Part shown: piece by piece, positions 1-64,000 of the stretch
Layout: the number at the start of each line of letters is the position of its first letter
Numbering within the stretch: position 1 is the stretch's first letter
Assembly (NCBI RefSeq): GCF_004010195.1
Contig: NC_057753.1
Location: 3,804,993 to 3,868,992 of the forward strand
DNA: 64,000 bases
Direction of reading: 5' to 3'
Source of the DNA: Chiloscyllium plagiosum
Taxonomy: Eukaryota
Notes under the pieces: generated by a model
What the model saw: only the letters and a program-made list of their open reading frames with translations
The model's database searches: none
What the model was told of the DNA's origin: nothing
Made by a program: the position numbers and the translations under genes

Positions 1-1500
1 CATCATAGTTTCCTCTTCCCCAATTAAATATCCTCCCATTTTGCCTAATCCTCTCCTTCTCCATAGCTATGTAGAATGTGAGGCAGTTGTGGTCACTATC
101 ACCAAAATGCACTCCCACCACAAGATCTGATACCTGCCCCGGCTCGTTTCCGAGCACCAAGTCTAGAATGGCCTCTCCCCTCGTCGGCCTGTCAACGTGC
201 TGAGTTAGGAAACCCTCCTGAACACACCTTAGAAAAATAGCTCCATTCAAATCTCCTGCTCGAAGGAGGTTCCAATCAATATTGGGAAAGTTAAAGTCAC
301 CCATTACAACAACCCTACTACGTTGACACGTTTCCAAAATCTGCCGACCTATGCTTTCTTCCATCTCCCTACTGCTATTGGGGGGCCTGTAGTAAACCCC
401 TAAAGATGTGACTGCTCCCTTGCTGTTCCTAATTTCCACCCACACTGACTCGGTAAGCAGATCTTCCTCGACAATGGAAGGGTCTGTAGCTGTGATACTC
501 TCTCTGATTAGTAGTGCTACACCCCCTCCTCTTTTTTCCCCCCTCCCTATCCTTTTTAAATGCTCTAAACCCTGGAACATCCAGCAACCATTCCTGCCCT
601 GGAGAAACCCATGTCTCTGTTATGGCCACAACATCATAGCACCACGTACTGATCCATGCTCTAAGTTCGTCACTTTTATTCCTGATACTCCTTGCGTTAA
701 AGCAAACCCACTTTAACTGATCCCTTGGTTCCTTGCCAGGAAAATCCTTCTCACTAGCTGGTCTACCTCTTGCTACTGCCTCATCTGCATCCACTCTCAC
801 CTCCGGTATACAGCTCAGGTTCCCACCCCCCCTGCCATACTAGTTTAACCCCTCTCGAACTACTCGAGCAAACCTTCCACCCAGGACATTGGTCCCCTTC
901 CAGTTCAGATGCAACCCATCCTTCTTGTACAGGTCCCACCTTCCCCCGAAGACATCCCAATTATCTACATATCTGAAGCCCTCCCTCCTACACCAGCTGC
1001 GTTGCCACGTATTAAGCTGTGCCCTCTCCAAGTTCCTCGCCTCGCTATCTCGTGGCACCGGTAGTAAACTAGAGAACACTACTCTGTTCGTCCTGCTCTG
1101 CAGCTTCCATCCTTACTCCCTGAAATCACTTTTTATATCCTCAATCCTTTTCCTGGCTATATCATNNNNNNNNNNNNNNNNNNNNNNNNNNNNNNNNNNN
1201 NNNNNNNNNNNNNNNNCTGAGGGGAATGTCCACAGGGGATCTCTGCACTGTCTGACTGTCCCCTTTCCTCCCCCTAACTGTAACCCATTTATCCTTGTCC
1301 TGAGCCTTAGGAGTGACCAACTCCTGGTAAATCCTCTCAATTACCCCCTCAGCCTCCCGAATGATCCATAGTTCATCCAGTTCCAGCTCCATTTCTCTAA
1401 CACGGTTTTCATGGAGCTGGAGTTGGGTGCACTTCCCGCAGATGTAGCCAGCAGAGGCGTGTACCATGTCTCCCACCTGCCACATTCTGCAGAAGGAGCA
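1..1500 (-). mobile_element. CR1-type LINE, 5' part: ORF1 (Cys-rich/coiled-coil + SGNH esterase) and start of ORF2 AP endonuclease
   Basis: Minus-strand translations give YICGKCTQLQLHENRVREMELELDEL, SLLPVP...DNWDVF...DGLHLN (esterase-like ORF1) and CFNARSIRNKSDEL...DVVAITETW (APE start). ORFs are frameshifted and run off the left edge. Confidence 0.88.
1166..1216. other. Assembly gap (51 N)
   Basis: Run of n characters. Confidence 1.
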
Positions 1501-1734
1501 AGCAACTACCCTAGCATCCGTACCCGGCTTATCTGAACACCCACTCAGTACTAAAGTAGAAAGCTTAGTTCAAGTTGCTATAAAAATTAATAACAAACGT
1601 ATATCCAATAGAGGAAGTTTAGAATGAACGTTACCTTATTAACTAGGTTAGAGGAGGAGGGCGGGTGGGAGACTCCACAGTAGTAGAGTCTCGGGTTTAG
1701 CTGCCTTGCTGATATATATGGTCACTGCTATATA

Positions 1735-2150
1735 GTCGGGGTATGGAATGCACTGCCGGCAACAGGAATCGACTTGCCAACTGTGAGGGCATTTAAATGG
1801 TCATTGGATAAACATATGGACGAGAGTGGAATAGTGTAGGTTAGATGGGCTTCAGGTTGGTTTCACAGGTTGGCGCGACATTGAGGGCTGAAGGGCCTGC
1901 ACTGCGCTGGAATGTTCTATGTCCTCTGAAACTTCGAGAATACTGAGTGGCCTGGCGAGGGTAGATGTTGGGAAGATGTTTCCATTGGTAGGGGGGACTA
2001 GGACCCAAGGGCACAGCGTTAGAGTAAAGGGAAGATCCTTTAGAACGGAGATGAGGAGAAACCTCTTTAGCCGGAGAGTGGGGAATCGATGACATCTATA
2101 ATGAATCTATAGGTAGGTTCTTGATTGTCAAGGGGATCAAGGCTTACAGA
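1735..2150 (+). mobile_element. Two CR1 LINE 3'-end fragments
   Basis: tggaatgcactgcc...gggctgaagggcctg tail, followed by a second ORF2-end fragment. Both match CR1 3' ends elsewhere in the window. Confidence 0.65.
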
Positions 2151-2276
2151 GAGAAAACCTGGGAGAAAGACAGACAAGGGACATATCCGATAGGGTACCT
2201 TCATCGTCCAGTACTTCCCAGGATCGGAGAGACTATGCCATGTTCCTTGCAGCCTGCAACACATTATCGATGACAG

Positions 2277-2367
2277 GTCAAAAACTGCGGTGCTGGAAAA
2301 GCACAGCAGGTCAGGCAGCATCTGAGGAGCAGGAGAATCAACATTTCGGGTATAAGCCCTTCATCAG
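2277..2367 (-). mobile_element. Family A hammerhead/pLTR mini-insertion
   Basis: Reverse complement reads cctgatgaagggcttatacccgaaat. TSD gatgacag at 2269-2276 and 2368-2375. Confidence 0.8.
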
Positions 2368-2930
2368 GATGACAGTGAGCACCTTGCCATGATCTTCCCT
2401 ATGCCAAAACCTCTTGCCTTTAAACAACCACCAAACCTTAAACAGATCTTTGTTCGCAGCTAACTACCCAGCCTTCAGGACAACACCACCATCCAACCCT
2501 GCCTCGGCAACCACGGCAAGATGTGTCAGAGCATTGCCAAGGACACTACCATTACACGTGGGAACACCACCTACCATGTACACGGCAGGTACCCATGGCT
2601 CGGTTAACGTTGTCTATCTCATACGCTGCAGACAAGGATGCCCCCGAGACATGGTACAGTGGCAAGACCAAGCAGACGCTACAACAGATGAATGGACACT
2701 GCGCAACAATCGCCAGTCAGGGATGTTCCCTCCCAGTCAGGGAACACTTCAGTTGTCAGAGACAATCGGTCTTGGATCTTCGGGTAAATGTCCTCCAACG
2801 TTGACTTTGGGATACGTAACAATGCAGAGTCACTGAACAGAGGCTGACAGCCAAGCTCAGTAACCATGAGGACAGCCTCAACCCGGATCTTGGGTTCATG
2901 TCACACCACGGGTGACCCCACCACACAACA

Positions 2931-3400
2931 TTCTCTCTCTCTCACTCACTCTCACTCTCACTCCTACTTCCTCTCCCTCTCTTTCTCTCTCTCACTCCCA
3001 CTCTCTCTCACTCCCACTCACACTCTCTCTCTCTCACTCCCACTCATTCTCTCTCACTCCCACTCTTGCTCTCTCACTCTCTCTCTCTCTCTCACTCTCT
3101 GTCTCACTGACTCTTACTCTCTCTCACTCTCACACTCTCTCTCTCTTGCACTCGTTCATTCTCACTCTCTCACACACACGCTCTCTCTCTCACTCTATCC
3201 CTCTGTCTCACTCTCTCTCACACAGTCTTCCTCTCACTCTCGCTCTCACACACACTCTCACTCTCAGTCACTCACGCATTCGCACACATACACTTTCTCA
3301 CAGGTATATACACCGTCACATTTGCGCACACACTGTCTCAAGCACACATGCATTACCACACACACACTCTCTACCTCTCTCTCTCTCACACACACACACC
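2931..3400. repeat. Compound (CT)n/(CA)n low-complexity microsatellite
   Basis: Direct reading. It explains the Ser/Leu/His/Thr ORFs in the track. Confidence 0.95.
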
Positions 3401-3797
3401 CATTGGGTCTGCCCCTCTCCCTCACCCATGTAAGTGTGAATGGGTTGCATTTGTATTTGCAGATACATTCTATTTTGTTCAAAAAACACACAGTCTGTAG
3501 GCAGTCATTCAATGTGACATTTTATAAGAACCTACTTTGGAAATAAAACCAGTCTGACTCTAGGTTGGGACATAGACAGACTCTAAGCACACACCTGTAA
3601 TGTGTTGTCCGAGCTAAGATCTCACCTTTCTTTTATATACTGATAAAACCTGACAGCGTGTGTGGGTGTGTAGTTTCCTTCCTCAGGATAAAAGGGAACA
3701 AATAGGATGTGTTTTCAGTACCAATGAATCAAATTGTAATGCGGAACTCAGATGTGATATGGTTTGTTAGTGGGAGATGATCTGAATCAGTGTGGAA

Positions 3798-4082
3798 TTA
3801 GAATCCCTGGAGTGTGGAAACAGGCCTTTCGGTCCAACAAGTCCACACCGACCCACCAAAGAGTATCCCATCCAAACGCACTCCTCTACATTTACCCCTG
3901 ACTGATTCACGTGTCCTGCACATCTTTGTGATATCGGGAGGAAACCAGAGCAAACCCGCACAGACACGGTGGGGGGAGAATACACAAACTCCACACAGAC
4001 AGTTCCCAGAGGCTGGAATCGAAAATGAGTCCCTGGCACTGTGAGGCAACAGTGCTAACCACTGAGCCACTGTGCCACCCAC
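3798..4082 (-). mobile_element. HE1-type tRNA-derived SINE
   Basis: Reverse complement has tggctcagtggttagcact (A box), the body ggagtttg...ggtttcctccc and the tail ggcctgtttccacact. Confidence 0.85.
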
Positions 4083-4189
4083 AGTAATACTACAGGAAGC
4101 CTTAAAATCTGAGGGACAGTAACTGAGAATGTATTTTTGTAAAAGCAGCAATCCTGTTGCTATCCGATAGTGAAGCTGATGGAAGTGTT

Positions 4190-4352
4190 TGAAATGGAGC
4201 CATGCTGTGTAGATAGTGCTGTTGGACTGGGATGGACAAAGTTGAAAATCACACGACACCAGGTGAGATTTCCAAAGGGTTTATCTGAAAATGCGAGCTT
4301 TCGGAGCACAGCTCCTTGACTCTAACCCGGTGCCGTGACATTTTCAACTTTG
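4190..4352. mobile_element. Degenerate family B fold-back pLTR unit
   Basis: acaaagttgaaaatcacacg...gctttcggagc...ctcc...ttttcaactttgt. Inverted ends, similar to 13494-13674. Confidence 0.6.
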
Positions 4353-4739
4353 TAAATGGACAGCACTGGGGAATGATGTATGTTAGAACTCGGTGAGCCT
4401 CTGAGGGGAATCGGGGCACGTGCCCAGCAGCAGACAGTTCATGTTGTTCCAGGAGAGGTCAATCCTGCTTGTGCAGATGTCATGATTTACACAGCGCATG
4501 GGCAGCCTGTGGCTTTATCTTTTCCTGACCGTACGAAGGATTACTCGAAGCAATTCACAGAGGATCAACAACGCCTACCCCGCACTCTTACTCACTCGGT
4601 TGATGAGTGGTGAACGAGAGATTGCTTGACGGTGGGGCAAGTTCAAAGCAGTTTTACCCAGCGGTCCAGTGAAAGGGACGGACACAAACACAGGCAGCTG
4701 ACTGGATTGTCTTGATCTTCATGAGAAAGGAAGCTCCAA

Positions 4740-6300
4740 GAGTCTTCTATGAGGCAAATGTTGTTCCTGTGTTCAAGAAAGGGAATAGGGAAATCCCTGG
4801 GAATTACAGACCTATCCGTCTGTGGTAACCAAGGTGCTGGCAAGGATTCTGAGAAGTTGGATGTATGATTATTTGGAAGAACATAGTTTGATTGAAGATA
4901 GTGAGCGTGGCTTTGTGAGGAAAAGCGCAGCAGGTCAGGCAGCATCCAAGGAACAGGAGAATCGACGTTTCGGGCACAAGCCCTTCTTCTTGTGCCCGAA
5001 ACGTCGATTCTCCTGTTCCTTGGATGCTGCCTGACCTGCTGCGCTTTTCCAGCAACACATTTTCAGCTCTGATCTCCAGCATCTGCAGTCCTCACTTTCT
5101 CCTCGTGGCTTTGTGAGGGGCAGGTCATGCCTCACAAGCCTTATTGTGTTCTTTGAGGATGTGACAAGACAAGTTGACAAAGGTAAAGCAGTGAATATGG
5201 GGTATGTGGATGTCAGTAAGGCATTTGAAAAGGTTCCCCATGGTAGGCTCATTCAGACAGTTAGGAGGTATGGGATACAGGGAGATTTGGCTGTTTGGAT
5301 ACAGAATTATTGACTGAAGACAGCGAGTGGTAATGGATGGAAAGTACTCCGCCTGGTGGTCGATGACCAGTGGTGCTCCACAGGGATCTGTTCTTGGGCC
5401 CCTGCTCTTTGTAGTTGTTATAAATGACTTGGATAAAGAAGTGGAAGGGTGGGTTTGTAAGTTAGTAAGATGACACAAATGTCAGTGGTGTTGTAGATAG
5501 TGTCGAGGGTTTTTGCAGGCTACAACAAGACATTGACATGGACAGGATCCAATGCTGGGCTGAGAAGTGGCAGATGGAGTTCAAACTGCATAAATGCGAA
5601 GTGATTCATTTTGGAAAGTCGAGTTTGAATGCTGAATACAGGATTAAAGGCAGGATTGTTGGCAGTGTGGAGGAACAGCGGGATCTTGGGAGTCCACGTA
5701 CATAGATCTCCCAAAGTTGCCACCCAAGTTGATAGGGTTGTTAAGAAAGCAAACACTAATGAAAGTGTTTTGGCTTTCATTAACAGGGTTATCGAGTTTA
5801 AGAGCCGTGAGGTTTTGCTGCAGTTCTATGAAACACTGGTTAGTCCACACTTGGAATATTGTGTTCAGTTTTGATTGTCTCATTATAGGAAAGATATAGA
5901 TGCTTTAGAGAGGGTGAAGAGAGGTTGAGTGAGCGTGATTTAATAGAGGTATACAAGGTAATGAGAGGCATGGGATAGAGTGGATAGCCAGAGACTTTTC
6001 CCCAGGGCAGAAATGACTGTCACGAGGGGGCATAATTGTAAGGTGATTGGAGGAAGGTACAGGGGAGATGTCAGAGCTAGTTCTTTACCCAGAGTGTGGT
6101 GGGTGTGTGGGGTGCACTGCAAGCGGTGGTCCCGAGAGTCAGAGACATTCGGGACATTTAAGCGACAGCTGGACACGCACATGGATGGCAGTGAATTGAG
6201 GGGAGTGAAGGTTAGTTTGGTCTTAGATTAAGCTAAATGCTCGGCACAACATTGCATGCTGAAAGGCCTGTACTGTGCTGTGCTGTTGTATGTTCTGTTT
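4740..6300 (+). mobile_element. CR1 LINE ORF2 reverse-transcriptase/3' fragment
   Basis: GRSCLTSLIVFFEDVT...YVDVSKAFEKVPH, GAPQGSVLGPLLF and PHLEYCVQF. Stops and frameshifts present. Confidence 0.88.
4921..5103. mobile_element. Family A fold-back hammerhead/pLTR mini-element
   Basis: Near-perfect inverted arms. 15-bp TSD cgtggctttgtgagg at 4906-4920 and 5104-5118, inserted in CR1. Confidence 0.9.
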
Positions 6301-6544
6301 TCTAGTTGTTTGAGGTGAGGATGAAGGAGATAAGGTAGAGCGATAGAGCGAGAACTCTTCAAAAGCAACCATCTTACATATAGATATTAACTGGGTAACA
6401 CTGATCGACTGGATTAAACACAAAGTTAATTTATTGACTATTGAGAATATTGGCATTGTTACAAAGTTAGAAATGATTAAAGTCAGAATAAATAGATTGC
6501 AATGAATACTGTTCAATCTGAGATATGGTTAACAGCAAAAATCC

Positions 6545-7825
6545 ATTCACTGCAGTTATTTGTAAACACATTCTTATCTCAGCTGGTCAGATGACCTTGA
6601 GGAACCCTTCCCACACTCTGAGCAGGTCTCTCCCCACTTGTATCGACTTGAGGGAATTGGAATGTGTTACGACACCGGGGTAAACTCCCCCTACTAATTT
6701 AAACCAGTAACACAGAAAAGATGTATCCCGTGCGGTAATCTGTGAATACTTGAGAGGCCAAGAACTATCCCAAAAGATCATTATTTAAATTAAAAATTAG
6801 CAATTTTATTTTTTAAAGTCGAACAGAGAAATAATTAACTAACAACTATTTACAACTCCTGTCTCTAACCTATCTTTTACTTTCTCCTCTACAATACTAG
6901 TCCGATAAAACCCCTGATTAAGATTTACCGAAAAATTCAAATTTCAAAACCAGCCAGCTGTCGAAACTTCCCTTTGTATCTTCCTCTGTAGACATGCTGT
7001 CCAGGTCGGTGTCGATGTTTCTCTCTGTCCAAACGCCTTCTCTAGACAGGTACCTCTCCGAGAGTTCTCACTAGCAGCCTACATCTGTTGGTCTTTTCAC
7101 AGTTCTCCCTCTATTGTTCACGTTTTCCTGGTCTTATACCCACCCAAAAAACCGGATTATGTCATTGGCTTTTAGTATTGTCAATATACTCAATTCAAAC
7201 TCGATTGGAGTTGGGTATGTTTTGGAGTATCATTTAAACTGATTGGCCTAATTCAAATTTGTTTTGGTCTCCAGGCAACCAGCTACACGAGCTGCTGGGC
7301 CATTTGCATCTTGTTCGGAACACTTGGCGCTGTCAGGTAGTTCTGCTCGTTTTTAACTCTCGTAAAGGCATGGTACACTTCCACATCTTCTTAACAGAAA
7401 GTCTGAACTTAGTCCCACCATGACGGCACTGGAACAGTCTCTCAGCAGCGTGAACGTGTCGATGGGACATCGGAGCCTCACTGCTTTTAAAGCAGCCCCT
7501 GCAATCCAGGCATTTAAAAGATCAATGAGAACTTGCTGGTGTCTCAGCAGACTGGATGGCGAATGAACCCCTTCCTATATACGGAGCAGATGAACTGCCT
7601 GTCTCCCTGTGTGACTGCCCAGATCAGCTTTCGATGGCTAACTGAATCACTTCCAACCATCCCTACATTCCAAAGACTTTTTTTTCCCAACAGAAATACT
7701 TCCGTGTTCAAGGTTCGATAACATTTAAGTTTGTGATAAATCATGTCTCCATCACCTCTCATGATGTAATGTTTGTTTTCAGTGGCCCGACTGCAAATCC
7801 TTCCAACCTAATGCCCCCATTTGGT
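6545..7825 (-). pseudogene. Decayed C2H2 zinc-finger paralogue, split by a solo LTR
   Basis: Minus strand gives TQGDRQFICSVYRKGF, SLLRHQ and SGER..CSECGKGSSRSS. The end gtttacaaataactgcagtga and the upstream aggatttgcag motif are shared with the other ZNF copies. Confidence 0.7.
6665..7396 (-). mobile_element. Solo LTR
   Basis: tgttac...ttaaca termini, flanks gaatg/gaaag (imperfect TSD), AATAAA on the minus strand. A related fragment lies at ~30440-30652. Confidence 0.7.
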
Positions 7826-8279
7826 GTCTTTTAAACAAAAGGAATAACAAACTATGAGTGGGAATTCATAAAGCATACAGGAGTAGTGAAATTAAGCTGA
7901 ATGAGTCTGGTAGTTTATGGAAGGGCTGCTGGGTTGTCACAAAAACACATATTGTTCAGGAATGTCCATCTAGAAGGGGAATCCATCAACCAGTCTGAAC
8001 CTACATACGAATCTGACCTCAATGGGAGAAGAGAGGGAGGAGAGAGAGGATGAAAATATGATGGTCTGTTTATACACTTCTAAAGCGTGACCACTTTGGC
8101 CTGAAGTCTCATCTGTTTACATATAAACAAAAGGCCTCTCAACATCCTTTTCACCTCTGTACAAAACCAGTCTGATCGGAGCCCAGCCCGGTTTATTACC
8201 CCTCTGAGAAAAATCAAAGACAGTCTCCTTGAGCCAAGGAACAGCTTTTAGGAAAAAAGAGGGGACTAGCTTTTTGACA

Positions 8280-8790
8280 CTACAGTATGGAAACAGGCCA
8301 TTTGGCCCCAACAAGTCCACACTGACCCAATGAAGAATAACCCACCTCCTGCCCTATTACTCTACATTTCCCTGGACTAATGATGGAGGGCTTTTGCCCG
8401 AAATGTGTTTTTTCTGATCCTCGGATGCTACCTGACCTGCTATGTTTTTCCAGCACCACTCTAATGCACCTAACCTGCACATCCCTGAGCACTATGGGTA
8501 ATTTAGCATGGCCTATCCACACTAACCTGCACATCCTTGAGCACTATGGGTAATTTAGCCTGGCCTATCCACCCTAACCCGCACATCCCTGAGCACTATG
8601 GGTAATTTAGCATAGCCTATTCACCCTAACCTGCACATCCCTGAGCATTGTGGGCAATTTAGCATGGTCTATCCACCCTAACCTGCACATGCCAGAGCAC
8701 TATGGGTAATTTAGCATGCCCAATCCACCCTAACCTGCACATCACTGAAGATGATGGTCAATTTGGCGTGGCCAATCCACCCCAACCTTT
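8280..8790 (-). mobile_element. HE1-type SINE 3' part with an internal tandem expansion and a family A insertion (~8382-8460)
   Basis: tggaaacaggcc...aacaagtccacac SINE tail, the insert gggcttttgcccgaaa...ttccagcaccact, then the 52-bp array. Confidence 0.8.
8467..8787. repeat. Minisatellite of six ~52-bp units derived from the SINE body
   Basis: Unit caccctaacctgcacatccctgagcactatgggtaatttagcatggcctatc starts at ~8467, 8518, 8570, 8622, 8674 and 8726. Confidence 0.92.
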
Positions 8791-9125
8791 AGATGTGTAA
8801 TTCGTCCCATGTAAACATGGTGGTCAGTGCATGCGTTCCCATTGAAGATGGCAGTGGTAACCTGGGCCTGAGTAGAGCGAGAGAGTCCGTCATTCTGGTG
8901 TTGTGCTGCAAGGTGAAACTATTTGTTTTTTTTCTGTCAGCTGCAGACTTCCCCACGTATTTATGAGGCTTTCGGGTCCAAGTCACTGCCATTATTCCTT
9001 CCCCCAGTGACCTACTCTGTTGTTTTGCTGAAGTCTCCTTTTCCTTTCCCACTCCAGGCCGTTTCACTCACGGTCTGGCACAGCGCATGTTTGTGTCACT
9101 CCGCTGCAATGCATGGAGCCCGCGT

Positions 9126-10207
9126 GTTGGAGCAATAGCTATTTTGGAATGAATCGCGCATACAAGTCTTGAGTACTGACACCTTTATTCGCGACATGTC
9201 GTGGGGAGAGAAAGGGCAACCAGTTAGATCGGATGGCCCCGAATCACTCCAACAGGTCACAGAGCTTCACGAGACTTTATAGCGTACAATTAGCTGACCA
9301 TTAACTACAGGATAATATGCAGGCACAGGACAACTTGCATAACATCAGCCCCAGACACATAGTGCCTGGTCGCAACCGTTAGTAACTGATAAGCAGGTGA
9401 TAGTAGACAATAGCTTCACTCATTTGCCCCAAAGGAGCCTTCCACATCCATCAAAGTTTCACCTGCACTTCCACACGTGTCATTTACTGTATCCGTTGCT
9501 CCCGATGCAGTCTGCTCTACGTTGCGGAGACAGGACGCCGACGTGCAGAGCGCTTCAGAGAACCTCTCTGGGGCACCCGCACCAACCAACCCCACTGCTC
9601 CGTGGCCAAACACTTCAACTCCCCCTCCCCCTCTGCCGAGGCCATGCAGGTCCTGAGCCTACTCCATCTCCACACCCTAACCACCCGATGCCTGGAGGAA
9701 GAACACCTCTCATTCCACCTTAGACCCTGCAACCACACGGCATCAATGTGGACTTCACTAGTTTCCTCATTTCCCCTCCCCACACCTTCTCCCAACCTCC
9801 CCCTCCCCCTCTGCCGAGGCCATGCAGGTCCTGGGCCTCCTCCATCTCCACACCCTAACCACTCGATGCCTGGAGGAAGAACACCTCTCATTCCACCTTA
9901 GACCCTGCAACCACACGGCATCAATGTGGACTTCACTAGTTTCCTCATTTCCCCTCCCCACACCTTCTCTCGGATGCTGCCTGACCTGCTGTGCTTTTCC
10001 AGCAACACACCCTTGAACTCTGATCTCCAGCATCTGCAGTCCTCACTTTCTCCTACAATGACTTCATTTGTTTATCGACTATCTGCGCAGCTACAAGACC
10101 GACCGTTTTTCAAGCAGACATGGGAAAACAAGCTTTGTTCAGGGCAGGCGCTGAATATGAGGCAAAATGGTTTCCACACATTTAGTATGTGACAAAATGG
10201 CTTCCAC
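9126..10207 (-). mobile_element. Probable solo LTR interrupted by a PLE fragment
   Basis: tgttgg...ttccaca termini and AATAAA on the minus strand near 9185. The end caaaatggcttccaca recurs at ~40490-40502. Confidence 0.45.
9427..10055 (+). mobile_element. Penelope-like element 3' fragment (family A; GIY-YIG plus pLTR tail) with internal 178-bp duplication
   Basis: Same sequence as 51470-51840 (VAKHFNSPSPSAEAMQVL...EEEHLSFHL). Ends in ccagcatctgcagtcctcactttctcc. Confidence 0.85.
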
Positions 10208-10539
10208 AATTCTCCCACACCATGGCAACAACCAGAGCACATTCTCCCTCTGCTGAGGATGCTGGGTAAATACCCAGCGATTAAATGGGGCTGAGGTTGA
10301 GCAGAAAAAAATTACCTTTATTTTGTTTTCCAAGTCCTTTTGTAACCACAGCTGCAAGATGTAAAAATGAGTGAATCGGTTGACACAGCAAATAAGGTGC
10401 ACCATAGTTCTGCCTTCGGTGTAAAGAATATCAGAACAAACTTGTTTGATATTTTCTTCTCAATCTGTTCCCAGACATTTATTACACATCTCTGGAGCAG
10501 GTGAGACTTGAACTCAGGCCTCTCTTGGCATCATGGTAG

Positions 10540-11075
10540 CCCGCAAATCTACCAACACACTGAAACAGCTACTGATGAACCTAAAGGACCATGTACCAAC
10601 AACCAGCAAAACCATTGTCATTTACAAAATACCCCGCAAGGACCATAACTAACACTACATTGGACAGACAGGCAGATAACTGGCCACCAGGATACACGAA
10701 CACCAACTAGCCACCAAAATACATGACCAGCTATCATTAGTATCCTTACAACACATCCATCCTGGGACAGGCTAAACAGAGACGCACACGGAATTCCTAG
10801 AGGCCTGGCATTCAAACCGGAACTCCATCAATAAACATATTGATTTGGACCCCATTTACCAAACTCTGAGAAAAAGAACCGGAAATGATATCACCCACCT
10901 TAACAGACCAAGACACACAGAGAGCAAGTGGGACGGAGCACCAACGTTTCACCGGAGGCTCACTGACGATGTTACCTAGCATGATGACGAAACGTCTGAG
11001 CACAAACCTGCCAACTCAGCAAGCAAACTTACAACCTGAACCTCAACCTAAGCTACAAATCTTCTCAGAAATCGC
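10540..11075 (+). mobile_element. Penelope-like element 3' fragment (family C)
   Basis: Translates with stops to VIYKIP...HYIGQTGR.LATRIHEHQLAT (GIY-YIG), followed by a hammerhead motif. Confidence 0.82.
10958..11001 (+). ncRNA. Minimal type I hammerhead ribozyme motif (family C)
   Basis: GCUCA-CUGACGA-U-GUUA(ccuagcauga)UGAC-GAAA-CGUC-UGAGC. Stem I is 5 bp, the core is complete, and helix III is the palindrome ACGU. Confidence 0.8.
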
Positions 11076-11122
11076 AAAGTAAAAGCTGCTAATTTTTGAC
11101 CTACGGATAGTAAAATCACAGT

Positions 11123-11225
11123 CTAAATTAGAGTGGTGCTGGAAAAGCACAGCAGGTCAGGCAGCATCCAAGAAGCAGGAAAATCCACGTTTCATGCGAA
11201 AGCCCTTCACCAGGAAAGCCCTTGC
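11123..11225 (-). mobile_element. Family A pLTR mini-insertion
   Basis: 16-bp TSD atagtaaaatcacagt at 11107-11122 and 11226-11241. Confidence 0.85.
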
Positions 11226-11449
11226 ATAGTAAAATCACAGTATCCCGACAATGCAGAAAGACACGATGGAGCCCCATTGATTCTGCACAGACTCTCGAAA
11301 CAGCATCCCACCCCCACCCCGTCATCCCACAAGGGGTCTTTCTTAACTTTGGCTAACCCACCAAACCTGAATATCCTTGGACACTACAGGACATTTTTAG
11401 CAATGGCAAATCTATCTAACACGCACATCATTGGACTGTGGGAGGAAAC

Positions 11450-12022
11450 TGGATTTGAAGGTGGACAATGTTAAAAATCACACAACATCAGGTTATAGTC
11501 CAACAGGTTTATTTGGAGGCACTAGCTTTCAAAGCGCTGCTTCTTTATCAGGTGGTTGTGCAGCAGGACCATACGGCACAGAATTTATAGCAACAGGATT
11601 GCAGTGTCATGGAATGTAATATTAAACAAATTTAGTTTGAGTCTTTCACCGTTTAGAGTGGTCATGTTAGTTTCAGTTCCTTCATCTGTAAATCCCAGAA
11701 CTGTTTTAAGGTTATGTTCTCAAGGTATGATTTGGAGGTGTCAGTGTTGGTCTGACGTGGACAATGTTAAAAATCACACAACACCAGGTTATAGTCCAAC
11801 AGGTTTATTTGGAGGTATGTATTGTATAAATTATATATAACAATCCTGGTCTTTTTCAATACATACTTTCAGTTGCATGACACTGTAAACCTTTGCTTTA
11901 AACTCTGTGTCTGACAATCTTATTCTCCACAACCACCTGATGAAGGAGCAGCGCTCCGAAAGCTAGTGCTTCCAAATAAACCTGTTGGACTCTAACCTGG
12001 AGTTGTGTGATTTTTAGCTTTG
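11450..12022. mobile_element. Family B pLTR complex: two antisense copies followed by one sense copy, nested in an HE1 SINE
   Basis: gtggacaatgttaaaaatcacacaac at ~11461 and ~11757, with a sense copy ending gttgtgtgatttttag. SINE pieces lie on both sides. Confidence 0.78.
11934..11968 (+). ncRNA. Minimal type I hammerhead ribozyme motif (family B)
   Basis: CAC-CUGAUGA-A-GGAGC(agc)GCUCC-GAAA-GCUA-GUG. Helix III is the palindrome AGCU. Confidence 0.82.
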
Positions 12023-12221
12023 AACAGTAGTTGCTATCTCAGCTCAGATAGTGCATGTAAGGTGTGAAGTTAAATTACCTGGAGGAAACCCATGCAGACA
12101 TAGGGAGGCAAACTCCACCCGTCACCTCAAGGCTTAAATCGCTGGCAAGGTGAGGCAATACTGTCAAGCCACCATGGGCAGCACGGTGTCAGGTTGCCCC
12201 TGTCCTGTAGTAGTACGCCTT

Positions 12222-12560
12222 TGGGTGGTACGGTGCCTCAGTGGTTAGCACTGCTGCCTCACGGCGCCAGGGACCCGGGTTCAATTCCAGCCTCAGGTGA
12301 CTGTCTGTGTGGAGTTTGCACATTCTCCCCGTGTCTGCGCGGGTTTCCTCCGGGTGCTCCGGTTTCCTCCCACAGTCCAAAGATGTGCAGGTTAGGGTGG
12401 ATTGGCCATGCTAAATTGCCCCATAGTGTTCAGGGATGTGTAGGTTATGGGCATTAGTCAGGGGAAACGTAGGGGAATGGGTTTACGTGGGATGTTCATT
12501 GGAGGGTTGGTATGGACATGTTGGGCCGAATGGCCTGTTTCCACACTGGAGGGATTCTAA
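12222..12560 (+). mobile_element. HE1-type SINE, full length
   Basis: A box (cagtggttagc), B box ggttcaattcc, conserved body and tail ggcctgtttccacact. Confidence 0.9.
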
Positions 12561-12599
12561 GTGACTTGGCAGCAGAGACACCTCAAGGCCCCAATGGAG

Positions 12600-13150
12600 A
12601 GAGAGCAAACGCTGGGAACAATCAATCAGTTGGGGCTGTCACGTCACAAACGCTGGGAACAATCAGCTGGAGTGGTGTGTCACGTCACAAAGGAATCCGC
12701 GTACAGTGACGGGAGGGCTCTGGACCAATAGTAAACGGGTGGGCGGGTCTGGAGGACCGTGCGGGCCGCACTGGTCCTCCAACCAATCGGGTTGAACGGG
12801 GGGGGGGCGGGGAAACACGTCATTGTCCCCCCGCGGCGTGTGTGCGGTCCGGTTTTGTGGATGGTACGGCAGTGCTCATACCGAGGCGGGAATTAACAGC
12901 GGAGAGCGGTAGACAGGATACGAGTGCAGATTGGAAGGTTTCAGAAACGCCCGGTGCAGGCCGCCCGAGAAGCGACGGCCTTCTCGGTCCCGGGTTTCGC
13001 TGCCAACGGGAAAATGGCTGCGGGCCTCAGGCTGTCAGAGGGACCGCGTTCGCCCTGCCATCTTTGTAAGGGGCAATGTTCCCAGTGAGGCCTGTGCCGC
13101 CGCCATCTTTGTAAGGGGCACGGGTCATTTTAGGCGCATGCGCGGTGTTC
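12600..13150 (+). promoter_or_regulatory. CpG-island promoter, probably of the ZNF gene
   Basis: This is the only CpG-rich stretch in the window. It has CCAAT boxes (~12725, ~12783), GC boxes (gggcggg), CRE-like tcacgtca twice, YY1-type aaaatggc and gccatcttt, and NRF1-type gcgcatgcgc (13134-13143). Confidence 0.78.
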
Positions 13151-13279
13151 CCTTTGATGAGTGGTTTCACACGCGCCAACTCAAATCCAGGGAAATGTTT
13201 GGTTCTTCTATCTGGATTTCTATCATGGAATGGCAGTGTTGGATATTATTTTTTATTCTTTTGCAAACTGTTTTTACAG

Positions 13280-13408
13280 GATGCGAAGGATTTGCAAGAC
13301 CGGCTCTTCAGAAACAAACACTATACCAAGATCTGGCAGAGTCACTCCATTTGTCAAGATGTAGATAGAGAGCCAGCTGCTGCTGCTGCCAAGTCTGGAA
13401 AGATTAAG
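13280..13408 (+). other. Candidate non-coding 5' exon of the ZNF gene
   Basis: Acceptor tttttacag, donor aag|gtttgt. The exon start resembles the ZNF coding-exon start (aggatttgca). Confidence 0.5.
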
Positions 13409-13493
13409 GTTTGTCTGTGCAGTATTTTGTGTTACCGAGCCAAGAGGTTGTCTAGATGCAAGGGCGGAATGGTGGCCGTAAAAGGGACATGAT

Positions 13494-13674
13494 TTGGAGA
13501 TGCCGGTGTTGGACTGGGGTGTCCAAAGTTAAAAATCACACAACACCAGGTTATAGTCCAACAGGTTTAATTGTGTACTCCACCACCACCTGATGAAGGA
13601 GCGGCGCTCCGAAAGCTAGTGCTTCCAAATAAACCTGTTGGACTATAACCTGGTGTTATGTGATTTTTAACTTT
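13494..13674. mobile_element. Family B fold-back hammerhead/pLTR mini-element
   Basis: Inverted arms. 16-bp TSD gtaaaagggacatgat at 13478-13493 and 13675-13690. Confidence 0.9.
13587..13621 (+). ncRNA. Minimal hammerhead ribozyme motif (family B)
   Basis: CAC-CUGAUGA-A-GGAGC(ggc)GCUCC-GAAA-GCUA-GUG. Confidence 0.82.
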
Positions 13675-14086
13675 GTAAAAGGGACATGATGGGAACGAGG
13701 AGGGCGCATACACCAGCGTTCCGGGTGATCCCACGTACAAAGAAGCAGAATGTGAGAGGCGAATAAGGTGTCAGTATTGTCCTGTCTATAGTTAACAGAG
13801 GAATGGATGACACTTTCAGAAACAGTTAAACCAAGGTGCCAAAGTGGTATTATCACTGGACTAGCAACCCAGAGATAATTTTAATGTTCTGGGGAGCCAG
13901 GTTCAAGAGTGGAATTTGAGATTTTAAAAAAACACTGTGAATGATGATCATTTGGAGAAAAAAAAAATCTGGTCCACTAATCTCCTTTCAGCATGAGGAG
14001 AAACAAACCTGGGCTCATGGCATTGATCGAAGCTCCCATGAAGTCTCATGACATCAGGTAAGATGGGCAAGCATATTACCTGTTGA

Positions 14087-14262
14087 GGAGAAAGTGAGGT
14101 CTGCAGATGCTGGAGATCAGAGCTGAAAATGTGTTGCTGGAACAGCGCAGCAGGTCAGGCAGCATCCAGGGAACAGGAGAATCGACGTTTTGGGCATAAG
14201 CCCTTCTTCAGGAAACCTGAAGAAGGGCTAATGCCCTAAACGTCGATTCTCCTGTTCCCTGG
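14087..14262. mobile_element. Family A fold-back mini-element (CUGAAGA variant)
   Basis: Centre cttcttcagg-aaa-cctgaagaag. 14-bp TSD atattacctgttga at 14073-14086 and 14263-14276. Confidence 0.9.
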
Positions 14263-14631
14263 ATATTACCTGTTGATCATACCAGGACACACTTTGTCCA
14301 CTACCTAAGCTGATAAATCATATTCTTCCATGTCAAATGCTTGGATGGAGTACTGAGGATGCCAAGAGAACAAGACATACTTCAGGTGAGAGTTAAATTG
14401 ATGATCTTCTTGACCATGATAAAAGCACGTTTGGTCCACTGACATCCTTCAGGGAAGGAAAACTGACATTCTTATCCTGTCTGACCTAAATGTGACACCA
14501 CGTTCCCACCATGTGCATGACTCTTAACTGCCCTCTGAATCCATCAAAAAGTGTCAACACAATTAAACTGTGTGGATGGCCTGTATTGTGTAAGCTACTG
14601 GAATCTATGACGGCAAACACAGTCCTGTCTT

Positions 14632-14962
14632 AGGGCAGCACTGTGGCTCCGTGGTTGGCACTGCTGCCTCACAGCGCCAGGGTCCTGGGTTTGATTCCAC
14701 ACTTGGGCCACTCCTGTGTGGAGTTTGCACATTCTCCCCGTGTCTGCATGGGTTTCCTCTGGGTGCTCTAGGTTCCTCCCACAGTCCAAAGATGTGCAGG
14801 TCAGGTGAATTGGCCATGCTAAATTGCCCGTAGTGTTAGGGGCGGGGGTAAATGTGGGGGAATGGGTCTGGGTGGGTTGCGCTTCGGCGGGTTGGTGCGG
14901 ACTTGTTGGGCCAAAGGGCCTGTTTCCACACTAAGTAATCTAATCTAAAGTAATCTAATCTA
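14632..14962 (+). mobile_element. HE1-type SINE
   Basis: tRNA-like head, conserved body and (taatc)n tail. Confidence 0.88.
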
Positions 14963-14964
14963 AA

Positions 14965-16260
14965 ACTGTAATGGGCCCAGCACCGTCCCCTAAGTTACTC
15001 CACTCGTCACAGGCCTCCAGTCCAACAAGCATCCTTCCACTTTTACCCTCTGTTTCCTATCATCAAGAGAATTATGTATGCAATTTGCCTAGATTCCTTG
15101 TGATCTAACCTTACAGAACAGCCTACCATGTGGAACCTTATCAAAGGCCATACTGAAGTCCCTATAAACTATGTCTGTTGCCCTACCATCGTCAACCTTC
15201 CTGGTCACTTCATCAAAGAACTCTAACAAGTTTGTGAGTCTTGATCTCCCTCTCACAAAGCTATGCTGACTATCCTAATCAAGCCCAGTCTTTCCAAATG
15301 CATGTATATGTTATTCCTCAGAATCTTCTCGAGTAACTTGCCTACCCCAGATGTTAGGCTTGCAGGTCTATAGTTCCCAGATTTTTCTTTGCAGCCTGCC
15401 TTGTATAAGGGCACAACATTCACTACCCTCCAGTCTTCCAGGACCTCACCCGTAGCTAACGATGATGCAAGAATATCATTCAGGGCCCCTGCAATTTCTT
15501 CTCTCATCTCTTGCAGTGTTTTTGGCAATATCTGGTCAGCACCTGGAGATTTATCTACCTTCACACATTCTAATACATCCAACACCACCTCTACTGTGAT
15601 ATGGACTGTCCCCAAGATATGGCCACTAACTTTCCTAAGTTCCCAAGACTTCATGTCTTTCTCCACAGTAAACACAGAGGAGAAATATATTGGGAACCTT
15701 GCCCGTCACCTGCAGTTCTACATATCCACTTTGGTCCTTGAGGGGCTCTCTTCTCTCTCTAGCTATTCTTTTACCTTTAATACACTTAAAGAACGTCTTT
15801 GGATTCACCCTAATGTTTTCAGTCAAGGCTATCTTGAGCCCCCTTTTCGCCCTCCTGGTTTCCTTCTTCAGTATACTCCTGTGTCCCCGATGTACCTCCA
15901 GCGATTCCCTTGATCCCGGCTACCTGTACCTGAGTCATACCTTCTTATTTCTGGTCAATGCCTCAATATCTCTTGTCATCCAGGGTTTCCTATTCCTACC
16001 AACCTTCCCTATAACCTTCACGGGAAGATATAGACCTTGAACTTTGGCTATCTCACTTTTAAAGGCCTCCCATTTGCCAGAGGCCCCTTTGCCTGCAAAC
16101 AAACTACTCCCATCAACCCCTGCAAGCTCCAGTCTAATTCCATCAAAATTGACCTTGCCCAAGTTTAGAACGTGAACCTGTGGACCAGTTTTGTCCGCAC
16201 CTGTAACTATTTTAAAATTAATAGATCTCTGGTCAATGGTCTGAAAGTGCTCCCTCAGTC
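14965..16260 (-). mobile_element. CR1 LINE ORF2 fragment
   Basis: KVDKSPGADQI...WRVVNVVPLYK...NYRPASLTSGVGKLLEKI and NPKTFFKCIKGKR. Confidence 0.88.
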
Positions 16261-16539
16261 TTGACTTGTTGGGCTAATGGCCTGCTTCCACACTGCATAG
16301 ATTCTATGATTCCATGAACTTGTAAGTTTCTGTCTGGTTAATGCCAATGCTGGGACCAGCTGTCTCAAAGACTAGCCAAACAACAGCCTGACACACACTG
16401 TCAGAATCATACCTCACACACAGTGCCCCAGATATCAAAACTGTCCTTGAGAATGTGCTGTCAGATAAGCAGGTGCAATGACACACTGGTGTAAAGATGG
16501 GTGGAAGGTCCAGATACCATGAAGTCTCTATCATCACAG

Positions 16540-16880
16540 AGCCATAGAATCCCTACAGCATGGAACCAGGCCAACTGGCCCAACGAGTCCACACCCACCC
16601 TCCGAAGAGTAGCCCAGCCAGACCCATTCCCCAACTGTTCGACATTACCCCTGACTACTGCACGTAATCTACACATTCCTGAACACTATGGACATTTAGC
16701 ACGGCCAACTCGCCCTAACCTGCACATCTTTGGACTGTGGGAGGAAACCGGAGCACCCAGAGAAAACCCACGCAGACACAGGGAGAATGTGCAAACTCCA
16801 CACAGACAGTCGCCCCGCGGCTGGAATCAAACCTGGTACCCTGGCACTGTGAGGCCGCAGTGCCAACCACTGAGCCCCCC
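16540..16880 (-). mobile_element. HE1-type SINE
   Basis: Reverse complement of the SINE at 12222. Confidence 0.85.
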
Positions 16881-18383
16881 CCTGTCCTCGTGCTAGTTTG
16901 AGGTCTCACATAGCCAAGGAACCTCTCGCTGTCTCTCTCAATTTGGAGAATGGCCAGCATATCCTCAAAGTGTGGGATGGCAACACCACTACTGGCCACA
17001 TTGGTTGAGTCCTAAAGGACATTGCCGTTAGACAGGGTGTGCAGCAGGTAGTGAAGGAACTAATGAGAGAGGCAAACATATCTTACCTCATCTTCACCAA
17101 TCTTTCTGTCACAGGTACATCTATCCATGACAGTATTGGTTGAGAGTGACCACTGCACAGTTCTTTGACACATTCCCTACTCTATCGTTACCATAAAGTC
17201 AGGGGACTAACCCCGATCTAATGAAGAGTTCAGGACATCATGCCAGGCTCAGCATTGAGCACACCTAAAGAAGAGGTTTTAACCTGGTAAAGGAATGCAA
17301 GTAGACCATTTGTGTACCAAACAGCAAAAGCAGCAAGTGATAGATAAATCTAAGCAATCCCACAGTTAGGAGATCACATCTCGTCATGAATGTTGGGGGA
17401 CAATTAAATCACTCATTGGAGAAGGTGGCTGTGTAAATATTCCCATACTCAAGGATGAGGATGCCAGCACGTCTGTGCTGAAGCGCTCAGAGAACACTGT
17501 TTTGGATGACCCCAGCTTCACAGGGAGGTTGAATGTGGGAGGTCAGTCAGTCGTGCATTAAGATACTTGAGTCTCGCGGTAACCGAGGAATGGGTGAGAG
17601 TTCCAGCTGCAGATGTTTGCAAAACTAGAGTGGAGGTGGGTCACGTGACTGAGATGAAAACAGGCAGTTTTGGTGCTGATGGGTGTACGTTGTTGTCAGC
17701 TCATCTCAGTGTGAAATACTTGATTACAGTTGTGAACAGCCTGTTTCAGATTCGCACAGTCACCAGGCAGAGGGATGGAGTCGGTGGTTAGGAATTTTTC
17801 CCAGAGTTTAATTGGAGGAAATCCCTGCTCATCCTGCGCCGGATGTCACACAAATCAGGGCAGCGGGTAACTTGGAGGGGGTTTTGGGGGTGTTGGTGTT
17901 TCACATAGACCTTCTACCCAAGACATTCGGGCTGGTGAAGGCTGAAAGTTTGAGAGATTCTGTCAGACTCCTGGTTGAGTTGTGCACTTATTCAATCCCT
18001 CTGCTTCACCTCTTTCTCGTTGTTCCTATTTTCTCTGTGTCTTCACTCCCATAGAGGCCAGAATCCTGCGCAGGTCCAGGCCAGGTGACAGATTCCACTC
18101 TCTGATCGACAGGAGTGAACCACTTGGGTTTTATGACAGCCCAGCAGCCTTTGTTCACTTTTTGATCGTGTATCATGAATCCAACAGATTAGCAAATTCG
18201 TTTAACTCTCGCAACCAACTTGTGGGTTTTTTTTAATGGGCACCGTCTAACTCCCCTTGTTAAATCAATTTTACAGGGAGTTAGAAGGGCAGGATTTGCA
18301 GATGGGAAACTGACACCAACCACCGCCACCAGGATTTGATGTCGTTCCCTGAATCGTGACCCGAATATAGTCAGATTTGGAAC

Positions 18384-18908
18384 ATGGAAGGAGAGAGCGC
18401 CACTCACGGTGGTGACAAGCCATACCCATTTTCGCAGCGTTTCAGTGATTCGTCTGGACTGACCCAACACAAGCGTAGTCACACCAAGGAGAAACCATGG
18501 AAGTGTGGGGATTGTGGGAAGGGCTTCAGATCCCCATCTGAGCTGGAAACCCATCGGCGCATTCACAGTTCGGAGAGACCGTTCACCTGCCCTGACTGTG
18601 GGAAGGGTTTCACTCGGTTAACGTCAGTGCTGACACACAAGCTGGTTCACACCGACGAGAGACCTTTTAAGTGTCCAGAGTGCGGGAAGTGCTTCAAAAG
18701 TTCCGGACAACTGCTGAGCCATCAACGTGTTCACACTGATGAGAGACCGTTCCGATGTTCTCACTGTGGGACTGGTTTTAGGCGATCGTCTAACCTCAGT
18801 ATACACCAGCGAATTCACACTGGGGAGAGGCCATTCATCTGCTCCGAATGTGGGAAGAGGTTCACTCGGTTGTCTCACCTACTGACACACAAGGGAGTTC
18901 ACAAGTAA
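18384..18908 (+). CDS. C2H2 zinc-finger protein, 174 aa (5 complete fingers plus 1 degenerate, no KRAB/SCAN)
   Basis: Five CxxC-x12-HxxxH units with TGERPF/TDERPF-type linkers. Acceptor ttttacag at 18275-18276, in-frame stops upstream of the ATG, and stop TAA after VHK. Confidence 0.9.
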
Positions 18909-19450
18909 CTGCTCACTGTTGGGATTTTGCTTCTAATTGTAACCAGCACTGAACTCATCTATTGGAATCTGAATCCACTGATGATATTAACTCCAGATCT
19001 CGTCGATTTGATTTTCTTTTTTTGCTTAGTATTAGCAATGAGCTTTGTGTTCAAGACGCAGTGTGTTTGTTCTTCGTAATATCTCGAATACGAGTTTGTT
19101 CCTTTTGCACACCTCTCCTTTTCCCCTGTCTCTTCCATCCTCAACAATTGCAAGGGGTTTATGGAGCTTCATTGAAACAACCTGTCCAGCTGCCTCTGCT
19201 GTTTCCCTGTCTTCCCTTGAGCTGAGCTGTCCCTAAATCTGCCCTTGTTGGTACCCGCTACTTGCATCTTTCTCTGGTTTCCCTCCTACATGCTGTCATA
19301 CACTGTGTGTGATTGGCGATCTTTATTGGTTGTCAGTCTTTGAAGGGAGCCCACCATTCAAACATTGTTTTTCCCACCGACCTCTCACTCTCGTCAATCC
19401 TGCCCAACTCTGTCCTTGCCCCTGTTGAAGACAGCTCTCCTCAATTGAAA

Positions 19451-19627
19451 ATCACCAGAGCACCAAGTTATAGTCCAACAGGTTTAATTGGAAGCACTAG
19501 CTTTCGGAGCGCTGCTCCTTCATCCGAAAGCAAGTGCTTCCAATTAAACCTGTTGGACTATAACCTGATGTTGTGTGATTTTTAACTTTGTACACCCCAG
19601 TCCAACACCGGCATCTCCAAACCATGA
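19451..19627. mobile_element. Family B fold-back mini-element
   Basis: Arms meet inside the hammerhead (ccttcat|ccgaaagc). 14-bp TSD ctcctcaattgaaa at 19437-19450 and 19628-19641. Confidence 0.9.
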
Positions 19628-21014
19628 CTCCTCAATTGAAATTTCTAACTCTGGATTGATGCTAGTGATTCTGCTGCATCATCCTGCACCCATACGATCC
19701 ACTGTCTCTTAAATGCTCTGCACTGACACCTTATCCACTTGGCCCATGATGTAGAGAAAAATTACTCCAGAATCAGATTTAGCAGCAAGTCAAAGCAGAG
19801 TTTACTAAACAAAAGCTTTTGAGAGCAGCGAGGTCACCCGAAGCGCAGGGTTTCGACCAAACAGTCTCCCCAGTTGAAGAGATCCACAGGCCTTTGTACC
19901 CTTAACCACAGCAAAAAGCACAGTTTCAATCACGTAAACTGTTCTTCAGACAGAACATCCCATGCGTATCATCCCCGCACAGGTTTCCGCCTGCTGAGAC
20001 TGCAGCCACTGGCGATTTTGGGTTTGTGGTTTTGCTCGGTAATAGTCATACTTCCTGTTTATCCAGCTTGCTCCTGCAGCAGTCAGCACTTTAGCAAGAT
20101 TGAGCACAAATTGCACAAAAGTGTGTCAACCGTCCCAGCATGCTTTACAAATGTAGTCAGCAATCCCAGAATGCTCTACTTCAGTCCCCCCCCCCACCTT
20201 ATGATCAGAGGCCATGGTCAACCAGGGATTGCAGGTGTGACAGTGCATTTTTATTTGTTCAATGGATGCAGACTTATATAGGAAGTTCCCCTGCATGCAA
20301 TCCAGGATAACGTGTTCCTCGCTGTCCCATACACTACCAATATTCAATCTATATTGGATAACTCTCATTATAACTACACTTTTTCATTTGCATCTTTATG
20401 TAATTTCCCTGCAGTTATGTTCCCCTGAATTCTTTTCTTTTTATAAACTTGCTCAGCAACGTTATTGTATCTGTTTTGTTCCTTGGGTCGAGCCAGATCA
20501 ATTTTGTTCTTGAACCTTTGAGATATCCTTGTTTCCCAGATAGTTGATGCTCTCCTCAACGAATAGTGCTACCCTCTTCCTTTTCTATCTTTTCTAAAAA
20601 ATACTTGTGCCCAGAAATAATTAACACTCAGTCTCTCCTTTCCTTGAGACAGCTGTCTGTTAGTGCAGCAATAGAACCAATGACTCTCTTTTTTTCAATC
20701 CTTCAAAAATATGTGCAAGTAAAACTTAATTGATTTGTCAATTCTCTGGCTTTTATCTCATTGCATTGCTATAGTTTCTGATATACATACTTCTTTGTTC
20801 TTAGTACCTAAAATTTAACGAATTTAGTTAAATGTACAACTGAAAATTTTCAAATTACGGAGTAGCCCTTTTTTGGTCTTTAACTGAACCTTTAAAAATA
20901 ACTATTATAAAATAACTTAAGTATTCTGGTGCAGAAAATTGCCATTCTCCTTTTTTTTCTAGTAATCTGGTACATTTAAATAAAATTAAATGTACTCATC
21001 CAATGCCCCTCATA

Positions 21015-21345
21015 GGTTCCCTACAGTGTGGAAACAGGCCCTTTGGCCCAATAATCCACACCGACCCTCTGAAGAGTAACCCACCCAGCCCCATTTCACT
21101 ACCCTACATTTACCCCTGACTAATGCACCTAATCTACACATCCCTGAACACAATTTAGCAGTCAATTCATCCTAACCTGTGCATCTTTGGACTGGGAGGA
21201 AACCCACACAGACATAGTGGGGGGTTGGGGGGGGGAGGGGAGAGAATGTGCAAACTCCACACAGACAGTTGCCCGAGAGTGGAATCGAACCGGGGTCCTT
21301 ATGCTGTGAGGCAGCAGTGCTGACCACTGAGCCACTAAGTGGCCT
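21015..21345 (-). mobile_element. HE1-type SINE
   Basis: Reverse-complement match to the other copies. Confidence 0.85.
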
Positions 21346-22374
21346 CTCACAGACCAAAATCTAGATCATTAATAAAATTTTTTTTTAAAAAGCCAAGGGA
21401 TCCACTACTGAACCCTCTGAAAATCCATTTCAAACCTTCCTCCAACCTGAAAAATTTCCAATGACCCATTACTCTGTTTCCTATCCCTCAACCAACTTTA
21501 TATCCACACCACGTTTCTCTCAAGTCTGCTGTGTGACACTGTATGAAATCTCTTCTGACAGAAAGAAAAACCTCCAGCAAGTTAATGACTTGCCCTTTGT
21601 AAATACATGCCACCTCTTCCTCACCTACTCACGTTTCTGCATGTGACTACTAATTCTAACCCTAATAGTTGTTTCTCGAAGGTTCCCCACGGCTAGTATT
21701 AAACTGACAACTCTAAAATTGCTGGGCTAGTTATTAAACCAAGGAGAAGCTGTTTGCAATTCTGCAGTCTTGGGTGACCAAGGAAGACTGAAAGGTTGGG
21801 CCCGTCTCACTGCAATTTCTTTCAGTGCTGTTCCCTTGGATGTGTCTTATCTGGATGCAATGCTTTGTCGAACCGAAATGTCTGCACTCTAGTCAATATC
21901 TCTTCCTCGTCAATTTTCAGTCGTTCTACTGAGTCAGTTTCGTTCTCTGTCACCATGACCTGGGAAATATCTTCACACTAACATTTCACACGAAGCGGGA
22001 GGTGCTTACTGGATCATTATGTCAAGCTCAAATGGTCATCAATGTAGATGTCGTGGAGAAAATGTAGAGAATCAGCAGGAGACGTGGAAAGTTCTTCAAG
22101 AAGTAGGTCTTTTATTTGCAAATAAAAAAAAACGGTGACACTCCAGAAAGCGAATTCTGGAATGCCGCAGAGCCTCAGGGTCCATGGCTCTTTATACCTT
22201 TTTGTTATCATGTTTTTGTTAGCATATCAGCATGCCCACCTGTGTTAGTCAGAATTACCTCACTCCAGATTTACAATAAACCAATGATGTTAGTTCCCAT
22301 TATCTTGCTACTTCTGCGACTTTAGTTTTTCCTACATTCTACTTAATATTATTCTAATGTCGCAATTAGATATT

Positions 22375-22658
22375 TTAGAACATAGAACAATACAGCACAG
22401 AACAGGCCCTTCGGCCCACGATGTTGTGCCGAACTTCTAACCTAGATTAAGTACCCATCCATGTACCTATCCAAATGCCGCTTAAAGGTCGCCAATGATT
22501 CCGACTCTACCACACCCACGGGCAGCGCATTCCATGCCCCCACCACTCTCTGGGTAAAGAACCCACCCCTGACATCTCCCCTATACATTCCACCCTTCAC
22601 CTTAAATTTATGTCCCCTTGTAACACTCTGTTGTACCCGGGGAAAAAGTTTCTGACTG
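22375..22658 (-). mobile_element. CR1 LINE 3' end (well preserved)
   Basis: TRGHKFKV...FFTQRVVGAWNALP...FKRHLDRYM followed by the CR1 tail. Confidence 0.85.
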
Positions 22659-23462
22659 ATTTTACTACCAACTGTGCAACAATTGTCTTCCATCCCAGAC
22701 CCTACTCCATATTATTTTAATGTCATAATTAGATATTTATTGTCATGACCTGTCCCAACCTGCCATGATGATATTAAGCAGGTGAGGCTGACTTTACGAG
22801 TTGCTATCTCATCCCGCTATAGTGACCTTTCAGCCCCAACCTTACTTTGCCAATTGGTGCACGAGTATTCTCCTATTCTTATCCCATCCTGCCACAGTGA
22901 CCTTTTGACTAGTGTAGCATTCCACAGACCCCTTGTAACAGATCGCCAGTGGTCTTCATGCCTTAACCTTTCCCATGCTTTCATGCTCTTTATTTTCCAT
23001 GCTGTGTCCTCCATAACCCTTTGAAGATTGCGCAAAACTGGGGGAAAGTTCAGAACAGCAGAGTTTCATAGAACATAGAAAAGTACAGCTCAGAACAGGC
23101 CCTTTGGCCCATGACGTTGTGCAGAGGTTTCACCCAGAGTTCGGCTGCAGGGTCACAGCGGCCATCTTTATTTGGGGACAATATTTGAGAGAAGCTTGGA
23201 GACAACTTGTCAATCACGTTACATTCGCCTTTCACAAACAATGTCTTGTTGATGAGGCAAATGCTGCTCTGTGGATCGCATTACATTGTGGGATGTCATC
23301 CCACGTGTCCGAAGATCTGTGGTTCTACCTAGAACAGAAACTCATGGCCATGAGTTGACATCATCCTCAAACTGAAGGACTGTTGACCACGGTGAGGCAC
23401 AATGTGATATGGAGAACAATGAGGGAATGTTGTGAATTTCAATCCTGAGCCAACAGTGTAAA

Positions 23463-24000
23463 CATAGAGTCATAGAGATGTACAGCATGGAAACAAATCC
23501 TTTGGTTCAACTCATCCAGGCTGACCAGATATATTAAGTTAACCTACTCCTTGGTCCATATCCCTCTAAACCCTTCCTATTCATGTACCCATCCAGATAG
23601 TTTTTAATTATTGTAATTATACCAGCCTCCACCACCTCCTCTGGCATCCCAAACACACTCTGCATGAAAATGTCGCTCCTTAGGTCCCTTTTAAATCTTT
23701 CCCCTCTCACCCTAAACCTATGCCTGCTCGTTCTGGACTCCCCTCGCCCCAGGGAAAAGACCTTGTCTATTTACCCTATCCATGCCCCTTATGATTTAAT
23801 AAGCCTCCTTAAGGTCACCCCTCAGCCTCCGGTGCTCCAGGGCAAACAGCCCCAGCCTATTCAGCCTCTCCCTGTAGCTCAAACTCTCCATCCCTGGCAA
23901 CATCCTTGTAAATCTTTTCTGAACATTTCCAATGTTCACAACATTCTTTCCGCTAGGAGGGAGACCAGAATTGCATGCAACATTTCAACAAGTGGTGTGA
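23463..24000 (-). mobile_element. CR1 LINE 3' fragment
   Basis: Reverse complement of the CR1 end at 42000-42570. Confidence 0.8.
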
Positions 24001-24905
24001 CCAATTCTTTAACAGAATGTTAGAAAAGAATAGGGAGTGGGTATGGGTTTGGGTCTAGTTCTGGGTGTGGATGTTCTTCGGAGGGTCATTGTGGACCCGC
24101 TCAGCCGAATGGCCTGCTTCCACACTGCGGCCATTCTATAAAAGAACACACTGAAGGAAAACACAAACCAAACATTGTTAGGAACGTAGAACAAAGAAAT
24201 TATATTGATCAAAGGTGAAACAAATCAGAGCTCTACTTGTTGGAATTGAGAAGAATGAGATGTGCTGTCATTGAAACATAGTGGATTCTTGCAGAGCTCA
24301 AAAGGTTAACGTGGTGAGAGGATGTTTCCCCTCATGGGAGAGTCTAGGACCAGAGAGTATCGTCTCCAAATAAAGTGGTGCCAATGCAAGACTGAGACGA
24401 GGAGGAATTTATTCTCAACAGGTTGAGTGTCTTTGGAACTTGTTGCCGCAGAGAGCTGTAGGGGCAGAGTCCTTGAGGCCGGGATGGAGAGAGTTTTGAT
24501 CAGGAGGGAAATTGAATATTATCAGGGAAAGTGGGTTGTTGATCCTATTGAATGGGGGAGCAGGTTCAACAGACCAAACATCTTACTGTTGCTCTCCTTT
24601 CTATGGTCTTACGGGAAGCAGTGAGGTTATTTCAGAGGTGAATGTTTTTGTCCATGCATTTAAATTGTGTGTTTTTCATACTATGCCCCATTCATTTTGA
24701 CATGTCTCATGGCTCCTTCTTAATCCATGCCCAGTATTTGGTTTCATTTCTGCCCTTGCTGATCACCTCTCTGCCATTGTTTGACTTCCTCTTTCTCAAA
24801 TAATCGGTACATTTTAGCTCGTGTTTAGTACTTTGCTTCTGTTGCTGCCAAGTGTGTCTAAATGAGGTTTCCACCACTGTCCATGTCCTGACAATGTGCT
24901 GCTGA

Positions 24906-25015
24906 CTTCCTGATGAAGGGCTCATGCCCGAAACGTCCTGCTCTTCAGATGCTGTGCTTTTCCAGCACTGCGCTCTTGACTCTGATCTTCAGCATCTGCA
25001 GTCCTCACTTTCTCC
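24906..25015 (+). mobile_element. Family A pLTR mini-insertion with intact hammerhead core
   Basis: CTGATGA-A-GGGC(tcat)GCCC-GAAA-CGTC at 24910-24937, ending cagtcctcactttctcc. Confidence 0.82.
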
Positions 25016-25299
25016 CTGCTGATGTACCAGCTGTATCTTCCCACAACACCTTTCACAGTCAGGTATTCTTTATCCTGTGCTCAGGTCCATTTCTCTTCCC
25101 CTTCTCAATTTATATTGAACGTCACATTCTGCACCATATTAGCGTGTTCAAAGTTATTTTCCAGTAGTGTTACAGAAGAACTTTTAGCCAGTTGCATAGG
25201 AGATATTCAGCGAGATGAACACTGGTTATTCAGAGAATTTAGGATGCATTATAAAGGAGATAATACCTGGAGAGGTTCAAGGAGGAAATGGGGAGACAA

Positions 25300-25610
25300 T
25301 GACCTGGCGGTATTATTGGTGGACTGTTAATCCAGAGACCAGGGTCATGTTCTGGAGACCAGGGTCCAAATCCTGCAATGGCAGGTGGGGGAATTTGCAT
25401 TCAATAAAAATCTGGAAATAGTAGGATAATGATTACCTTGAATCCATTGTTTTTTTTTTGGAAAAATCCATCTGGTTCACTAATATCCTTTAGAGAAGGA
25501 AATCTTGCCACCCTTATCTGGTCTAGACTACGTATGACTCTGGAACTGAAGCCACGTTGTTGACTGTTAACTGCCCTTGGGTAATAAATGATGCCGATAT
25601 CCTGTGAATG
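25300..25610 (+). mobile_element. Second SINE family (tRNA-like head)
   Basis: ggactgttaatccagag...gggtccaaatcc...ctggttcactaatatcctttag. Related pieces at ~13845-13990 and ~14430-14540. Confidence 0.6.
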
Positions 25611-26539
25611 ACGGTGCTACTCCCAAAGGTGGAGAAAGTAAAATCAGGAATCCCGTACAATAACGGAATTAGAGAAAAGCAGACATCATGGTGATCTGCG
25701 GCTGGAATAGATCACAGAGGCAAGGAGGAATCAGATGCAGGGGTCTGAAACATAAATGAATTTTATAACTTTGGCACTGTATCACTGAGCAGAGGTAAAC
25801 AAGTCTTGGTGCAAGATAGCACAAGGACAGCAGAGTTTTGGGTTACCTCAAGGTTGAATGTGCGAGGACGGCCAGGAGTATGTCAGGATCGTTCAGTCTA
25901 GAGGTAACAAGGGAATGCATGACAGTTTCATCAGCAGAAGAGCTGAGACTAGGATGGAATCGAGTGATATTACTGAGGGGGAAATAAGCGATTTTGGTCA
26001 TGATGGGGATATGTGGTTAGCAACTAATAGAGTCATACAGTACAGAAACAGACTTTTGGTCCATGCCAACCAGATATCCTAAACTAATTTAGTTCCATTT
26101 GCCAGCTTTTGGTGCATATCCATCTTAAACCTTTCCTATTCGTGTCCGCACCCTTGGGGTGAAATATTTCTCCATTGTAGTGAACAGTCTGGTTCAGACT
26201 CAGAGTTACCAGAGACAGGAATGGAGTCAGTGGTGACTCTGTGGAACTTGTATCTTGAACTCTGTGGGACTGGAACAAAATGTCTTCCGTCTTTACAATA
26301 TTTGACGGAAAGAAATTTCTGCTCATTCGGTACCGGATGCCAGACTGACCCAGACTATGGTCCTGTCCCTGACAAACATTAGTGTCCCAGTTGGGTTTTT
26401 ACAACAACTCAGCAGCTTTCATGGGCACTCTCTCCAAGTCTCAGCTTCACTTGAGATTCATTTAAACTCAATTTCACAATCCAGCTTTGTGCAGGTTGTC
26501 GCTCGTTCCTTTTTTCTGTGTTTTAAATCAATTTCACAG

Positions 26540-27771
26540 GAATTTAGAATGAGAGGATTTGCAGTCAAAAAAACTCCAAACTCAACATCACTTGAGGATC
26601 TTACAGAGTCCGTCAGCATTTGGATGAATACCATTGGGTTTTGAAAGAAAAAACACTGTTCATGTGTCCTGTATGTGGACACGGGTTCCGACAATCATCT
26701 GGCTTCTCAGAACATGAAGACAGACAAAAGGTTTACTCACTCATCCCATTTGCTGACATACCAGCGAGTACGCACTGAAGATAAGCCATTCACCGGAGTC
26801 GATTGTGGGAAAGGATTAATTCAGCTGCTGAGCCAATAGCAAGGTCTGTCTGGGGAGAGGCTATTCACCCACTCTGAATGTGGGAAGGTATTGACTGTCT
26901 CATCCACTGTGAAGATGCATCAGTATGTTCACACTGATGTGACAGTGCTGCTCCTTTAACAAGGTTATGTTGTCATTAGTTTTTTTTTCAAAATGGGCTG
27001 TAAAAAGCAGAGGCTCTGATTTGTCTGGGCAAAAGGCCACTTTGATTATGGATAACAGATACTGCATAAGGCAACAATCAGGGAAAAGCGGCTTTTAGGT
27101 TTTTTTTTTAAAATGCTTGTACATCGAAAAGGGGAATGGCCAGTTCTCTCAATTCAGGAATTTATCCAGTTTGATTTTGGGTTTTAGTAAGCAATCTATC
27201 CAAAGCTGTTGGTTAGAGAGCTGCCGGTAACAGGGAAGCAGTTACAGTGAAAAGTGCTTTAGCCTGAACATTCCCTCCTGTAAGAACCTGTGTTTGATTG
27301 ACTTTATTTTTTGTGCCAAGGGGTGTGTTTATGAGGATGTTTCAGAAAATTGGAACAGCTCCTTTAAGTTGCAGGAATATCGTGTTGGTTGGGTTTTCAA
27401 ATTGTTGTTATTGTACATTTAGTTTCCGTTTGTTCGTGTTTCAGTTGATAGTCTGTAAATAAATTCTGTTTTGTTTAGAATTGAGTGGTCTCACCTGCTG
27501 CATCGCTCATGTAATATCCACTCTATATCTACTTAAAATAACTGGAAAAGTTATGATCTGGGCTACCTTCTTGAAATGTTTCAGGCCGTCTAGCCTGGCC
27601 CATAACACGGAGAATATGCCATTTAAGTGCTCTCACTGTGGACTGGGTTCAAGCACTCATCTAACCTCAAGAAACGTTGATACTAGTGATCAGCCATTTA
27701 CCTGTTGTGTGTGTGGAAATGGATTCACTCAGTCATTCCATTTGCTGAGGTGCCAGAGAGTACACAAGTAA
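26540..27771 (+). pseudogene. Decayed C2H2 zinc-finger paralogue, split by a solo LTR
   Basis: Acceptor ttaaatcaatttcacag matches ~18260. Finger remnants PFKCSHCG and PFTCCVCGNGFTQSFHLLRCQRVHK*. Stops and lost Cys/His residues. Confidence 0.8.
26938..27607 (+). mobile_element. Solo LTR
   Basis: tgtgac...ataaca termini, flanks ctga/cgga, AATAAA near 27458. The start ctgctcctttaaca is shared with 58017. Confidence 0.75.
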
Positions 27772-28476
27772 CTACAGTGATTATGCGCAGTTCTTGATTT
27801 GTAGGGTTTATTATTCACAAGAAATAGATATTAGGTAATACATAGGTTTTCTCTACTTAAATTTAATAAGGCACTAGGACATGTTGCAGTAAAGCCAAGA
27901 ACACAAACAAATGAGAGTTGAAATTGCACAGGCTGTGATCGTAATCTTTCAATCTCAATTACTTTTGGGGTGTGTTGGAGGATTGGAAAAATTGAAAACA
28001 TTATGCAGTGGTTTGAAGAAAAAGTGCAAAGATAAAACTTGCATCTGCAGGCCAGCCAGGTTAATTTTGATGATTGAGAAACTTTTAGAAACAATATGTT
28101 TAACAATTGGAGAAACGTGTATAGTTGAGTTCTCCAGGGTAAGTGTTTTGCAGTTGCTTTTCTGCATATCTACTGCCAAACTTCATTTGAAAAGAACTTT
28201 GATATTTAGCAATTGTGTAAAACGCCATGTCTGCTATAATCGCAGGACTGGACTTAATGGTAAGTTTGCAGAGGATGGGGTTTAGTTTGGATAAATTTGA
28301 GGTGTTGCATTTTGGTAAGGCAAACCAGAGTAGAACTCATACAGTAGATGGTAGGGCTTTGTTGCCAAACAAAGAGACCTAGACGTGCAGCTGCATAGCT
28401 CCAGGGAGACAGGGCGGTGAAGATGTTGGTTGAGAGAGTGCAGAAAAGATTGACAAAGATATTGTTAGGATTGAAA

Positions 28477-30435
28477 CATAGAAACATATCAAACAGGGAC
28501 AGGCTATTCAGCCCTTTGAGCCAGCACCACCATTCAATATGATCATGACTGACCATGCAATCTCAGTATCCCATTCCACCTCCATACCCCTTGATTCCTT
28601 TCGCCGCAAGGACCATGTCCAGCTCCTTCTTAAATATATCTAATGAACTGGCCCAACAGCTTTCTGTGGGAGTGAATTCCACAGGTTCACGAGTCTCTGA
28701 GTGAAGAAATTCTTCCTCATCTCATTCTTGAAAGCTTACCCCTTATTCTTCGACTCCAACCCCTCATTCTGTACTTCCCAAACATTGGGAAAATTCTTCC
28801 CATATCTAGCCTGCCCAGTCCCATCAGGATTGTACAGGTTTCTGTGAGATCCCCCCTCATTCTTCTAAATTCCAGTGAATACAAGCTCAGTTGATCCAGT
28901 CTTGCCTCATATGTAAGAACTGCCATCCCGGCAATCAGTCTGGCTCAGTAGTTAATGCTGCTGCCTCACAGCGCCAGAGGGTTCAATTCCAGCCTCGGGC
29001 GACTGTCTATGTGGAGCTTTCACAATCTTCCCATGTATGTGTGGGTTTCCTCCAGGTGCTCTGGTTTCCTCCCACAATCCAAAGATGTGCAGGTTAGGCC
29101 ATGTTAAGTTGCCCATAGTGTTCAGGAATGTGTAGGTTAGGTGTATTAGTCCAGGGTAAATGGGGAGGGGAATGGGTTTGGAGGGTCGGTGTGGACTGGT
29201 TGAGCCAAATGGCCTGTTTCCACACTGCAGGGATTCTGTGATGATTAGCTGGAGTCCCTCAATAGTAAAACATGTCCTTCCTCAGACTAGAAGACTAAAA
29301 CTAGAAGACAATACTCAAGGTGTGGCCTCAACAAGGCTCTATATAACTGCAGCAAGACATCCTTACTCTGATAATCAGATCCCCTTGTTATGAAACAGAG
29401 TATGCCATTAGCTTTTGATTGCCTGCATCAAAACATGCCAACATTCAGCAACTGTTCCACTATGACACCCAGGTCTTGTTGCAACTCACTATTTCCTAAA
29501 CTGCCACCATTCAGATAATAATTTGCCTTTTGTGACCAAAGTGGATAACTTCACATTTATCCACATTATATTGTATTTGTCAAGTATTTGCCCACTCAGC
29601 CAGTCTATCCAAGGTATTCCTGATGAAGGGCTTTTGCCCAAAATGTCGATTTTACCGCTCCTTGGATGCTGCCTGAGCTGCTGTGCTTTTCCAGCACCTC
29701 TCTAATCTAAACTCTGGTTTCCAGCATCTGCAGTCATTGTTTTTACCCAGTCTATCCAAGTCACCCTGCGGACTCTTACCATCCTCCTCACAGCACACAC
29801 TGCTACCCAGCTTAGTGTCATCTGCAAATTTGGAGGTATAGCATTCAAATCCTTTGTCCAAATCATTAATGTATTTTGTGAACAGCTGAGGTCCCAGCAC
29901 TGAACCCTGTGGCACCCCACTCGTCACTGCCTGCCTCTCTGAAAAGGACCCATTTATTCCAGTCTGCCAACCAGTTCTCCATCCATGTAAATACATTACC
30001 TCTGATACCATAAGCTTTAATATTTCTTACTAAGCTCTTATGTGCAACCTTGTCAAAAGGCTTTTGGAAGTCCAGATTCACACTTACTGATTCACCATTG
30101 TCTACTGTACTGATCACATCCTCAAAGAAAATTCAGAAGACTTGTCAAGCATAATTTTCCTTTAGTGGATCCATGCTGACTAGTTCCACTTCTGCTTTCA
30201 AAATGCTGTTATTGCATCCTTAATGGTTGGCTCCATCATTTTCCCCACTACAACTATCAGGCTAACCAGTGTATAATTACCCATGTTCTCGCCCTCCTTT
30301 TTTAAAAGAGTGGGGTTACATTAGCTACCCTCCAGTCCTTTGGAACATGTCTAGAGTCTGCAGAATGTTGGAAAATGATTATCAATACATCCACTATTTC
30401 TAGGGCCACTTCCTTAAGTATTCTGGGATGCAGAG
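28477..30435 (-). mobile_element. CR1 LINE ORF2 fragment with nested HE1 SINE (~28935-29243, +) and family A insertion
   Basis: VTSGVPQGSVLGPQLF...SKFADDTKLG and LDFQKPFDKVAH. Confidence 0.85.
29614..29746 (+). mobile_element. Family A pLTR mini-insertion
   Basis: Starts gtattcctgatgaagggcttttgccc. 14-bp TSD ccagtctatccaag at 29600-29613 and 29747-29760. Confidence 0.9.
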
Positions 30436-31642
30436 GGGAAGGTGGATAAAACAAGCAGACAAAGTTGTTGATAGTTGTCTGATAGTTGTTGTTTAATATT
30501 CTCTTTTTCTGGAGTTAAAGAATAAATTATTGATTTTTTTTCTTATAATAGTGGGATTTGGGTAGTTCTTTGTCACTCATACTTTGAGCTGAGGTGAGCT
30601 TTTCAGTGTGTCTGGTTTCAGTTAGCAGAAGGGTTGACCCTGTATCTTAACACCCGTCTAGGATGGCTTTCTCTCTTATCAGTTCCCCAAATTTTTGGTC
30701 AAGGAAACCAACCCTCCACATATTCCAGGAAATCCTCCTGCATCACATAACTACCAGTTTGTTTAGTCCAATCAATACTGCTGCTTCCTCCATCCAGGCA
30801 CACGCTATGTTGTGAATCTGTGGCAGATAATGAGTTATTATTAAATGCAATGCAAATTAGAAACATCATTCCAAGAATTGGCACATTAATGACGCACCAG
30901 ACTGTCGCTGGTAGGTATTTGAACTGGTAGGTAATCCTTCGGCACATCATTCTCTGTTGAGAAAGATGCTGACTCTGTTGGAAATCAGCACGTGAAATGA
31001 CACCCAAATATTGAGAAGGTTTGTTGTGTTAAAGGAACAAACAACACCTGCATCTTCCCTATGGTCACAGCTGTGTTGACCCCACGGATCTCTCTGATAT
31101 TGCAACAGGGTCGACCCGTGTGATGGGAACTCCGTCTCCTTGAGCCAAATAGGTCCTGTTCCTATTCGGAATAACTGAGTGTCATACTAATATCCTGGAG
31201 GGGACAGCGGTCCAACTGTTTATGTATTTTTTTTATCTTGTGAGTCCAGTTTATCCAAGCCCACACTGACCTGCTGGTCTGACGATGGAACAGTTCCACC
31301 CTCCCCTCACAGTGAAGCTTGCCAATCACCAGCCACATCTCCTTGTACTCTGTTCATACCTAACAGATATCCAGACTGATAAATTGCTGATGTTTTCTTT
31401 GCATAGCTCTGTGTGTCCTCCGATATCCAACCCAGATTTTCGAAACAAACATAACAATGATATAAAAACAGGAATGGCCAGAGAAACTCAACAGAGTCTG
31501 TGGAGAGGGTTTGGAGTCAATGTTTTGGGTCTAGTGATACTTATCCTGAAGTGAGGGAGCTTCACTGGATACAAAACAATGACTCTGCTTTGTCTCCACA
31601 GATTCTGCCAGTCATTTCATGTTTCTACAAGCAATTTCTCAA

Positions 31643-32200
31643 AGAACAAAGAAAATTACAGCACAGGAACAGGCACTTTGGCCCTCCAAGCCTACGCTGA
31701 TCCAGATCCTCTATCTAAACCTTGCACCTATTTTGTAAGGATCTGTATCCCTCTGCTCCCTGCCTATTCATAAATCTGTCTAGATACATCTTAGATGACA
31801 CTATCGTACCCGCCTCTACTACCTCAGCAGGTAATGCATTCCAGGCACCCACAGCCCTGTGCTTAACGAACTTGCCATGCATATCTCCCCTAGGCTTTCC
31901 CCTCTCACCTTGAACTCATGACTCCTAGTAATTGGGTCCACCACTCTGGAGAGAAAGCTTCTTGCTATCCATCCTGTCAATACCTCTCATGATTTTGTAG
32001 ACCTCAACTACGTCCCCCTTTAACCTTCATCTTTCTAATGAAAATCATCATAATCTACTCAACCTCTCCTCATAGCTAGCTCCCTCCATGCCAGGAAACA
32101 TCCTGGTGAACCTCCTCTGCACCCTCTCCAAGACATCCAATATCCTTCTGGTAATGTGGCGACCAGAACCCGTACTTGGTATTCCAAGTGTGGCCCAATA
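31643..32200 (-). mobile_element. CR1 LINE 3' fragment
   Basis: LERVQRRFTRMFPGMEGASYEERLSRL. Confidence 0.82.
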
Positions 32201-32454
32201 TTTGCTATTCACCAGCCGCATTTCGTACAATAACAGATGTCTAGACTGATAAATTGTTTAAGCCTTCAGTGCATAACTGTCTGTCCTCTGATATCGAACA
32301 CAGGTTTTGTAAATTAATATGATACATGAGATACCTTAATAAACGATTGGAAGAAGTAACCGAAATTGAAAGTAGAAGCAAGGCAGAAGTTCATGGAGTT
32401 TCAAAAGACACTCAGCAAGTTACTACGAGAATCTTGAACGAATTACATTTTGTT

Positions 32455-32772
32455 TTAGATTAGAATCCCTAAAGTGGGGAAACAGGCCCTTTGGCCCAAC
32501 AAGTCCACACCGACCCTCTGAAGAGTAACCCACCCAGACCAATCTCCCCACACTTTCCCCTGACTAATGCAACTAACACTATAAGCAATTTAGCACAGCC
32601 AGTTCACCTGACCTGCACATCTTTTGGACTCTGGGAGGATACTGGAGCACCCGGAGGAAACCCATGCAGACACGGGGAGAATGTGCAACCTCCACACAGT
32701 CAGTCACCTGAGCTGGGAATCGAACCCTGGTCCCTAGTGCTGTGAGGCAGCAGTGCTAACCAGTGAGCCGCA
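32455..32772 (-). mobile_element. HE1-type SINE
   Basis: Reverse-complement match to the other copies. Confidence 0.85.
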
Positions 32773-33141
32773 TACAAAATAGTAGGGGGAAGAAACTGAC
32801 AGCAAACAGGAAGTCTGAGCTCAAAGGAGGTTGTCAGATTTGCAGAAGATTGCAAGTGCTAATCTACAGGAACTGGGAGTAATGTTTTGACTGTTTGATA
32901 TTGTGGCAAACAGTTTTGATTTGGTGATCCCAGAACAATTTCAAACATTCCGATTGACAACAAATTATGGAATACGGTTACAGATCAGGATGCAAAAGTC
33001 AAGGAATTTCTAATAAATGGATTGCATTTGGGTAAATGGGTGCCCGATGGATGATAAATTTTTAATTAATCTAAGTCCATGGTGGTGAAATCTGACAGGA
33101 GGTATAAAGAGGACAGAGACTCATTGCAAACTGAGAATCAA

Positions 33142-33366
33142 CTCGGCAAAAATGAGGACTGCAGATGTTGGAAACCAGAGTCTAGATTATAGTGGTGCTG
33201 GAAAAAAACAGCAGATCAGGCAGCATCCGAGGAGCAGGAAAATTGACGTTTTGGGCAAAAGCCCTTCATTCATTCCTGATGAAGGGCTTTTGCCCGAAAC
33301 ATTGATTTTCCTCCTCCTCAGATGCTGCCTAACCTGTTGTGCTTTTCCAATACCACTATAATCTAG
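33142..33366. mobile_element. Family A fold-back mini-element
   Basis: Centre gcccttcatt-cattcctgatgaagggc. 14-bp TSD aaactgagaatcaa at 33128-33141 and 33367-33380. Confidence 0.9.
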
Positions 33367-34179
33367 AAACTGAGAATCAATCTGAAACAGAACCACAAAC
33401 AGGTTGAGGGATACACAAACATTTCTAGTGGCTGGGTGCAAAACTGGTGATCATGAAGAGCACTGTGTCACGAGTAAAGCTTTTTGGACATTTTGGGCCA
33501 CCAAAGATGGTTTTGATACTCAGCTCGGCTGAGGTGGAGAAATGTAGTAATGGAAAGACTGTTTAGTATAGGTAAAACGATAGCTCTGCTCACTCAGTGC
33601 AACATGGACATGCCATGTCTAACTGTATGCACTTGTTGCCTCTGCTGTACATACTCCCTAATTCACTATACAACCGTTCGTATGAATTCTCGCGCATAAC
33701 ATTGTAGGAGAACAACAACCTCACCTGGGCACATGATTCTCACATCCTCTTTATGAGAACAGTCGCCTTGATGACCCAAGTGTGCTGAAGGACATTCCCA
33801 GAGAAATGATTCATTTCCAGAACACTACACATCTTTCAACCAAACCGGGCTTGATCCTGGTCCATAAGAGGAACGAAGTGTCAGTTCCAGTGCATTCCCA
33901 CAACCCAGTTGTTTGCAAACCACTTCAGTGACTATCACATCATCGCAAACTGATCTCCATGTGCCTTCATAGTAAATCTCTGCCTGACCAACACAGCAGC
34001 TTCCACTCTCTGCCAGCCTTCACTGCAAGTGTTCCGCTAGACAATCATACAAATGATTATACTTTAAATGCCCACTCACTTCTTTGTTCAATCCAGCATA
34101 GTGTACAAAGGCTCAGGTAGAAAGGCTTTTCCACTTTCATGTGACATGCAGTAAAGCATGAATGGGAATGTCTGACAAC

Positions 34180-35837
34180 ATTGATAGTTCAGCCCTCAAC
34201 ACTATTATCTACTTGAGACTGATTACTAAACTTAGTGATCTTGGACTAAGCCCCACTCTCTGCAACTGGATCCTCAGTTCTCTGATGCACAGGCCACAGT
34301 CAGTGAAGATTGGGGACAATATTTCAACCTCACTAACAGTCAACACTGGAGACCCCCTTGGGGTACCTATTCAGCCCCCTACTATACTCGCTGTACACCC
34401 ATGACTGCATCAACAAATACCAGACTAATGCCATTTACAAGTGCGCTGATGACAATACCATAGTCGGTCAAATCTCAGATGGTGATGAAACAGACAGGAA
34501 GTGGAAGACCTGGGGAAATGGTGCAATGAGAACAACCTAGCTCTCAATGCAGGTAAAACCAAGGAACTCATTATTGACTTTTGGTGGGATGTTACTCATG
34601 CCCCCCCAACACACACACACACACATTAACAGCATGGAGGTGGAACGAATGGAGAGTGTCAAGCTCCTGGGAGTGGTCATCCCCAACAAGCTTTCTTGGA
34701 CTCTCCATGTGGACACCCTGGTTACAAAGGCCCAACAACGTCTCTTCTTCCTCAGGCAGCTGAGGAAATTTGGCATGGTGGTGATTACCATTGCCAACTT
34801 TTATATTTGTGCCATCAAGAGCGTTCTGTCTGGATGTATCACTACCTGGTATGGCAACTGTGCCATTCAAGATCAGAGACAGTTACAGACAGTGGGAAAC
34901 TCGGTCCAACCTCCCATCTATAGAATCCATCTACCAGGCCCGCTGTCAAGGAAAGGCCACCAGCATTCTCAAAGATCCATCCCACCCCGGCAATGTTTTT
35001 CTACAACCTCTACCATTAGGGAGAAGGTACAGAAGCCTGAACACACGCACCAGCCAGTTTTGCAACAGTTTCTCCCCTACTGTTGTTAGAATACTGAATG
35101 GACTCTCAAACTCTTAATATTCACCTGTCCCTGTGTTTTTGTTTTTGCCGCTGTTTACCTATTATTTACTTATCTGTGCTACTTAACTTGGTAATTCTGC
35201 TGGTATTGCTCACAAGACAAAGCTTTTCACTGTGCATCTTCTTGGACTCTTCATGTGGACGCACTGGTTACAAAGGCCCAACAACGTCTCTTCTTCCTCA
35301 GGCAGCTGAGGAAATTTGGCATGGTGGCGATTACCATTGCCAACTTTTATATTTGTGCCATCAAGAGCATTCTGTCTGGATGTATCACTACCTGGTATGG
35401 CAACTGTACCATTCAAGATCGGAGACAGTTACAGACAGTGGGAAACTCGGTCCGGGCAATCACAAAGGCCAACCTCCCATCTATAGAATCCATCTACCGG
35501 GCCAGGTGTCAAGGAAAGGCCGCCAGCATTCTCAAAGATCCATCCCACCCTGGCAATGTTTTTCTACAACCTCTGCCATTGGAGAGAAGGTACAGCAGCC
35601 TGACCACACGCACCAGCCAGTTTTGCAACAGTTTCTCCCCTACTGTTGTTAGAATACTGAATGGACTCTCAAACTCCTAATATTCACCTGTACCTGTGTT
35701 TTTGTTTTTGCCGCTGTTTACCTATTATTTACTTATCTGTGCTACTTAACTTGGTAATTCTGCTGGTATTGCTCACAAGACAAAGCTTTTCACTGTGCAT
35801 CGGTACATGTGACAATAAATTCAATTCAATTCAATTT
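34180..35837 (+). mobile_element. Rex1/Babar-like LINE RT 3' part with duplicated 3' end
   Basis: SSALNTI...[19 protein letters not shown]...KCADD and KAQQRLFFLRQLRKFG. Ends with aataaa and a (ttcaa)n tail. Confidence 0.8.
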
Positions 35838-35949
35838 AAGACTGAGTCAATTCTTTTAGCAAGAATGCACAGCAAAGAATTATTTCAATAAGTCTTCTGG
35901 CATCAACATCTCAATGCTCTCCTTTACTCATTGACTATCATTTTATTGG

Positions 35950-37110
35950 AGGGTGGCAAATATTATTCCCTTGTTCAAGAAAAGGAATAGGGATAACCTG
36001 AGAATTACAGACCAGTCAGTCTTACGTCTGTGGTGGGCAAATTATTAGAGAGGATACCGAGAGACAGGATTTATCATTATTTGGAAAATCATAGTTTAAA
36101 TGGAGCATGGCTTTGTGAGGGGCAGTTCATGCCTGACAAGCCATTTTGAATTCTTCGGGGATGTGACAAAATACATTGATGAAGCTAGAGCAGTGGATGT
36201 GGCGCTCATGGATTTTAGCAAGGCATTTGATAGGGTTCTCCACAGTGGCTCATTGAGAAAGTAAGGCGACATGGGATGCAGAGAAATTTGGCTGCCTGGA
36301 TACAGAATTGGCTGGTCCTTAGAAGACAGAGGGTGGTAGTATTCAGCCTGGAGCTCAGTGACCAATGGTGTTCTGTTGGGATTTATTCTGGAACCTCTGC
36401 ACTTTGTGATTTTGTGGTTTTGATAAATAACTTGGAGAGGAAGTAGAAGTGGAAGTGCCAATGACATGAAGGATAATGGAGCTATAGATATTGTGGAGGG
36501 CTGTTGTTGGTTGCATTGGGATATTGATAGGATGCAGAGCTGGGCTGAGAAGTAGCAGATGGAGTTCAACCTGGAAAAGTGTGAACTGATTCATTTTTGG
36601 ATGGCCAAATTTGAATGCAGCTTACAGGTTTAAAGGCAGGAGTCTTGGAAGTGTGGACCGTGGGATCCACGTCCATAGATCCCTCAAAGTTGCCACCCAA
36701 GTTGTTAAGAAGGCGTATGATGTGTTGGCTTTCATTAGCAGGGGAATTGAGTCTAAGAGCCATGAGGTTATGGTGCAGTTCTACAGAGCCTTGGCTAGAC
36801 CACTTTTGGAATATTGCATTCAGTCCTGGTGACCTCATTATAGGAAGGGTGTGGAAGCTTTAGAGAGGGTGCAGAGGAGATTTACCAGGATGGTGCCTGA
36901 ACTGGAGGGCATGCCTTATGAAGAAAGGCTGAAGGTGCTAGGGATTTACTCATTGGAACAAAACAGAATGAGAGGTGACTTGATAGAGGTGTACAAGATG
37001 ATGAGAGACAGAGATAGATAGAATGGATAGCCAGAGACTTTTTCCCAAGGTGGAAATGGCTATCATGAGGGGGCATAATTTTAAGGTGATTGGAAGAAGG
37101 TTTAGGGGAG
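35950..37110 (+). mobile_element. CR1 LINE RT/3' fragment
   Basis: aattacagaccagtcagtcttacgtctgtggtgggc (NYRPVSLTSVVG), MDFSKAFD and RPLLEYCIQ. Confidence 0.85.
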
Positions 37111-37619
37111 ATCCAACGCCTCCTCTACTGTGATATGGACTGTCCCCAAGATATCACCACTAACTTCCCCAAACTCCCAAGTCATCATGTCTTTCTCCAT
37201 GCAGGGAGGCCAGTTGTAATACGATCAGGTATGATTCGGAGGGATAGAGTCATTGAGATGTACAGGACAGAATGAAACCCTTCGGTCCAACTCGTCCATA
37301 CTGATGATGGTGGAATTCAACTTTTCCAATATTAACTTTGGTATTTATGAGGTGAAAAGCTTTGAGGTCTCAGAATTCTTCAAATGCATTGAGGAGAGCT
37401 TAAAAATGAGTTTCACATTGAGGGCTGTACAAGAGAGGGCTCTCCTGAATTTAGTTTTACGTATATGGGTTCAGGAGTGGTTGAAATATCATTGGGAGAC
37501 TATTTTGCAGACAGCAATAAAAACTCTGTGATTGTTGTGGTAAAGGACAAAGATATGCATGAGGTCAAAGTTCTAAACTGCAATGCGGCTGATTGTATTA
37601 AGATCAGGTATGATTGAGA

Positions 37620-38560
37620 GTCATAGAGTCAGAGAGATGTACAGCACAGAAACAAACCCTTTGGTCCAACTCATCCAGGCTGACAGGATATTGTGAAATA
37701 ATCTAATCCCATTTCCCAGCACTTGGTCCATATCCCTTTAAACCCTTCCTACTCATAAACCCATCCAGATGCCTTTTAAATGTTGTACTTGTCCCATCAT
37801 TTCCTCTGGCAGCTCATTCCATACCCGCACCAGCCTCTGTGTAAAAACGTTGCCCCGTAGGTCTTTTCTTTTTAATATTTCCCTTCTCACCCCTTAGGTC
37901 CCGTTTAAATCTTTCCACTCTCACCTTAAACCTGCACCCTCTATTTCTAGACTCCCACAACCCAGGGAAAACACCCTGTGGGCTTTTGCCCAAAACGTCG
38001 ATTTTGCTGAAGCTCCTCGGATGCTGCCCGAACTGCTGTGCTCTTCCAGCACCATTGATCCAGAATATGGTTTCCAGCATCTGCAGTCATTGTTTTTACC
38101 CTGTCTATTTACCCTATCCATGCCCCTCATGATTTTATAAACCTCTATAAGGTCACTCCTCAGCCTCCAACACTCCAGGGAAAACAGCCCCGGCCTATTC
38201 ATCCTCTCCCTTAGCTCAAACCCTCCAACCCTGGCAACATCCTTGTAAATCTTTTCTGAACCGTTTCAAGTTTCACAGCATCCTTCCGATAGGAAGGAGA
38301 CCAGAATTGCAAGCAATATTTGAAAGTGGCCGAACCAGTATCCTATACAGCTGCAACATGAACTGCCAACTCTTGTACTCAATACTCTGACCAATAAAGC
38401 ATACCAAACGCCTTCTTCACTATCCTATCTACCTGCGACTCCACTTTCAAGGAGCTATGAACCTGCACTCAAAGGAAGAGTCCCTACGACCTTACCATTA
38501 ATTGTATAATTCCTGTCCTGATGTGTCTTTCCAAAACGCAGCACCTCACATTTATCTTTG
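37620..38560 (-). mobile_element. CR1 LINE 3' fragment with family A insertion (~37979-38097, +)
   Basis: GLFSLE..RLRSDLIEVYKIMRGMDRVN. The insert gggcttttgccc...cagtcattgttttt is flanked by accctgt. Confidence 0.82.
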
Positions 38561-38639
38561 GTCAGAGTGGGACATTCAAGGTAACGTGCTGCAGTAAAGA
38601 TAAAGCGCGGAACACCTATATCTTGTGAATCCCGGATCT

Positions 38640-40030
38640 CGAGCAATATACAGGATTGGATGAAGGAAAGTAGGAAAGCTTTGTGGCTAACATAGGGGGC
38701 TCAAGACAGCAACAACCTTCCGTGAGTACAGAATGCATACGGGTGAAATTAAAAAGGAAATAGGCAGAGCAAAAAAGGGGTTACGAAAGGATAATGGCAG
38801 GGAAAACCATATAACATTTACAAGTATTTTAGTGGTGAAGGGATAACTAGGAAAAGAGGAGTGCCCATTAAGGACCACAGTGATAAGTTGTGAAGGAAGC
38901 CAGAAGATGTCGGTAGGTTCTAATTTAATATTTTGTGCCAGTTTTCACAATTGAGAGTGATGATATGGGTTTAAAGAAACAAGATGAAGGACGTTGACAC
39001 ATTTAAAGAAAACAAAAACTATAGCGAGAGAGGAGTTTCCCAGTGGTCTGGCCGGATTCAAAATTGATAAACCTGAAGGCTGGATGACAGGTATTTCAGG
39101 CTACTGAGTCTGATTAGGAAAGATAATAAGGGTGCTGGCAATAATGTTCAATTCCTCTCCGGCCCAGGAGAGGTGCCAGAGGACTAGAGAACAGCCAATA
39201 TGCTACCGTTATGCAAGAAGGGAACACGGTATAAACCTGGAAACAGGGCGGAAGTGTGTACTGCAGATGCTGGAGAGAAGAGTCAAGATTAAAGTGGTGC
39301 TGGAAAAGCTCAGCAAGTCAGGCAGCATCCGAGGAGCAGGAAAATGGACGTTTCAGGCAAAAGCCCTTCACCAGGAAAGAGGCTGATGAAGGACTTTTGC
39401 CCGAAACATCGATTTTCCTGCTCCTTGGATGCTGCCTGACCTGCTGTGCTTTTCCAGCACCACTTTAATCTTGACATAAACCAGGAACCCCCCCCCCCCC
39501 TAATGGTGGGGAGATTACTGGAAGCAATGTTACAGGACAGAATTCGTGTGCACTTGGAATGGCAGGGATTAATCAAGAACGGTCAGCATGATTTGATTAA
39601 CATGATATCACGTTTGTCAAAATTGCCTGGATTTTCTGAAGAGATCTCCAAGTGTCGAGATGCATTTTATTGAGTCCACCTGGATTGCAGCATGGTTTTG
39701 ATAAGGTCCTGCATGGGAGACTAATCAAGAACGGTCAGCATGATTTGATTAACATGATATCACGTTTGACAAAATTGCCTGGATTTTTTGAAGAGATCTC
39801 CAAGTGTCGAGATGCATTTTATTGAGTCCACCTGGATTGCAGCATGGTTTTGATAAGGTCCTGCATGGGAGACTGATAGCTAAGGTAAGATTCGATGGGA
39901 TAGAGAAACTTATCTTCCCGAATTCTCTGAAGCAGACGGGCCAACGAAATTCAAGGGTTGATTTTGTGACTGGAAGTATACGTCCAGAGGGCTTCTGCGC
40001 GGGTCAGTGCTGGGGAGCTGTTGGGGTTTA
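38640..40030 (+). mobile_element. Old CR1 ORF2 fragment with internal 152-bp tandem duplication
   Basis: MVGRLLEAMLQDRI..HLE..GLIKNGQH and FDKVLHGRLIAKVR. Confidence 0.72.
39245..39475. mobile_element. Family A fold-back mini-element
   Basis: Inverted arms around cttcaccagg-aaagagg-ctgatgaagg. Imperfect 14-bp TSD ataaacc(t/a)ggaa(a/c)c. Confidence 0.87.
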
Positions 40031-41342
40031 AAAATCATTTAAAACAAAGTAATCAGGAGAGGAGACCTTGAGAGATTAACTAGCTTTATTCATGGCCATG
40101 GGGAATACCTCTTCATTCAGAACAAAGTCCGACATATTCCAATGAAACACAGAATGTTACAAGTTATACAGTAAACACAACCCCACTGCCCATTAAATAC
40201 ACAACCTAGGGGCTGTCATAAGGTTCACATACATTGTCCAGACGTACATTTCTTAAAGTCTACAAAACTGAATGTTATCTTATCCTTCAGGTTCAGCTAG
40301 GCAAGAACAACCGATAAGGGACATAGTGAAACAATACGTCATTCTATGAAGCAGCACAGTCTAATGGACTGAGGAGCAGAGAGAGCCTGCTGCTGCAAGG
40401 TCAGGCTATCAAAACTGAATTCCTCAGCCAGGGCTCAGACAACACTATACTAGTAGGCTACACTGTGATGGAAAAGTTGCATTGTCACAAAATGGCTTCC
40501 ACAGAGTATTATGCCAGTTTTGGTCAAATTCTCCCACAGGCCCTTTCCTTTTGTTCTGGATATAAATGATTTAGACTTGAATGTAGGAGGATAGATCTGT
40601 AAGTTCACAGATGGTATGAAAAGTGATCAGATGGCAAGAGGTGAGGCAGATACACTTTGATAACAAAGATATGGACAGCATGGTCATATGGGCTGATCGG
40701 TGACAATTGGATAAATGTGAGGTGATTCACATAGGCAGGAAACAAGACCAGAGAATACATTTTGAGCAGTGAGACTCTGAAAAGCAGTAAGGATCGGGCG
40801 ACCTTGACGTCCACATCTCATAAGATATCCAGAGCGCGTTTTCAAGGTTCTGCCAAGTCAGACAAGAATTTCCATTGCTTCGTGTTTAATTTAGGAGACA
40901 ACACAATCTCAATCCCGTGGACCAGCTCATTATGATAACATTCTTTAAAGAAAAACGCAAAGTGTTGCAGAAACTCAGAAGATGTAGCCGCTTCTGTGGA
41001 TAGATAAACAAAATGGAAGTATCATTCCTTCTCTAAAGAATTTCTGCAGATGAACCACTTAGGTCGAAGTGGTTAATTTCTTTTCCTCTCTCCAGAAGTA
41101 CTCCCACTCTTATTCTGTTTCACCAGCACTTTCTAGTTTGATTTTACTTCTCCAGTATCTACAGTACATTGATTTTATTATGATAGTTGTTCTGTTATTT
41201 AATTGTGTTGATGGGAGCCATGTCATCTTAGAATATAACTCCATGTATTTGAACAGATCTAAGCTGACTCCAACCACTTTGACATGAACGTATTAGATCT
41301 TAATCATTCTCGAATTGCACTAGTCCATGTGGAAAATATCTT

Positions 41343-41657
41343 TTAGATTAGATTACTTACAGTGTGGAAACAGGCCCTTCGGCCCAACAAGTCCACACCG
41401 ACCCGCCGAAGCGCAACCCACCCATACCCCTACATTTACCCCTTTAACCTAACACTATGGGCAATTTAGCATGGCCAATTCACCTGACCCGCACATCTTT
41501 GGACTGTGGGAGGAAACCGGAGCACCCGGAGGAAACCCACGCAGACACGGGGAGAATGTGCAAACTCCACACAGTCAGTCGCCTGAGTCGGGAATTGAAC
41601 CCAGGTCTCTGGCGCTGTGAGGCAGCAGTGCTAACCACTGTGCCACCGTGCCGCCCA
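41343..41657 (-). mobile_element. HE1-type SINE, full length and apparently young (CpGs retained)
   Basis: Reverse complement begins gggcggcacggtggcacagtggttagc, has B box ggttcaattcc and a (taatc)n tail. Confidence 0.92.
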
Positions 41658-41659
41658 CA

Positions 41660-42570
41660 TCTTGTCGATCTGAGTTGTAATTGGAGGTGTAATGGACAGC
41701 AAAGTAGATTACCTCAGAGTACAACATGACCTTGATCAGAGAGGCCAATGGGCCAAGGAGTGGCAGATCGAGTCCAGTTTAAATGAATGTGAGGTGCAGC
41801 AATTTTGGAAAGGCAAATCAGGGCAGGACTCATAAAGATAATCGTAAGGTCCTGGGGAGTGTTGCTGAACAAAGTGTCCTTGGAGTGCAGGTTCATAGAT
41901 CCTTCAAAGTGGAATCATAGGTACATGGATAGTGAAGAAGAAGTTTTGTATGCTTTCCTTTATTGGTCAGTGCATTGAGTTGGGAGGTCATGTTGTGCTG
42001 TACGGGACATTGGTTAGGTTTTGGAATACAGCATGGAATTCTGGTCTCTCTGCGATAGGAAGGATGTTGTGAAACTTGAAAGGTTTCAGAGAAGATTTAC
42101 AAGGATGTTTCCAGGGTTGAAGGGTTTGAGTTATAGGGATGGGCTGGAGAGGCTGGGACTGTTTTCCATGGAGCGTTGGAGGGTGAGGGGTGACCGTATA
42201 GAGGTTTATGATATCATGAGAGGCATTGATAGGGTGAATAGTGAATGTCTGCTCCCCAGTATGGGTGAGTCCAGAACTAGAGGGCATAGGTTTAGGGTGA
42301 GAGGGGAAAGATATAAAAGGGACCTAAGGGGCAACTTTTCCACCCAGAGGGTGGTACGTGTATGAAATGAGCTGCGAGAGGAGGTGGTGGTGGCTGGTAC
42401 AATTACAACATTTAAACGGCATCTGGATGGCTATATGAGTAGGAAGGGTTTAAAGGGATATGGACCAGATGCTGGCAAATGGGACTAGATTAATTTAGGA
42501 TATCTGGTCAGCATGGACGAGTTTGACCAAGGTATTTGTTTCCATATTGTGCAGCTCTATCACTGTATGA
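41660..42570 (+). mobile_element. CR1 LINE 3' fragment
   Basis: KDVVKLERFQRRFTRM...RTRGHRFRVRGERYKRDLRGNFSTQRVV. Confidence 0.87.
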
Positions 42571-43119
42571 GATGTCTGTGATAAATTTGAAGATTCATTT
42601 TTGAATGGTTCTCTCCACACTGACTGACCGGAGTACACATTGATCTTAAGATTGTTGAACTGGATTTTAACAATCCAGTTCACACTGATCTTAACAGTGT
42701 TAAAGTATTCCTCACGATGAATATCGTGATTGGACCTTGGATCTCATTCTAAATATAATCATATTAAAATGAATTTGAGTAAGCAGAAAGTGGCAACATA
42801 CAGTACAGGAGAGGCCATTTGGCCTTTCATCTGCACTGCCAAAAATGTATTGCTAACTACCTCATCCCATTATCTCACACTAGAACCATAGCATTGAAAC
42901 TTACGATATCTGAAGTGCACATCCAAGTGCTTTTAAAAAGTGATGTTTCCAATCTCATCTACTCTCCGGGGCCGTGCATGCCAGACTGCTGCCACTGTCC
43001 ACTCCCAGAGTGGGGAGAAAATGTCTTTCCTCATATCCACTCTAAACCTCTTGACTTTCACTTTGAAAAATTACACGATTGTCATTGACCTTTGAGTAAG
43101 GGGAGGAACTGTTTTCTAC

Positions 43120-43635
43120 TCATGGAATATCTCCTGAACACCAGTACCAATCAAGCCCACCGCCCCATGGTCGAACATTTCAACTCCCCCTCCCACTCTG
43201 CCGAGGACATGGAAGTCCTGGGCCTCCTTCACCGCCGCTCCCTCACCACCCGACACCCGGATGAAGAATGCCTCATCTTCCACCTTGGAACACTTCAACC
43301 CCAGGGCATCAATGTGGACTTCACCGGTTCCCTCATTTGCCCTCCCCCACCATGCCAGCTCATCACCATCCTCATGACCTGTCCTACTTGCCAATCTCCC
43401 TTCCCACCTATCCATTCCACCCTCCTCTTCAACCTATCACCTTCATCTCCACCCCATCCACCTATTGTACACTTAGCTACCTTCTCCCCAGCCTCACCCC
43501 CTCTCATTTATCTCTCCATCCCAGAAGCTCCCTGCCTCTATTTCTGATGAATGGCTTTTGCCCAAAATGTCGATTTTCCTGCTCCTCGGATGCTGCCTAA
43601 CCTGCTGTGCTTTTCCAGCACCACTCTAACTTGAC
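43120..43635 (+). mobile_element. Penelope-like element 3' fragment plus family A pLTR, nested in a minus-strand CR1
   Basis: HFNSPSHSAEDMEVLGLL...IFHLGTLQPQGINVDF, then a decayed hammerhead ctgatgaatggcttttgcccaaaatgtc. Confidence 0.85.
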
Positions 43636-44769
43636 TACTTTCTATTTACCCTGTCCATGTCTCTCATAATATTCTGCACTTCAGTCAGGTTCCACATCAA
43701 CTTTTCTGCTCCAAAGAAAATAACACAAGCTTATCCAGCTTCTCTTCATAGCTGTGACACACCCTCCCCTGCATTCTGGGGTACATCATCTGCACAGCCT
43801 ACAATGCAATTGCACCCTTCCTTTAGTGCTGTGAGCAGAACTGCAGAGTGTACTCCAGCTGTGACATAAGCAAAGTTCAGTACATCACCAACATAACCTC
43901 CCTGCTCTTATAATCAGTACCCTAATTGATAAAGGCAAACATTACCATCTTCTCTACCTTATTAGCCTATCCTGCTGCCTTCAGGGGTCTGTGAACAAAC
44001 ATTCCAAGATGCCTCAGTCCCACTGAGCTTTCTGGATATTGAGGTTGATTGGTCTGCAATTACATGGGTCCTTGTTGTAATCAATGTGGTCATCACTGAG
44101 AGCAGCCATAAGGATGAAAACCTGTACAAACATATGTCATTAGTTAAAAGAGAAACGTGTGCATTGGATTTATACATACTGACTACTGTAATATTGACCC
44201 TGAACATGACTGTGTTGTCACTCACCTGTTCATGGTGAATTGGCACTCTCCACATAAGCCACTGATTCTAGGGTAAAGGGAGTATGTCAAATAGACCTGA
44301 GCCATTACGCATGCAATGTCATCATCGTGGACTGGACCTGACTGCATGGTTGCAGACATAAATGCATCAAAATGGGTGTAAAGTCTGGGTGAGATGAGGA
44401 AACACGTTGATTCTAAACAGCAATTTTGTGAACAGAGAAATGATCTGAAGTGAGAAAATAATTAAGTATCCCCAAGAAGGTTGTTATTTGTCAGTGTGAT
44501 CAACATTAAAAACCATCGCTTTGATTGGATGTGTGCTGCACAATATTACTAACATAATTCAGTCATCTCCAGATATTTCAAGAGAGGCCCATGACACGAG
44601 AAACATTCCACTCATTCAAAACGTAAACACCTGCCGAGCAGCAGCTGTACTGGCCTGTTTGTTGCAATCACTTTAATTGTTGCAAAATACCTCCCAGGAG
44701 TCTCTCATGAGCTATAATAGGGACTGTTCTACAGTGAATAGCAGAACATGCACAAAGCCATTGATGAAA

Positions 44770-44839
44770 ATGCACCAAATGCCATCAGGTCTGCTTTTTG
44801 CCATTTACTATCCCATAATTGCAGCGATTGGAGTCCCAG
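44770..44839 (+). CDS. GPR139-like class A GPCR, coding exon 1
   Basis: MHQMPSGLLFAIYYPIIAAIGVP then g|gtaaaa donor, joining exon 2 in phase 1. Alternative in-frame ATGs at 44764 and 44707. Confidence 0.8.
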
Positions 44840-47266
44840 GTAAAATGCTATGGATATTAGCTGCACCGATTATTCCTCTTTGCTTGGAACTTTGCTGATT
44901 TCCTTTCTTCCATTAAATGGGATATAATGTCCTATTCACCAGCTAAATTTTCTTTTTTCTCCCTCTCTTATGGTATCATTTTTGTTCTTTCATGGCAACA
45001 ATTTTTTTTCAACCTTTATGATTTCTTCAATGTTTTAACCTAATTTTCATAGCACTATATGTCTAATTCATTCCACTAAACATGCTAATTTCAGACCTTT
45101 GCCAGAGTAACTTACGTCTAATTGGTCGTCTTTAAGTTATCCGTTCTGACTATCATTTTATCATATTGATAATGTACTATTCTCACATTTACAATGTAAA
45201 TAGATTGTGTTATTGGCATGGTAACAGCACTTGTTTTCACAGAGACATTGCAATTTCATGGCATGATAGACTATTCTATTGTGCTTGAGTTAACAAAAAT
45301 GTTAAGAGTACTGGTGTGGCAGTGATGAATCTCTTGTGGCTGAGTTTTGATGCCGTTACTGTAGTCTAATTGTGGTTCTACTGTCAAATTTGTAATGTCT
45401 TTATGGGTCAATTTTCACACATGACAGTTTAAGTCTAGTTCTATTGTGATCTTACTGGTAAATGGAGCTGTGTTATTTGATTGGGAGTGTTTTGTATGGG
45501 GGTGCATTATCACATTGCAATTGCTAGAACTGACAGTGACAGAGTGATTCCCAGACATTATCACACTGTATGAAGAGTAGTGAACCATTGAATGATTGTC
45601 AATTGAATTAACTGAGCAAATTTAGTGAACCAATGCCATTTGCACCTAGATATTTGCAGTTGCACTTACTGCATTATAGTTGCTAACTTCATGGATAATA
45701 AGTATATGCCTAGATTTCACAAGCACATTGTTTCAGTTCTCAGACTGTAAAACTCGTAACATTTGCCATGCTGAATTGCCCATAGTGTTAGGTGAAGGGG
45801 TAAATGTAGGGGAATGGGTCTGGGTGGGTTGCGCTTCGGTGGGTCGATGTGGACTTGTTGGGCTGAAGGGCCTGTTTCTACACTGTAAATAATCTAAAAA
45901 AAAATCTCTATTTCAAAATTAGCCATTGCTGATGATTCCAAATTGACAATTGAATAATCACTGGTTTCATGTTAATCTATTTGTTAGCATGAATAAATTT
46001 TCTTTTAGCTAATGTGAAATGAAAAGGAGACATAAATTGATAATTTTCTGGTTCAGAAGACATAACAAATAGAATGCAACAATCGTCAATGTGGGGGCCT
46101 TAACTATTTGTGATTTGTTCCAGTGAATTGGAGGAATTCTGATTGCACTGGAGGGGTGCAAAAGAGTTTCATCATAATGCTGCTTGGATGGAGCATTTCA
46201 GCTTTTACGAGGCGCTGGATGCGCCCGGATTGTTTTCTTTGGAGTAGGGAAGGTCAATGAGGGACCTGATAGTACAGATAAGATTCTAAGACTGCTGCGT
46301 GTTTCCCTCCTCAAGAGGCCATAAAAAAAACCCATAATTCTAAACTGAGAAGAGTAAGATTCAGAGTGAATTGAAGAATAAATATTTGTGCCCAGATGGC
46401 TGTGGGAGTTTGGGATGCATCTCCTGGAGGATAATTGAAGTGGAAAACACTCTCGCTTTTGGAAAGTACTTGGAAGACAACATGAAGCTTCACAACTTCA
46501 ACGTCGATGAGCTTACTGTCGGAAAGTGGGACATGTGTGGCGGTAGTGTATTTTTAGTGGTATAGGCTGAATGGGCTGAAGATCCTCTACTGTAGTGAAT
46601 GATTCCATGAATGGATTGAGCATATGATTCCATAATTTATTTGTTGTACAAAGATAAGTAAGAGACTCATATTTGTGGACAGGCATTATTGAGTCACCAA
46701 ATGTTAACCCTGTAGATAGGTTAAATGAATGTCTCCATCAGCCAAACCTTAGCCCAATGTGAGAAAGTGTGGACTTGTAATCTCAAACAAAGAGTATCCA
46801 GGTCCAACAAATGATTAGTAGGACAAACGGAATGGTCTCATTTATTGCTAGCAAAATGAAATATAAACAGAGTTGTTTTGATGCGGTTGTACAAGGCAAA
46901 TGTGAAACCATATCCAGCATTTGGCTAAGTTTTAGTATTTAAGAAGGGACAATTAATTCACATGAACAGTTCAGGTAAGACATATCCACTGATCCAGTTG
47001 ATGAGGGTGTTACCTTCTGAGGAAAGGTTGTACAACTTGAGTTTGTATCTATTGTAATTCAGAAGAATGACTTCACTGAAACATTGTAAGGTACCGAAGG
47101 GACGTGATACGTGGATTGTAAAAGAATATTTCCTCAGGAAAAGTGGATGCTATTTAAAAATGGTGGTTCTTGCATTTAAGATGGAGATCTGACCATGCTG
47201 TCTGCAAGTTCTCATACAGGCCCCCGAATCTGTGGAACTCTGCTTCCCAGCGAGTGGTGCTGGCAC

Positions 47267-48114
47267 TATTATGGACTAGGCCAGGTCACTCAAAACATTC
47301 TTAAGCAGGCTGCCCAGACCGTAACTTTGCAATTTGTTTTGGTAAGTGTAAGGTGAAAATTATCCGGAGTAAGTTAGCCAGATTGACTACCAGGTTTTAA
47401 AACAGACAAAAATGTCTTCACAAAATTGCAATGAAACACAAAAAAAACAGAATAAAGAACCCCTACAGAACTCAGAATATCTAATAATGCTGTTCCAATT
47501 ATTCACAACAGTCCCAACAAGCAAACCCCTTACACACAGTAAAAATGAAACAAAGACTTACAAATGGAAGTGAGAAGGACAGAAGGAGAGAGAGTCTACC
47601 AGCCTGTTTCCACACAGCTCCACAGCTGAACTGCTCACTAGTTCTGGACTGAGCTGCTCAGCGTGAGAGCTGGCCACTCCCCTTTACAATAGACAATAGG
47701 TGTGGGAGTAGGCCATTCTGCCCTTCGATCCTGCACCACCAGTCATTATGATCATGGCTGATCATCCTCAATCAGTATCCTGTTCCTGCCTTATCTCCAT
47801 AACCCTTGATTCCACTATTCTTGAGAGCTCTATCCAACTCTTTCTTATACGAATCCAAAGACTGGGCCTCCACTGCCCTCTGGGGCAGAGCATTCAGCAC
47901 ACCTAATTTTGCAGGTTACTTCTAAAATATAAAAGCTTTGGCCAAAAGTCTCATTTATTCTCATAGAAAATAAAAGGCCTCTCAGAGTCTTGTTTTCACC
48001 TCTGTACGAAACTAGCCACCTCGGAGCCATTTTTGACCTCTTTGGAAAAAAAAGGACAGCGTATTCTTGAGGAAAGGAACAACTTTAAGAAAAAAAGGGA
48101 CCAGCTTTGTGACA
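47267..48114 (-). mobile_element. Solo LTR in the GPCR intron, interrupted by a CR1 tail (~47686-47903)
   Basis: Ends gggaccagctttgtgaca. The sequence is shared with ~8120-8278 and resembles the reverse complement of the 26938 and 58017 LTRs. Confidence 0.6.
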
Positions 48115-49391
48115 GGCGTGCTCTTTGAATCTTTTAATAGACTTGACGCAGTCTACCTTTTTTGATTAACATAGGAGACACAGGAATTGATGATGGGTCG
48201 TAAAATGGATGTAATGCCACAACCAGGCCTTCCATAGTCCTGTTGAGTAACACAGCAAGCTAAAGGAGGACAGAGGTCTTTTACTGTTCCTATACTGATA
48301 TATTACTTTTACCAACCCTAAATTCATGTAACTGCTGATGCAAGACTTCTTTTTCCTCTACTCTCTGCAATTGTCAGTGTCCCAAGTTGCTCACATCTTC
48401 ACTGCTTTATCCACAAGAAGGGGGGCATCATAATTGGTGAAAATCATTCTAATATCTATCTTTTTTTCAAATATCTAATTAGGACGCATTAATCAATTAT
48501 TGCCCGGAGTTATATAACATAAAGTATCACAATGTACAAAAGGGCTTTCTCAGAGGGACACCTCATCATTTACGAAACTCAATTATTCAGACCCGCTCAG
48601 AACACCCTCAGTAATTCTTAAATCACGAGTATGCAGTGTCACCCACACCTGAACTGTGAACTTGCAGGAACATTAATTTCTCATTCACTCTCTGACATTT
48701 CACAATGGTTTTGAGCAAAATAACTTGTCGATTCCAACAGTGAAGGGTATTATGATTTGTTGGAAGGAAAACAATTGGCTCCTCTGTGATATATAATCTG
48801 TGTTTGTTTGAATTCATTTCTACAACAATTTTGCAATTTCTGTTATCTGATTGCATTAAGGTTCTCGATATTTCTTTGTTAATATGTTGTTTTTCTATGT
48901 GTCTTTGATGTCATTTTTTTTTTGGTTGTGATGTGAGCTTGATTTCTTCTTCTCCTCTATTGGTTCCTATTACGCTATGTTGCCTTACTATTACATTGTT
49001 AATTTGAAATTTGAGATAAACATGTTTTGTATAAAAGATTGTAAAGGGATATGGGGCAAATTCAGGTAAATGGAGTCAGGCCACAGATACACCATGAGTT
49101 AATTGAATGGCAGAACAAGTTAAAGGGACTGAATGGGCTTCTCTTGTTCCTATATTCCTATTATGACATTTACCTCCTTGATTTTTAATCTCCGATGCTA
49201 TTTCAGGAAATCGATGTTCTGAGGTTAAAGGGTAATTGTCAACTTAACATTATAACTCAATACTTGAAGTTTAACAAAGAAGTCTGCAAAACCTATTACT
49301 ATGTTGGCATTTGAAGTAGTGGTATTCTTGTTCTCGTTCATAGCCTCTCCTCTCTCCTCCTCCTCTCCCATTCTCTCCCTTGGTATGACAG

Positions 49392-50323
49392 CTAACTTAG
49401 CAGTGATTGTAATTCTGTCTCGAAGCCGATGTGGTCTCACTGGGTGTATCACGTATTACCTGGTTTCTATGGCGGTGGCAGATCTTCTGGTTATGATAAC
49501 AGCTGTAATATTAAACCGGATTGCTGGGATTTATTTCTCATCCAGTTTCCTGTCGATCACACCCGTGTGCAGTGTTCGTTCCGTATTAAATCTTACAGCA
49601 ATTGACAGTTCTGCGTGGTTAACGGTAGTCTTCACCATGGATCGATTTGTATCTATTTCTTGTCAGAAGCTGAAAATAAAATACTGCACCAAGAAAATGG
49701 CATCACGCATTATAGGAACCGTGTGCATACTCAGCTGCGTAAAAAATATCTTTATCTATTTTCAATTGGAACCTCAATACATAGTTGACAATCTACAATG
49801 GTTCTGTAACATAAAAGATATAATTTATACCTTTCCAGCATGGATCGCTTATGGCTGGATACGTTCCATATTAACCCCTTTTCTCCCATTCATTGTGGTT
49901 TTGCTGCTCAATGCTCTGACTGTCAGACACATTCGAGCGGCCAACCAAGCACGTAGGAGACTTCGGACCCAGAGCAATGGTGTGAATCTGATTGACCCAG
50001 AGATGGAGAAGCGGAGAAAGTCCATTGTTTTACTCTTTGCCATCTCAGCCAGTTTCATCGTGTTGTATTTGTTGTCTTTTATAACGGTACTTTATGTCCG
50101 AATAGCAAACACAACGTATTCCTCAGGTTCAGATAACCGCAATTATATATTCATTCTCCAACAATGTGGGTATATGCTTCAATTATTGAGCTCCTGCGTC
50201 AATCCTTTTATATATACTGGGGCCCAGAGAAAATTCAGAGATGAGTTAAAGAATGCAGTTGGATACCTCCTTGTATATTTCGTCAGACCATTTCGTTTTT
50301 GCAAATCGAATAAGTCAACATGA
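49392..50323 (+). CDS. GPR139-like class A GPCR, coding exon 2 (333 aa in total from ATG 44770)
   Basis: Polypyrimidine tract plus cag acceptor at 49390-49391. Motifs ANLAVIVILSR (TM1), MAVADLL (TM2), DRF (TM3) and NPFIY (TM7). The reading frame is uninterrupted. Confidence 0.9.
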
Positions 50324-50584
50324 ACTCCTATTGTTTTGCATTATATTCCATTCTTAGCTTGCAATTTAATTTCCTACTTTCAAGATGCACTTGCCTTATT
50401 CAATGCATAAATTTAAGAGTGTAGTTATAGAGGAAATAAGTGTGGAATCATGGTATTCTGCTCATTATGTCTGGTCCATCATCCACTCGATTACAGCTGG
50501 TCATCTATCCTAATGCCATTGTCCTGCCCTATCGCAGTATCTTTTGATTCTTTTCATCTTATGGAAATCTATCCCCCGTATGAG

Positions 50585-50955
50585 GTGGCTTGGTTCTTAG
50601 CATTGCTGCCTCACAGGGCCAGGGACCCGGGTTCAATTCCAGCCTCGGCGGCAAGATTAGAGTGGTGCTGGAAAAGCACAGCAGTCAGGCAGCATCCCAG
50701 GAGCAGGAAAATCGACCGTTCCCCCTTCATCAGAAATCCAGCCTCGGACGACTGTCTGTCTGGAGTTTGCACATTCTCCCCATGTCTGCGTGGGTGTCTT
50801 CCCACAATCCCAAGATGTACAGGCCAGGTGTCCAAGGATGTGTAGGTTGGGTGCATTAGCCAGGGCAAATGCAGTGATGGGGTTGGCGGATACGTTGCTC
50901 TTTGAAGGGTCCGTGTGGACTTGTTGGGCCAAATGGCCTTTTTCCACACTGTAGA
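50585..50955 (+). mobile_element. HE1-type SINE carrying a family A insertion (50649-50736, -)
   Basis: 11-bp TSD tccagcctcgg at 50638-50648 and 50737-50747. Confidence 0.87.
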
Positions 50956-51366
50956 GATGCTAAATTTAAAAAGAAACTTGGAGAATATGAACAGGCTTGG
51001 TCGCATCGGTGGAGAGATAACAGAATTCACGATTTCAGTTCCGTGACTCTTCTTCCACAGATTCTCCAGCAGCTTTAGTACCACTTTTGTTTCAGATTTT
51101 CAGTATCCGCAGTTCTGCATTTTACTTAGAGAGAACCATCGATTTCGGTCTTGAAGATATTGAGTAGTTGACAATATACAGCCCTTCTGTGGTACAGAAT
51201 TGCAAACAATTGCTGTCAAAGACTGTGTTCGCTGATTGAGTCATCGCTAGTTTGAAACTTTTTAGACAGGAACCAGCAACTTGGGGTGAATGTGCGCTGT
51301 CGTCCTGTATGGGACAACTACTTCATACCCAGCATACATTGAATATATTGACCCAGCATACATTGA

Positions 51367-52116
51367 CTACCTGGTCAGGTCCACGCCCCCCTACGACCCA
51401 CCCTCCCATCCTGGCACTTGCCACCGCAGGAATTGTAAAACCTGTGCCACACCTCCTCCCTCACCTCCATCCAAGGCCCTAAAGGAGCCTTCCACATCCA
51501 TCAAAGTTTTACCTGCACATCCACTAATATCATTTATTTTATCCGTTGCTGCCGATGCGGTCTCCTCTACATTGGGGAGACTGGACGCCTCCTAGCAGAG
51601 CACTTTAGGGAACATCTCCGGGACACCCGCACCAATCAACCACACCGTCCCGTGGCCCAGCATTTCAACTCCCTCTCCCACTCTGCCGAGGATATGGAGG
51701 TGCTGGGCCTCCTCCACCGCCGCTCCCTCACCACCAGACGCCTGGAGGAAGAACGCCTCATCTTCCGCCTCGGGACACTTCATCCCCAGGGCATCAATGT
51801 GGATTTCAACAGCTTCCTCATTTCCCCTTCCCCCACCTCATCCTAGTTTCTCCGGACTTGTCCGACCTACCCAGCTCCTTTTCCACCTATCCACTCCACC
51901 CTCTCCTCCCTGACCTATCACCTTCATCTCCTCCCCCACTGACCTATTGTACTCTATGCTACTCTATCCCCACCCCCACCCCCCTCTAGCTTATCTCTCC
52001 ACGCTTCAGGCTCTCTGCCTTTATTCTGATGAAGGGCTTTTGCCCGAAACGTCGATTTTGCCTGTCCTCGGATGCTGCCTGAATTGCTGTGCTCTTCCAG
52101 CACCACTGATCCAGAA
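51367..52116 (+). mobile_element. Penelope-like element 3' part (Cys-linker + GIY-YIG, Neptune-like) ending in the family A pLTR
   Basis: CHRRNCKTC...FTCTSTNIIYFIRCCRCGLLYIGETGRLLAEHFREH...VAQHFN...GINVDF. Flanked by catacattga repeats. Confidence 0.9.
52022..52056 (+). ncRNA. Minimal type I hammerhead ribozyme motif (family A)
   Basis: AUU-CUGAUGA-A-GGGC(uuuu)GCCC-GAAA-CGUC-GAU. Predicted cleavage after 52053. Confidence 0.82.
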
Positions 52117-54082
52117 CATACATTGAATATATGCTTATCCTTTGAGCAGCAAGATGGTCTTTTCAAGAAGTTTTTTTTTAAGATTGTACTTTTTAATCTC
52201 TTGGTTCGTCTTGTGTTATCATCGAGTTAAACTGAAGAGTAAAATCCTGTAAAAGGTCAATGAATCTCACTGCCTTTACTTAAGGGTAGAACCCTAAAAA
52301 ATTGTCCTTGCTCATCATTTCTCCCCACTTCCTGTCGTTCTTTCTTGTGTTGTTTTTGTTTTAACATTCGTCTTCCATTTCTTATTCGTTTCTTCCTCTT
52401 TCTTCCCCTCCTCTTCCTTTTATCTGCACCTCCTCCTTTTCTTCCACCTCCCCCTCACCCTACTCCGGTGCAATTCGAGCACAAAACTGTTGGGTTTATA
52501 TGGCACAGCGCCTAACACTACCAAAGGGGAAAGAAAATGTCTAACTGGAGCATCGAAGAGTCAGAGATCTACAGCACACACACAAAAAGTCAATTGCATC
52601 CATCTCGTCAAAATAAAAGTGAGGAAAAGGTGATATGGAACTCTGCAGCTACCTATCTTTTTATAGAATTTTTAACGTCTGCTAGTATGTTATCGTCCAA
52701 TTATTTGTGTCTTATATGTTATAATGTCTTGGATTTAATCCATATTTGCTGCATGCGGAACACCAGCCAATGGGTGCCACACTTTATTACAATGCAGATG
52801 GATCAGAAACAAAAACTAATTTAAAAGTAGACTGAAATTTCCAAATAGTTGCAGTTCCCATTGAGGGGATAGATCACTTCGTTAATACCAATGCCTTGAA
52901 TGTCAAGCTAAGATCAAGACTTAACTAGTTATCTAGCTCTGTCACTTCCATTTAGCAACACCACAAGGATGCATGTCACGCTGATGCATTAATTTAGTAT
53001 AGATTTAGTACACTTGCTTCGTCAGACCAACATTTATATTTTGTGAAAAACTTAGAAAAAGCAATAAGATTCCATCCAAAAGCAATAAATAATGCTACAA
53101 ATTATAGTTTTATTTCATTGTTTAGAATTTTTAAATGAGGCATCGAAATCAAAGTTCAGGAAGCAAGCACACATACCAAAAGAAAATTGCACTTTGTTGG
53201 CACCACCAGAAGATTAACTTTGGTTCTGCTTATATTTCCTCTTGATGTAACATTCTATTTTTCTCCTGTTTATAATGAAGTCTCCCAAATCTAAATGTTG
53301 TCTGGAAATGAATTAATGCACAATTGAGCTATTAGAACAATGGATTAGAAATAAAGCCAAGGAAAAAATCGTAAGGTGGATATCTTAGACAAAAGAAATA
53401 CACATACACAAATGTAAGAAAAATTGCAACAGATAAACACTGGGAGGGCTAAGTAGCATCCATAGAAGAATCCATGATTTAATAGAGCTTCTCTGTCTAG
53501 TGTAAAGTGATATGCTAATATGAACTTGCTGACTCTGAGTGTAAAGGGCAAAAGTGAGAACACTTCTGGGAGAAGTTGGTTCACTCACCATAATTGAGAG
53601 GGAGTAGGAGAGTGGACTCTCCTTGTTTTTCATTGCTTCTTTTAAATTGCTCTTCCTCTATTTCTGATTCTTTCCATTCTTCTTCTGCTTCTCCATGTTT
53701 ATCTCCAACTCCTTCTTCTCCACTTCCCCGCTGTTGCTACCCCTGTGCAACTCTGGCATTAAAGCTATGGATTGGTATGATACATCCTGTAACATTACAA
53801 AGGAGTGTAAAAAAAAAACTCACACAGTAAAGAGCTGTCCAACTGAGGAGTCATGGAGAATAAGAAGTACTGGGAAAGGACTCTCAGCTTATTTCACCCA
53901 TGCCAGCCAAAAGCAACAGCGAGAAAAGAATGGTATGAAACTCTCCAGCTACACATTGTGGAGGGGAGTTTAATGCACTCTCAACATCTACTTTGAGCTA
54001 TCATATAACTAAAGGATAACTGATAACATCTAATACTGTATGTCTTTCGCGTTTTTGATGACTTGGATACAAGGCAGGCATG

Positions 54083-54179
54083 GCCAAGATTAGAGTGGTG
54101 CTGGAAAAGTACAGCAAGTCAGGCAAGTGCAGGAAAATCGACATTTGGGGCAAAAGCCCTTCATCAGGAATGCCTCCTC
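54083..54179 (-). mobile_element. Family A pLTR mini-insertion
   Basis: 13-bp TSD caaggcaggcatg at 54070-54082 and 54180-54192. Confidence 0.87.
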
Positions 54180-54289
54180 CAAGGCAGGCATGCCGCAGGC
54201 CAAATGCCACACACAAGATATAAAACTTTAATGCAACACAAGACTGTATTGTATACTGTCTCTACTATATATAGTGATATGACTGAACT

Positions 54290-55015
54290 ATACTGTAAAT
54301 GGAAGAGCCTTGGGAAAAGTTGATGGGCAGAGAGATCTAGGAGTTCAGGCCCATTGTGTCCTGAAGGTTGCTGCACAGGTGGATAGTGGTCAAGAAGGCA
54401 TATGGTATGCTTGCCTTCATCGAACGGAGTATTGAGTATAAGAGCTGGCAAGTCCATGTGAACATTGTACAAGACATTGGTTCAGCCGCATTTAGAATAC
54501 TGTGTACAGTTCTGGTTGCCACATTACCAAAAAGATGTGGACGCTTTGGAGAGGGTGCAGAGAAGGTTTATGAGGATGTTGCCTGGGATGGAAGGTGCTG
54601 GCTATGAAGAGAGGTTGAGTAGGTTAGGTTTGTTTTCACTAGAAAAAAAAGGAGATTGAGGGGCACCTGATTGAGGTTTACAAGTTCATGAAGAGTGGAT
54701 AGAGACAAGCTTTTTTCTCAGGGTGAATGATTCAATAACGAGAGGTCTGGCGTTCAAGGTGAGAGGTGAAAAAGTTGTGATATAGGCGGCAAGTACTTCA
54801 CACAGAGGGTGGTAGGTGCCTGGAATGCGTTACCAGCAGAGGTGGTAGAGACAGGCATGGTAGATTCATTTAAGGTGTGTCTGGACAGATGCATGAGTCG
54901 GTGGGGAACAGAGGGATACAGATGCTGAGGAATTGGGCGACAAGTTTAGACAATGGATTTGGATCGGCTCAGGCTTGGAGGGCCCAAGGGCTGTAAATTT
55001 ACTTTGTTCTTCTTT
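54290..55015 (+). mobile_element. CR1 LINE 3' fragment
   Basis: YKTLVQPHLEYCVQFWLPHYQKDVDALERVQRRF. Confidence 0.87.
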
Positions 55016-55289
55016 GTTCTAAGTCAATCTATGTGCAACAGGTGCACACGGAAATTTCCAAACAGTTGCACATATCATCGAAGGGGTATCACCCTGTTAG
55101 TATCAGTGCCTTCAACGTTGACTTGTGATCAGGGCTTTATTGGAACCGTCACTGTCCAGCTTTGAGATTGCCTGTTAGCAACATCACAGGCTAAAAAATG
55201 TAATTCAGGCTATAGGTATAGATGTACGACTGTTTCTTAATAATACCAGGGCTTACATTTTATGATAGAGGAAAGACAAACATTTGAGA

Positions 55290-55500
55290 CAGAAACAGAA
55301 ATTGCTAGAAGAGCTCAGCAAGTCTGGCAACATCTGTGAAGAGAAATCAGAGTTCACGTTTTGGGTCGAGTGAGACTTCTGAGAAAGGATCACTCAACCC
55401 AGAACGTTAGCTATAATTTCTCCTCACAGATGCTGCGAAGACCTGTTAGATTTTTTTCCCCAGCTACTTCTGTTTTTTTTTTGTCTTTGATTTACAGCAT
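55290..55500. mobile_element. Older fold-back pLTR-like unit (family D)
   Basis: Inverted arms cagaa..gct...catctgtga / tcacagatg...agctacttctg around the decayed core ctgagaaaggatcactcaacccagaacgtta. Confidence 0.6.
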
Positions 55501-56924
55501 CCTTTCTGTTTTTATTTGGACAAATATTTAAATTATGCCAAAGCAATTTAAGGATTTTAAAAGATCATTGCTTTCTATGGTTAATCGGAATAATTAAGGG
55601 AAGGGTCGAAATTATAGTTCAGGAAGCAAGTGAGCAATACATTACCAATTCAGCGAAATTACACTATGATGTTACCACTTGAAGAAATATTTTGGTTCTG
55701 TCTAATTTTGCTCTTGTTACAATGTTTTATTTTCTCCTGTCCGTATTAAGTTAAACAAAACTAATTGGTAGCTGGTAGTGAGTTGAGCTCCTAGAGAAAA
55801 AAATCAGAGATCTAAATAAGACGTGAAAAAATGTAATGTATTTATCTTAGAAAAGGTTTACATTAATTACAGGAAAAAAAACAGAAAAATACTGGTAGTA
55901 CTCATAACACGCGCAAACGAATTTATGATTCGTTGGAGCTTCTCTGGTCAGTGAAAATATACTAACTACAGGCTCTCTGATGCTGGCAGAGTACAGAGGG
56001 TGGTCGTAGAAGTGACTGAGGGTGACTCTGGGAAAAGTTGGTATGCTCACCATAACTGAGAAGGGGATTGTATCGGACTTGGTGGTCAAAAGAAGCAAGA
56101 GCATCCAAAAGCAGGCGGTAGTGAGAAGTAACTGAGGAGGATTGCGGTAGACTCAGCTCGCTTACCACAACTGAGAGGGGGCTCGCAGAGGTGCTAGTGC
56201 TGACAGGAGGAGGCATGTTAAACAGATGGCGGGAATGGGAAAGGGCTGGAGCGGATTCGGGGAGACGTCAGTCACTCAACACAACACAACACAGAATGGG
56301 ACCACAAAGACATGGTGCCTACAGGAGCAAGAGTATTTAACAGGGGGCAGTCATGACTGAGGAGGATCAGTCACTCACATGGTTCAGAAGGGGATCGTGG
56401 AGAACCTGGCAGTCAACAGGAAGGAGACGGTGCACATCCGGTGGTTGTGGTTCATTGGGAAACAACTTTGGGATGGGCAGCTTGGAGGACCGACAGGATC
56501 AGCTTCAGGAGTTAGGGAGTAGGTTGAAACACAGGACCCCAGGCGTAGTCATGTCAGATATCCTGCCTGTGCCATAAAATTCACCATTTAGTTAAAGGCA
56601 GATCAGGGTGGTAAATACATGGATGGAAGAATGACGCAGAGGGGAGAAGTGTGGATGTTTTGGACAGCGAGATCACTTTTGTGAAAGAAGAAAGCTGTTC
56701 AGAAGGAATGCACTTTACCTGAGCTGCAATGGAACTAATCTCCTGGCTGAGAGAGGAAATAGTGTGGTAGTGATGGGTTTAAACTTGTAAAGCAGGAGCC
56801 CAGGGTGATTAATGCGCCTAGTTTTTCAAGTGCTAGTGAGGTCAAAATACAGAAAATGGGAATGGGGAAAAGGAAGTGATGAACTACTTAAGTGTTGACA
56901 GTGAACAAAGTATGAGTTGCCTTG

Positions 56925-57103
56925 CATCTACCAATCACATTCTCAGCTATCTTGCCCCCAGCCCCACCCCTCACCCTCCTATTTATCTCTCAGCCCCCTT
57001 CTCTCCCTCACCCCTGATGAATGGCTTTTGCCAAAATGTCGATGCTCCTGCTCCTCGGGTGTTGCCTGACCTGCTGTGCTTTTCCAGCACCACTCTTTTT
57101 GAC
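56925..57103 (+). mobile_element. Family A PLE 3' region/pLTR
   Basis: Matches 43460-43635. Decayed hammerhead ctgatgaatggcttttgccaaaatgtc. Confidence 0.78.
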
Positions 57104-58016
57104 TAGGTGGATATGACACAGAGGGTGGTTAAAGGAGAACAGTACTGGATACCTGGCATCTCAGGTTACAAGGCTTTTAGTAGAAACATGCAGATTTAAA
57201 AAAAGAGGGGATGTGACAGTCTTGGTCAATGAATGAATGTGATGTAGTTTCTGAAATAAAATCTGTATGGTTGGAGGTGAGAATTAGGAAGGTCGCTGTG
57301 ATCTTCCCACAAAGTAGGGAGGAATTAGAAGACAGAAGACATTTGTGGGCAGATTGTGGAAGCCTGCTCAAGAGGTAGGGTTGTGATAGTTGCTGCTTTT
57401 AATAACATGGGGCATGGAGGGGGAGAAATACCTGCAAAGTATGCGGAAGGTCATTCTGCAACCCTACTTTTACAGTACTACAAGGGAGAGAGCTATACCT
57501 GCTCTGATTCTCAGTAATGAGGCAGGACAAGTGCAGAACCTTGGATTGGGGAAGCTTTTGGGAAATACCAGTCAATGTAATAAGATTCAATATTCAACTG
57601 GAAAAGGATCACAATCACTCAAGGATTAAACTCCCAGACTGGAAAAGGGCAGAGTTTTAGGGGTCTAAGATTGAACTGGAGCACATTGATTGGAAACACA
57701 TCTTGGTGGACAATGCAATCGATTAAAAATGGGCTACTTTCAAATAGAGATGAATAGGATGAAAAGTGGGTCTTTACCAATGAGAAATAAATAAGTGGCA
57801 TCCAAATCAGAAGACTAAGAATGTTAATGACAAAACAAGGAAGAGAAAGAAGGTACATGATGCATATTGGAATAATAATAGCAACAGAATTAAGGAAAAG
57901 TATCTTGAATACAGGGGAGAGACAAAGGCTGGAAAAAACAAAGGCTAAGAAAAAACTTAAGGAGAGATTGGCAGGCTGTGCTAAAACAGTCAAATATTTT
58001 TCAAATATATTATTAG

Positions 58017-58800
58017 TGTGATCATACTGCTCCTTTAACAGAATTGTGTTATTTTGTTTTCAAAATTATTTTACGACGCAAGTTCCAAATTGTCTGGCTT
58101 GATCTACTTGAAGAAGCTTTTAAGTTTTAAAAAATAACTTGCACAATTGAAGGGGAGTGGCCAGTTCTCCCAGCTCAGCTTCACTCTGGCTTGGTTTGGT
58201 TTGAGTAGTCTGCCTGTTCAGAAAAAGCAGTCAATCGGAAGGATGTTGTGAAACTTGAAAGGGTTCAGAAAAGATTTACAAGGATGTTGCCAGGGTTGGA
58301 GGGTTTGAGCTATAGGAAGAGGCTGAACAGGCTGGGGCTGTTTTCCCTGGAGCGTCGGAGGCTGAGGGGTGACCTTGTAGAGGTTTATAAAATCATGAAG
58401 GGCCATGGATAGGGTAAATAGACAAAGTCTTTTCCCTGGGGTGGGGGGAGTCCAGATCTAGAGGGCATAGGTTTAGGGTGAGAGGGGAAAGATATGAACG
58501 AGACCTAAGGGGCAACTTTTTCACGCAGAGGGTGGTGCATGTATGGAATGAGCTGCCAGAGGAAGTGGTGGAGGCTGGTACAATTACAACATTTAAAAGG
58601 CATCTGGATGGGTATATGAATAGGAAGGGTTTGGGGGGATGTGGGCCGAGTGCTGGCAGGTGGGACTAGATTGGGTTGGGCTATCTGGTCTGGGTTGGAC
58701 CGAAGGGTCTGTTTCCATGCTGTACATCTCTATGACTCCATAATTGGTTTGAGGCTGCTGGTCCGAGAAACAGCTCATGGAAGAAGGTGTTCCATGCTGA

Positions 58801-58832
<32 letters not shown>

Positions 58833-59099
58833 GTTTGCTTGTACCTTCTATGCCAATGGGGTGTTATGGGATTGTTGCAAGTAGTTGCAACAGCATCGTT
58901 CAGTTGGGGTAATCTGTTAGGTCTTTGGATAGGTTAAGTTCTTCTATATTCAGTTCTCTTTTGTTCATGTTTCATTTGGTAATCTTGGTAATATTCTTAA
59001 AACTAAGCGGTCAGACTAGTTGCATCACTTCTGGGATAAAACAACTAGCAAAAGTTATTTCTTAAGATGTTTTGAGGGGGTCTGGCTTGGTCTGTCACA
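58017..59099 (+). mobile_element. Solo LTR with nested CR1 3' fragment (~58235-58742)
   Basis: tgtga...tcaca termini and a perfect 4-bp TSD ttag (58013-58016, 59100-59103). Confidence 0.8.
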
Positions 59100-59184
59100 T
59101 TAGTGAAAGATGAGCGAAGCATAAAGCGGGGTCCATAAGGATCAAGGAAGGTAAACCACTCAGTGAATCAAAGGATATGGCAGA

Positions 59185-59500
59185 GGGGGGAGTTGGCTCA
59201 GTGGTTAACACTGCTGCCTAACAGCACCAGGGACCCAAATTAGATTCCAGCCTCGGATGACTGTATGGAGTTTGCAAATTCTACCTTTGTCTGCATGGGT
59301 TTCCTCCCACACTCTAAAGGTGTGCAGTTTAAGGTGAATTAGCCATGCTAAATTGTCCACGGTATTCAGGGATGTGTAGATTGGGTGCATTAGTCAGGGT
59401 TTAAATGTAGGGGGATGGGTCTGGATGGGTGACTCTTCGGAGGGTCGCTGTGGATTTGTTGGGCCACAGAGCCTGTTTCCACACTGTAGGGATTTTATGA
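59185..59500 (+). mobile_element. HE1-type SINE
   Basis: tggctcagtggttaacact head and gcctgtttccacact tail. Confidence 0.83.
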
Positions 59501-61513
59501 TCTACTAATGAATATTGTGTTCCCATATTTATAAACTAGAAGATTTTGACTGTGGCCCAGGTGAAAATGTGGGTGTTGGCTAACTGAGCAGTATAATGAT
59601 AAATAAAGAAATGTTAAAAAGGCTGTTAGCAATCCACAAAGGAAAGTCACCAGGCCCTGGTGGGTTGCATCCTAGATTGCTGAGAGAGTTCAGGCAGAAC
59701 ATTGCTGGTGCTGTTGACAGAAATTTCCAGGCTTCTATGAACATAACATTTGTCCTGAGCAACTGGGGATTTGAAAATATGATGTCATTTTTTAGGAAGG
59801 TGGAAAAGGATAACACTGCTTTTAGCGTAAATGAAAATCAAATATCAACTGGGTGAAGCTAAGATGGAGGACTACTTATGTACCAAACAAAATAAGCTGT
59901 AAGTTATAGGACCAAGCGATTCCACTGTCAACAGATCAGATGTAAGCTATGCAATTGAAATTCTGTGCGGCTCCGAAGAGTGGTAGTACTTTACATAAAA
60001 AGATCAATAGTAGTGTGAAGATATCAGAAGCATTCAACTGGTAGCAGACTTTTGTGCAATCAGGAGTGATGACAAGGTGATGTAAAGACAAAGGATGGGT
60101 CTAAACATAGAGAAACATGAAGAACACTGGACAGCAAGAAAAATAGGTTTGGGGATGGGAGTGAAAGAGAAGCTTATGGGTGGATACTGAGGGCTTAGTA
60201 TAGTATAATGCACAGATAACTATATGAAGAGCTGGGGTAAGCTTAAAAGCAAAGCGAATGCACGAGAAAGTATTGGTCGATATAAAAAAGGAAAAGTCGG
60301 CATCTTTTTTAAAAAATAAATGTATAGTTATATAAAAATCAAGGCGATAAAAAGTGAAAGAACTATGTTGGAAATCAGAAAGGTAACATTGTGTGGAACC
60401 AGAAGAGGTGAGCATGGTCTCCATGGTTACTTTACATTAGTACACTGATGCTGAGAAGCAGCAGTGCGTACTCTCTACAAGGTGAAACACCCACATTCCG
60501 CAGAAGCACTTCCCATATCCATGACCACTAGAGCCAAGAGCAGCAGATACCTGGGAATACCACAAACTGCAAATCCTCCACCAAGTCACTTGTCATCTCA
60601 ACTTGGAAATATGTGACTGTTCCTTTTGTGGTTTTGGGTCAATTATTTTGGAATCTTCCCCCCCCATTGCATTGCGGGTTTACATGCAATGGTTGATAAA
60701 AGCAGCTCACCACCACCTTCTCAAGTGCCTCTGGGCACCGACTATAAATGCCAGTCCATCCAGCGACCCTCATGTCCATTGAGTGAATTGAAAACGATGT
60801 GAAATATTAGCAGTTAACCTCCAGAAAGAGGGATGCTAGTGGGTTTAGCAATCTTGAAAGTACATGAATCTGCAGGCCTGGATGTGATATATCTTTTGGG
60901 AGGTAAGGGAAGTGATATTTGAGTCTCTGGAAATAACTTGCAGATTATCAATGCCAGAAGACTAAACGTTAGGACCCTGGAAAGTATTGAAGCTCAGGGG
61001 GAATTTTGTGTGCGTATCCAGAGACCCCAGAAGATATTCAGGCAGTAGATAAGGTCGTGTAATATTAGTCTAAAATATCTTTACCGTATCTTTAAGGTTT
61101 GATCCAAAATGAATGCAAGAAAACACATGCACTTTGATATGAAACAATTTTATTAGCTTTATATACTTTAGATATATGCAAACTAAAAGTGAATTTATTA
61201 GCTTAAACCACTTCAGGCATATTCAACAAGAGAGTCTTACGTTCTTTCCCTTATTGAGGGTCCCACAGTGACAGCTCGCACTCAAGAGCTCGATCTCAAT
61301 TTCGCAACATTCGTGAACTCAGTCTGATGGTGAAGTCCATGAAACTGTGAAAAGTTGCCAATATTTATAGTGCATTGAATTTGATGTTATGTGCTGGATT
61401 GCCTCTTCTGAGTATTATTCTCAAACATTTCTCTGTGCTTGGTGATCATAAGCAAGTCCAGGTACCGCTGCAAAACAGCCTACTTCCACACCAAGACCGC
61501 CGCCTTGCACAAT

Positions 61514-61643
61514 GTGGGCAAAAGTGAGGACTGCAGATGCTGGAGATCAGTGTTTAGATTAGAGTGGTGCTGAAAAAGCACAGCAGGTCAGGCAGCATCC
61601 GAGGAGCAGGAAAATCGACGTTTCGGGCAAAAACGTCGATCTT
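61514..61643 (-). mobile_element. Family A mini-element with a very short inverted arm
   Basis: atcgacgtttcgggcaaa-aacgtcgat. TSD cttgca(c/t)aat at 61504-61513 and 61644-61653. Confidence 0.83.
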
Positions 61644-61894
61644 CTTGCATAATATCCTCCACTCTCGTTACTTTCCAGTCTTCATCAATTCCTTTATTGC
61701 CATCTCCACCTAACCCTTAATAATATGGCTTTTGGATATCACTTTTGGATTCACACACTGCAGGTGGCTGAAAGTGTTTTGGGAATATTTGATATGATGA
61801 GCTGCAGCACAGAGTGTTATGCTGGAACTGTATAAAATGCTTGTTACAGGTGCAATTGAGTTGTCCTTTCATGATAGGAATGGTCTCACATTTA

Positions 61895-61990
61895 GGAATT
61901 CCTGATCAAGGGTTTATGCCCGAAACGTCAAGTCTCTTGCTCCTCGGGTGCTGCCTGCCCGCTGTGCTTTTCCAGCACCACACTCTCGAC
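61895..61990 (+). mobile_element. Family A pLTR mini-insertion
   Basis: ttcctgatcaagggtttatgcccgaaacgtc...ttttccagcacca. Confidence 0.78.
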
Positions 61991-62817
61991 GCTGAGTTAC
62001 TGAACAGTTTATTACACGCATACTGATTTTTCTCACTGCTGTGATGGAATGATTAAACTCGAGGTAGAAAGTTACAAATTCTGCAGCAAATGTCAAAAGA
62101 TTATCTTGTGTATTAGGTATAAAGTTACATTTTTTTTCCCAGCTGTCAAGCCCTGAGTGGATGCCTACCTAGTGTATGTAATGATTCACTCAGATATAGC
62201 GAATTTTGCGACCACTAAATAAAATCTTAATTGAGACGAATTATGAAGGACTGCATAATGCTGAGTTTCTTGGGATAAGTACTCACTGATGCTTTGTAAC
62301 GTCTTCCCAAGCCACTGCTGGGGTGCCTGGAACTCCGACACAGTTTGTTCTAAATGGTCGCATTCAGCTGATTTGTCCGTGTCATCATGATGGGCAATTA
62401 GATCAATAGTCATAAGGTCTGCAATGTGTGTGTTTTATTGCATGCAGTGGTGGAAATTTATGTTGTACGTCAGGGAAATGAAAACCAGTGGCAAAATGCC
62501 GAGAAGCCGTTGATACATGATGTGGACTGGGAAAGTAGGTAAGCAGAGGAACAGGCCAAAGGTGTCCCCTGAGTAAAAATGTATCCCATTAATGTTTGCC
62601 CAAGCCAAGAAATCGAGCCCCAAATGATAAATCATCAGATAGATGTATTTTCATCTCATCTCTCCGCTCTCCCTTACAGGACTGCAGCAAGGGAATCCAC
62701 ACAAGCACATCAATTCCCAGGAGGAACAAAATAATTGCTAATAGTGCATGTGGAACAATTGCCCCGTGTCATCCATGTGGACAGATCCAATTAATATACT
62801 GGCTGGTATCATGCTAG

Positions 62818-63055
62818 TAGATTAGATTACTCACAGTGTGAAAACAGGCTCTTCGGCCCAACAAGTCCACACCAACCGTCCAAGAAGTAACCCACACAGA
62901 CCCATTCCCTTAACTAATGTCCCTAACACAACGGGACAACTTAGCATAGCAAATTCACCTGGTCTGCACACCTTTGGACTATGGGAGGAATCCCACTCAG
63001 CCCGAGGCTGGAATGGAACCTGGCAGTGCTAACCACCAAGCCACTGTGCCACCCG
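62818..63055 (-). mobile_element. HE1-type SINE (internally deleted)
   Basis: Reverse-complement match to the other copies. Confidence 0.8.
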
Positions 63056-63441
63056 TAGTTAGAGCTTACAACCCAGCAAAGACAGCATGGACAGAGACAT
63101 ATACATAACAGATGCAGGCAGTGAAGGAGGATGGTGAATCTCCAGACACCACTATCCCAGACTAAGTAGCATTATTCGGTACATTAATGACAGAGATCAA
63201 CGTTTTTCTTTTAGGTGTTAATTAAATCAGAAGAAATGGGGTTAGTGTGGTCATCAGTGTTGGGTTAGATGGTCAACCAAAACTTAACTCAACATTGAGC
63301 CACCTTTAATGCACAGAATGGCCTTCTCCCATGTTATTCCATTCACATGAACATTTAAAAGCACGCTGGACGTTAGCTATATGAGACACAGGCAAGAAAA
63401 TCACAGGATACAAAATAGCTTGAAATTCACATTAGACTATT

Positions 63442-64000
63442 TTATTTCCAAAACTTAAATATTTTAAGGGGCTGAATGAACAGATCAGCCAACCTGGCTC
63501 GGAATTTACTCTGGGTCGCAGCATAAATAAATGGGTTGACACAAGAGCTCAACAACTGAAGCATGTATCCAGTTTGGCGGAGGATGTAAATAGAGCCAAG
63601 GGAGTAGGTGACTTTCACAATTCGGACATAGATGTTCGTTATCAATAATGGTAGGTATAACAAGATGAAACTGCCCGAGATTGTAAAGAGCAAAATAATG
63701 GAGTGTCTCCGCTTCTCCATCTCAGGATCACTTTGGTTCTCCATGTTCTTTTGGGCACGGAGTCTGTTGCGGGCTTTATTGGTCATGAGTATATACCTGA
63801 CAGTCAGAGCATTGAGCAGTAAAATAAGCATGGATGGGAGAAAAGTTGTTAAACTGGAAGTAATAAAGTCGTATGCAATCCATCCTGGTAGCATATAAAT
63901 TTCTGTTTTTAAGTTGCACAACCATGGTACATTGTCAACAATGTACTTGGGCTCCATTTGAAAATATAGAAAGACATTTTTCACGAAAGCTAGCACAGAC
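63442..64000 (-). CDS. GPR139-like class A GPCR, 3' part (TM4-TM7), continuing beyond the window
   Basis: Clear paralogue of 49392-50323: LLLNALTVR, DPEMEKRR.SI.LLF.IS.SF and GYMLQLLSSCVNPFIY. Stop at 63442-63444. Confidence 0.9.
   Translation of the reverse strand, partial: SVLAFVKNVFLYFQMEPKYIVDNVPWLCNLKTEIYMLPGWIAYDFITSSLTTFLPSMLILLLNALTVRYILMTNKARNRLRAQKNMENQSDPEMEKRRHSIILLFTISGSFILLYLPLLITNIYVRIVKVTYSLGSIYILRQTGYMLQLLSSCVNPFIYAATQSKFRARLADLFIQPLKIFKFWK

Follow-up and report, generated by a model that had tools for sequence, protein, structure and literature searches.

We focused on a 64-kb stretch of the Chiloscyllium plagiosum genome, referred to here as the window. The window contains 24 insertions built from 31 arms (Table 1). 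Single and palindromic insertions number 14 and four in family A and two and three in family B, with one insertion of family C. Hence, seven of the 24 are head-to-head palindromes. A preliminary description of this DNA had counted about 20 short non-coding insertions, and about 20 of the 24 indeed have no coding sequence. The nine TSD pairs that it listed are all exact in position and length, whereas the palindromic form and the 16-bp TSD round an endonuclease-coding fragment (51333/52117) had escaped it. It also placed the units inside CR1s and SINEs. This is correct for three of the nine TSD-flanked units (4906, 29600 and 50638) but not for the other six; among those, the flanks of five are unique in a 1.6-Mb set and the remaining unit lies between non-colinear repeats. 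Similarly, the units do carry a hammerhead core or its remnant, but the strict core and stem II are retained in just 6 of the 31 arms. One copy per 3 kb is a fair estimate for the window (one per 2.7 kb) but not for the genome. In a 1.15-Mb sample, taken at fixed positions elsewhere in the genome, we found 203 insertions. This equates to one per 5.7 kb, so that the window is about twice as dense as the sampled average, and extrapolates to ~600,000 insertions genome-wide.

Table 1. Insertions in the window (positions counted from the first nucleotide of the window)
Position	Strand	Feature
2282..2370	-	Single family A arm with short, tail-less end; begins at hammerhead 5' edge; TSD none found
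4201..4317	-	Old family B arm with tail, ~75% to seed
4906..5118	.	Family A2 palindrome: - arm 4919-4989, + tailed arm 4989-5102; 15-bp TSD 4906/5104; splits CR1-type RT repeat
8381..8465	+	Family A single arm, short end; then 52-bp tandem array
9407..10053	+	GIY-YIG fragment (178-bp internal duplication) fused via deletion to 3' part of tailed A2 unit
10931..11075	+	Family C unit plus UTR; core of hammerhead at 10963; predicted fold has 5-bp helix I
11107..11241	-	Family A single arm; 16-bp TSD 11107/11226
11460..11720	-	Family B short-end arm running on into B-type UTR
11727..12021	.	Family B palindrome; + arm with ~110 nt UTR, intact core at 11937; TSD none found
13478..13690	.	Family B palindrome with tailed - arm and short + arm (core intact at 13590); 16-bp TSD 13478/13675
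14073..14276	.	Family A2 palindrome; 14-bp TSD 14073/14263
19437..19641	.	Family B palindrome; 14-bp TSD 19437/19628
24905..25016	+	Tailed single arm of family A2, internally deleted; core at 24910
29600..29760	+	Tailed single arm of family A; 14-bp TSD 29600/29747; splits CR1-type RT repeat
33128..33380	.	Family A1 palindrome with tailed - arm and short + arm; 14-bp TSD 33128/33367
37980..38100	+	Family A3 single arm with tail; begins in stem II
39260..39475	.	Family A1 palindrome; TSD none found
43120..43637	+	Coding copy, 5'-truncated: C-terminus of GIY-YIG, UTR rich in pyrimidines, short-ended family A unit
50638..50747	-	Family A single arm; 11-bp TSD 50638/50737; splits abundant SINE (its two flanks are colinear at 111 further sites)
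51333..52132	+	5'-truncated coding copy: CX4CX2C linker, GIY-YIG, UTR, A3 unit, intact core at 52026; 16-bp TSD 51333/52117
54070..54192	-	Family A single arm; 13-bp TSD 54070/54180
56942..57105	+	Family A unit with ~70 nt UTR
61515..61646	-	Family A arm with tail and very short inverted remnant
61898..61995	+	Family A single arm, short end; begins at -4

Each unit is the terminal module of a Penelope-like element (PLE). Briefly, this module, the pLTR, consists of a minimal hammerhead and a "tail". As first proposed, the hammerheads are of the minimal type I. The core boxes, a bulged base before stem II and a palindromic 15.2-16.2 are all present, helix III is shrunk to the palindrome and helix I is 2-5 bp long. 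The units lack the ~6 bp helix I and looped helix III of canonical type I hammerheads. In family A, helix I is weak (2-4 bp), there is no conserved ATG at stem II and the monomer folds no better than shuffled sequences (z = -0.9, -1.9 and +0.5). The core and stem II are kept in 64 of 198 sampled family A arms, 42 of them with the CG palindrome; in the sampled arms the hammerhead loop is variable and the stem conserved. Family B is unrelated in sequence to family A. The family C core fails the strict core filter, yet its predicted fold retains a helix I. Rfam hammerhead models gave no match to the window at E<=1. The unit has two 3' ends ~35 nt apart, at about +85-94 and +124-126.

GIY-YIG-coding fragments had been named as the likely partner of family A, which terminates two of them (43120-43637 and 51367-52116). 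Both were confirmed and a third lies at 9407-10053. Compared with the Pfam GIY-YIG model, the frame at 51439-51843 scored under the curated cut-off (E=0.0045) and copy L082 scored over it (E=2e-5). The RVT_1 match in copy L063 was under the curated cut-off (E=1e-5). An ORF encoding RT plus GIY-YIG at the C-terminus is linked to the terminal module, and L160 is a continuous natural copy. In this partial tandem the unit occurs at 2722 and 6202 (period 3480 bp) and is also the 5' leader immediately upstream of the ORF. Likewise, 6 of 20 ORF-5' loci extend back into the unit. The module is present both upstream and downstream of the ORF, as in a PLE pLTR partial tandem. A CX4CX2C motif lies directly upstream of the endonuclease in the 51.4 kb copy of the window, L082, L083 and L160. 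The Neptune/Nematis type is defined by a linker, CX2-5CxxC, that precedes GIY-YIG (Craig et al. 2021, PMC8557442). Judged by sequence, family A has the Neptune/Nematis-type linker.

Head-to-head palindromes account for about one third of the sampled insertions and far outnumber tail-to-tail pairs (63 versus 2). In 57 of 60 classifiable palindromes a tailed arm was paired with a tail-less arm (41/44 in family A, P=8e-10; 16/16 in family B). Lone arms were tailed in 45 cases and short in 43. A TSD accompanied 37 of 63 two-arm forms versus 15 of 132 lone arms; the TSD finder was positive for 4 of 400 random position pairs. This association persisted within age classes (26/33 versus 8/42 and 11/30 versus 5/35). 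The TSDs are 11-20 bp long (mode 14-15) with a GC content of 0.31 versus 0.41 for the background, and one TSD encloses the whole palindrome. TSDs of the same length also flank kilobase-long coding insertions. Matches of 12-16 bp bracket 9 of 26 EN-linked long insertions, although two are probably due to chance.

Ordinary random 5' truncation of full-length elements is a barely credible source of the units. Insert lengths do grade from 47 to 2954 bp. However, as the preliminary description anticipated, the distribution is not smooth. For family A, 88 of 136 5' ends lie within a 20-nt interval at the hammerhead 5' edge (-10 to +9; mode -4/-3), where 15.9 are expected (P ~1e-48 under constant hazard). 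When no reference was used, 62 of the 80 arms in tight palindromes were again found to start in this interval. The spike recurs in family B (22 of 33 ends at -12 to +2), and random truncation is refuted for both families in the sample. An imperfect analysis of family C (17 arms, older) gave no such spike at the hammerhead. Past the spike, ends spread smoothly over the UTR and ORF at ~0.5%/nt. There was no peak at the cleavage site (+28), where the hazard was 0.8%/nt versus 0.7%/nt just upstream.

The units are end modules of endonuclease-coding PLEs, and we consider it probable that they are dead-end products and that palindromes result from priming on both target strands. The Penelope protein of Anolis nicks and extends both strands, and is predicted to form a dimer; its cDNA begins at two internal sites bounding the tail and ribozyme cleavage is dispensable in vitro (Frangieh et al. 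2024, PMC11167929). Here, GIY-YIG would cut AT-rich DNA with a stagger of ~14-15 nt. Each 3'-OH would then probably prime at one of the two start sites. From priming in the leader copy of the module, cDNAs would extend to the very 5' end of the uncleaved RNA and run off there, ~4 nt short of the core on its 5' side. We are evenly divided as to whether this boundary is the transcript start. The sequence at -4 is what we take to be a candidate initiator-like element. In Drosophila Penelope the start site is inside the pLTR, 46 nt before an intron ending at helix I (PMC4209133, PMC2377424). A transcript start needs an added assumption because 0 of 19 near-full-length copies begin at -4, their ends lying at +9 to +270; bound protein or primer might block long cDNAs. 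Two cDNAs would be joined head-to-head, via 1-4 nt microhomologies or short fillers, to give a palindrome with a TSD. A single priming would leave a lone arm, mostly without a TSD. Re-copying of such lone units would be inefficient, as the ORF-proximal RNA required by the Anolis protein downstream of the start sites is missing from them. The strict tail/no-tail pairing has no in vitro counterpart, since no difference in start site was seen there between top and bottom strands (PMC11167929). Taken in full, the scheme is more tentative: the ~600,000 copies could be natural products of a dimer that primes both staggered nicks, one per start site, on uncleaved RNA beginning at the hammerhead. If true, inverted pLTR, one-sided tail and TSD are all explained by a single mechanism, and most insertions would make no use of the ribozyme. 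In L1 twin priming, both target strands prime cDNA, resulting in an inverted segment within one TSD. There, inverted and direct parts are different RNA stretches; here, one stretch is copied into both arms, starting at two fixed sites.

With the same origin, the -4 boundary could instead reflect endonuclease trimming at ATT, or end-joining guided by the hammerhead fold, which we think possible if somewhat doubtful. The ATT at -4 to -2 of family A is the motif that the Anolis enzyme prefers to cut (PMC11167929), in families A and B the boundary falls on the 5' strand of helix I, and the start points of near-full-length copies fit this reading. Yet the family B spike interval (-12 to +2) contains no ATT, and a polymerase would be expected to stall on the 3' side of stem II rather than on its 5' side. 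Element-to-element joints in contigs, which jump to distant element parts, also converge on -4 (6/15 and 4/12 among those listed), and the position of the Drosophila start site also speaks against this reading. An unlikely origin for the palindromes themselves is one priming followed by fold-back, whereby a single cDNA or antisense transcript self-primes a hairpin that the endonuclease resolves at two sites, leaving a tail on one arm. Antisense self-priming (Arkhipova et al. 2013, PMC3846280) and EN resolution (PMC8557442) are related ideas. Consistent with fold-back, both arms have the same loop variant in 16 of 17 palindromes (0.25 expected), a result that also fits the two-priming scheme, some junctions read as tight hairpins and 3 of 29 lone arms bear a short piece of the arm's own 5' end in inverted form. 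However, the shorter-ended, tail-less arm extends further 5' in 30 of 49 palindromes (the reverse in 14, ties in 5), which copy-back of a single cDNA could not produce. Moreover, copying back a tail-less cDNA cannot give the other arm a tail, and many junctions carry fillers between two arms both reaching about -4. A hybrid, with annealing to a second primed cDNA, still requires two primings.

The preliminary description saw the units as a separate non-autonomous, retrozyme- or SINE-like class. Such a family would have its own internal promoter, possibly be circularised and be re-copied in trans by Penelope protein. The very high copy number and defined 5' and 3' ends agree with this, internal initiation would make the RNA 3' end irrelevant (PMC11167929), an unrelated rotifer gene was mobilised by pLTRs alone (PMC3846280) and re-copied lone units would resemble the originals. 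Label changes on a tree (25 versus 28.6 +/- 1.9 when shuffled) were borderline, with 26 of 500 shuffles as low; therefore, a mild excess of short-copy lineages is possible. Against this, short and UTR/EN-linked copies are mixed in every subfamily, and UTR-linked copies occur in all five stem-II loop variants. The largest short-only clade had 5 members versus 6.3 in shuffles (229/300 reach it), a comparison of limited power (116 arms, 81 columns). Palindrome junctions are made anew, with 41 classes among 46; one class was seen 5 times, spanning different loop variants and both polarities. At most three adjacent same-strand pairs were found among the 274 sampled arms, none a clean dimer. A dedicated short RNA was not supported by the only raw-read library with matches, a poly(A) single-cell library blind to small circles. 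Reads in this library look like passive read-through: both strands are equal and 91% continue into unrelated flank, with no pile of starts or ends (a weak test here). Furthermore, the Anolis protein requires RNA to +172 of the ORF, past the start sites (PMC11167929). An independent class is unlikely because subfamilies are shared, junctions vary from copy to copy and these data revealed no tandem arrays and no dedicated RNA. We conclude that the units are likely dead-end short by-products of autonomous PLEs rather than a self-spreading mini-element.

The class has been described before: earlier publications cover minimal hammerheads, both solo and on opposite strands, as well as inverted pLTRs, tails and TSDs. 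PLE insertion units (PMC3846280; PMC8557442; Schostak et al. 2008, PMC2377424) share the head-to-head inverted copy, a one-sided tail (30-40 bp there), a TSD round the whole unit, partial tandems and solo pLTRs. Unlike those, most events here hold the module alone, and TSDs exceed the 8-10 bp of rotifer examples. Metazoan PLE hammerheads (Cervera and De la Pena 2014, PMC4209133) have the same CUGANGA core, extra base before stem II and G-C closing pair, with palindromic ACGU/AGCU replacing helix III. As here, most are single dispersed motifs, "probably related to truncated PLEs", with opposite-strand pairs 100-700 bp apart. The short helix I of family A differs. Copy number here is about a hundredfold above the 4,000-9,000 motifs of coelacanth and frog, although counting methods differ, and no shark was found in the available text of that survey.

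Poseidon of Anolis carolinensis (PMC11167929) also has its two internal RT start sites just 3' of the hammerhead, nicks and extends both strands at AT-rich targets, in line with our AT-rich TSDs, and shows no trace of ribozyme-cleaved ends. Family A differs in its linker and in lacking the ATG at stem II. That a single event uses both start sites as a pair is our proposal and does not appear in the Poseidon data available. Non-LTR retrozymes (Cervera and de la Pena 2020, PMC7229834; Li, Clavereau and Pollet 2026, bioRxiv 10.64898/2026.07.22.740005) are likewise short, non-coding, pLTR-related and dispersed as monomers, with type I hammerheads and long TSDs. However, they form head-to-tail tandem repeats, whereas our units are single or head-to-head and do not span cleavage site to cleavage site. 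Those of PMC7229834 have canonical hammerheads and circular RNAs, in contrast to the minimal hammerheads here.

Formation of PLE tandem and inverted structures has been named an open problem (PMC8557442), and an in vitro PLE system is available (PMC11167929). The strict mirror-image layout hints at how PLEs likely insert. The value of our data is quantitative. Counts for tail pairing, TSD by architecture and the 5' spike were not found in the accessible text of the PLE literature, and give the in vitro system sharp predictions: a tailed arm joined to a tail-less arm, a TSD tied to the two-arm product, and 5' ends before, not at, the ribozyme cut. At such density, 200-bp TSD-flanked palindromes will be mis-called as MITEs or microRNA hairpins; the palindromes match Rfam miRNA models, and hairpin-type models were the only ones to match them.

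The window contains 24 insertions built from 31 arms, each arm being one copy of the unit, the terminal hammerhead-and-tail module of Penelope-like elements (PLEs). The arms, identified by BLAST with natural seed copies, belong to three mutually unrelated families (A, B and C). Seven of the 24 insertions are head-to-head palindromes, an architecture not singled out in the preliminary description. The nine target-site duplications (TSDs) listed there are all exact, in position and in length. The accompanying claim, that these units lie inside CR1s and SINEs, holds for three of the nine, where a repeat is interrupted colinearly. We take the interrupted repeats to be two CR1-type reverse transcriptase (RT) fragments and one SINE. 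A strict hammerhead core with stem II is kept in just 6 of the 31 arms, and an Rfam scan of the window returned no hammerhead family at E ≤ 1.

The assembly containing the window spans 3.56 Gb. The sample comprised 120 stretches, each 10 kb long, placed at fixed round positions along 35 large contigs (1,150,472 non-N bases). A further 40 loci, picked for coding sequence, were excluded from the counts. The sampled stretches held 203 insertions: 92 single arms, 46 short palindromes and 7 long palindromes of family A; 23, 17 and 1, respectively, of family B; and 17 insertions of family C. This density, one insertion per 5.7 kb, extrapolates to about 600,000 genome-wide. Hence, the window is roughly twice as dense as average.

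To describe positions, we set the C of CUGA to 0; the predicted hammerhead cut then falls before +28. Copies encoding the GIY-YIG endonuclease (EN) terminate in a family A unit, after a pyrimidine-rich UTR of ~210 nt. These linked copies contain RT and GIY-YIG domains, plus a CX4CX2C linker. Such linkers are a mark of Neptune/Nematis PLEs in the accessible text of PMC8557442. A protein search with the window endonuclease gave 142,871 first-look candidates, a number that is not a copy count, and 150 were scored. The family B unit is placed after a different GIY-YIG and a microsatellite-rich UTR (locus L035). The family C unit follows a third protein, which, from a motif, we assume to be Poseidon-like. 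One locus, L160, is a gap-free natural partial tandem: inverted short arm, EN-UTR-unit, ORF, EN-UTR-unit, with a 10-bp TSD. Hence, the unit is also a leader directly upstream of the ORF. Units have two 3′ ends, at about +85–94 (tail-less) and +124–126 (tailed). They correspond to the tail and to the two sites where RT starts in Anolis Poseidon, as given in the available part of PMC11167929.

Two-arm insertions follow a simple rule. Among 53 of family A, 44 were classifiable, and 41 of these consist of one tailed and one tail-less arm (two are short-short, one long-long). Single A arms divide 45 to 43 between tailed and tail-less ends. In family B, all 16 classifiable two-arm insertions (of 18) are tailed plus tail-less. 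TSDs measure 11–20 bp (mode 14–15, GC 0.31) and surround 37 of 63 short palindromes versus just 15 of 132 single arms, a contrast kept in young and old copies. The two-arm architecture extends to 2.9 kb, RT included (L063), and 9 of 26 EN-linked long copies are bracketed by matches of 12–16 bp, two of them probably by chance. Head-to-head pairs also occur in family C (L003, L019, L036, L095 and L142); their arms include coding sequence or UTR, and the point where they meet lies well upstream of the hammerhead.

The palindromes could be copies of a master MITE-like unit. We reject this because their junctions are heterogeneous, with 41 classes among 46 and either 1–4 nt overlaps or short fillers. 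Insertion of a second copy into a first is unlikely, since both arms share one TSD. The stem-II loop is identical between arms in 16 of 17 palindromes. Homogenisation of arms after insertion is not supported: the median arm-arm distance is 0.058 and the partner is the nearest neighbour in 1 of 24. The arm extending further 5′ is the shorter-ended one in 30 palindromes and the tailed one in 14, with 5 ties.

The 5′ ends of family A were mapped by aligning arms to 18 natural EN-linked copies. Of 198 arms, 15 were set aside as censored, either by N or at the edge of a stretch, which left 183. Of the 136 arms reaching +9, 88 stop within −10..+9, compared to 15.9 expected from the flanking hazard; the mode is −4/−3. 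In family B, 22 of 33 arms reaching +4 (58 arms in total) stop within −12..+2. The family C tally is imperfect and serves as a hint only. By the preliminary description, a smooth length distribution, as from random 5′ truncation of full PLEs, would count against it; families A and B are spiked instead. Ribozyme cleavage was rejected as the origin of these ends. There is no peak at +28, and across +26..+34 the hazard does not exceed that across +10..+25. Flanks upstream of single spike arms are ordinary (pyrimidine fraction 0.51 versus 0.76 in UTR-linked arms). Hence, the spike conceals no UTR. A reference-free count places the start within −10..+9 for 62 of 80 arms of tight palindromes, palindrome arm starts being limited by seed length (−2 or −6).

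In the most likely mechanism, the two target strands would be cut about 14–15 nt apart by the autonomous protein, and each nick would prime at one or other of the two start sites inside the element. With a leader copy of the module as template, the cDNAs would extend to run-off close to the 5′ end of the RNA, immediately ahead of the hammerhead. The two cDNAs would then join head to head. We favour dual priming, since copy-back of a single cDNA cannot yield a 5′-longer tail-less arm with a tailed partner. In two-arm insertions read by eye, the TSD at the tailed end was often seen to start with C or CT, which may as well be the element's last bases; this suggests primer-template pairing of 1–3 nt. 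If RNA beyond the tail is needed, as it is for the Anolis PLE protein in the available part of PMC11167929, lone units would serve poorly as templates.

We are less sure of the nature of the −4 boundary than of dual priming. It may be a transcript start. The sequence at −4 is presumably initiator-like, which we count in favour. In contigs, joints between elements converge there too (6 of 15 and 4 of 12 among the rows listed), and Drosophila Penelope starts within its pLTR, near the hammerhead, in the accessible portions of PMC4209133 and PMC2377424. However, 19 near-full-length copies of subfamily A3 end at +9 to +270 of the leader hammerhead, none at −4, which counts against a simple start. 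Alternatively, the boundary might be set by trimming at ATT or by joining guided by the fold. Loose contig ends at −4 were left out of the evidence because subfamilies diverge upstream of this position. Of the 19 near-full-length copies (L141–L159), 14 have their ends in the interval from the tail to the ORF start region, which would fit blocking of long cDNAs by a factor bound there; a circular template fits as well.

A separate non-autonomous, retrozyme- or SINE-like class had been proposed for the units. For a clade test, 150 aligned arms, less 10 censored and the second arms of 24 pairs, gave 116 (83 short, 33 UTR-linked). The biggest short-only clade has 5 members, versus a shuffled mean of 6.3, and UTR-linked members are present in all five loop variants. 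Label changes on the tree number 25 versus 28.6, a borderline result (as low in 26 of 500 shuffles). Tandem arrays are essentially absent from the sample. Head-to-tail arrays mark non-LTR retrozymes in the available text of PMC7229834; shark units lack two of the features defining that group. With no short-only clade beyond shuffles and arrays near absent, the separate class is unlikely. RNA was checked in a single-cell poly(A) run, of which about 2% was read and 1407 reads were aligned. In this library, unit coverage is equal on the two strands, 91% of reads extend into unrelated sequence, and read starts or ends do not pile up. This fits passive read-through, small circles being outside the library's reach.

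PLE insertions with an inverted pLTR, a one-sided tail and a TSD are described in the accessible parts of PMC3846280, PMC8557442, PMC2377424 and PMC8969392. The shark units are members of this type. They contain minimal hammerheads of the kind in PMC4209133, the available text of which already describes motifs dispersed singly and pairs on opposite strands. The accessible text of PMC6765202 and PMC6155905 adds nothing on sharks. Our search of the open literature listed no paper on the shark units or on two-site or paired PLE priming; the families may already be catalogued in Dfam or Repbase. Supplements of a 2026 bioRxiv preprint (retrozyme families, one chondrichthyan genome) may bear on prior description. 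We conclude that the units are real and very abundant, and belong to a known PLE insertion type, not to a new class of mobile element. Their value lies in the counted rules, through which PLE integration can be tested.

Further features of the window and of two other C. plagiosum loci (L035, L160)
Sequence	Position	Strand	Feature
Window	2393–3600	+	Broken family B-type GIY-YIG, then (CT/CA)n microsatellite UTR
L035	7972–9068		Laid out like window 2393–3600, ending in a B unit
L160	2437/2438 joined to 2723/2724		Joint in contigs of runs X3 and X15, skipping 285 nt; endonuclease region to unit position −5/−4, without GT..AG ends
Window	8469–8788		SINE-like segment in six 52-bp tandem copies, directly after a family A arm
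Window	18360–18908	−	C2H2 zinc-finger array, 84-nt period
Window	about 26760–26890		C2H2 zinc-finger array, 84-nt period
Window	27463–27771		C2H2 zinc-finger array, 84-nt period
Window	34906–35768		LINE RT 3′ end twice, 300 nt each, 96% identical, 563 nt apart
Window	49268–50323	−	Intronless 351-aa ORF, by eye presumably a seven-transmembrane rhodopsin-class receptor

What the first reader, a model, noticed from the sequence alone, without database searches (positions are those of the whole stretch)
4921..39475. Fold-back architecture with the inversion junction fixed at the ribozyme
Seen: copies at 4921, 13494, 14087, 19451, 33142 and 39245 (and 61514) consist of an antisense pLTR joined head-to-head to a sense pLTR. 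The junction lies within ~20 nt of CTGANGA or inside the core, for example cttcttcagg-aaa-cctgaagaag and ccttcat|ccgaaagc. One arm always reaches the full terminus (cagtcctcactttctcc-type in family A, caccggcatctccaa in family B) while the other arm is shorter. Single-arm copies (24906, 29614, 50649, 54083, 61895) also begin within ~15 nt 5' of CTGATGA rather than at the predicted cleavage site. Inference: the hammerhead fold marks where reverse transcription starts, stalls or switches template, in two unrelated families.
Basis: partly seen in the sequence, partly recalled or inferred. Interest (0 to 1): 0.72.

Follow-up and report, generated by a model that had tools for sequence, protein, structure and literature searches.

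The report
Penelope stubs end at capped start
These short mirror-image and single stubs of Penelope-type jumping genes do end just in front of a small hammerhead ribozyme motif, but the end point lies about 30 bases behind a TATA-type box and often carries one extra G, so it likely marks the capped start of the element's RNA rather than a stall at the ribozyme, and the two mirror halves were likely copied separately from the two cut ends of the target DNA.

Summary
The copies are 3' ends of GIY-YIG Penelope-like elements (PLEs). In genomic samples, arm 5' ends fall within 9 nt upstream of the hammerhead core in 113/188 (A), 60/122 (B) and 35/46 (C) arms, but only 2/99 in a fourth hammerhead family, D. 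In D, head-to-head junctions favour -23. The edge sits about 30 nt behind a TATA-type box in all four families. An untemplated G precedes it genome-wide (A: 5,592 G vs 1,868 A, control 54:46); a small pooled test missed this. So the edge is likely the capped RNA start, reached by run-off. Pairs carry one target duplication and exactly one tailed arm (56/61, 41/43, 12/13). Either arm reaches further 5' (27:25, 16:25, 4:6), which argues against simple fold-back and for priming at both target strands. The layout is published (PMC3846280, PMC8557442); I did not find the cap and two-end reading in six literature searches. This scan has reached the same reading before, on this and other genomes. No RNA 5'-end data.

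The parts
4919..5103 (.). Family A head-to-head insertion: tail-less arm 4919-4989 (-), tailed arm 4989-5103 (+), 15-bp target duplication
13487..13677 (.). Family B head-to-head insertion: tailed arm (-) stops at +36, tail-less arm (+) starts at -21; 14-15-bp target duplication
14073..14276 (.). Family A head-to-head insertion (arms 14086-14214 and 14216-14272, ends -3/-1) between 14-bp duplications at 14073-14086 and 14263-14276; empty site seen in two other runs
19445..19626 (.). Family B head-to-head insertion, ends +2/+18, 2-nt overlap at the junction, 14-bp duplication
33145..33367 (.). Family A head-to-head insertion, ends +3/-7, 14-bp duplication
39247..39475 (.). Family A head-to-head insertion, ends -12/0, 12-bp duplication
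61517..61650 (.). Family A tailed arm (-) plus a very short sense arm, imperfect duplication of about 12 bp
   Evidence: second arm read directly
24907..25015 (+). Single tailed A arm starting at -3
29614..29747 (+). Single tailed A arm starting at -6, 14-bp duplication
50659..50737 (-). Single tail-less A arm starting at the core
54092..54172 (-). Single tail-less A arm starting at -5, 15-bp duplication with 7 extra bases
61898..61998 (+). Single A arm starting at -4
11102..11228 (-). Single tail-less A arm starting at -3, 16-bp duplication, 9 extra bases at the head
43089..43627 (+). Long A copy: decayed GIY-YIG-type frame, pyrimidine-rich 3' UTR, TATA-position box, hammerhead, tail-less end
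   Evidence: GIY-YIG match on sister copy L035
51743..52116 (+). Long A copy with the TTATCT box at 51991-51996 and hammerhead core at 52026; predicted RNA start near 52022-52023
   Evidence: start site inferred
11468..11727 (-). Long B arm (reaches -186) with TATAAA at 11589-11584, 38 nt upstream of the core at 11551
11727..12026 (.).
10748..11081 (+). Family D (Poseidon-type) 3' end with hammerhead at 10963; member of the control family
55282..55503 (.). Family C head-to-head insertion (ends +5/-2); older relative of A

Best explanation
The stubs are 3' ends of GIY-YIG Penelope-like retrotransposons whose 5' ends pile up about 30 bases behind a TATA-type box, and they are likely complete DNA copies that ran off the capped start of the element's RNA, with the two halves of each mirror insertion likely primed separately from the two cut target strands. 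Inferred steps: (1) RNA polymerase II starts at -4/-5 (A, C), about -8 (B) or -18 to -23 (D); in A-C this happens to be the hammerhead's front edge. (2) The element's protein, a predicted dimer, nicks both target strands 12-16 bp apart. (3) One 3'-OH primes reverse transcription at the tail end (about +120), the other at the tail-less site (about +85), on the same RNA or a sister RNA. (4) Each copy runs towards the cap, often copying the cap G, or stops or is trimmed earlier. (5) The two cDNA ends are joined head to head, blunt, by short overlaps or with a few extra bases; if only one primer is extended a single arm results. Long copies would come from read-through RNA copied from its downstream pseudo-LTR. 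Shown: coordinates, counts, duplications, box spacing, extra G. Inferred: promoter activity, cap, two-strand priming, joining.
For: End pile-up 113/188 A, 60/122 B, 35/46 C against 2/99 D. Box plus 30 predicts -4 (A0), -6 (A1, A2), -8/-10 (B), -3/-4 (C), -18 to -23 (D) (spacing per copy). B ends lie further upstream than A ends (at or beyond -8: 26/73 vs 12/119, p 3e-5). In A the edge moves with the box: base -5 kept in 13/42 short A0 copies (box at -34) vs 13/16 short A2 copies (box at -36), p 0.0009. Genome-wide D pairs: core-to-core gap 0-29 nt, 33; gap 30-59 nt, 126. By eye, one arm ends at -23 in 10 of those 33, and at -23 +/-1 in about 15 of the 50 listed of the 126; 14-15 more of the 50 are perfect mirrors centred there; only 4 of 33 have both arms within 5 nt of the core (15 of the 33 parsed by script). 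Extra G: A0 5,592 G vs 1,868 A at -5; T-preceded subset about 2,400 vs 785 (from 43 and 42 of the first 100 listed); control boundary at -2, 54 G vs 46 A of 100 listed of 651. D: 37 of 100 listed of 148 (G) vs 13 of 100 listed of 109 (A) are off-template at both -24 and -25, about 55 vs 14. Exactly one tailed arm in 56/61, 41/43, 12/13 pairs; tail-less arms end mostly at +79..+93 (A), +80..+89 (B), +70..+80 (D); tailed vs tail-less arm further 5': 27:25 (4 ties), 16:25, 4:6 (2 ties), by 10 nt or more 17:13, 10:15, 2:4. Single arms are tailed or tail-less equally (38:36 A, 15:17 B). In vitro, Anolis Poseidon cuts and extends both strands and starts at two sites bounding the tail, and ribozyme mutants do not change the insertion product (PMC11167929).
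Against: No RNA 5' end was observed: one search lists no place where many molecules begin, and its reads come from other organisms and mostly from embedded copies. A pooled test on my sample found no G excess (A 18 vs 18.5 expected, n 64; B 6 vs 4.1; C 4 vs 3.5); the signal appears only at -5 in A0 (5 of 6 non-template bases, of which 1 is target-derived and 2 may be arm-derived) and genome-wide. The control itself is slightly G-rich (1.2:1), and flanks of the genome-wide hits were not read. In A-C the predicted start coincides with the 5' edge of stem I, so these families cannot separate the two ideas alone; -23 in D is also the 5' edge of a small hairpin and the centre of a 10-bp palindrome. 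The A box (TTATCT) is not a consensus TATA box. Most D arms run far past the predicted start (7 of 97 end in -10..-19, 4 of 89 in -20..-29). Many B ends lie at -1 to -3. The arms of a pair share variants (A0: 4 of 153 discordant vs 53 if independent), which fold-back or later conversion also predicts. In vitro the two strands showed no difference in start site, so the strict one-tail rule is unexplained. Only 18 of 74 short single A arms had a clean duplication (null 7 of 148). D. virilis Penelope has a TATA-less promoter starting well upstream of its ribozyme (PMC2377424), so the layout is not universal.
Confidence: 0.7

Rival explanations
1. The folded hammerhead (or protein bound to it) stalls the reverse transcriptase or triggers a template switch at its front edge.
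For: Ends in A, B and C pile up at the 5' edge of stem I; in PMC11167929 the ribozyme needs the protein to cleave, so the protein shapes this RNA.
Against: Family D has the motif but only 2 of 99 ends there; the edge moves with the upstream box within A although the ribozyme is the same; extra G; monomer folds do not form the hammerhead in 6 of 6 consensus folds; ribozyme mutants do not change the product in vitro.
Confidence: 0.1
2. Ends mark the RNA start, but the mirror is a true fold-back: one cDNA from the tail self-primes, the return strand is cut at the tail boundary by the endonuclease, and the centre is later trimmed unevenly (related to self-priming in PMC3846280 and endonuclease resolution in PMC8557442).
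For: Both arms share variants; the one-tail rule follows naturally; junction overlaps of 2 nt or more in 18 of 61 A, 12 of 43 B, 9 of 13 D pairs.
Against: The tail-less arm reaches 10 nt or more further 5' in 13 of 56 A, 15 of 41 B, 4 of 12 D pairs, in places by 100-200 nt, which needs one-sided deletions; tail-less single arms are as common as tailed ones.
Confidence: 0.15
3. The short copies descend from a few short non-autonomous master elements that happen to begin there, or the edge is an alignment artefact of the conserved ribozyme.
For: Upstream sequence varies among subfamilies; one B stub inside another repeat has been re-amplified (cluster B5, 3 copies).
Against: Junctions differ from copy to copy; upstream bases of short single arms fall to chance (0.27 at -6) while long copies of the same subfamilies stay at 0.75; target duplications abut the head in the single arms that have one.
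Confidence: 0.05

Closest known systems
Inverted-pLTR insertions of endonuclease-bearing Penelope-like elements (Adineta vaga Pen2a/Pen3a, PMC3846280, passages read; PMC8557442, passages read)
   Same: Head-to-head inverted pseudo-LTR, 30-40-bp tail at one end only, one target duplication round the whole unit, putative TATA and initiator in the pLTR.
   Different: Here the unit is often only the two ribozyme-bearing ends; duplications are 12-16 bp (8-10 bp there); junctions pile up at one point. Those papers propose self-priming on an antisense template and endonuclease resolution; the passages I read do not tie junctions to a start site.
Poseidon of Anolis carolinensis, PAc (PMC11167929; abstract, main text and start of Methods read; supplements not seen)
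   Same: Two fixed 3' ends bounding the tail about 110-125 nt behind the hammerhead; no trace of the ribozyme cut as a main end; family D reads as an open frame from the core, as PAc does (read directly).
   Different: The paper does not model the inverted structure or map in vivo 5' ends; it saw no strand difference in start site, whereas genomic pairs have one tail in about 93%.
Minimal type I hammerheads of metazoan PLEs (PMC4209133; parts 1-2 of 4 read, to the start of Methods)
   Same: CUGANGA core, extra base before stem II, palindromic stem III stub, short stem I; most copies single, some pairs on opposite strands 100-700 bp apart.
   Different: That paper proposes cleavage and circles as templates; here ends do not map to the cut site.
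LINE-1 twin priming and full-length insertions with a cap-derived G (recalled, no call)
   Same: Second target strand primes a second cDNA giving an inversion; extra G where the enzyme copies the cap.
   Different: In L1 the second primer anneals at a variable internal site and the pieces do not overlap; here both starts are fixed and 35-40 nt apart, so the arms duplicate each other.

Membership tests
EN+ Penelope-like element | C-terminal GIY-YIG endonuclease upstream of the pLTR | tested here: met
   A: GIY-YIG E 2e-4, just under Pfam's cut-off (L035); D: E 0.046 (L078); motif and position read directly. B and C: decayed fragments only, no Pfam hit.
EN+ Penelope-like element | Telomerase-like reverse transcriptase in the same single ORF | tested here: inconclusive
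   D: RVT_1 E 9e-8. A: fragments only, assembly gaps in all 5 long loci. No tree built.
EN+ Penelope-like element | pLTR with optional 30-40-nt tail, direct or inverted | tested here: met
   Two 3' end clusters about 36-40 nt apart in A, B, D. A 5' pLTR in tandem before an ORF was not found.
Neptune clade (A, B, C) | Zn-finger-like motif between RT and endonuclease | tested here: met
   CxxxxCxxC linker in A and in one B fragment (L204); criterion from PMC8557442; C judged by likeness to A only; no phylogeny.
Penelope/Poseidon clade (D) | No Zn-finger linker; ORF starts in the hammerhead | tested here: met
   no phylogeny
Minimal type I hammerhead | Core boxes, stem II, palindromic stem III stub, stem I | tested here: met
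   (stem I 2-4 contiguous bp); Rfam finds no hammerhead family in the window
Minimal type I hammerhead | Self-cleavage, as a dimer or with protein | not testable with these tools
   needs an assay
Non-LTR retrozyme | Head-to-tail tandem units each with a hammerhead | tested here: not met
   Copies are single or head to head; definition from 10.64898/2026.07.22.740005 (part 1 of 5 read)
MITE / DNA transposon | Symmetric terminal inverted repeats, fixed short duplication, identical centre | tested here: not met
   Arms unequal, centres differ per copy, duplications 12-16 bp
Pol II TATA/initiator promoter | TATA box about 30 nt upstream of a capped start | tested here: inconclusive
   Spacing and extra G fit; A box is atypical; no RNA 5' ends

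The most novel reading that the evidence does not exclude
PLEs integrate by two-ended target-primed reverse transcription on one capped RNA: a protein dimer starts one cDNA at each side of the tail from each nicked strand, and the genome's more than 100,000 mirror stubs are a fossil map of the RNA cap site. This one rule would explain the long-unexplained inverted pLTR, the one-sided tail and the mass of solo pLTRs, in both Neptune and Poseidon clades.
Probability: 0.55. Interest if true: 0.7.

Novelty: new variant of a known kind. Interest (0 to 1): 0.52.

Why it matters
How PLEs make their inverted repeats and one-sided tail is called undefined in PMC8557442, and the in vitro study leaves the later steps unvalidated. 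The genomic rules here (one tail per pair, either arm longer, ends at box plus 30 with an extra G) give exact predictions for the existing in vitro system and move the ribozyme out of the role of stall site. By extrapolation from 1.35 Mb the genome holds about 550,000 A, 160,000 B, 220,000 C and 80,000 D arms and about 125,000 short A mirror pairs, a large source of perfect hairpins that also mimic microRNA precursors.

Tried and rejected
DNA search of the genome with an A arm returned nothing because common words are skipped; I sampled stretches instead. Rfam: only sub-threshold microRNA-like hairpin matches. RNA runs: no RNA holder listed; laying reads gave no start or end peaks, so no evidence on the start site either way; run X21 laid nothing. 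Two different source RNAs per pair: rejected, arms share variants (A0 4/153, A2 0/38, A1 15/80, B 11/90 discordant vs 53, 13, 30, 36 if independent); 4 mixed A-B neighbours had no duplication. Ribozyme cut as an end: a small bump at +27..+30 in A (11 ends in 4 nt vs 13 in the 14 flanking nt, post hoc) and C, none in B; it overlaps self-complementary sequence, so unresolved. Splice acceptor at the edge: no AG in A and short copies share no upstream exon. Endonuclease cut at ATT: fits A only. Retrovirus-like jump from the cap to the RNA 3' end: no extra G in long copies (0 of 31 A0; about 93 G vs 95 A in D), so no support. Tandem 5' pLTR followed by ORF: not found among 152 A, 89 B, 53 D tailed arms or 5 long loci. 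C pairs gave no duplications (0 of 17) because my C reference lacked the tail. Dropped rows: arms under 80% identity, endonuclease-picked loci for A and C, reference B5.


Full report
Coordinates: 0 is the first C of CTGANGA on an element's sense strand; 'arm' is one copy of the ribozyme-bearing end.

1. Observation. All listed copies exist. Aligned to subfamily references, the seven mirror copies have arm 5' ends between -21 and +18, except the tailed arm of 13494 (+36); single arms start at -3 to -6. Each mirror has one arm with the full terminus. Mirrors are flanked by 12-16-bp target duplications. For the 14087 copy, one contig in each of two other runs joins 14072 to 14263 with 14 letters fitting both sides: the empty site. 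So that mirror was inserted as one unit. No listed piece spans its junction, and long reads were not checked.

2. What it is. The window lies in a 3.56-Gb assembly, shark-like by my recall of its repeats and by earlier notes; not tested. Family A is the 3' end of a GIY-YIG element: endonuclease frame, about 280 nt of pyrimidine-rich UTR, hammerhead, then an end at about +85-90 or, with a tail, about +125. A and B carry a CxxC linker before the endonuclease (Neptune type by the criterion in PMC8557442); C is an older relative of A; D lacks the linker (Poseidon type). No tree was built. All four have a minimal type I hammerhead with predicted cuts at +27 to +33.

3. Sample. 140 position-picked stretches of 10 kb, loci picked by exact 22-mers downstream of the ribozyme for B and D from the first 9 Mb of contig C1, and the window. 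After removing duplicates and arms under 80% identity: 285 of 298 A, 186 of 198 B, 107 of 145 C, 104 of 108 D.

4. The pile-up is real but not tied to the fold. Of arms reaching the core, 113 of 188 A, 60 of 122 B and 35 of 46 C end between 0 and -9; upstream the rate drops to mostly 0-10% per 10 nt (B has 13 of 62 in -10..-19). D has 2 of 99 (p about 1e-25 against A). In short single A arms the match to the reference is 0.68 at -4, 0.47 at -5 and 0.27 (chance) at -6, while long copies stay at 0.75-0.97, so this is no alignment artefact. Long copies show a conserved box upstream: TATAAA at -38/-40 (B), -33 (C), -48 to -53 (D), and TTATCT at -34 (A0) or -36 (A1, A2). Box plus 30 predicts -4/-6, -8/-10, -3/-4 and -18/-23. 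B ends do lie further upstream than A ends (26 of 73 vs 12 of 119 at or beyond -8), and the A edge moves one base with the box (13 of 42 vs 13 of 16 keep base -5). Genome-wide, D pairs with intact cores number 33 at gaps of 0-29 nt and 126 at 30-59 nt. Read by eye, one arm ends at -23 in 10 of the 33 and at -23 +/-1 in about 15 of the 50 listed of the 126; 14-15 more of those 50 are perfect mirrors centred at -23/-24, which a natural 10-bp palindrome there could also favour; 4 of 33 have both arms within 5 nt of the core. Most D arms nevertheless run far upstream.

5. Extra G. A reverse transcriptase that copies a cap leaves a G before the first base (recalled from L1). My pooled sample test was negative (A 18 vs 18.5 expected). 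Earlier notes reported such a G, so I counted genome-wide: in A0, where the template has C at -5, G stands there 5,592 times and A 1,868 times; T-preceded only, about 2,400 vs 785. At a control boundary (-2) the first 100 of 651 rows give 54 G to 46 A, and that boundary is about five times rarer. In D, rows off-template at both -24 and -25 number about 55 with G and 14 with A (37 of 100 listed of 148; 13 of 100 listed of 109). Flanks of these hits were not read, so some Gs may come from the other arm. Reads gave no direct start sites; loose ends in runs of other organisms fall at the same edge (2077-2079 on L027), which reflects embedded copies.

6. Not a simple fold-back. Among 61 A, 43 B and 13 D pairs (arm ends within 40 nt), exactly one arm is tailed in 56, 41 and 12; the other usually ends at the second fixed site. 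A single cDNA folding back must make the tailed arm the one reaching furthest 5'; instead it is 27:25 (4 ties), 16:25 and 4:6 (2 ties), and by 10 nt or more 17:13, 10:15, 2:4. Single arms are tailed or tail-less equally (38:36, 15:17). Duplications flank 52 of 117 pairs at a strict score vs 2 of 232 controls. Both arms come from one source: A0 arms differ at 4 of 153 variable sites, against 53 if independent and 4.9 from age; this fits one RNA read twice, but also fold-back or later conversion. Junctions show overlaps, blunt joins and short inserts (A 18, 16, 27 of 61).

7. Mechanism. Most likely: capped RNA from the pLTR promoter; two staggered nicks; priming at both strands from the two sites that bound the tail (both shown in vitro for Anolis Poseidon, PMC11167929); run-off at the cap; head-to-head joining. 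I put about 0.8 on the capped start, 0.65 on two-end priming, 0.7 on the whole as stated. Unexplained: the strict one-tail rule, why D rarely uses the short route, the atypical A box, and what the ribozyme does.

8. Known and new. The layout, tail, duplication and a TATA/initiator in the pLTR are in PMC3846280 (passages) and PMC8557442 (passages); minimal hammerheads in PMC4209133 (parts 1-2 of 4); pLTR promoters in PMC2377424 (passages) and PMC6765202 (passages). Six searches showed no paper mapping junctions to the cap site or modelling two-end priming for PLEs; subscription papers and supplements were not seen. The scan's own notes reach the same reading many times; they are not independent support. 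Verdict: real feature, known kind of structure, testable new mechanism; interest 0.52.

Noticed in passing
window 49268-50323: Single-exon rhodopsin-family receptor frame of 351 codons (7tm_1, E 1e-22).
   Followed up: no
window 18360-18908: C2H2 zinc-finger array, 5 or more fingers.
   Followed up: no
window 34541-35680: Two tandem copies of a frame matching ALKBH8_N (E 8e-9 for the second), probably the end of a LINE.
   Followed up: no
window 9407-10051: Family A endonuclease fragment with an internal duplication of about 170 nt, joined to the pLTR only at about +41, so the hammerhead is missing.
   Followed up: partly
   Followed up: partly
L291 and cluster B5: A B stub sits inside another repeat with a 20-bp duplication and has been re-amplified with it (3 copies in the sample).
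   Followed up: no
family D, -23 to -10: A short hairpin is conserved at the predicted RNA start in D subfamilies.
   Followed up: partly
family A references, about -190; family D1, about -278: Further clusters of aligned 5' ends (6 at -190, 8 at -278); may be reference edges or real stops.
   Followed up: no
window 19465-19566: Mirror stubs give sub-threshold matches to microRNA precursor models (E 1e-8) and could be mis-annotated as microRNAs.
   Followed up: no
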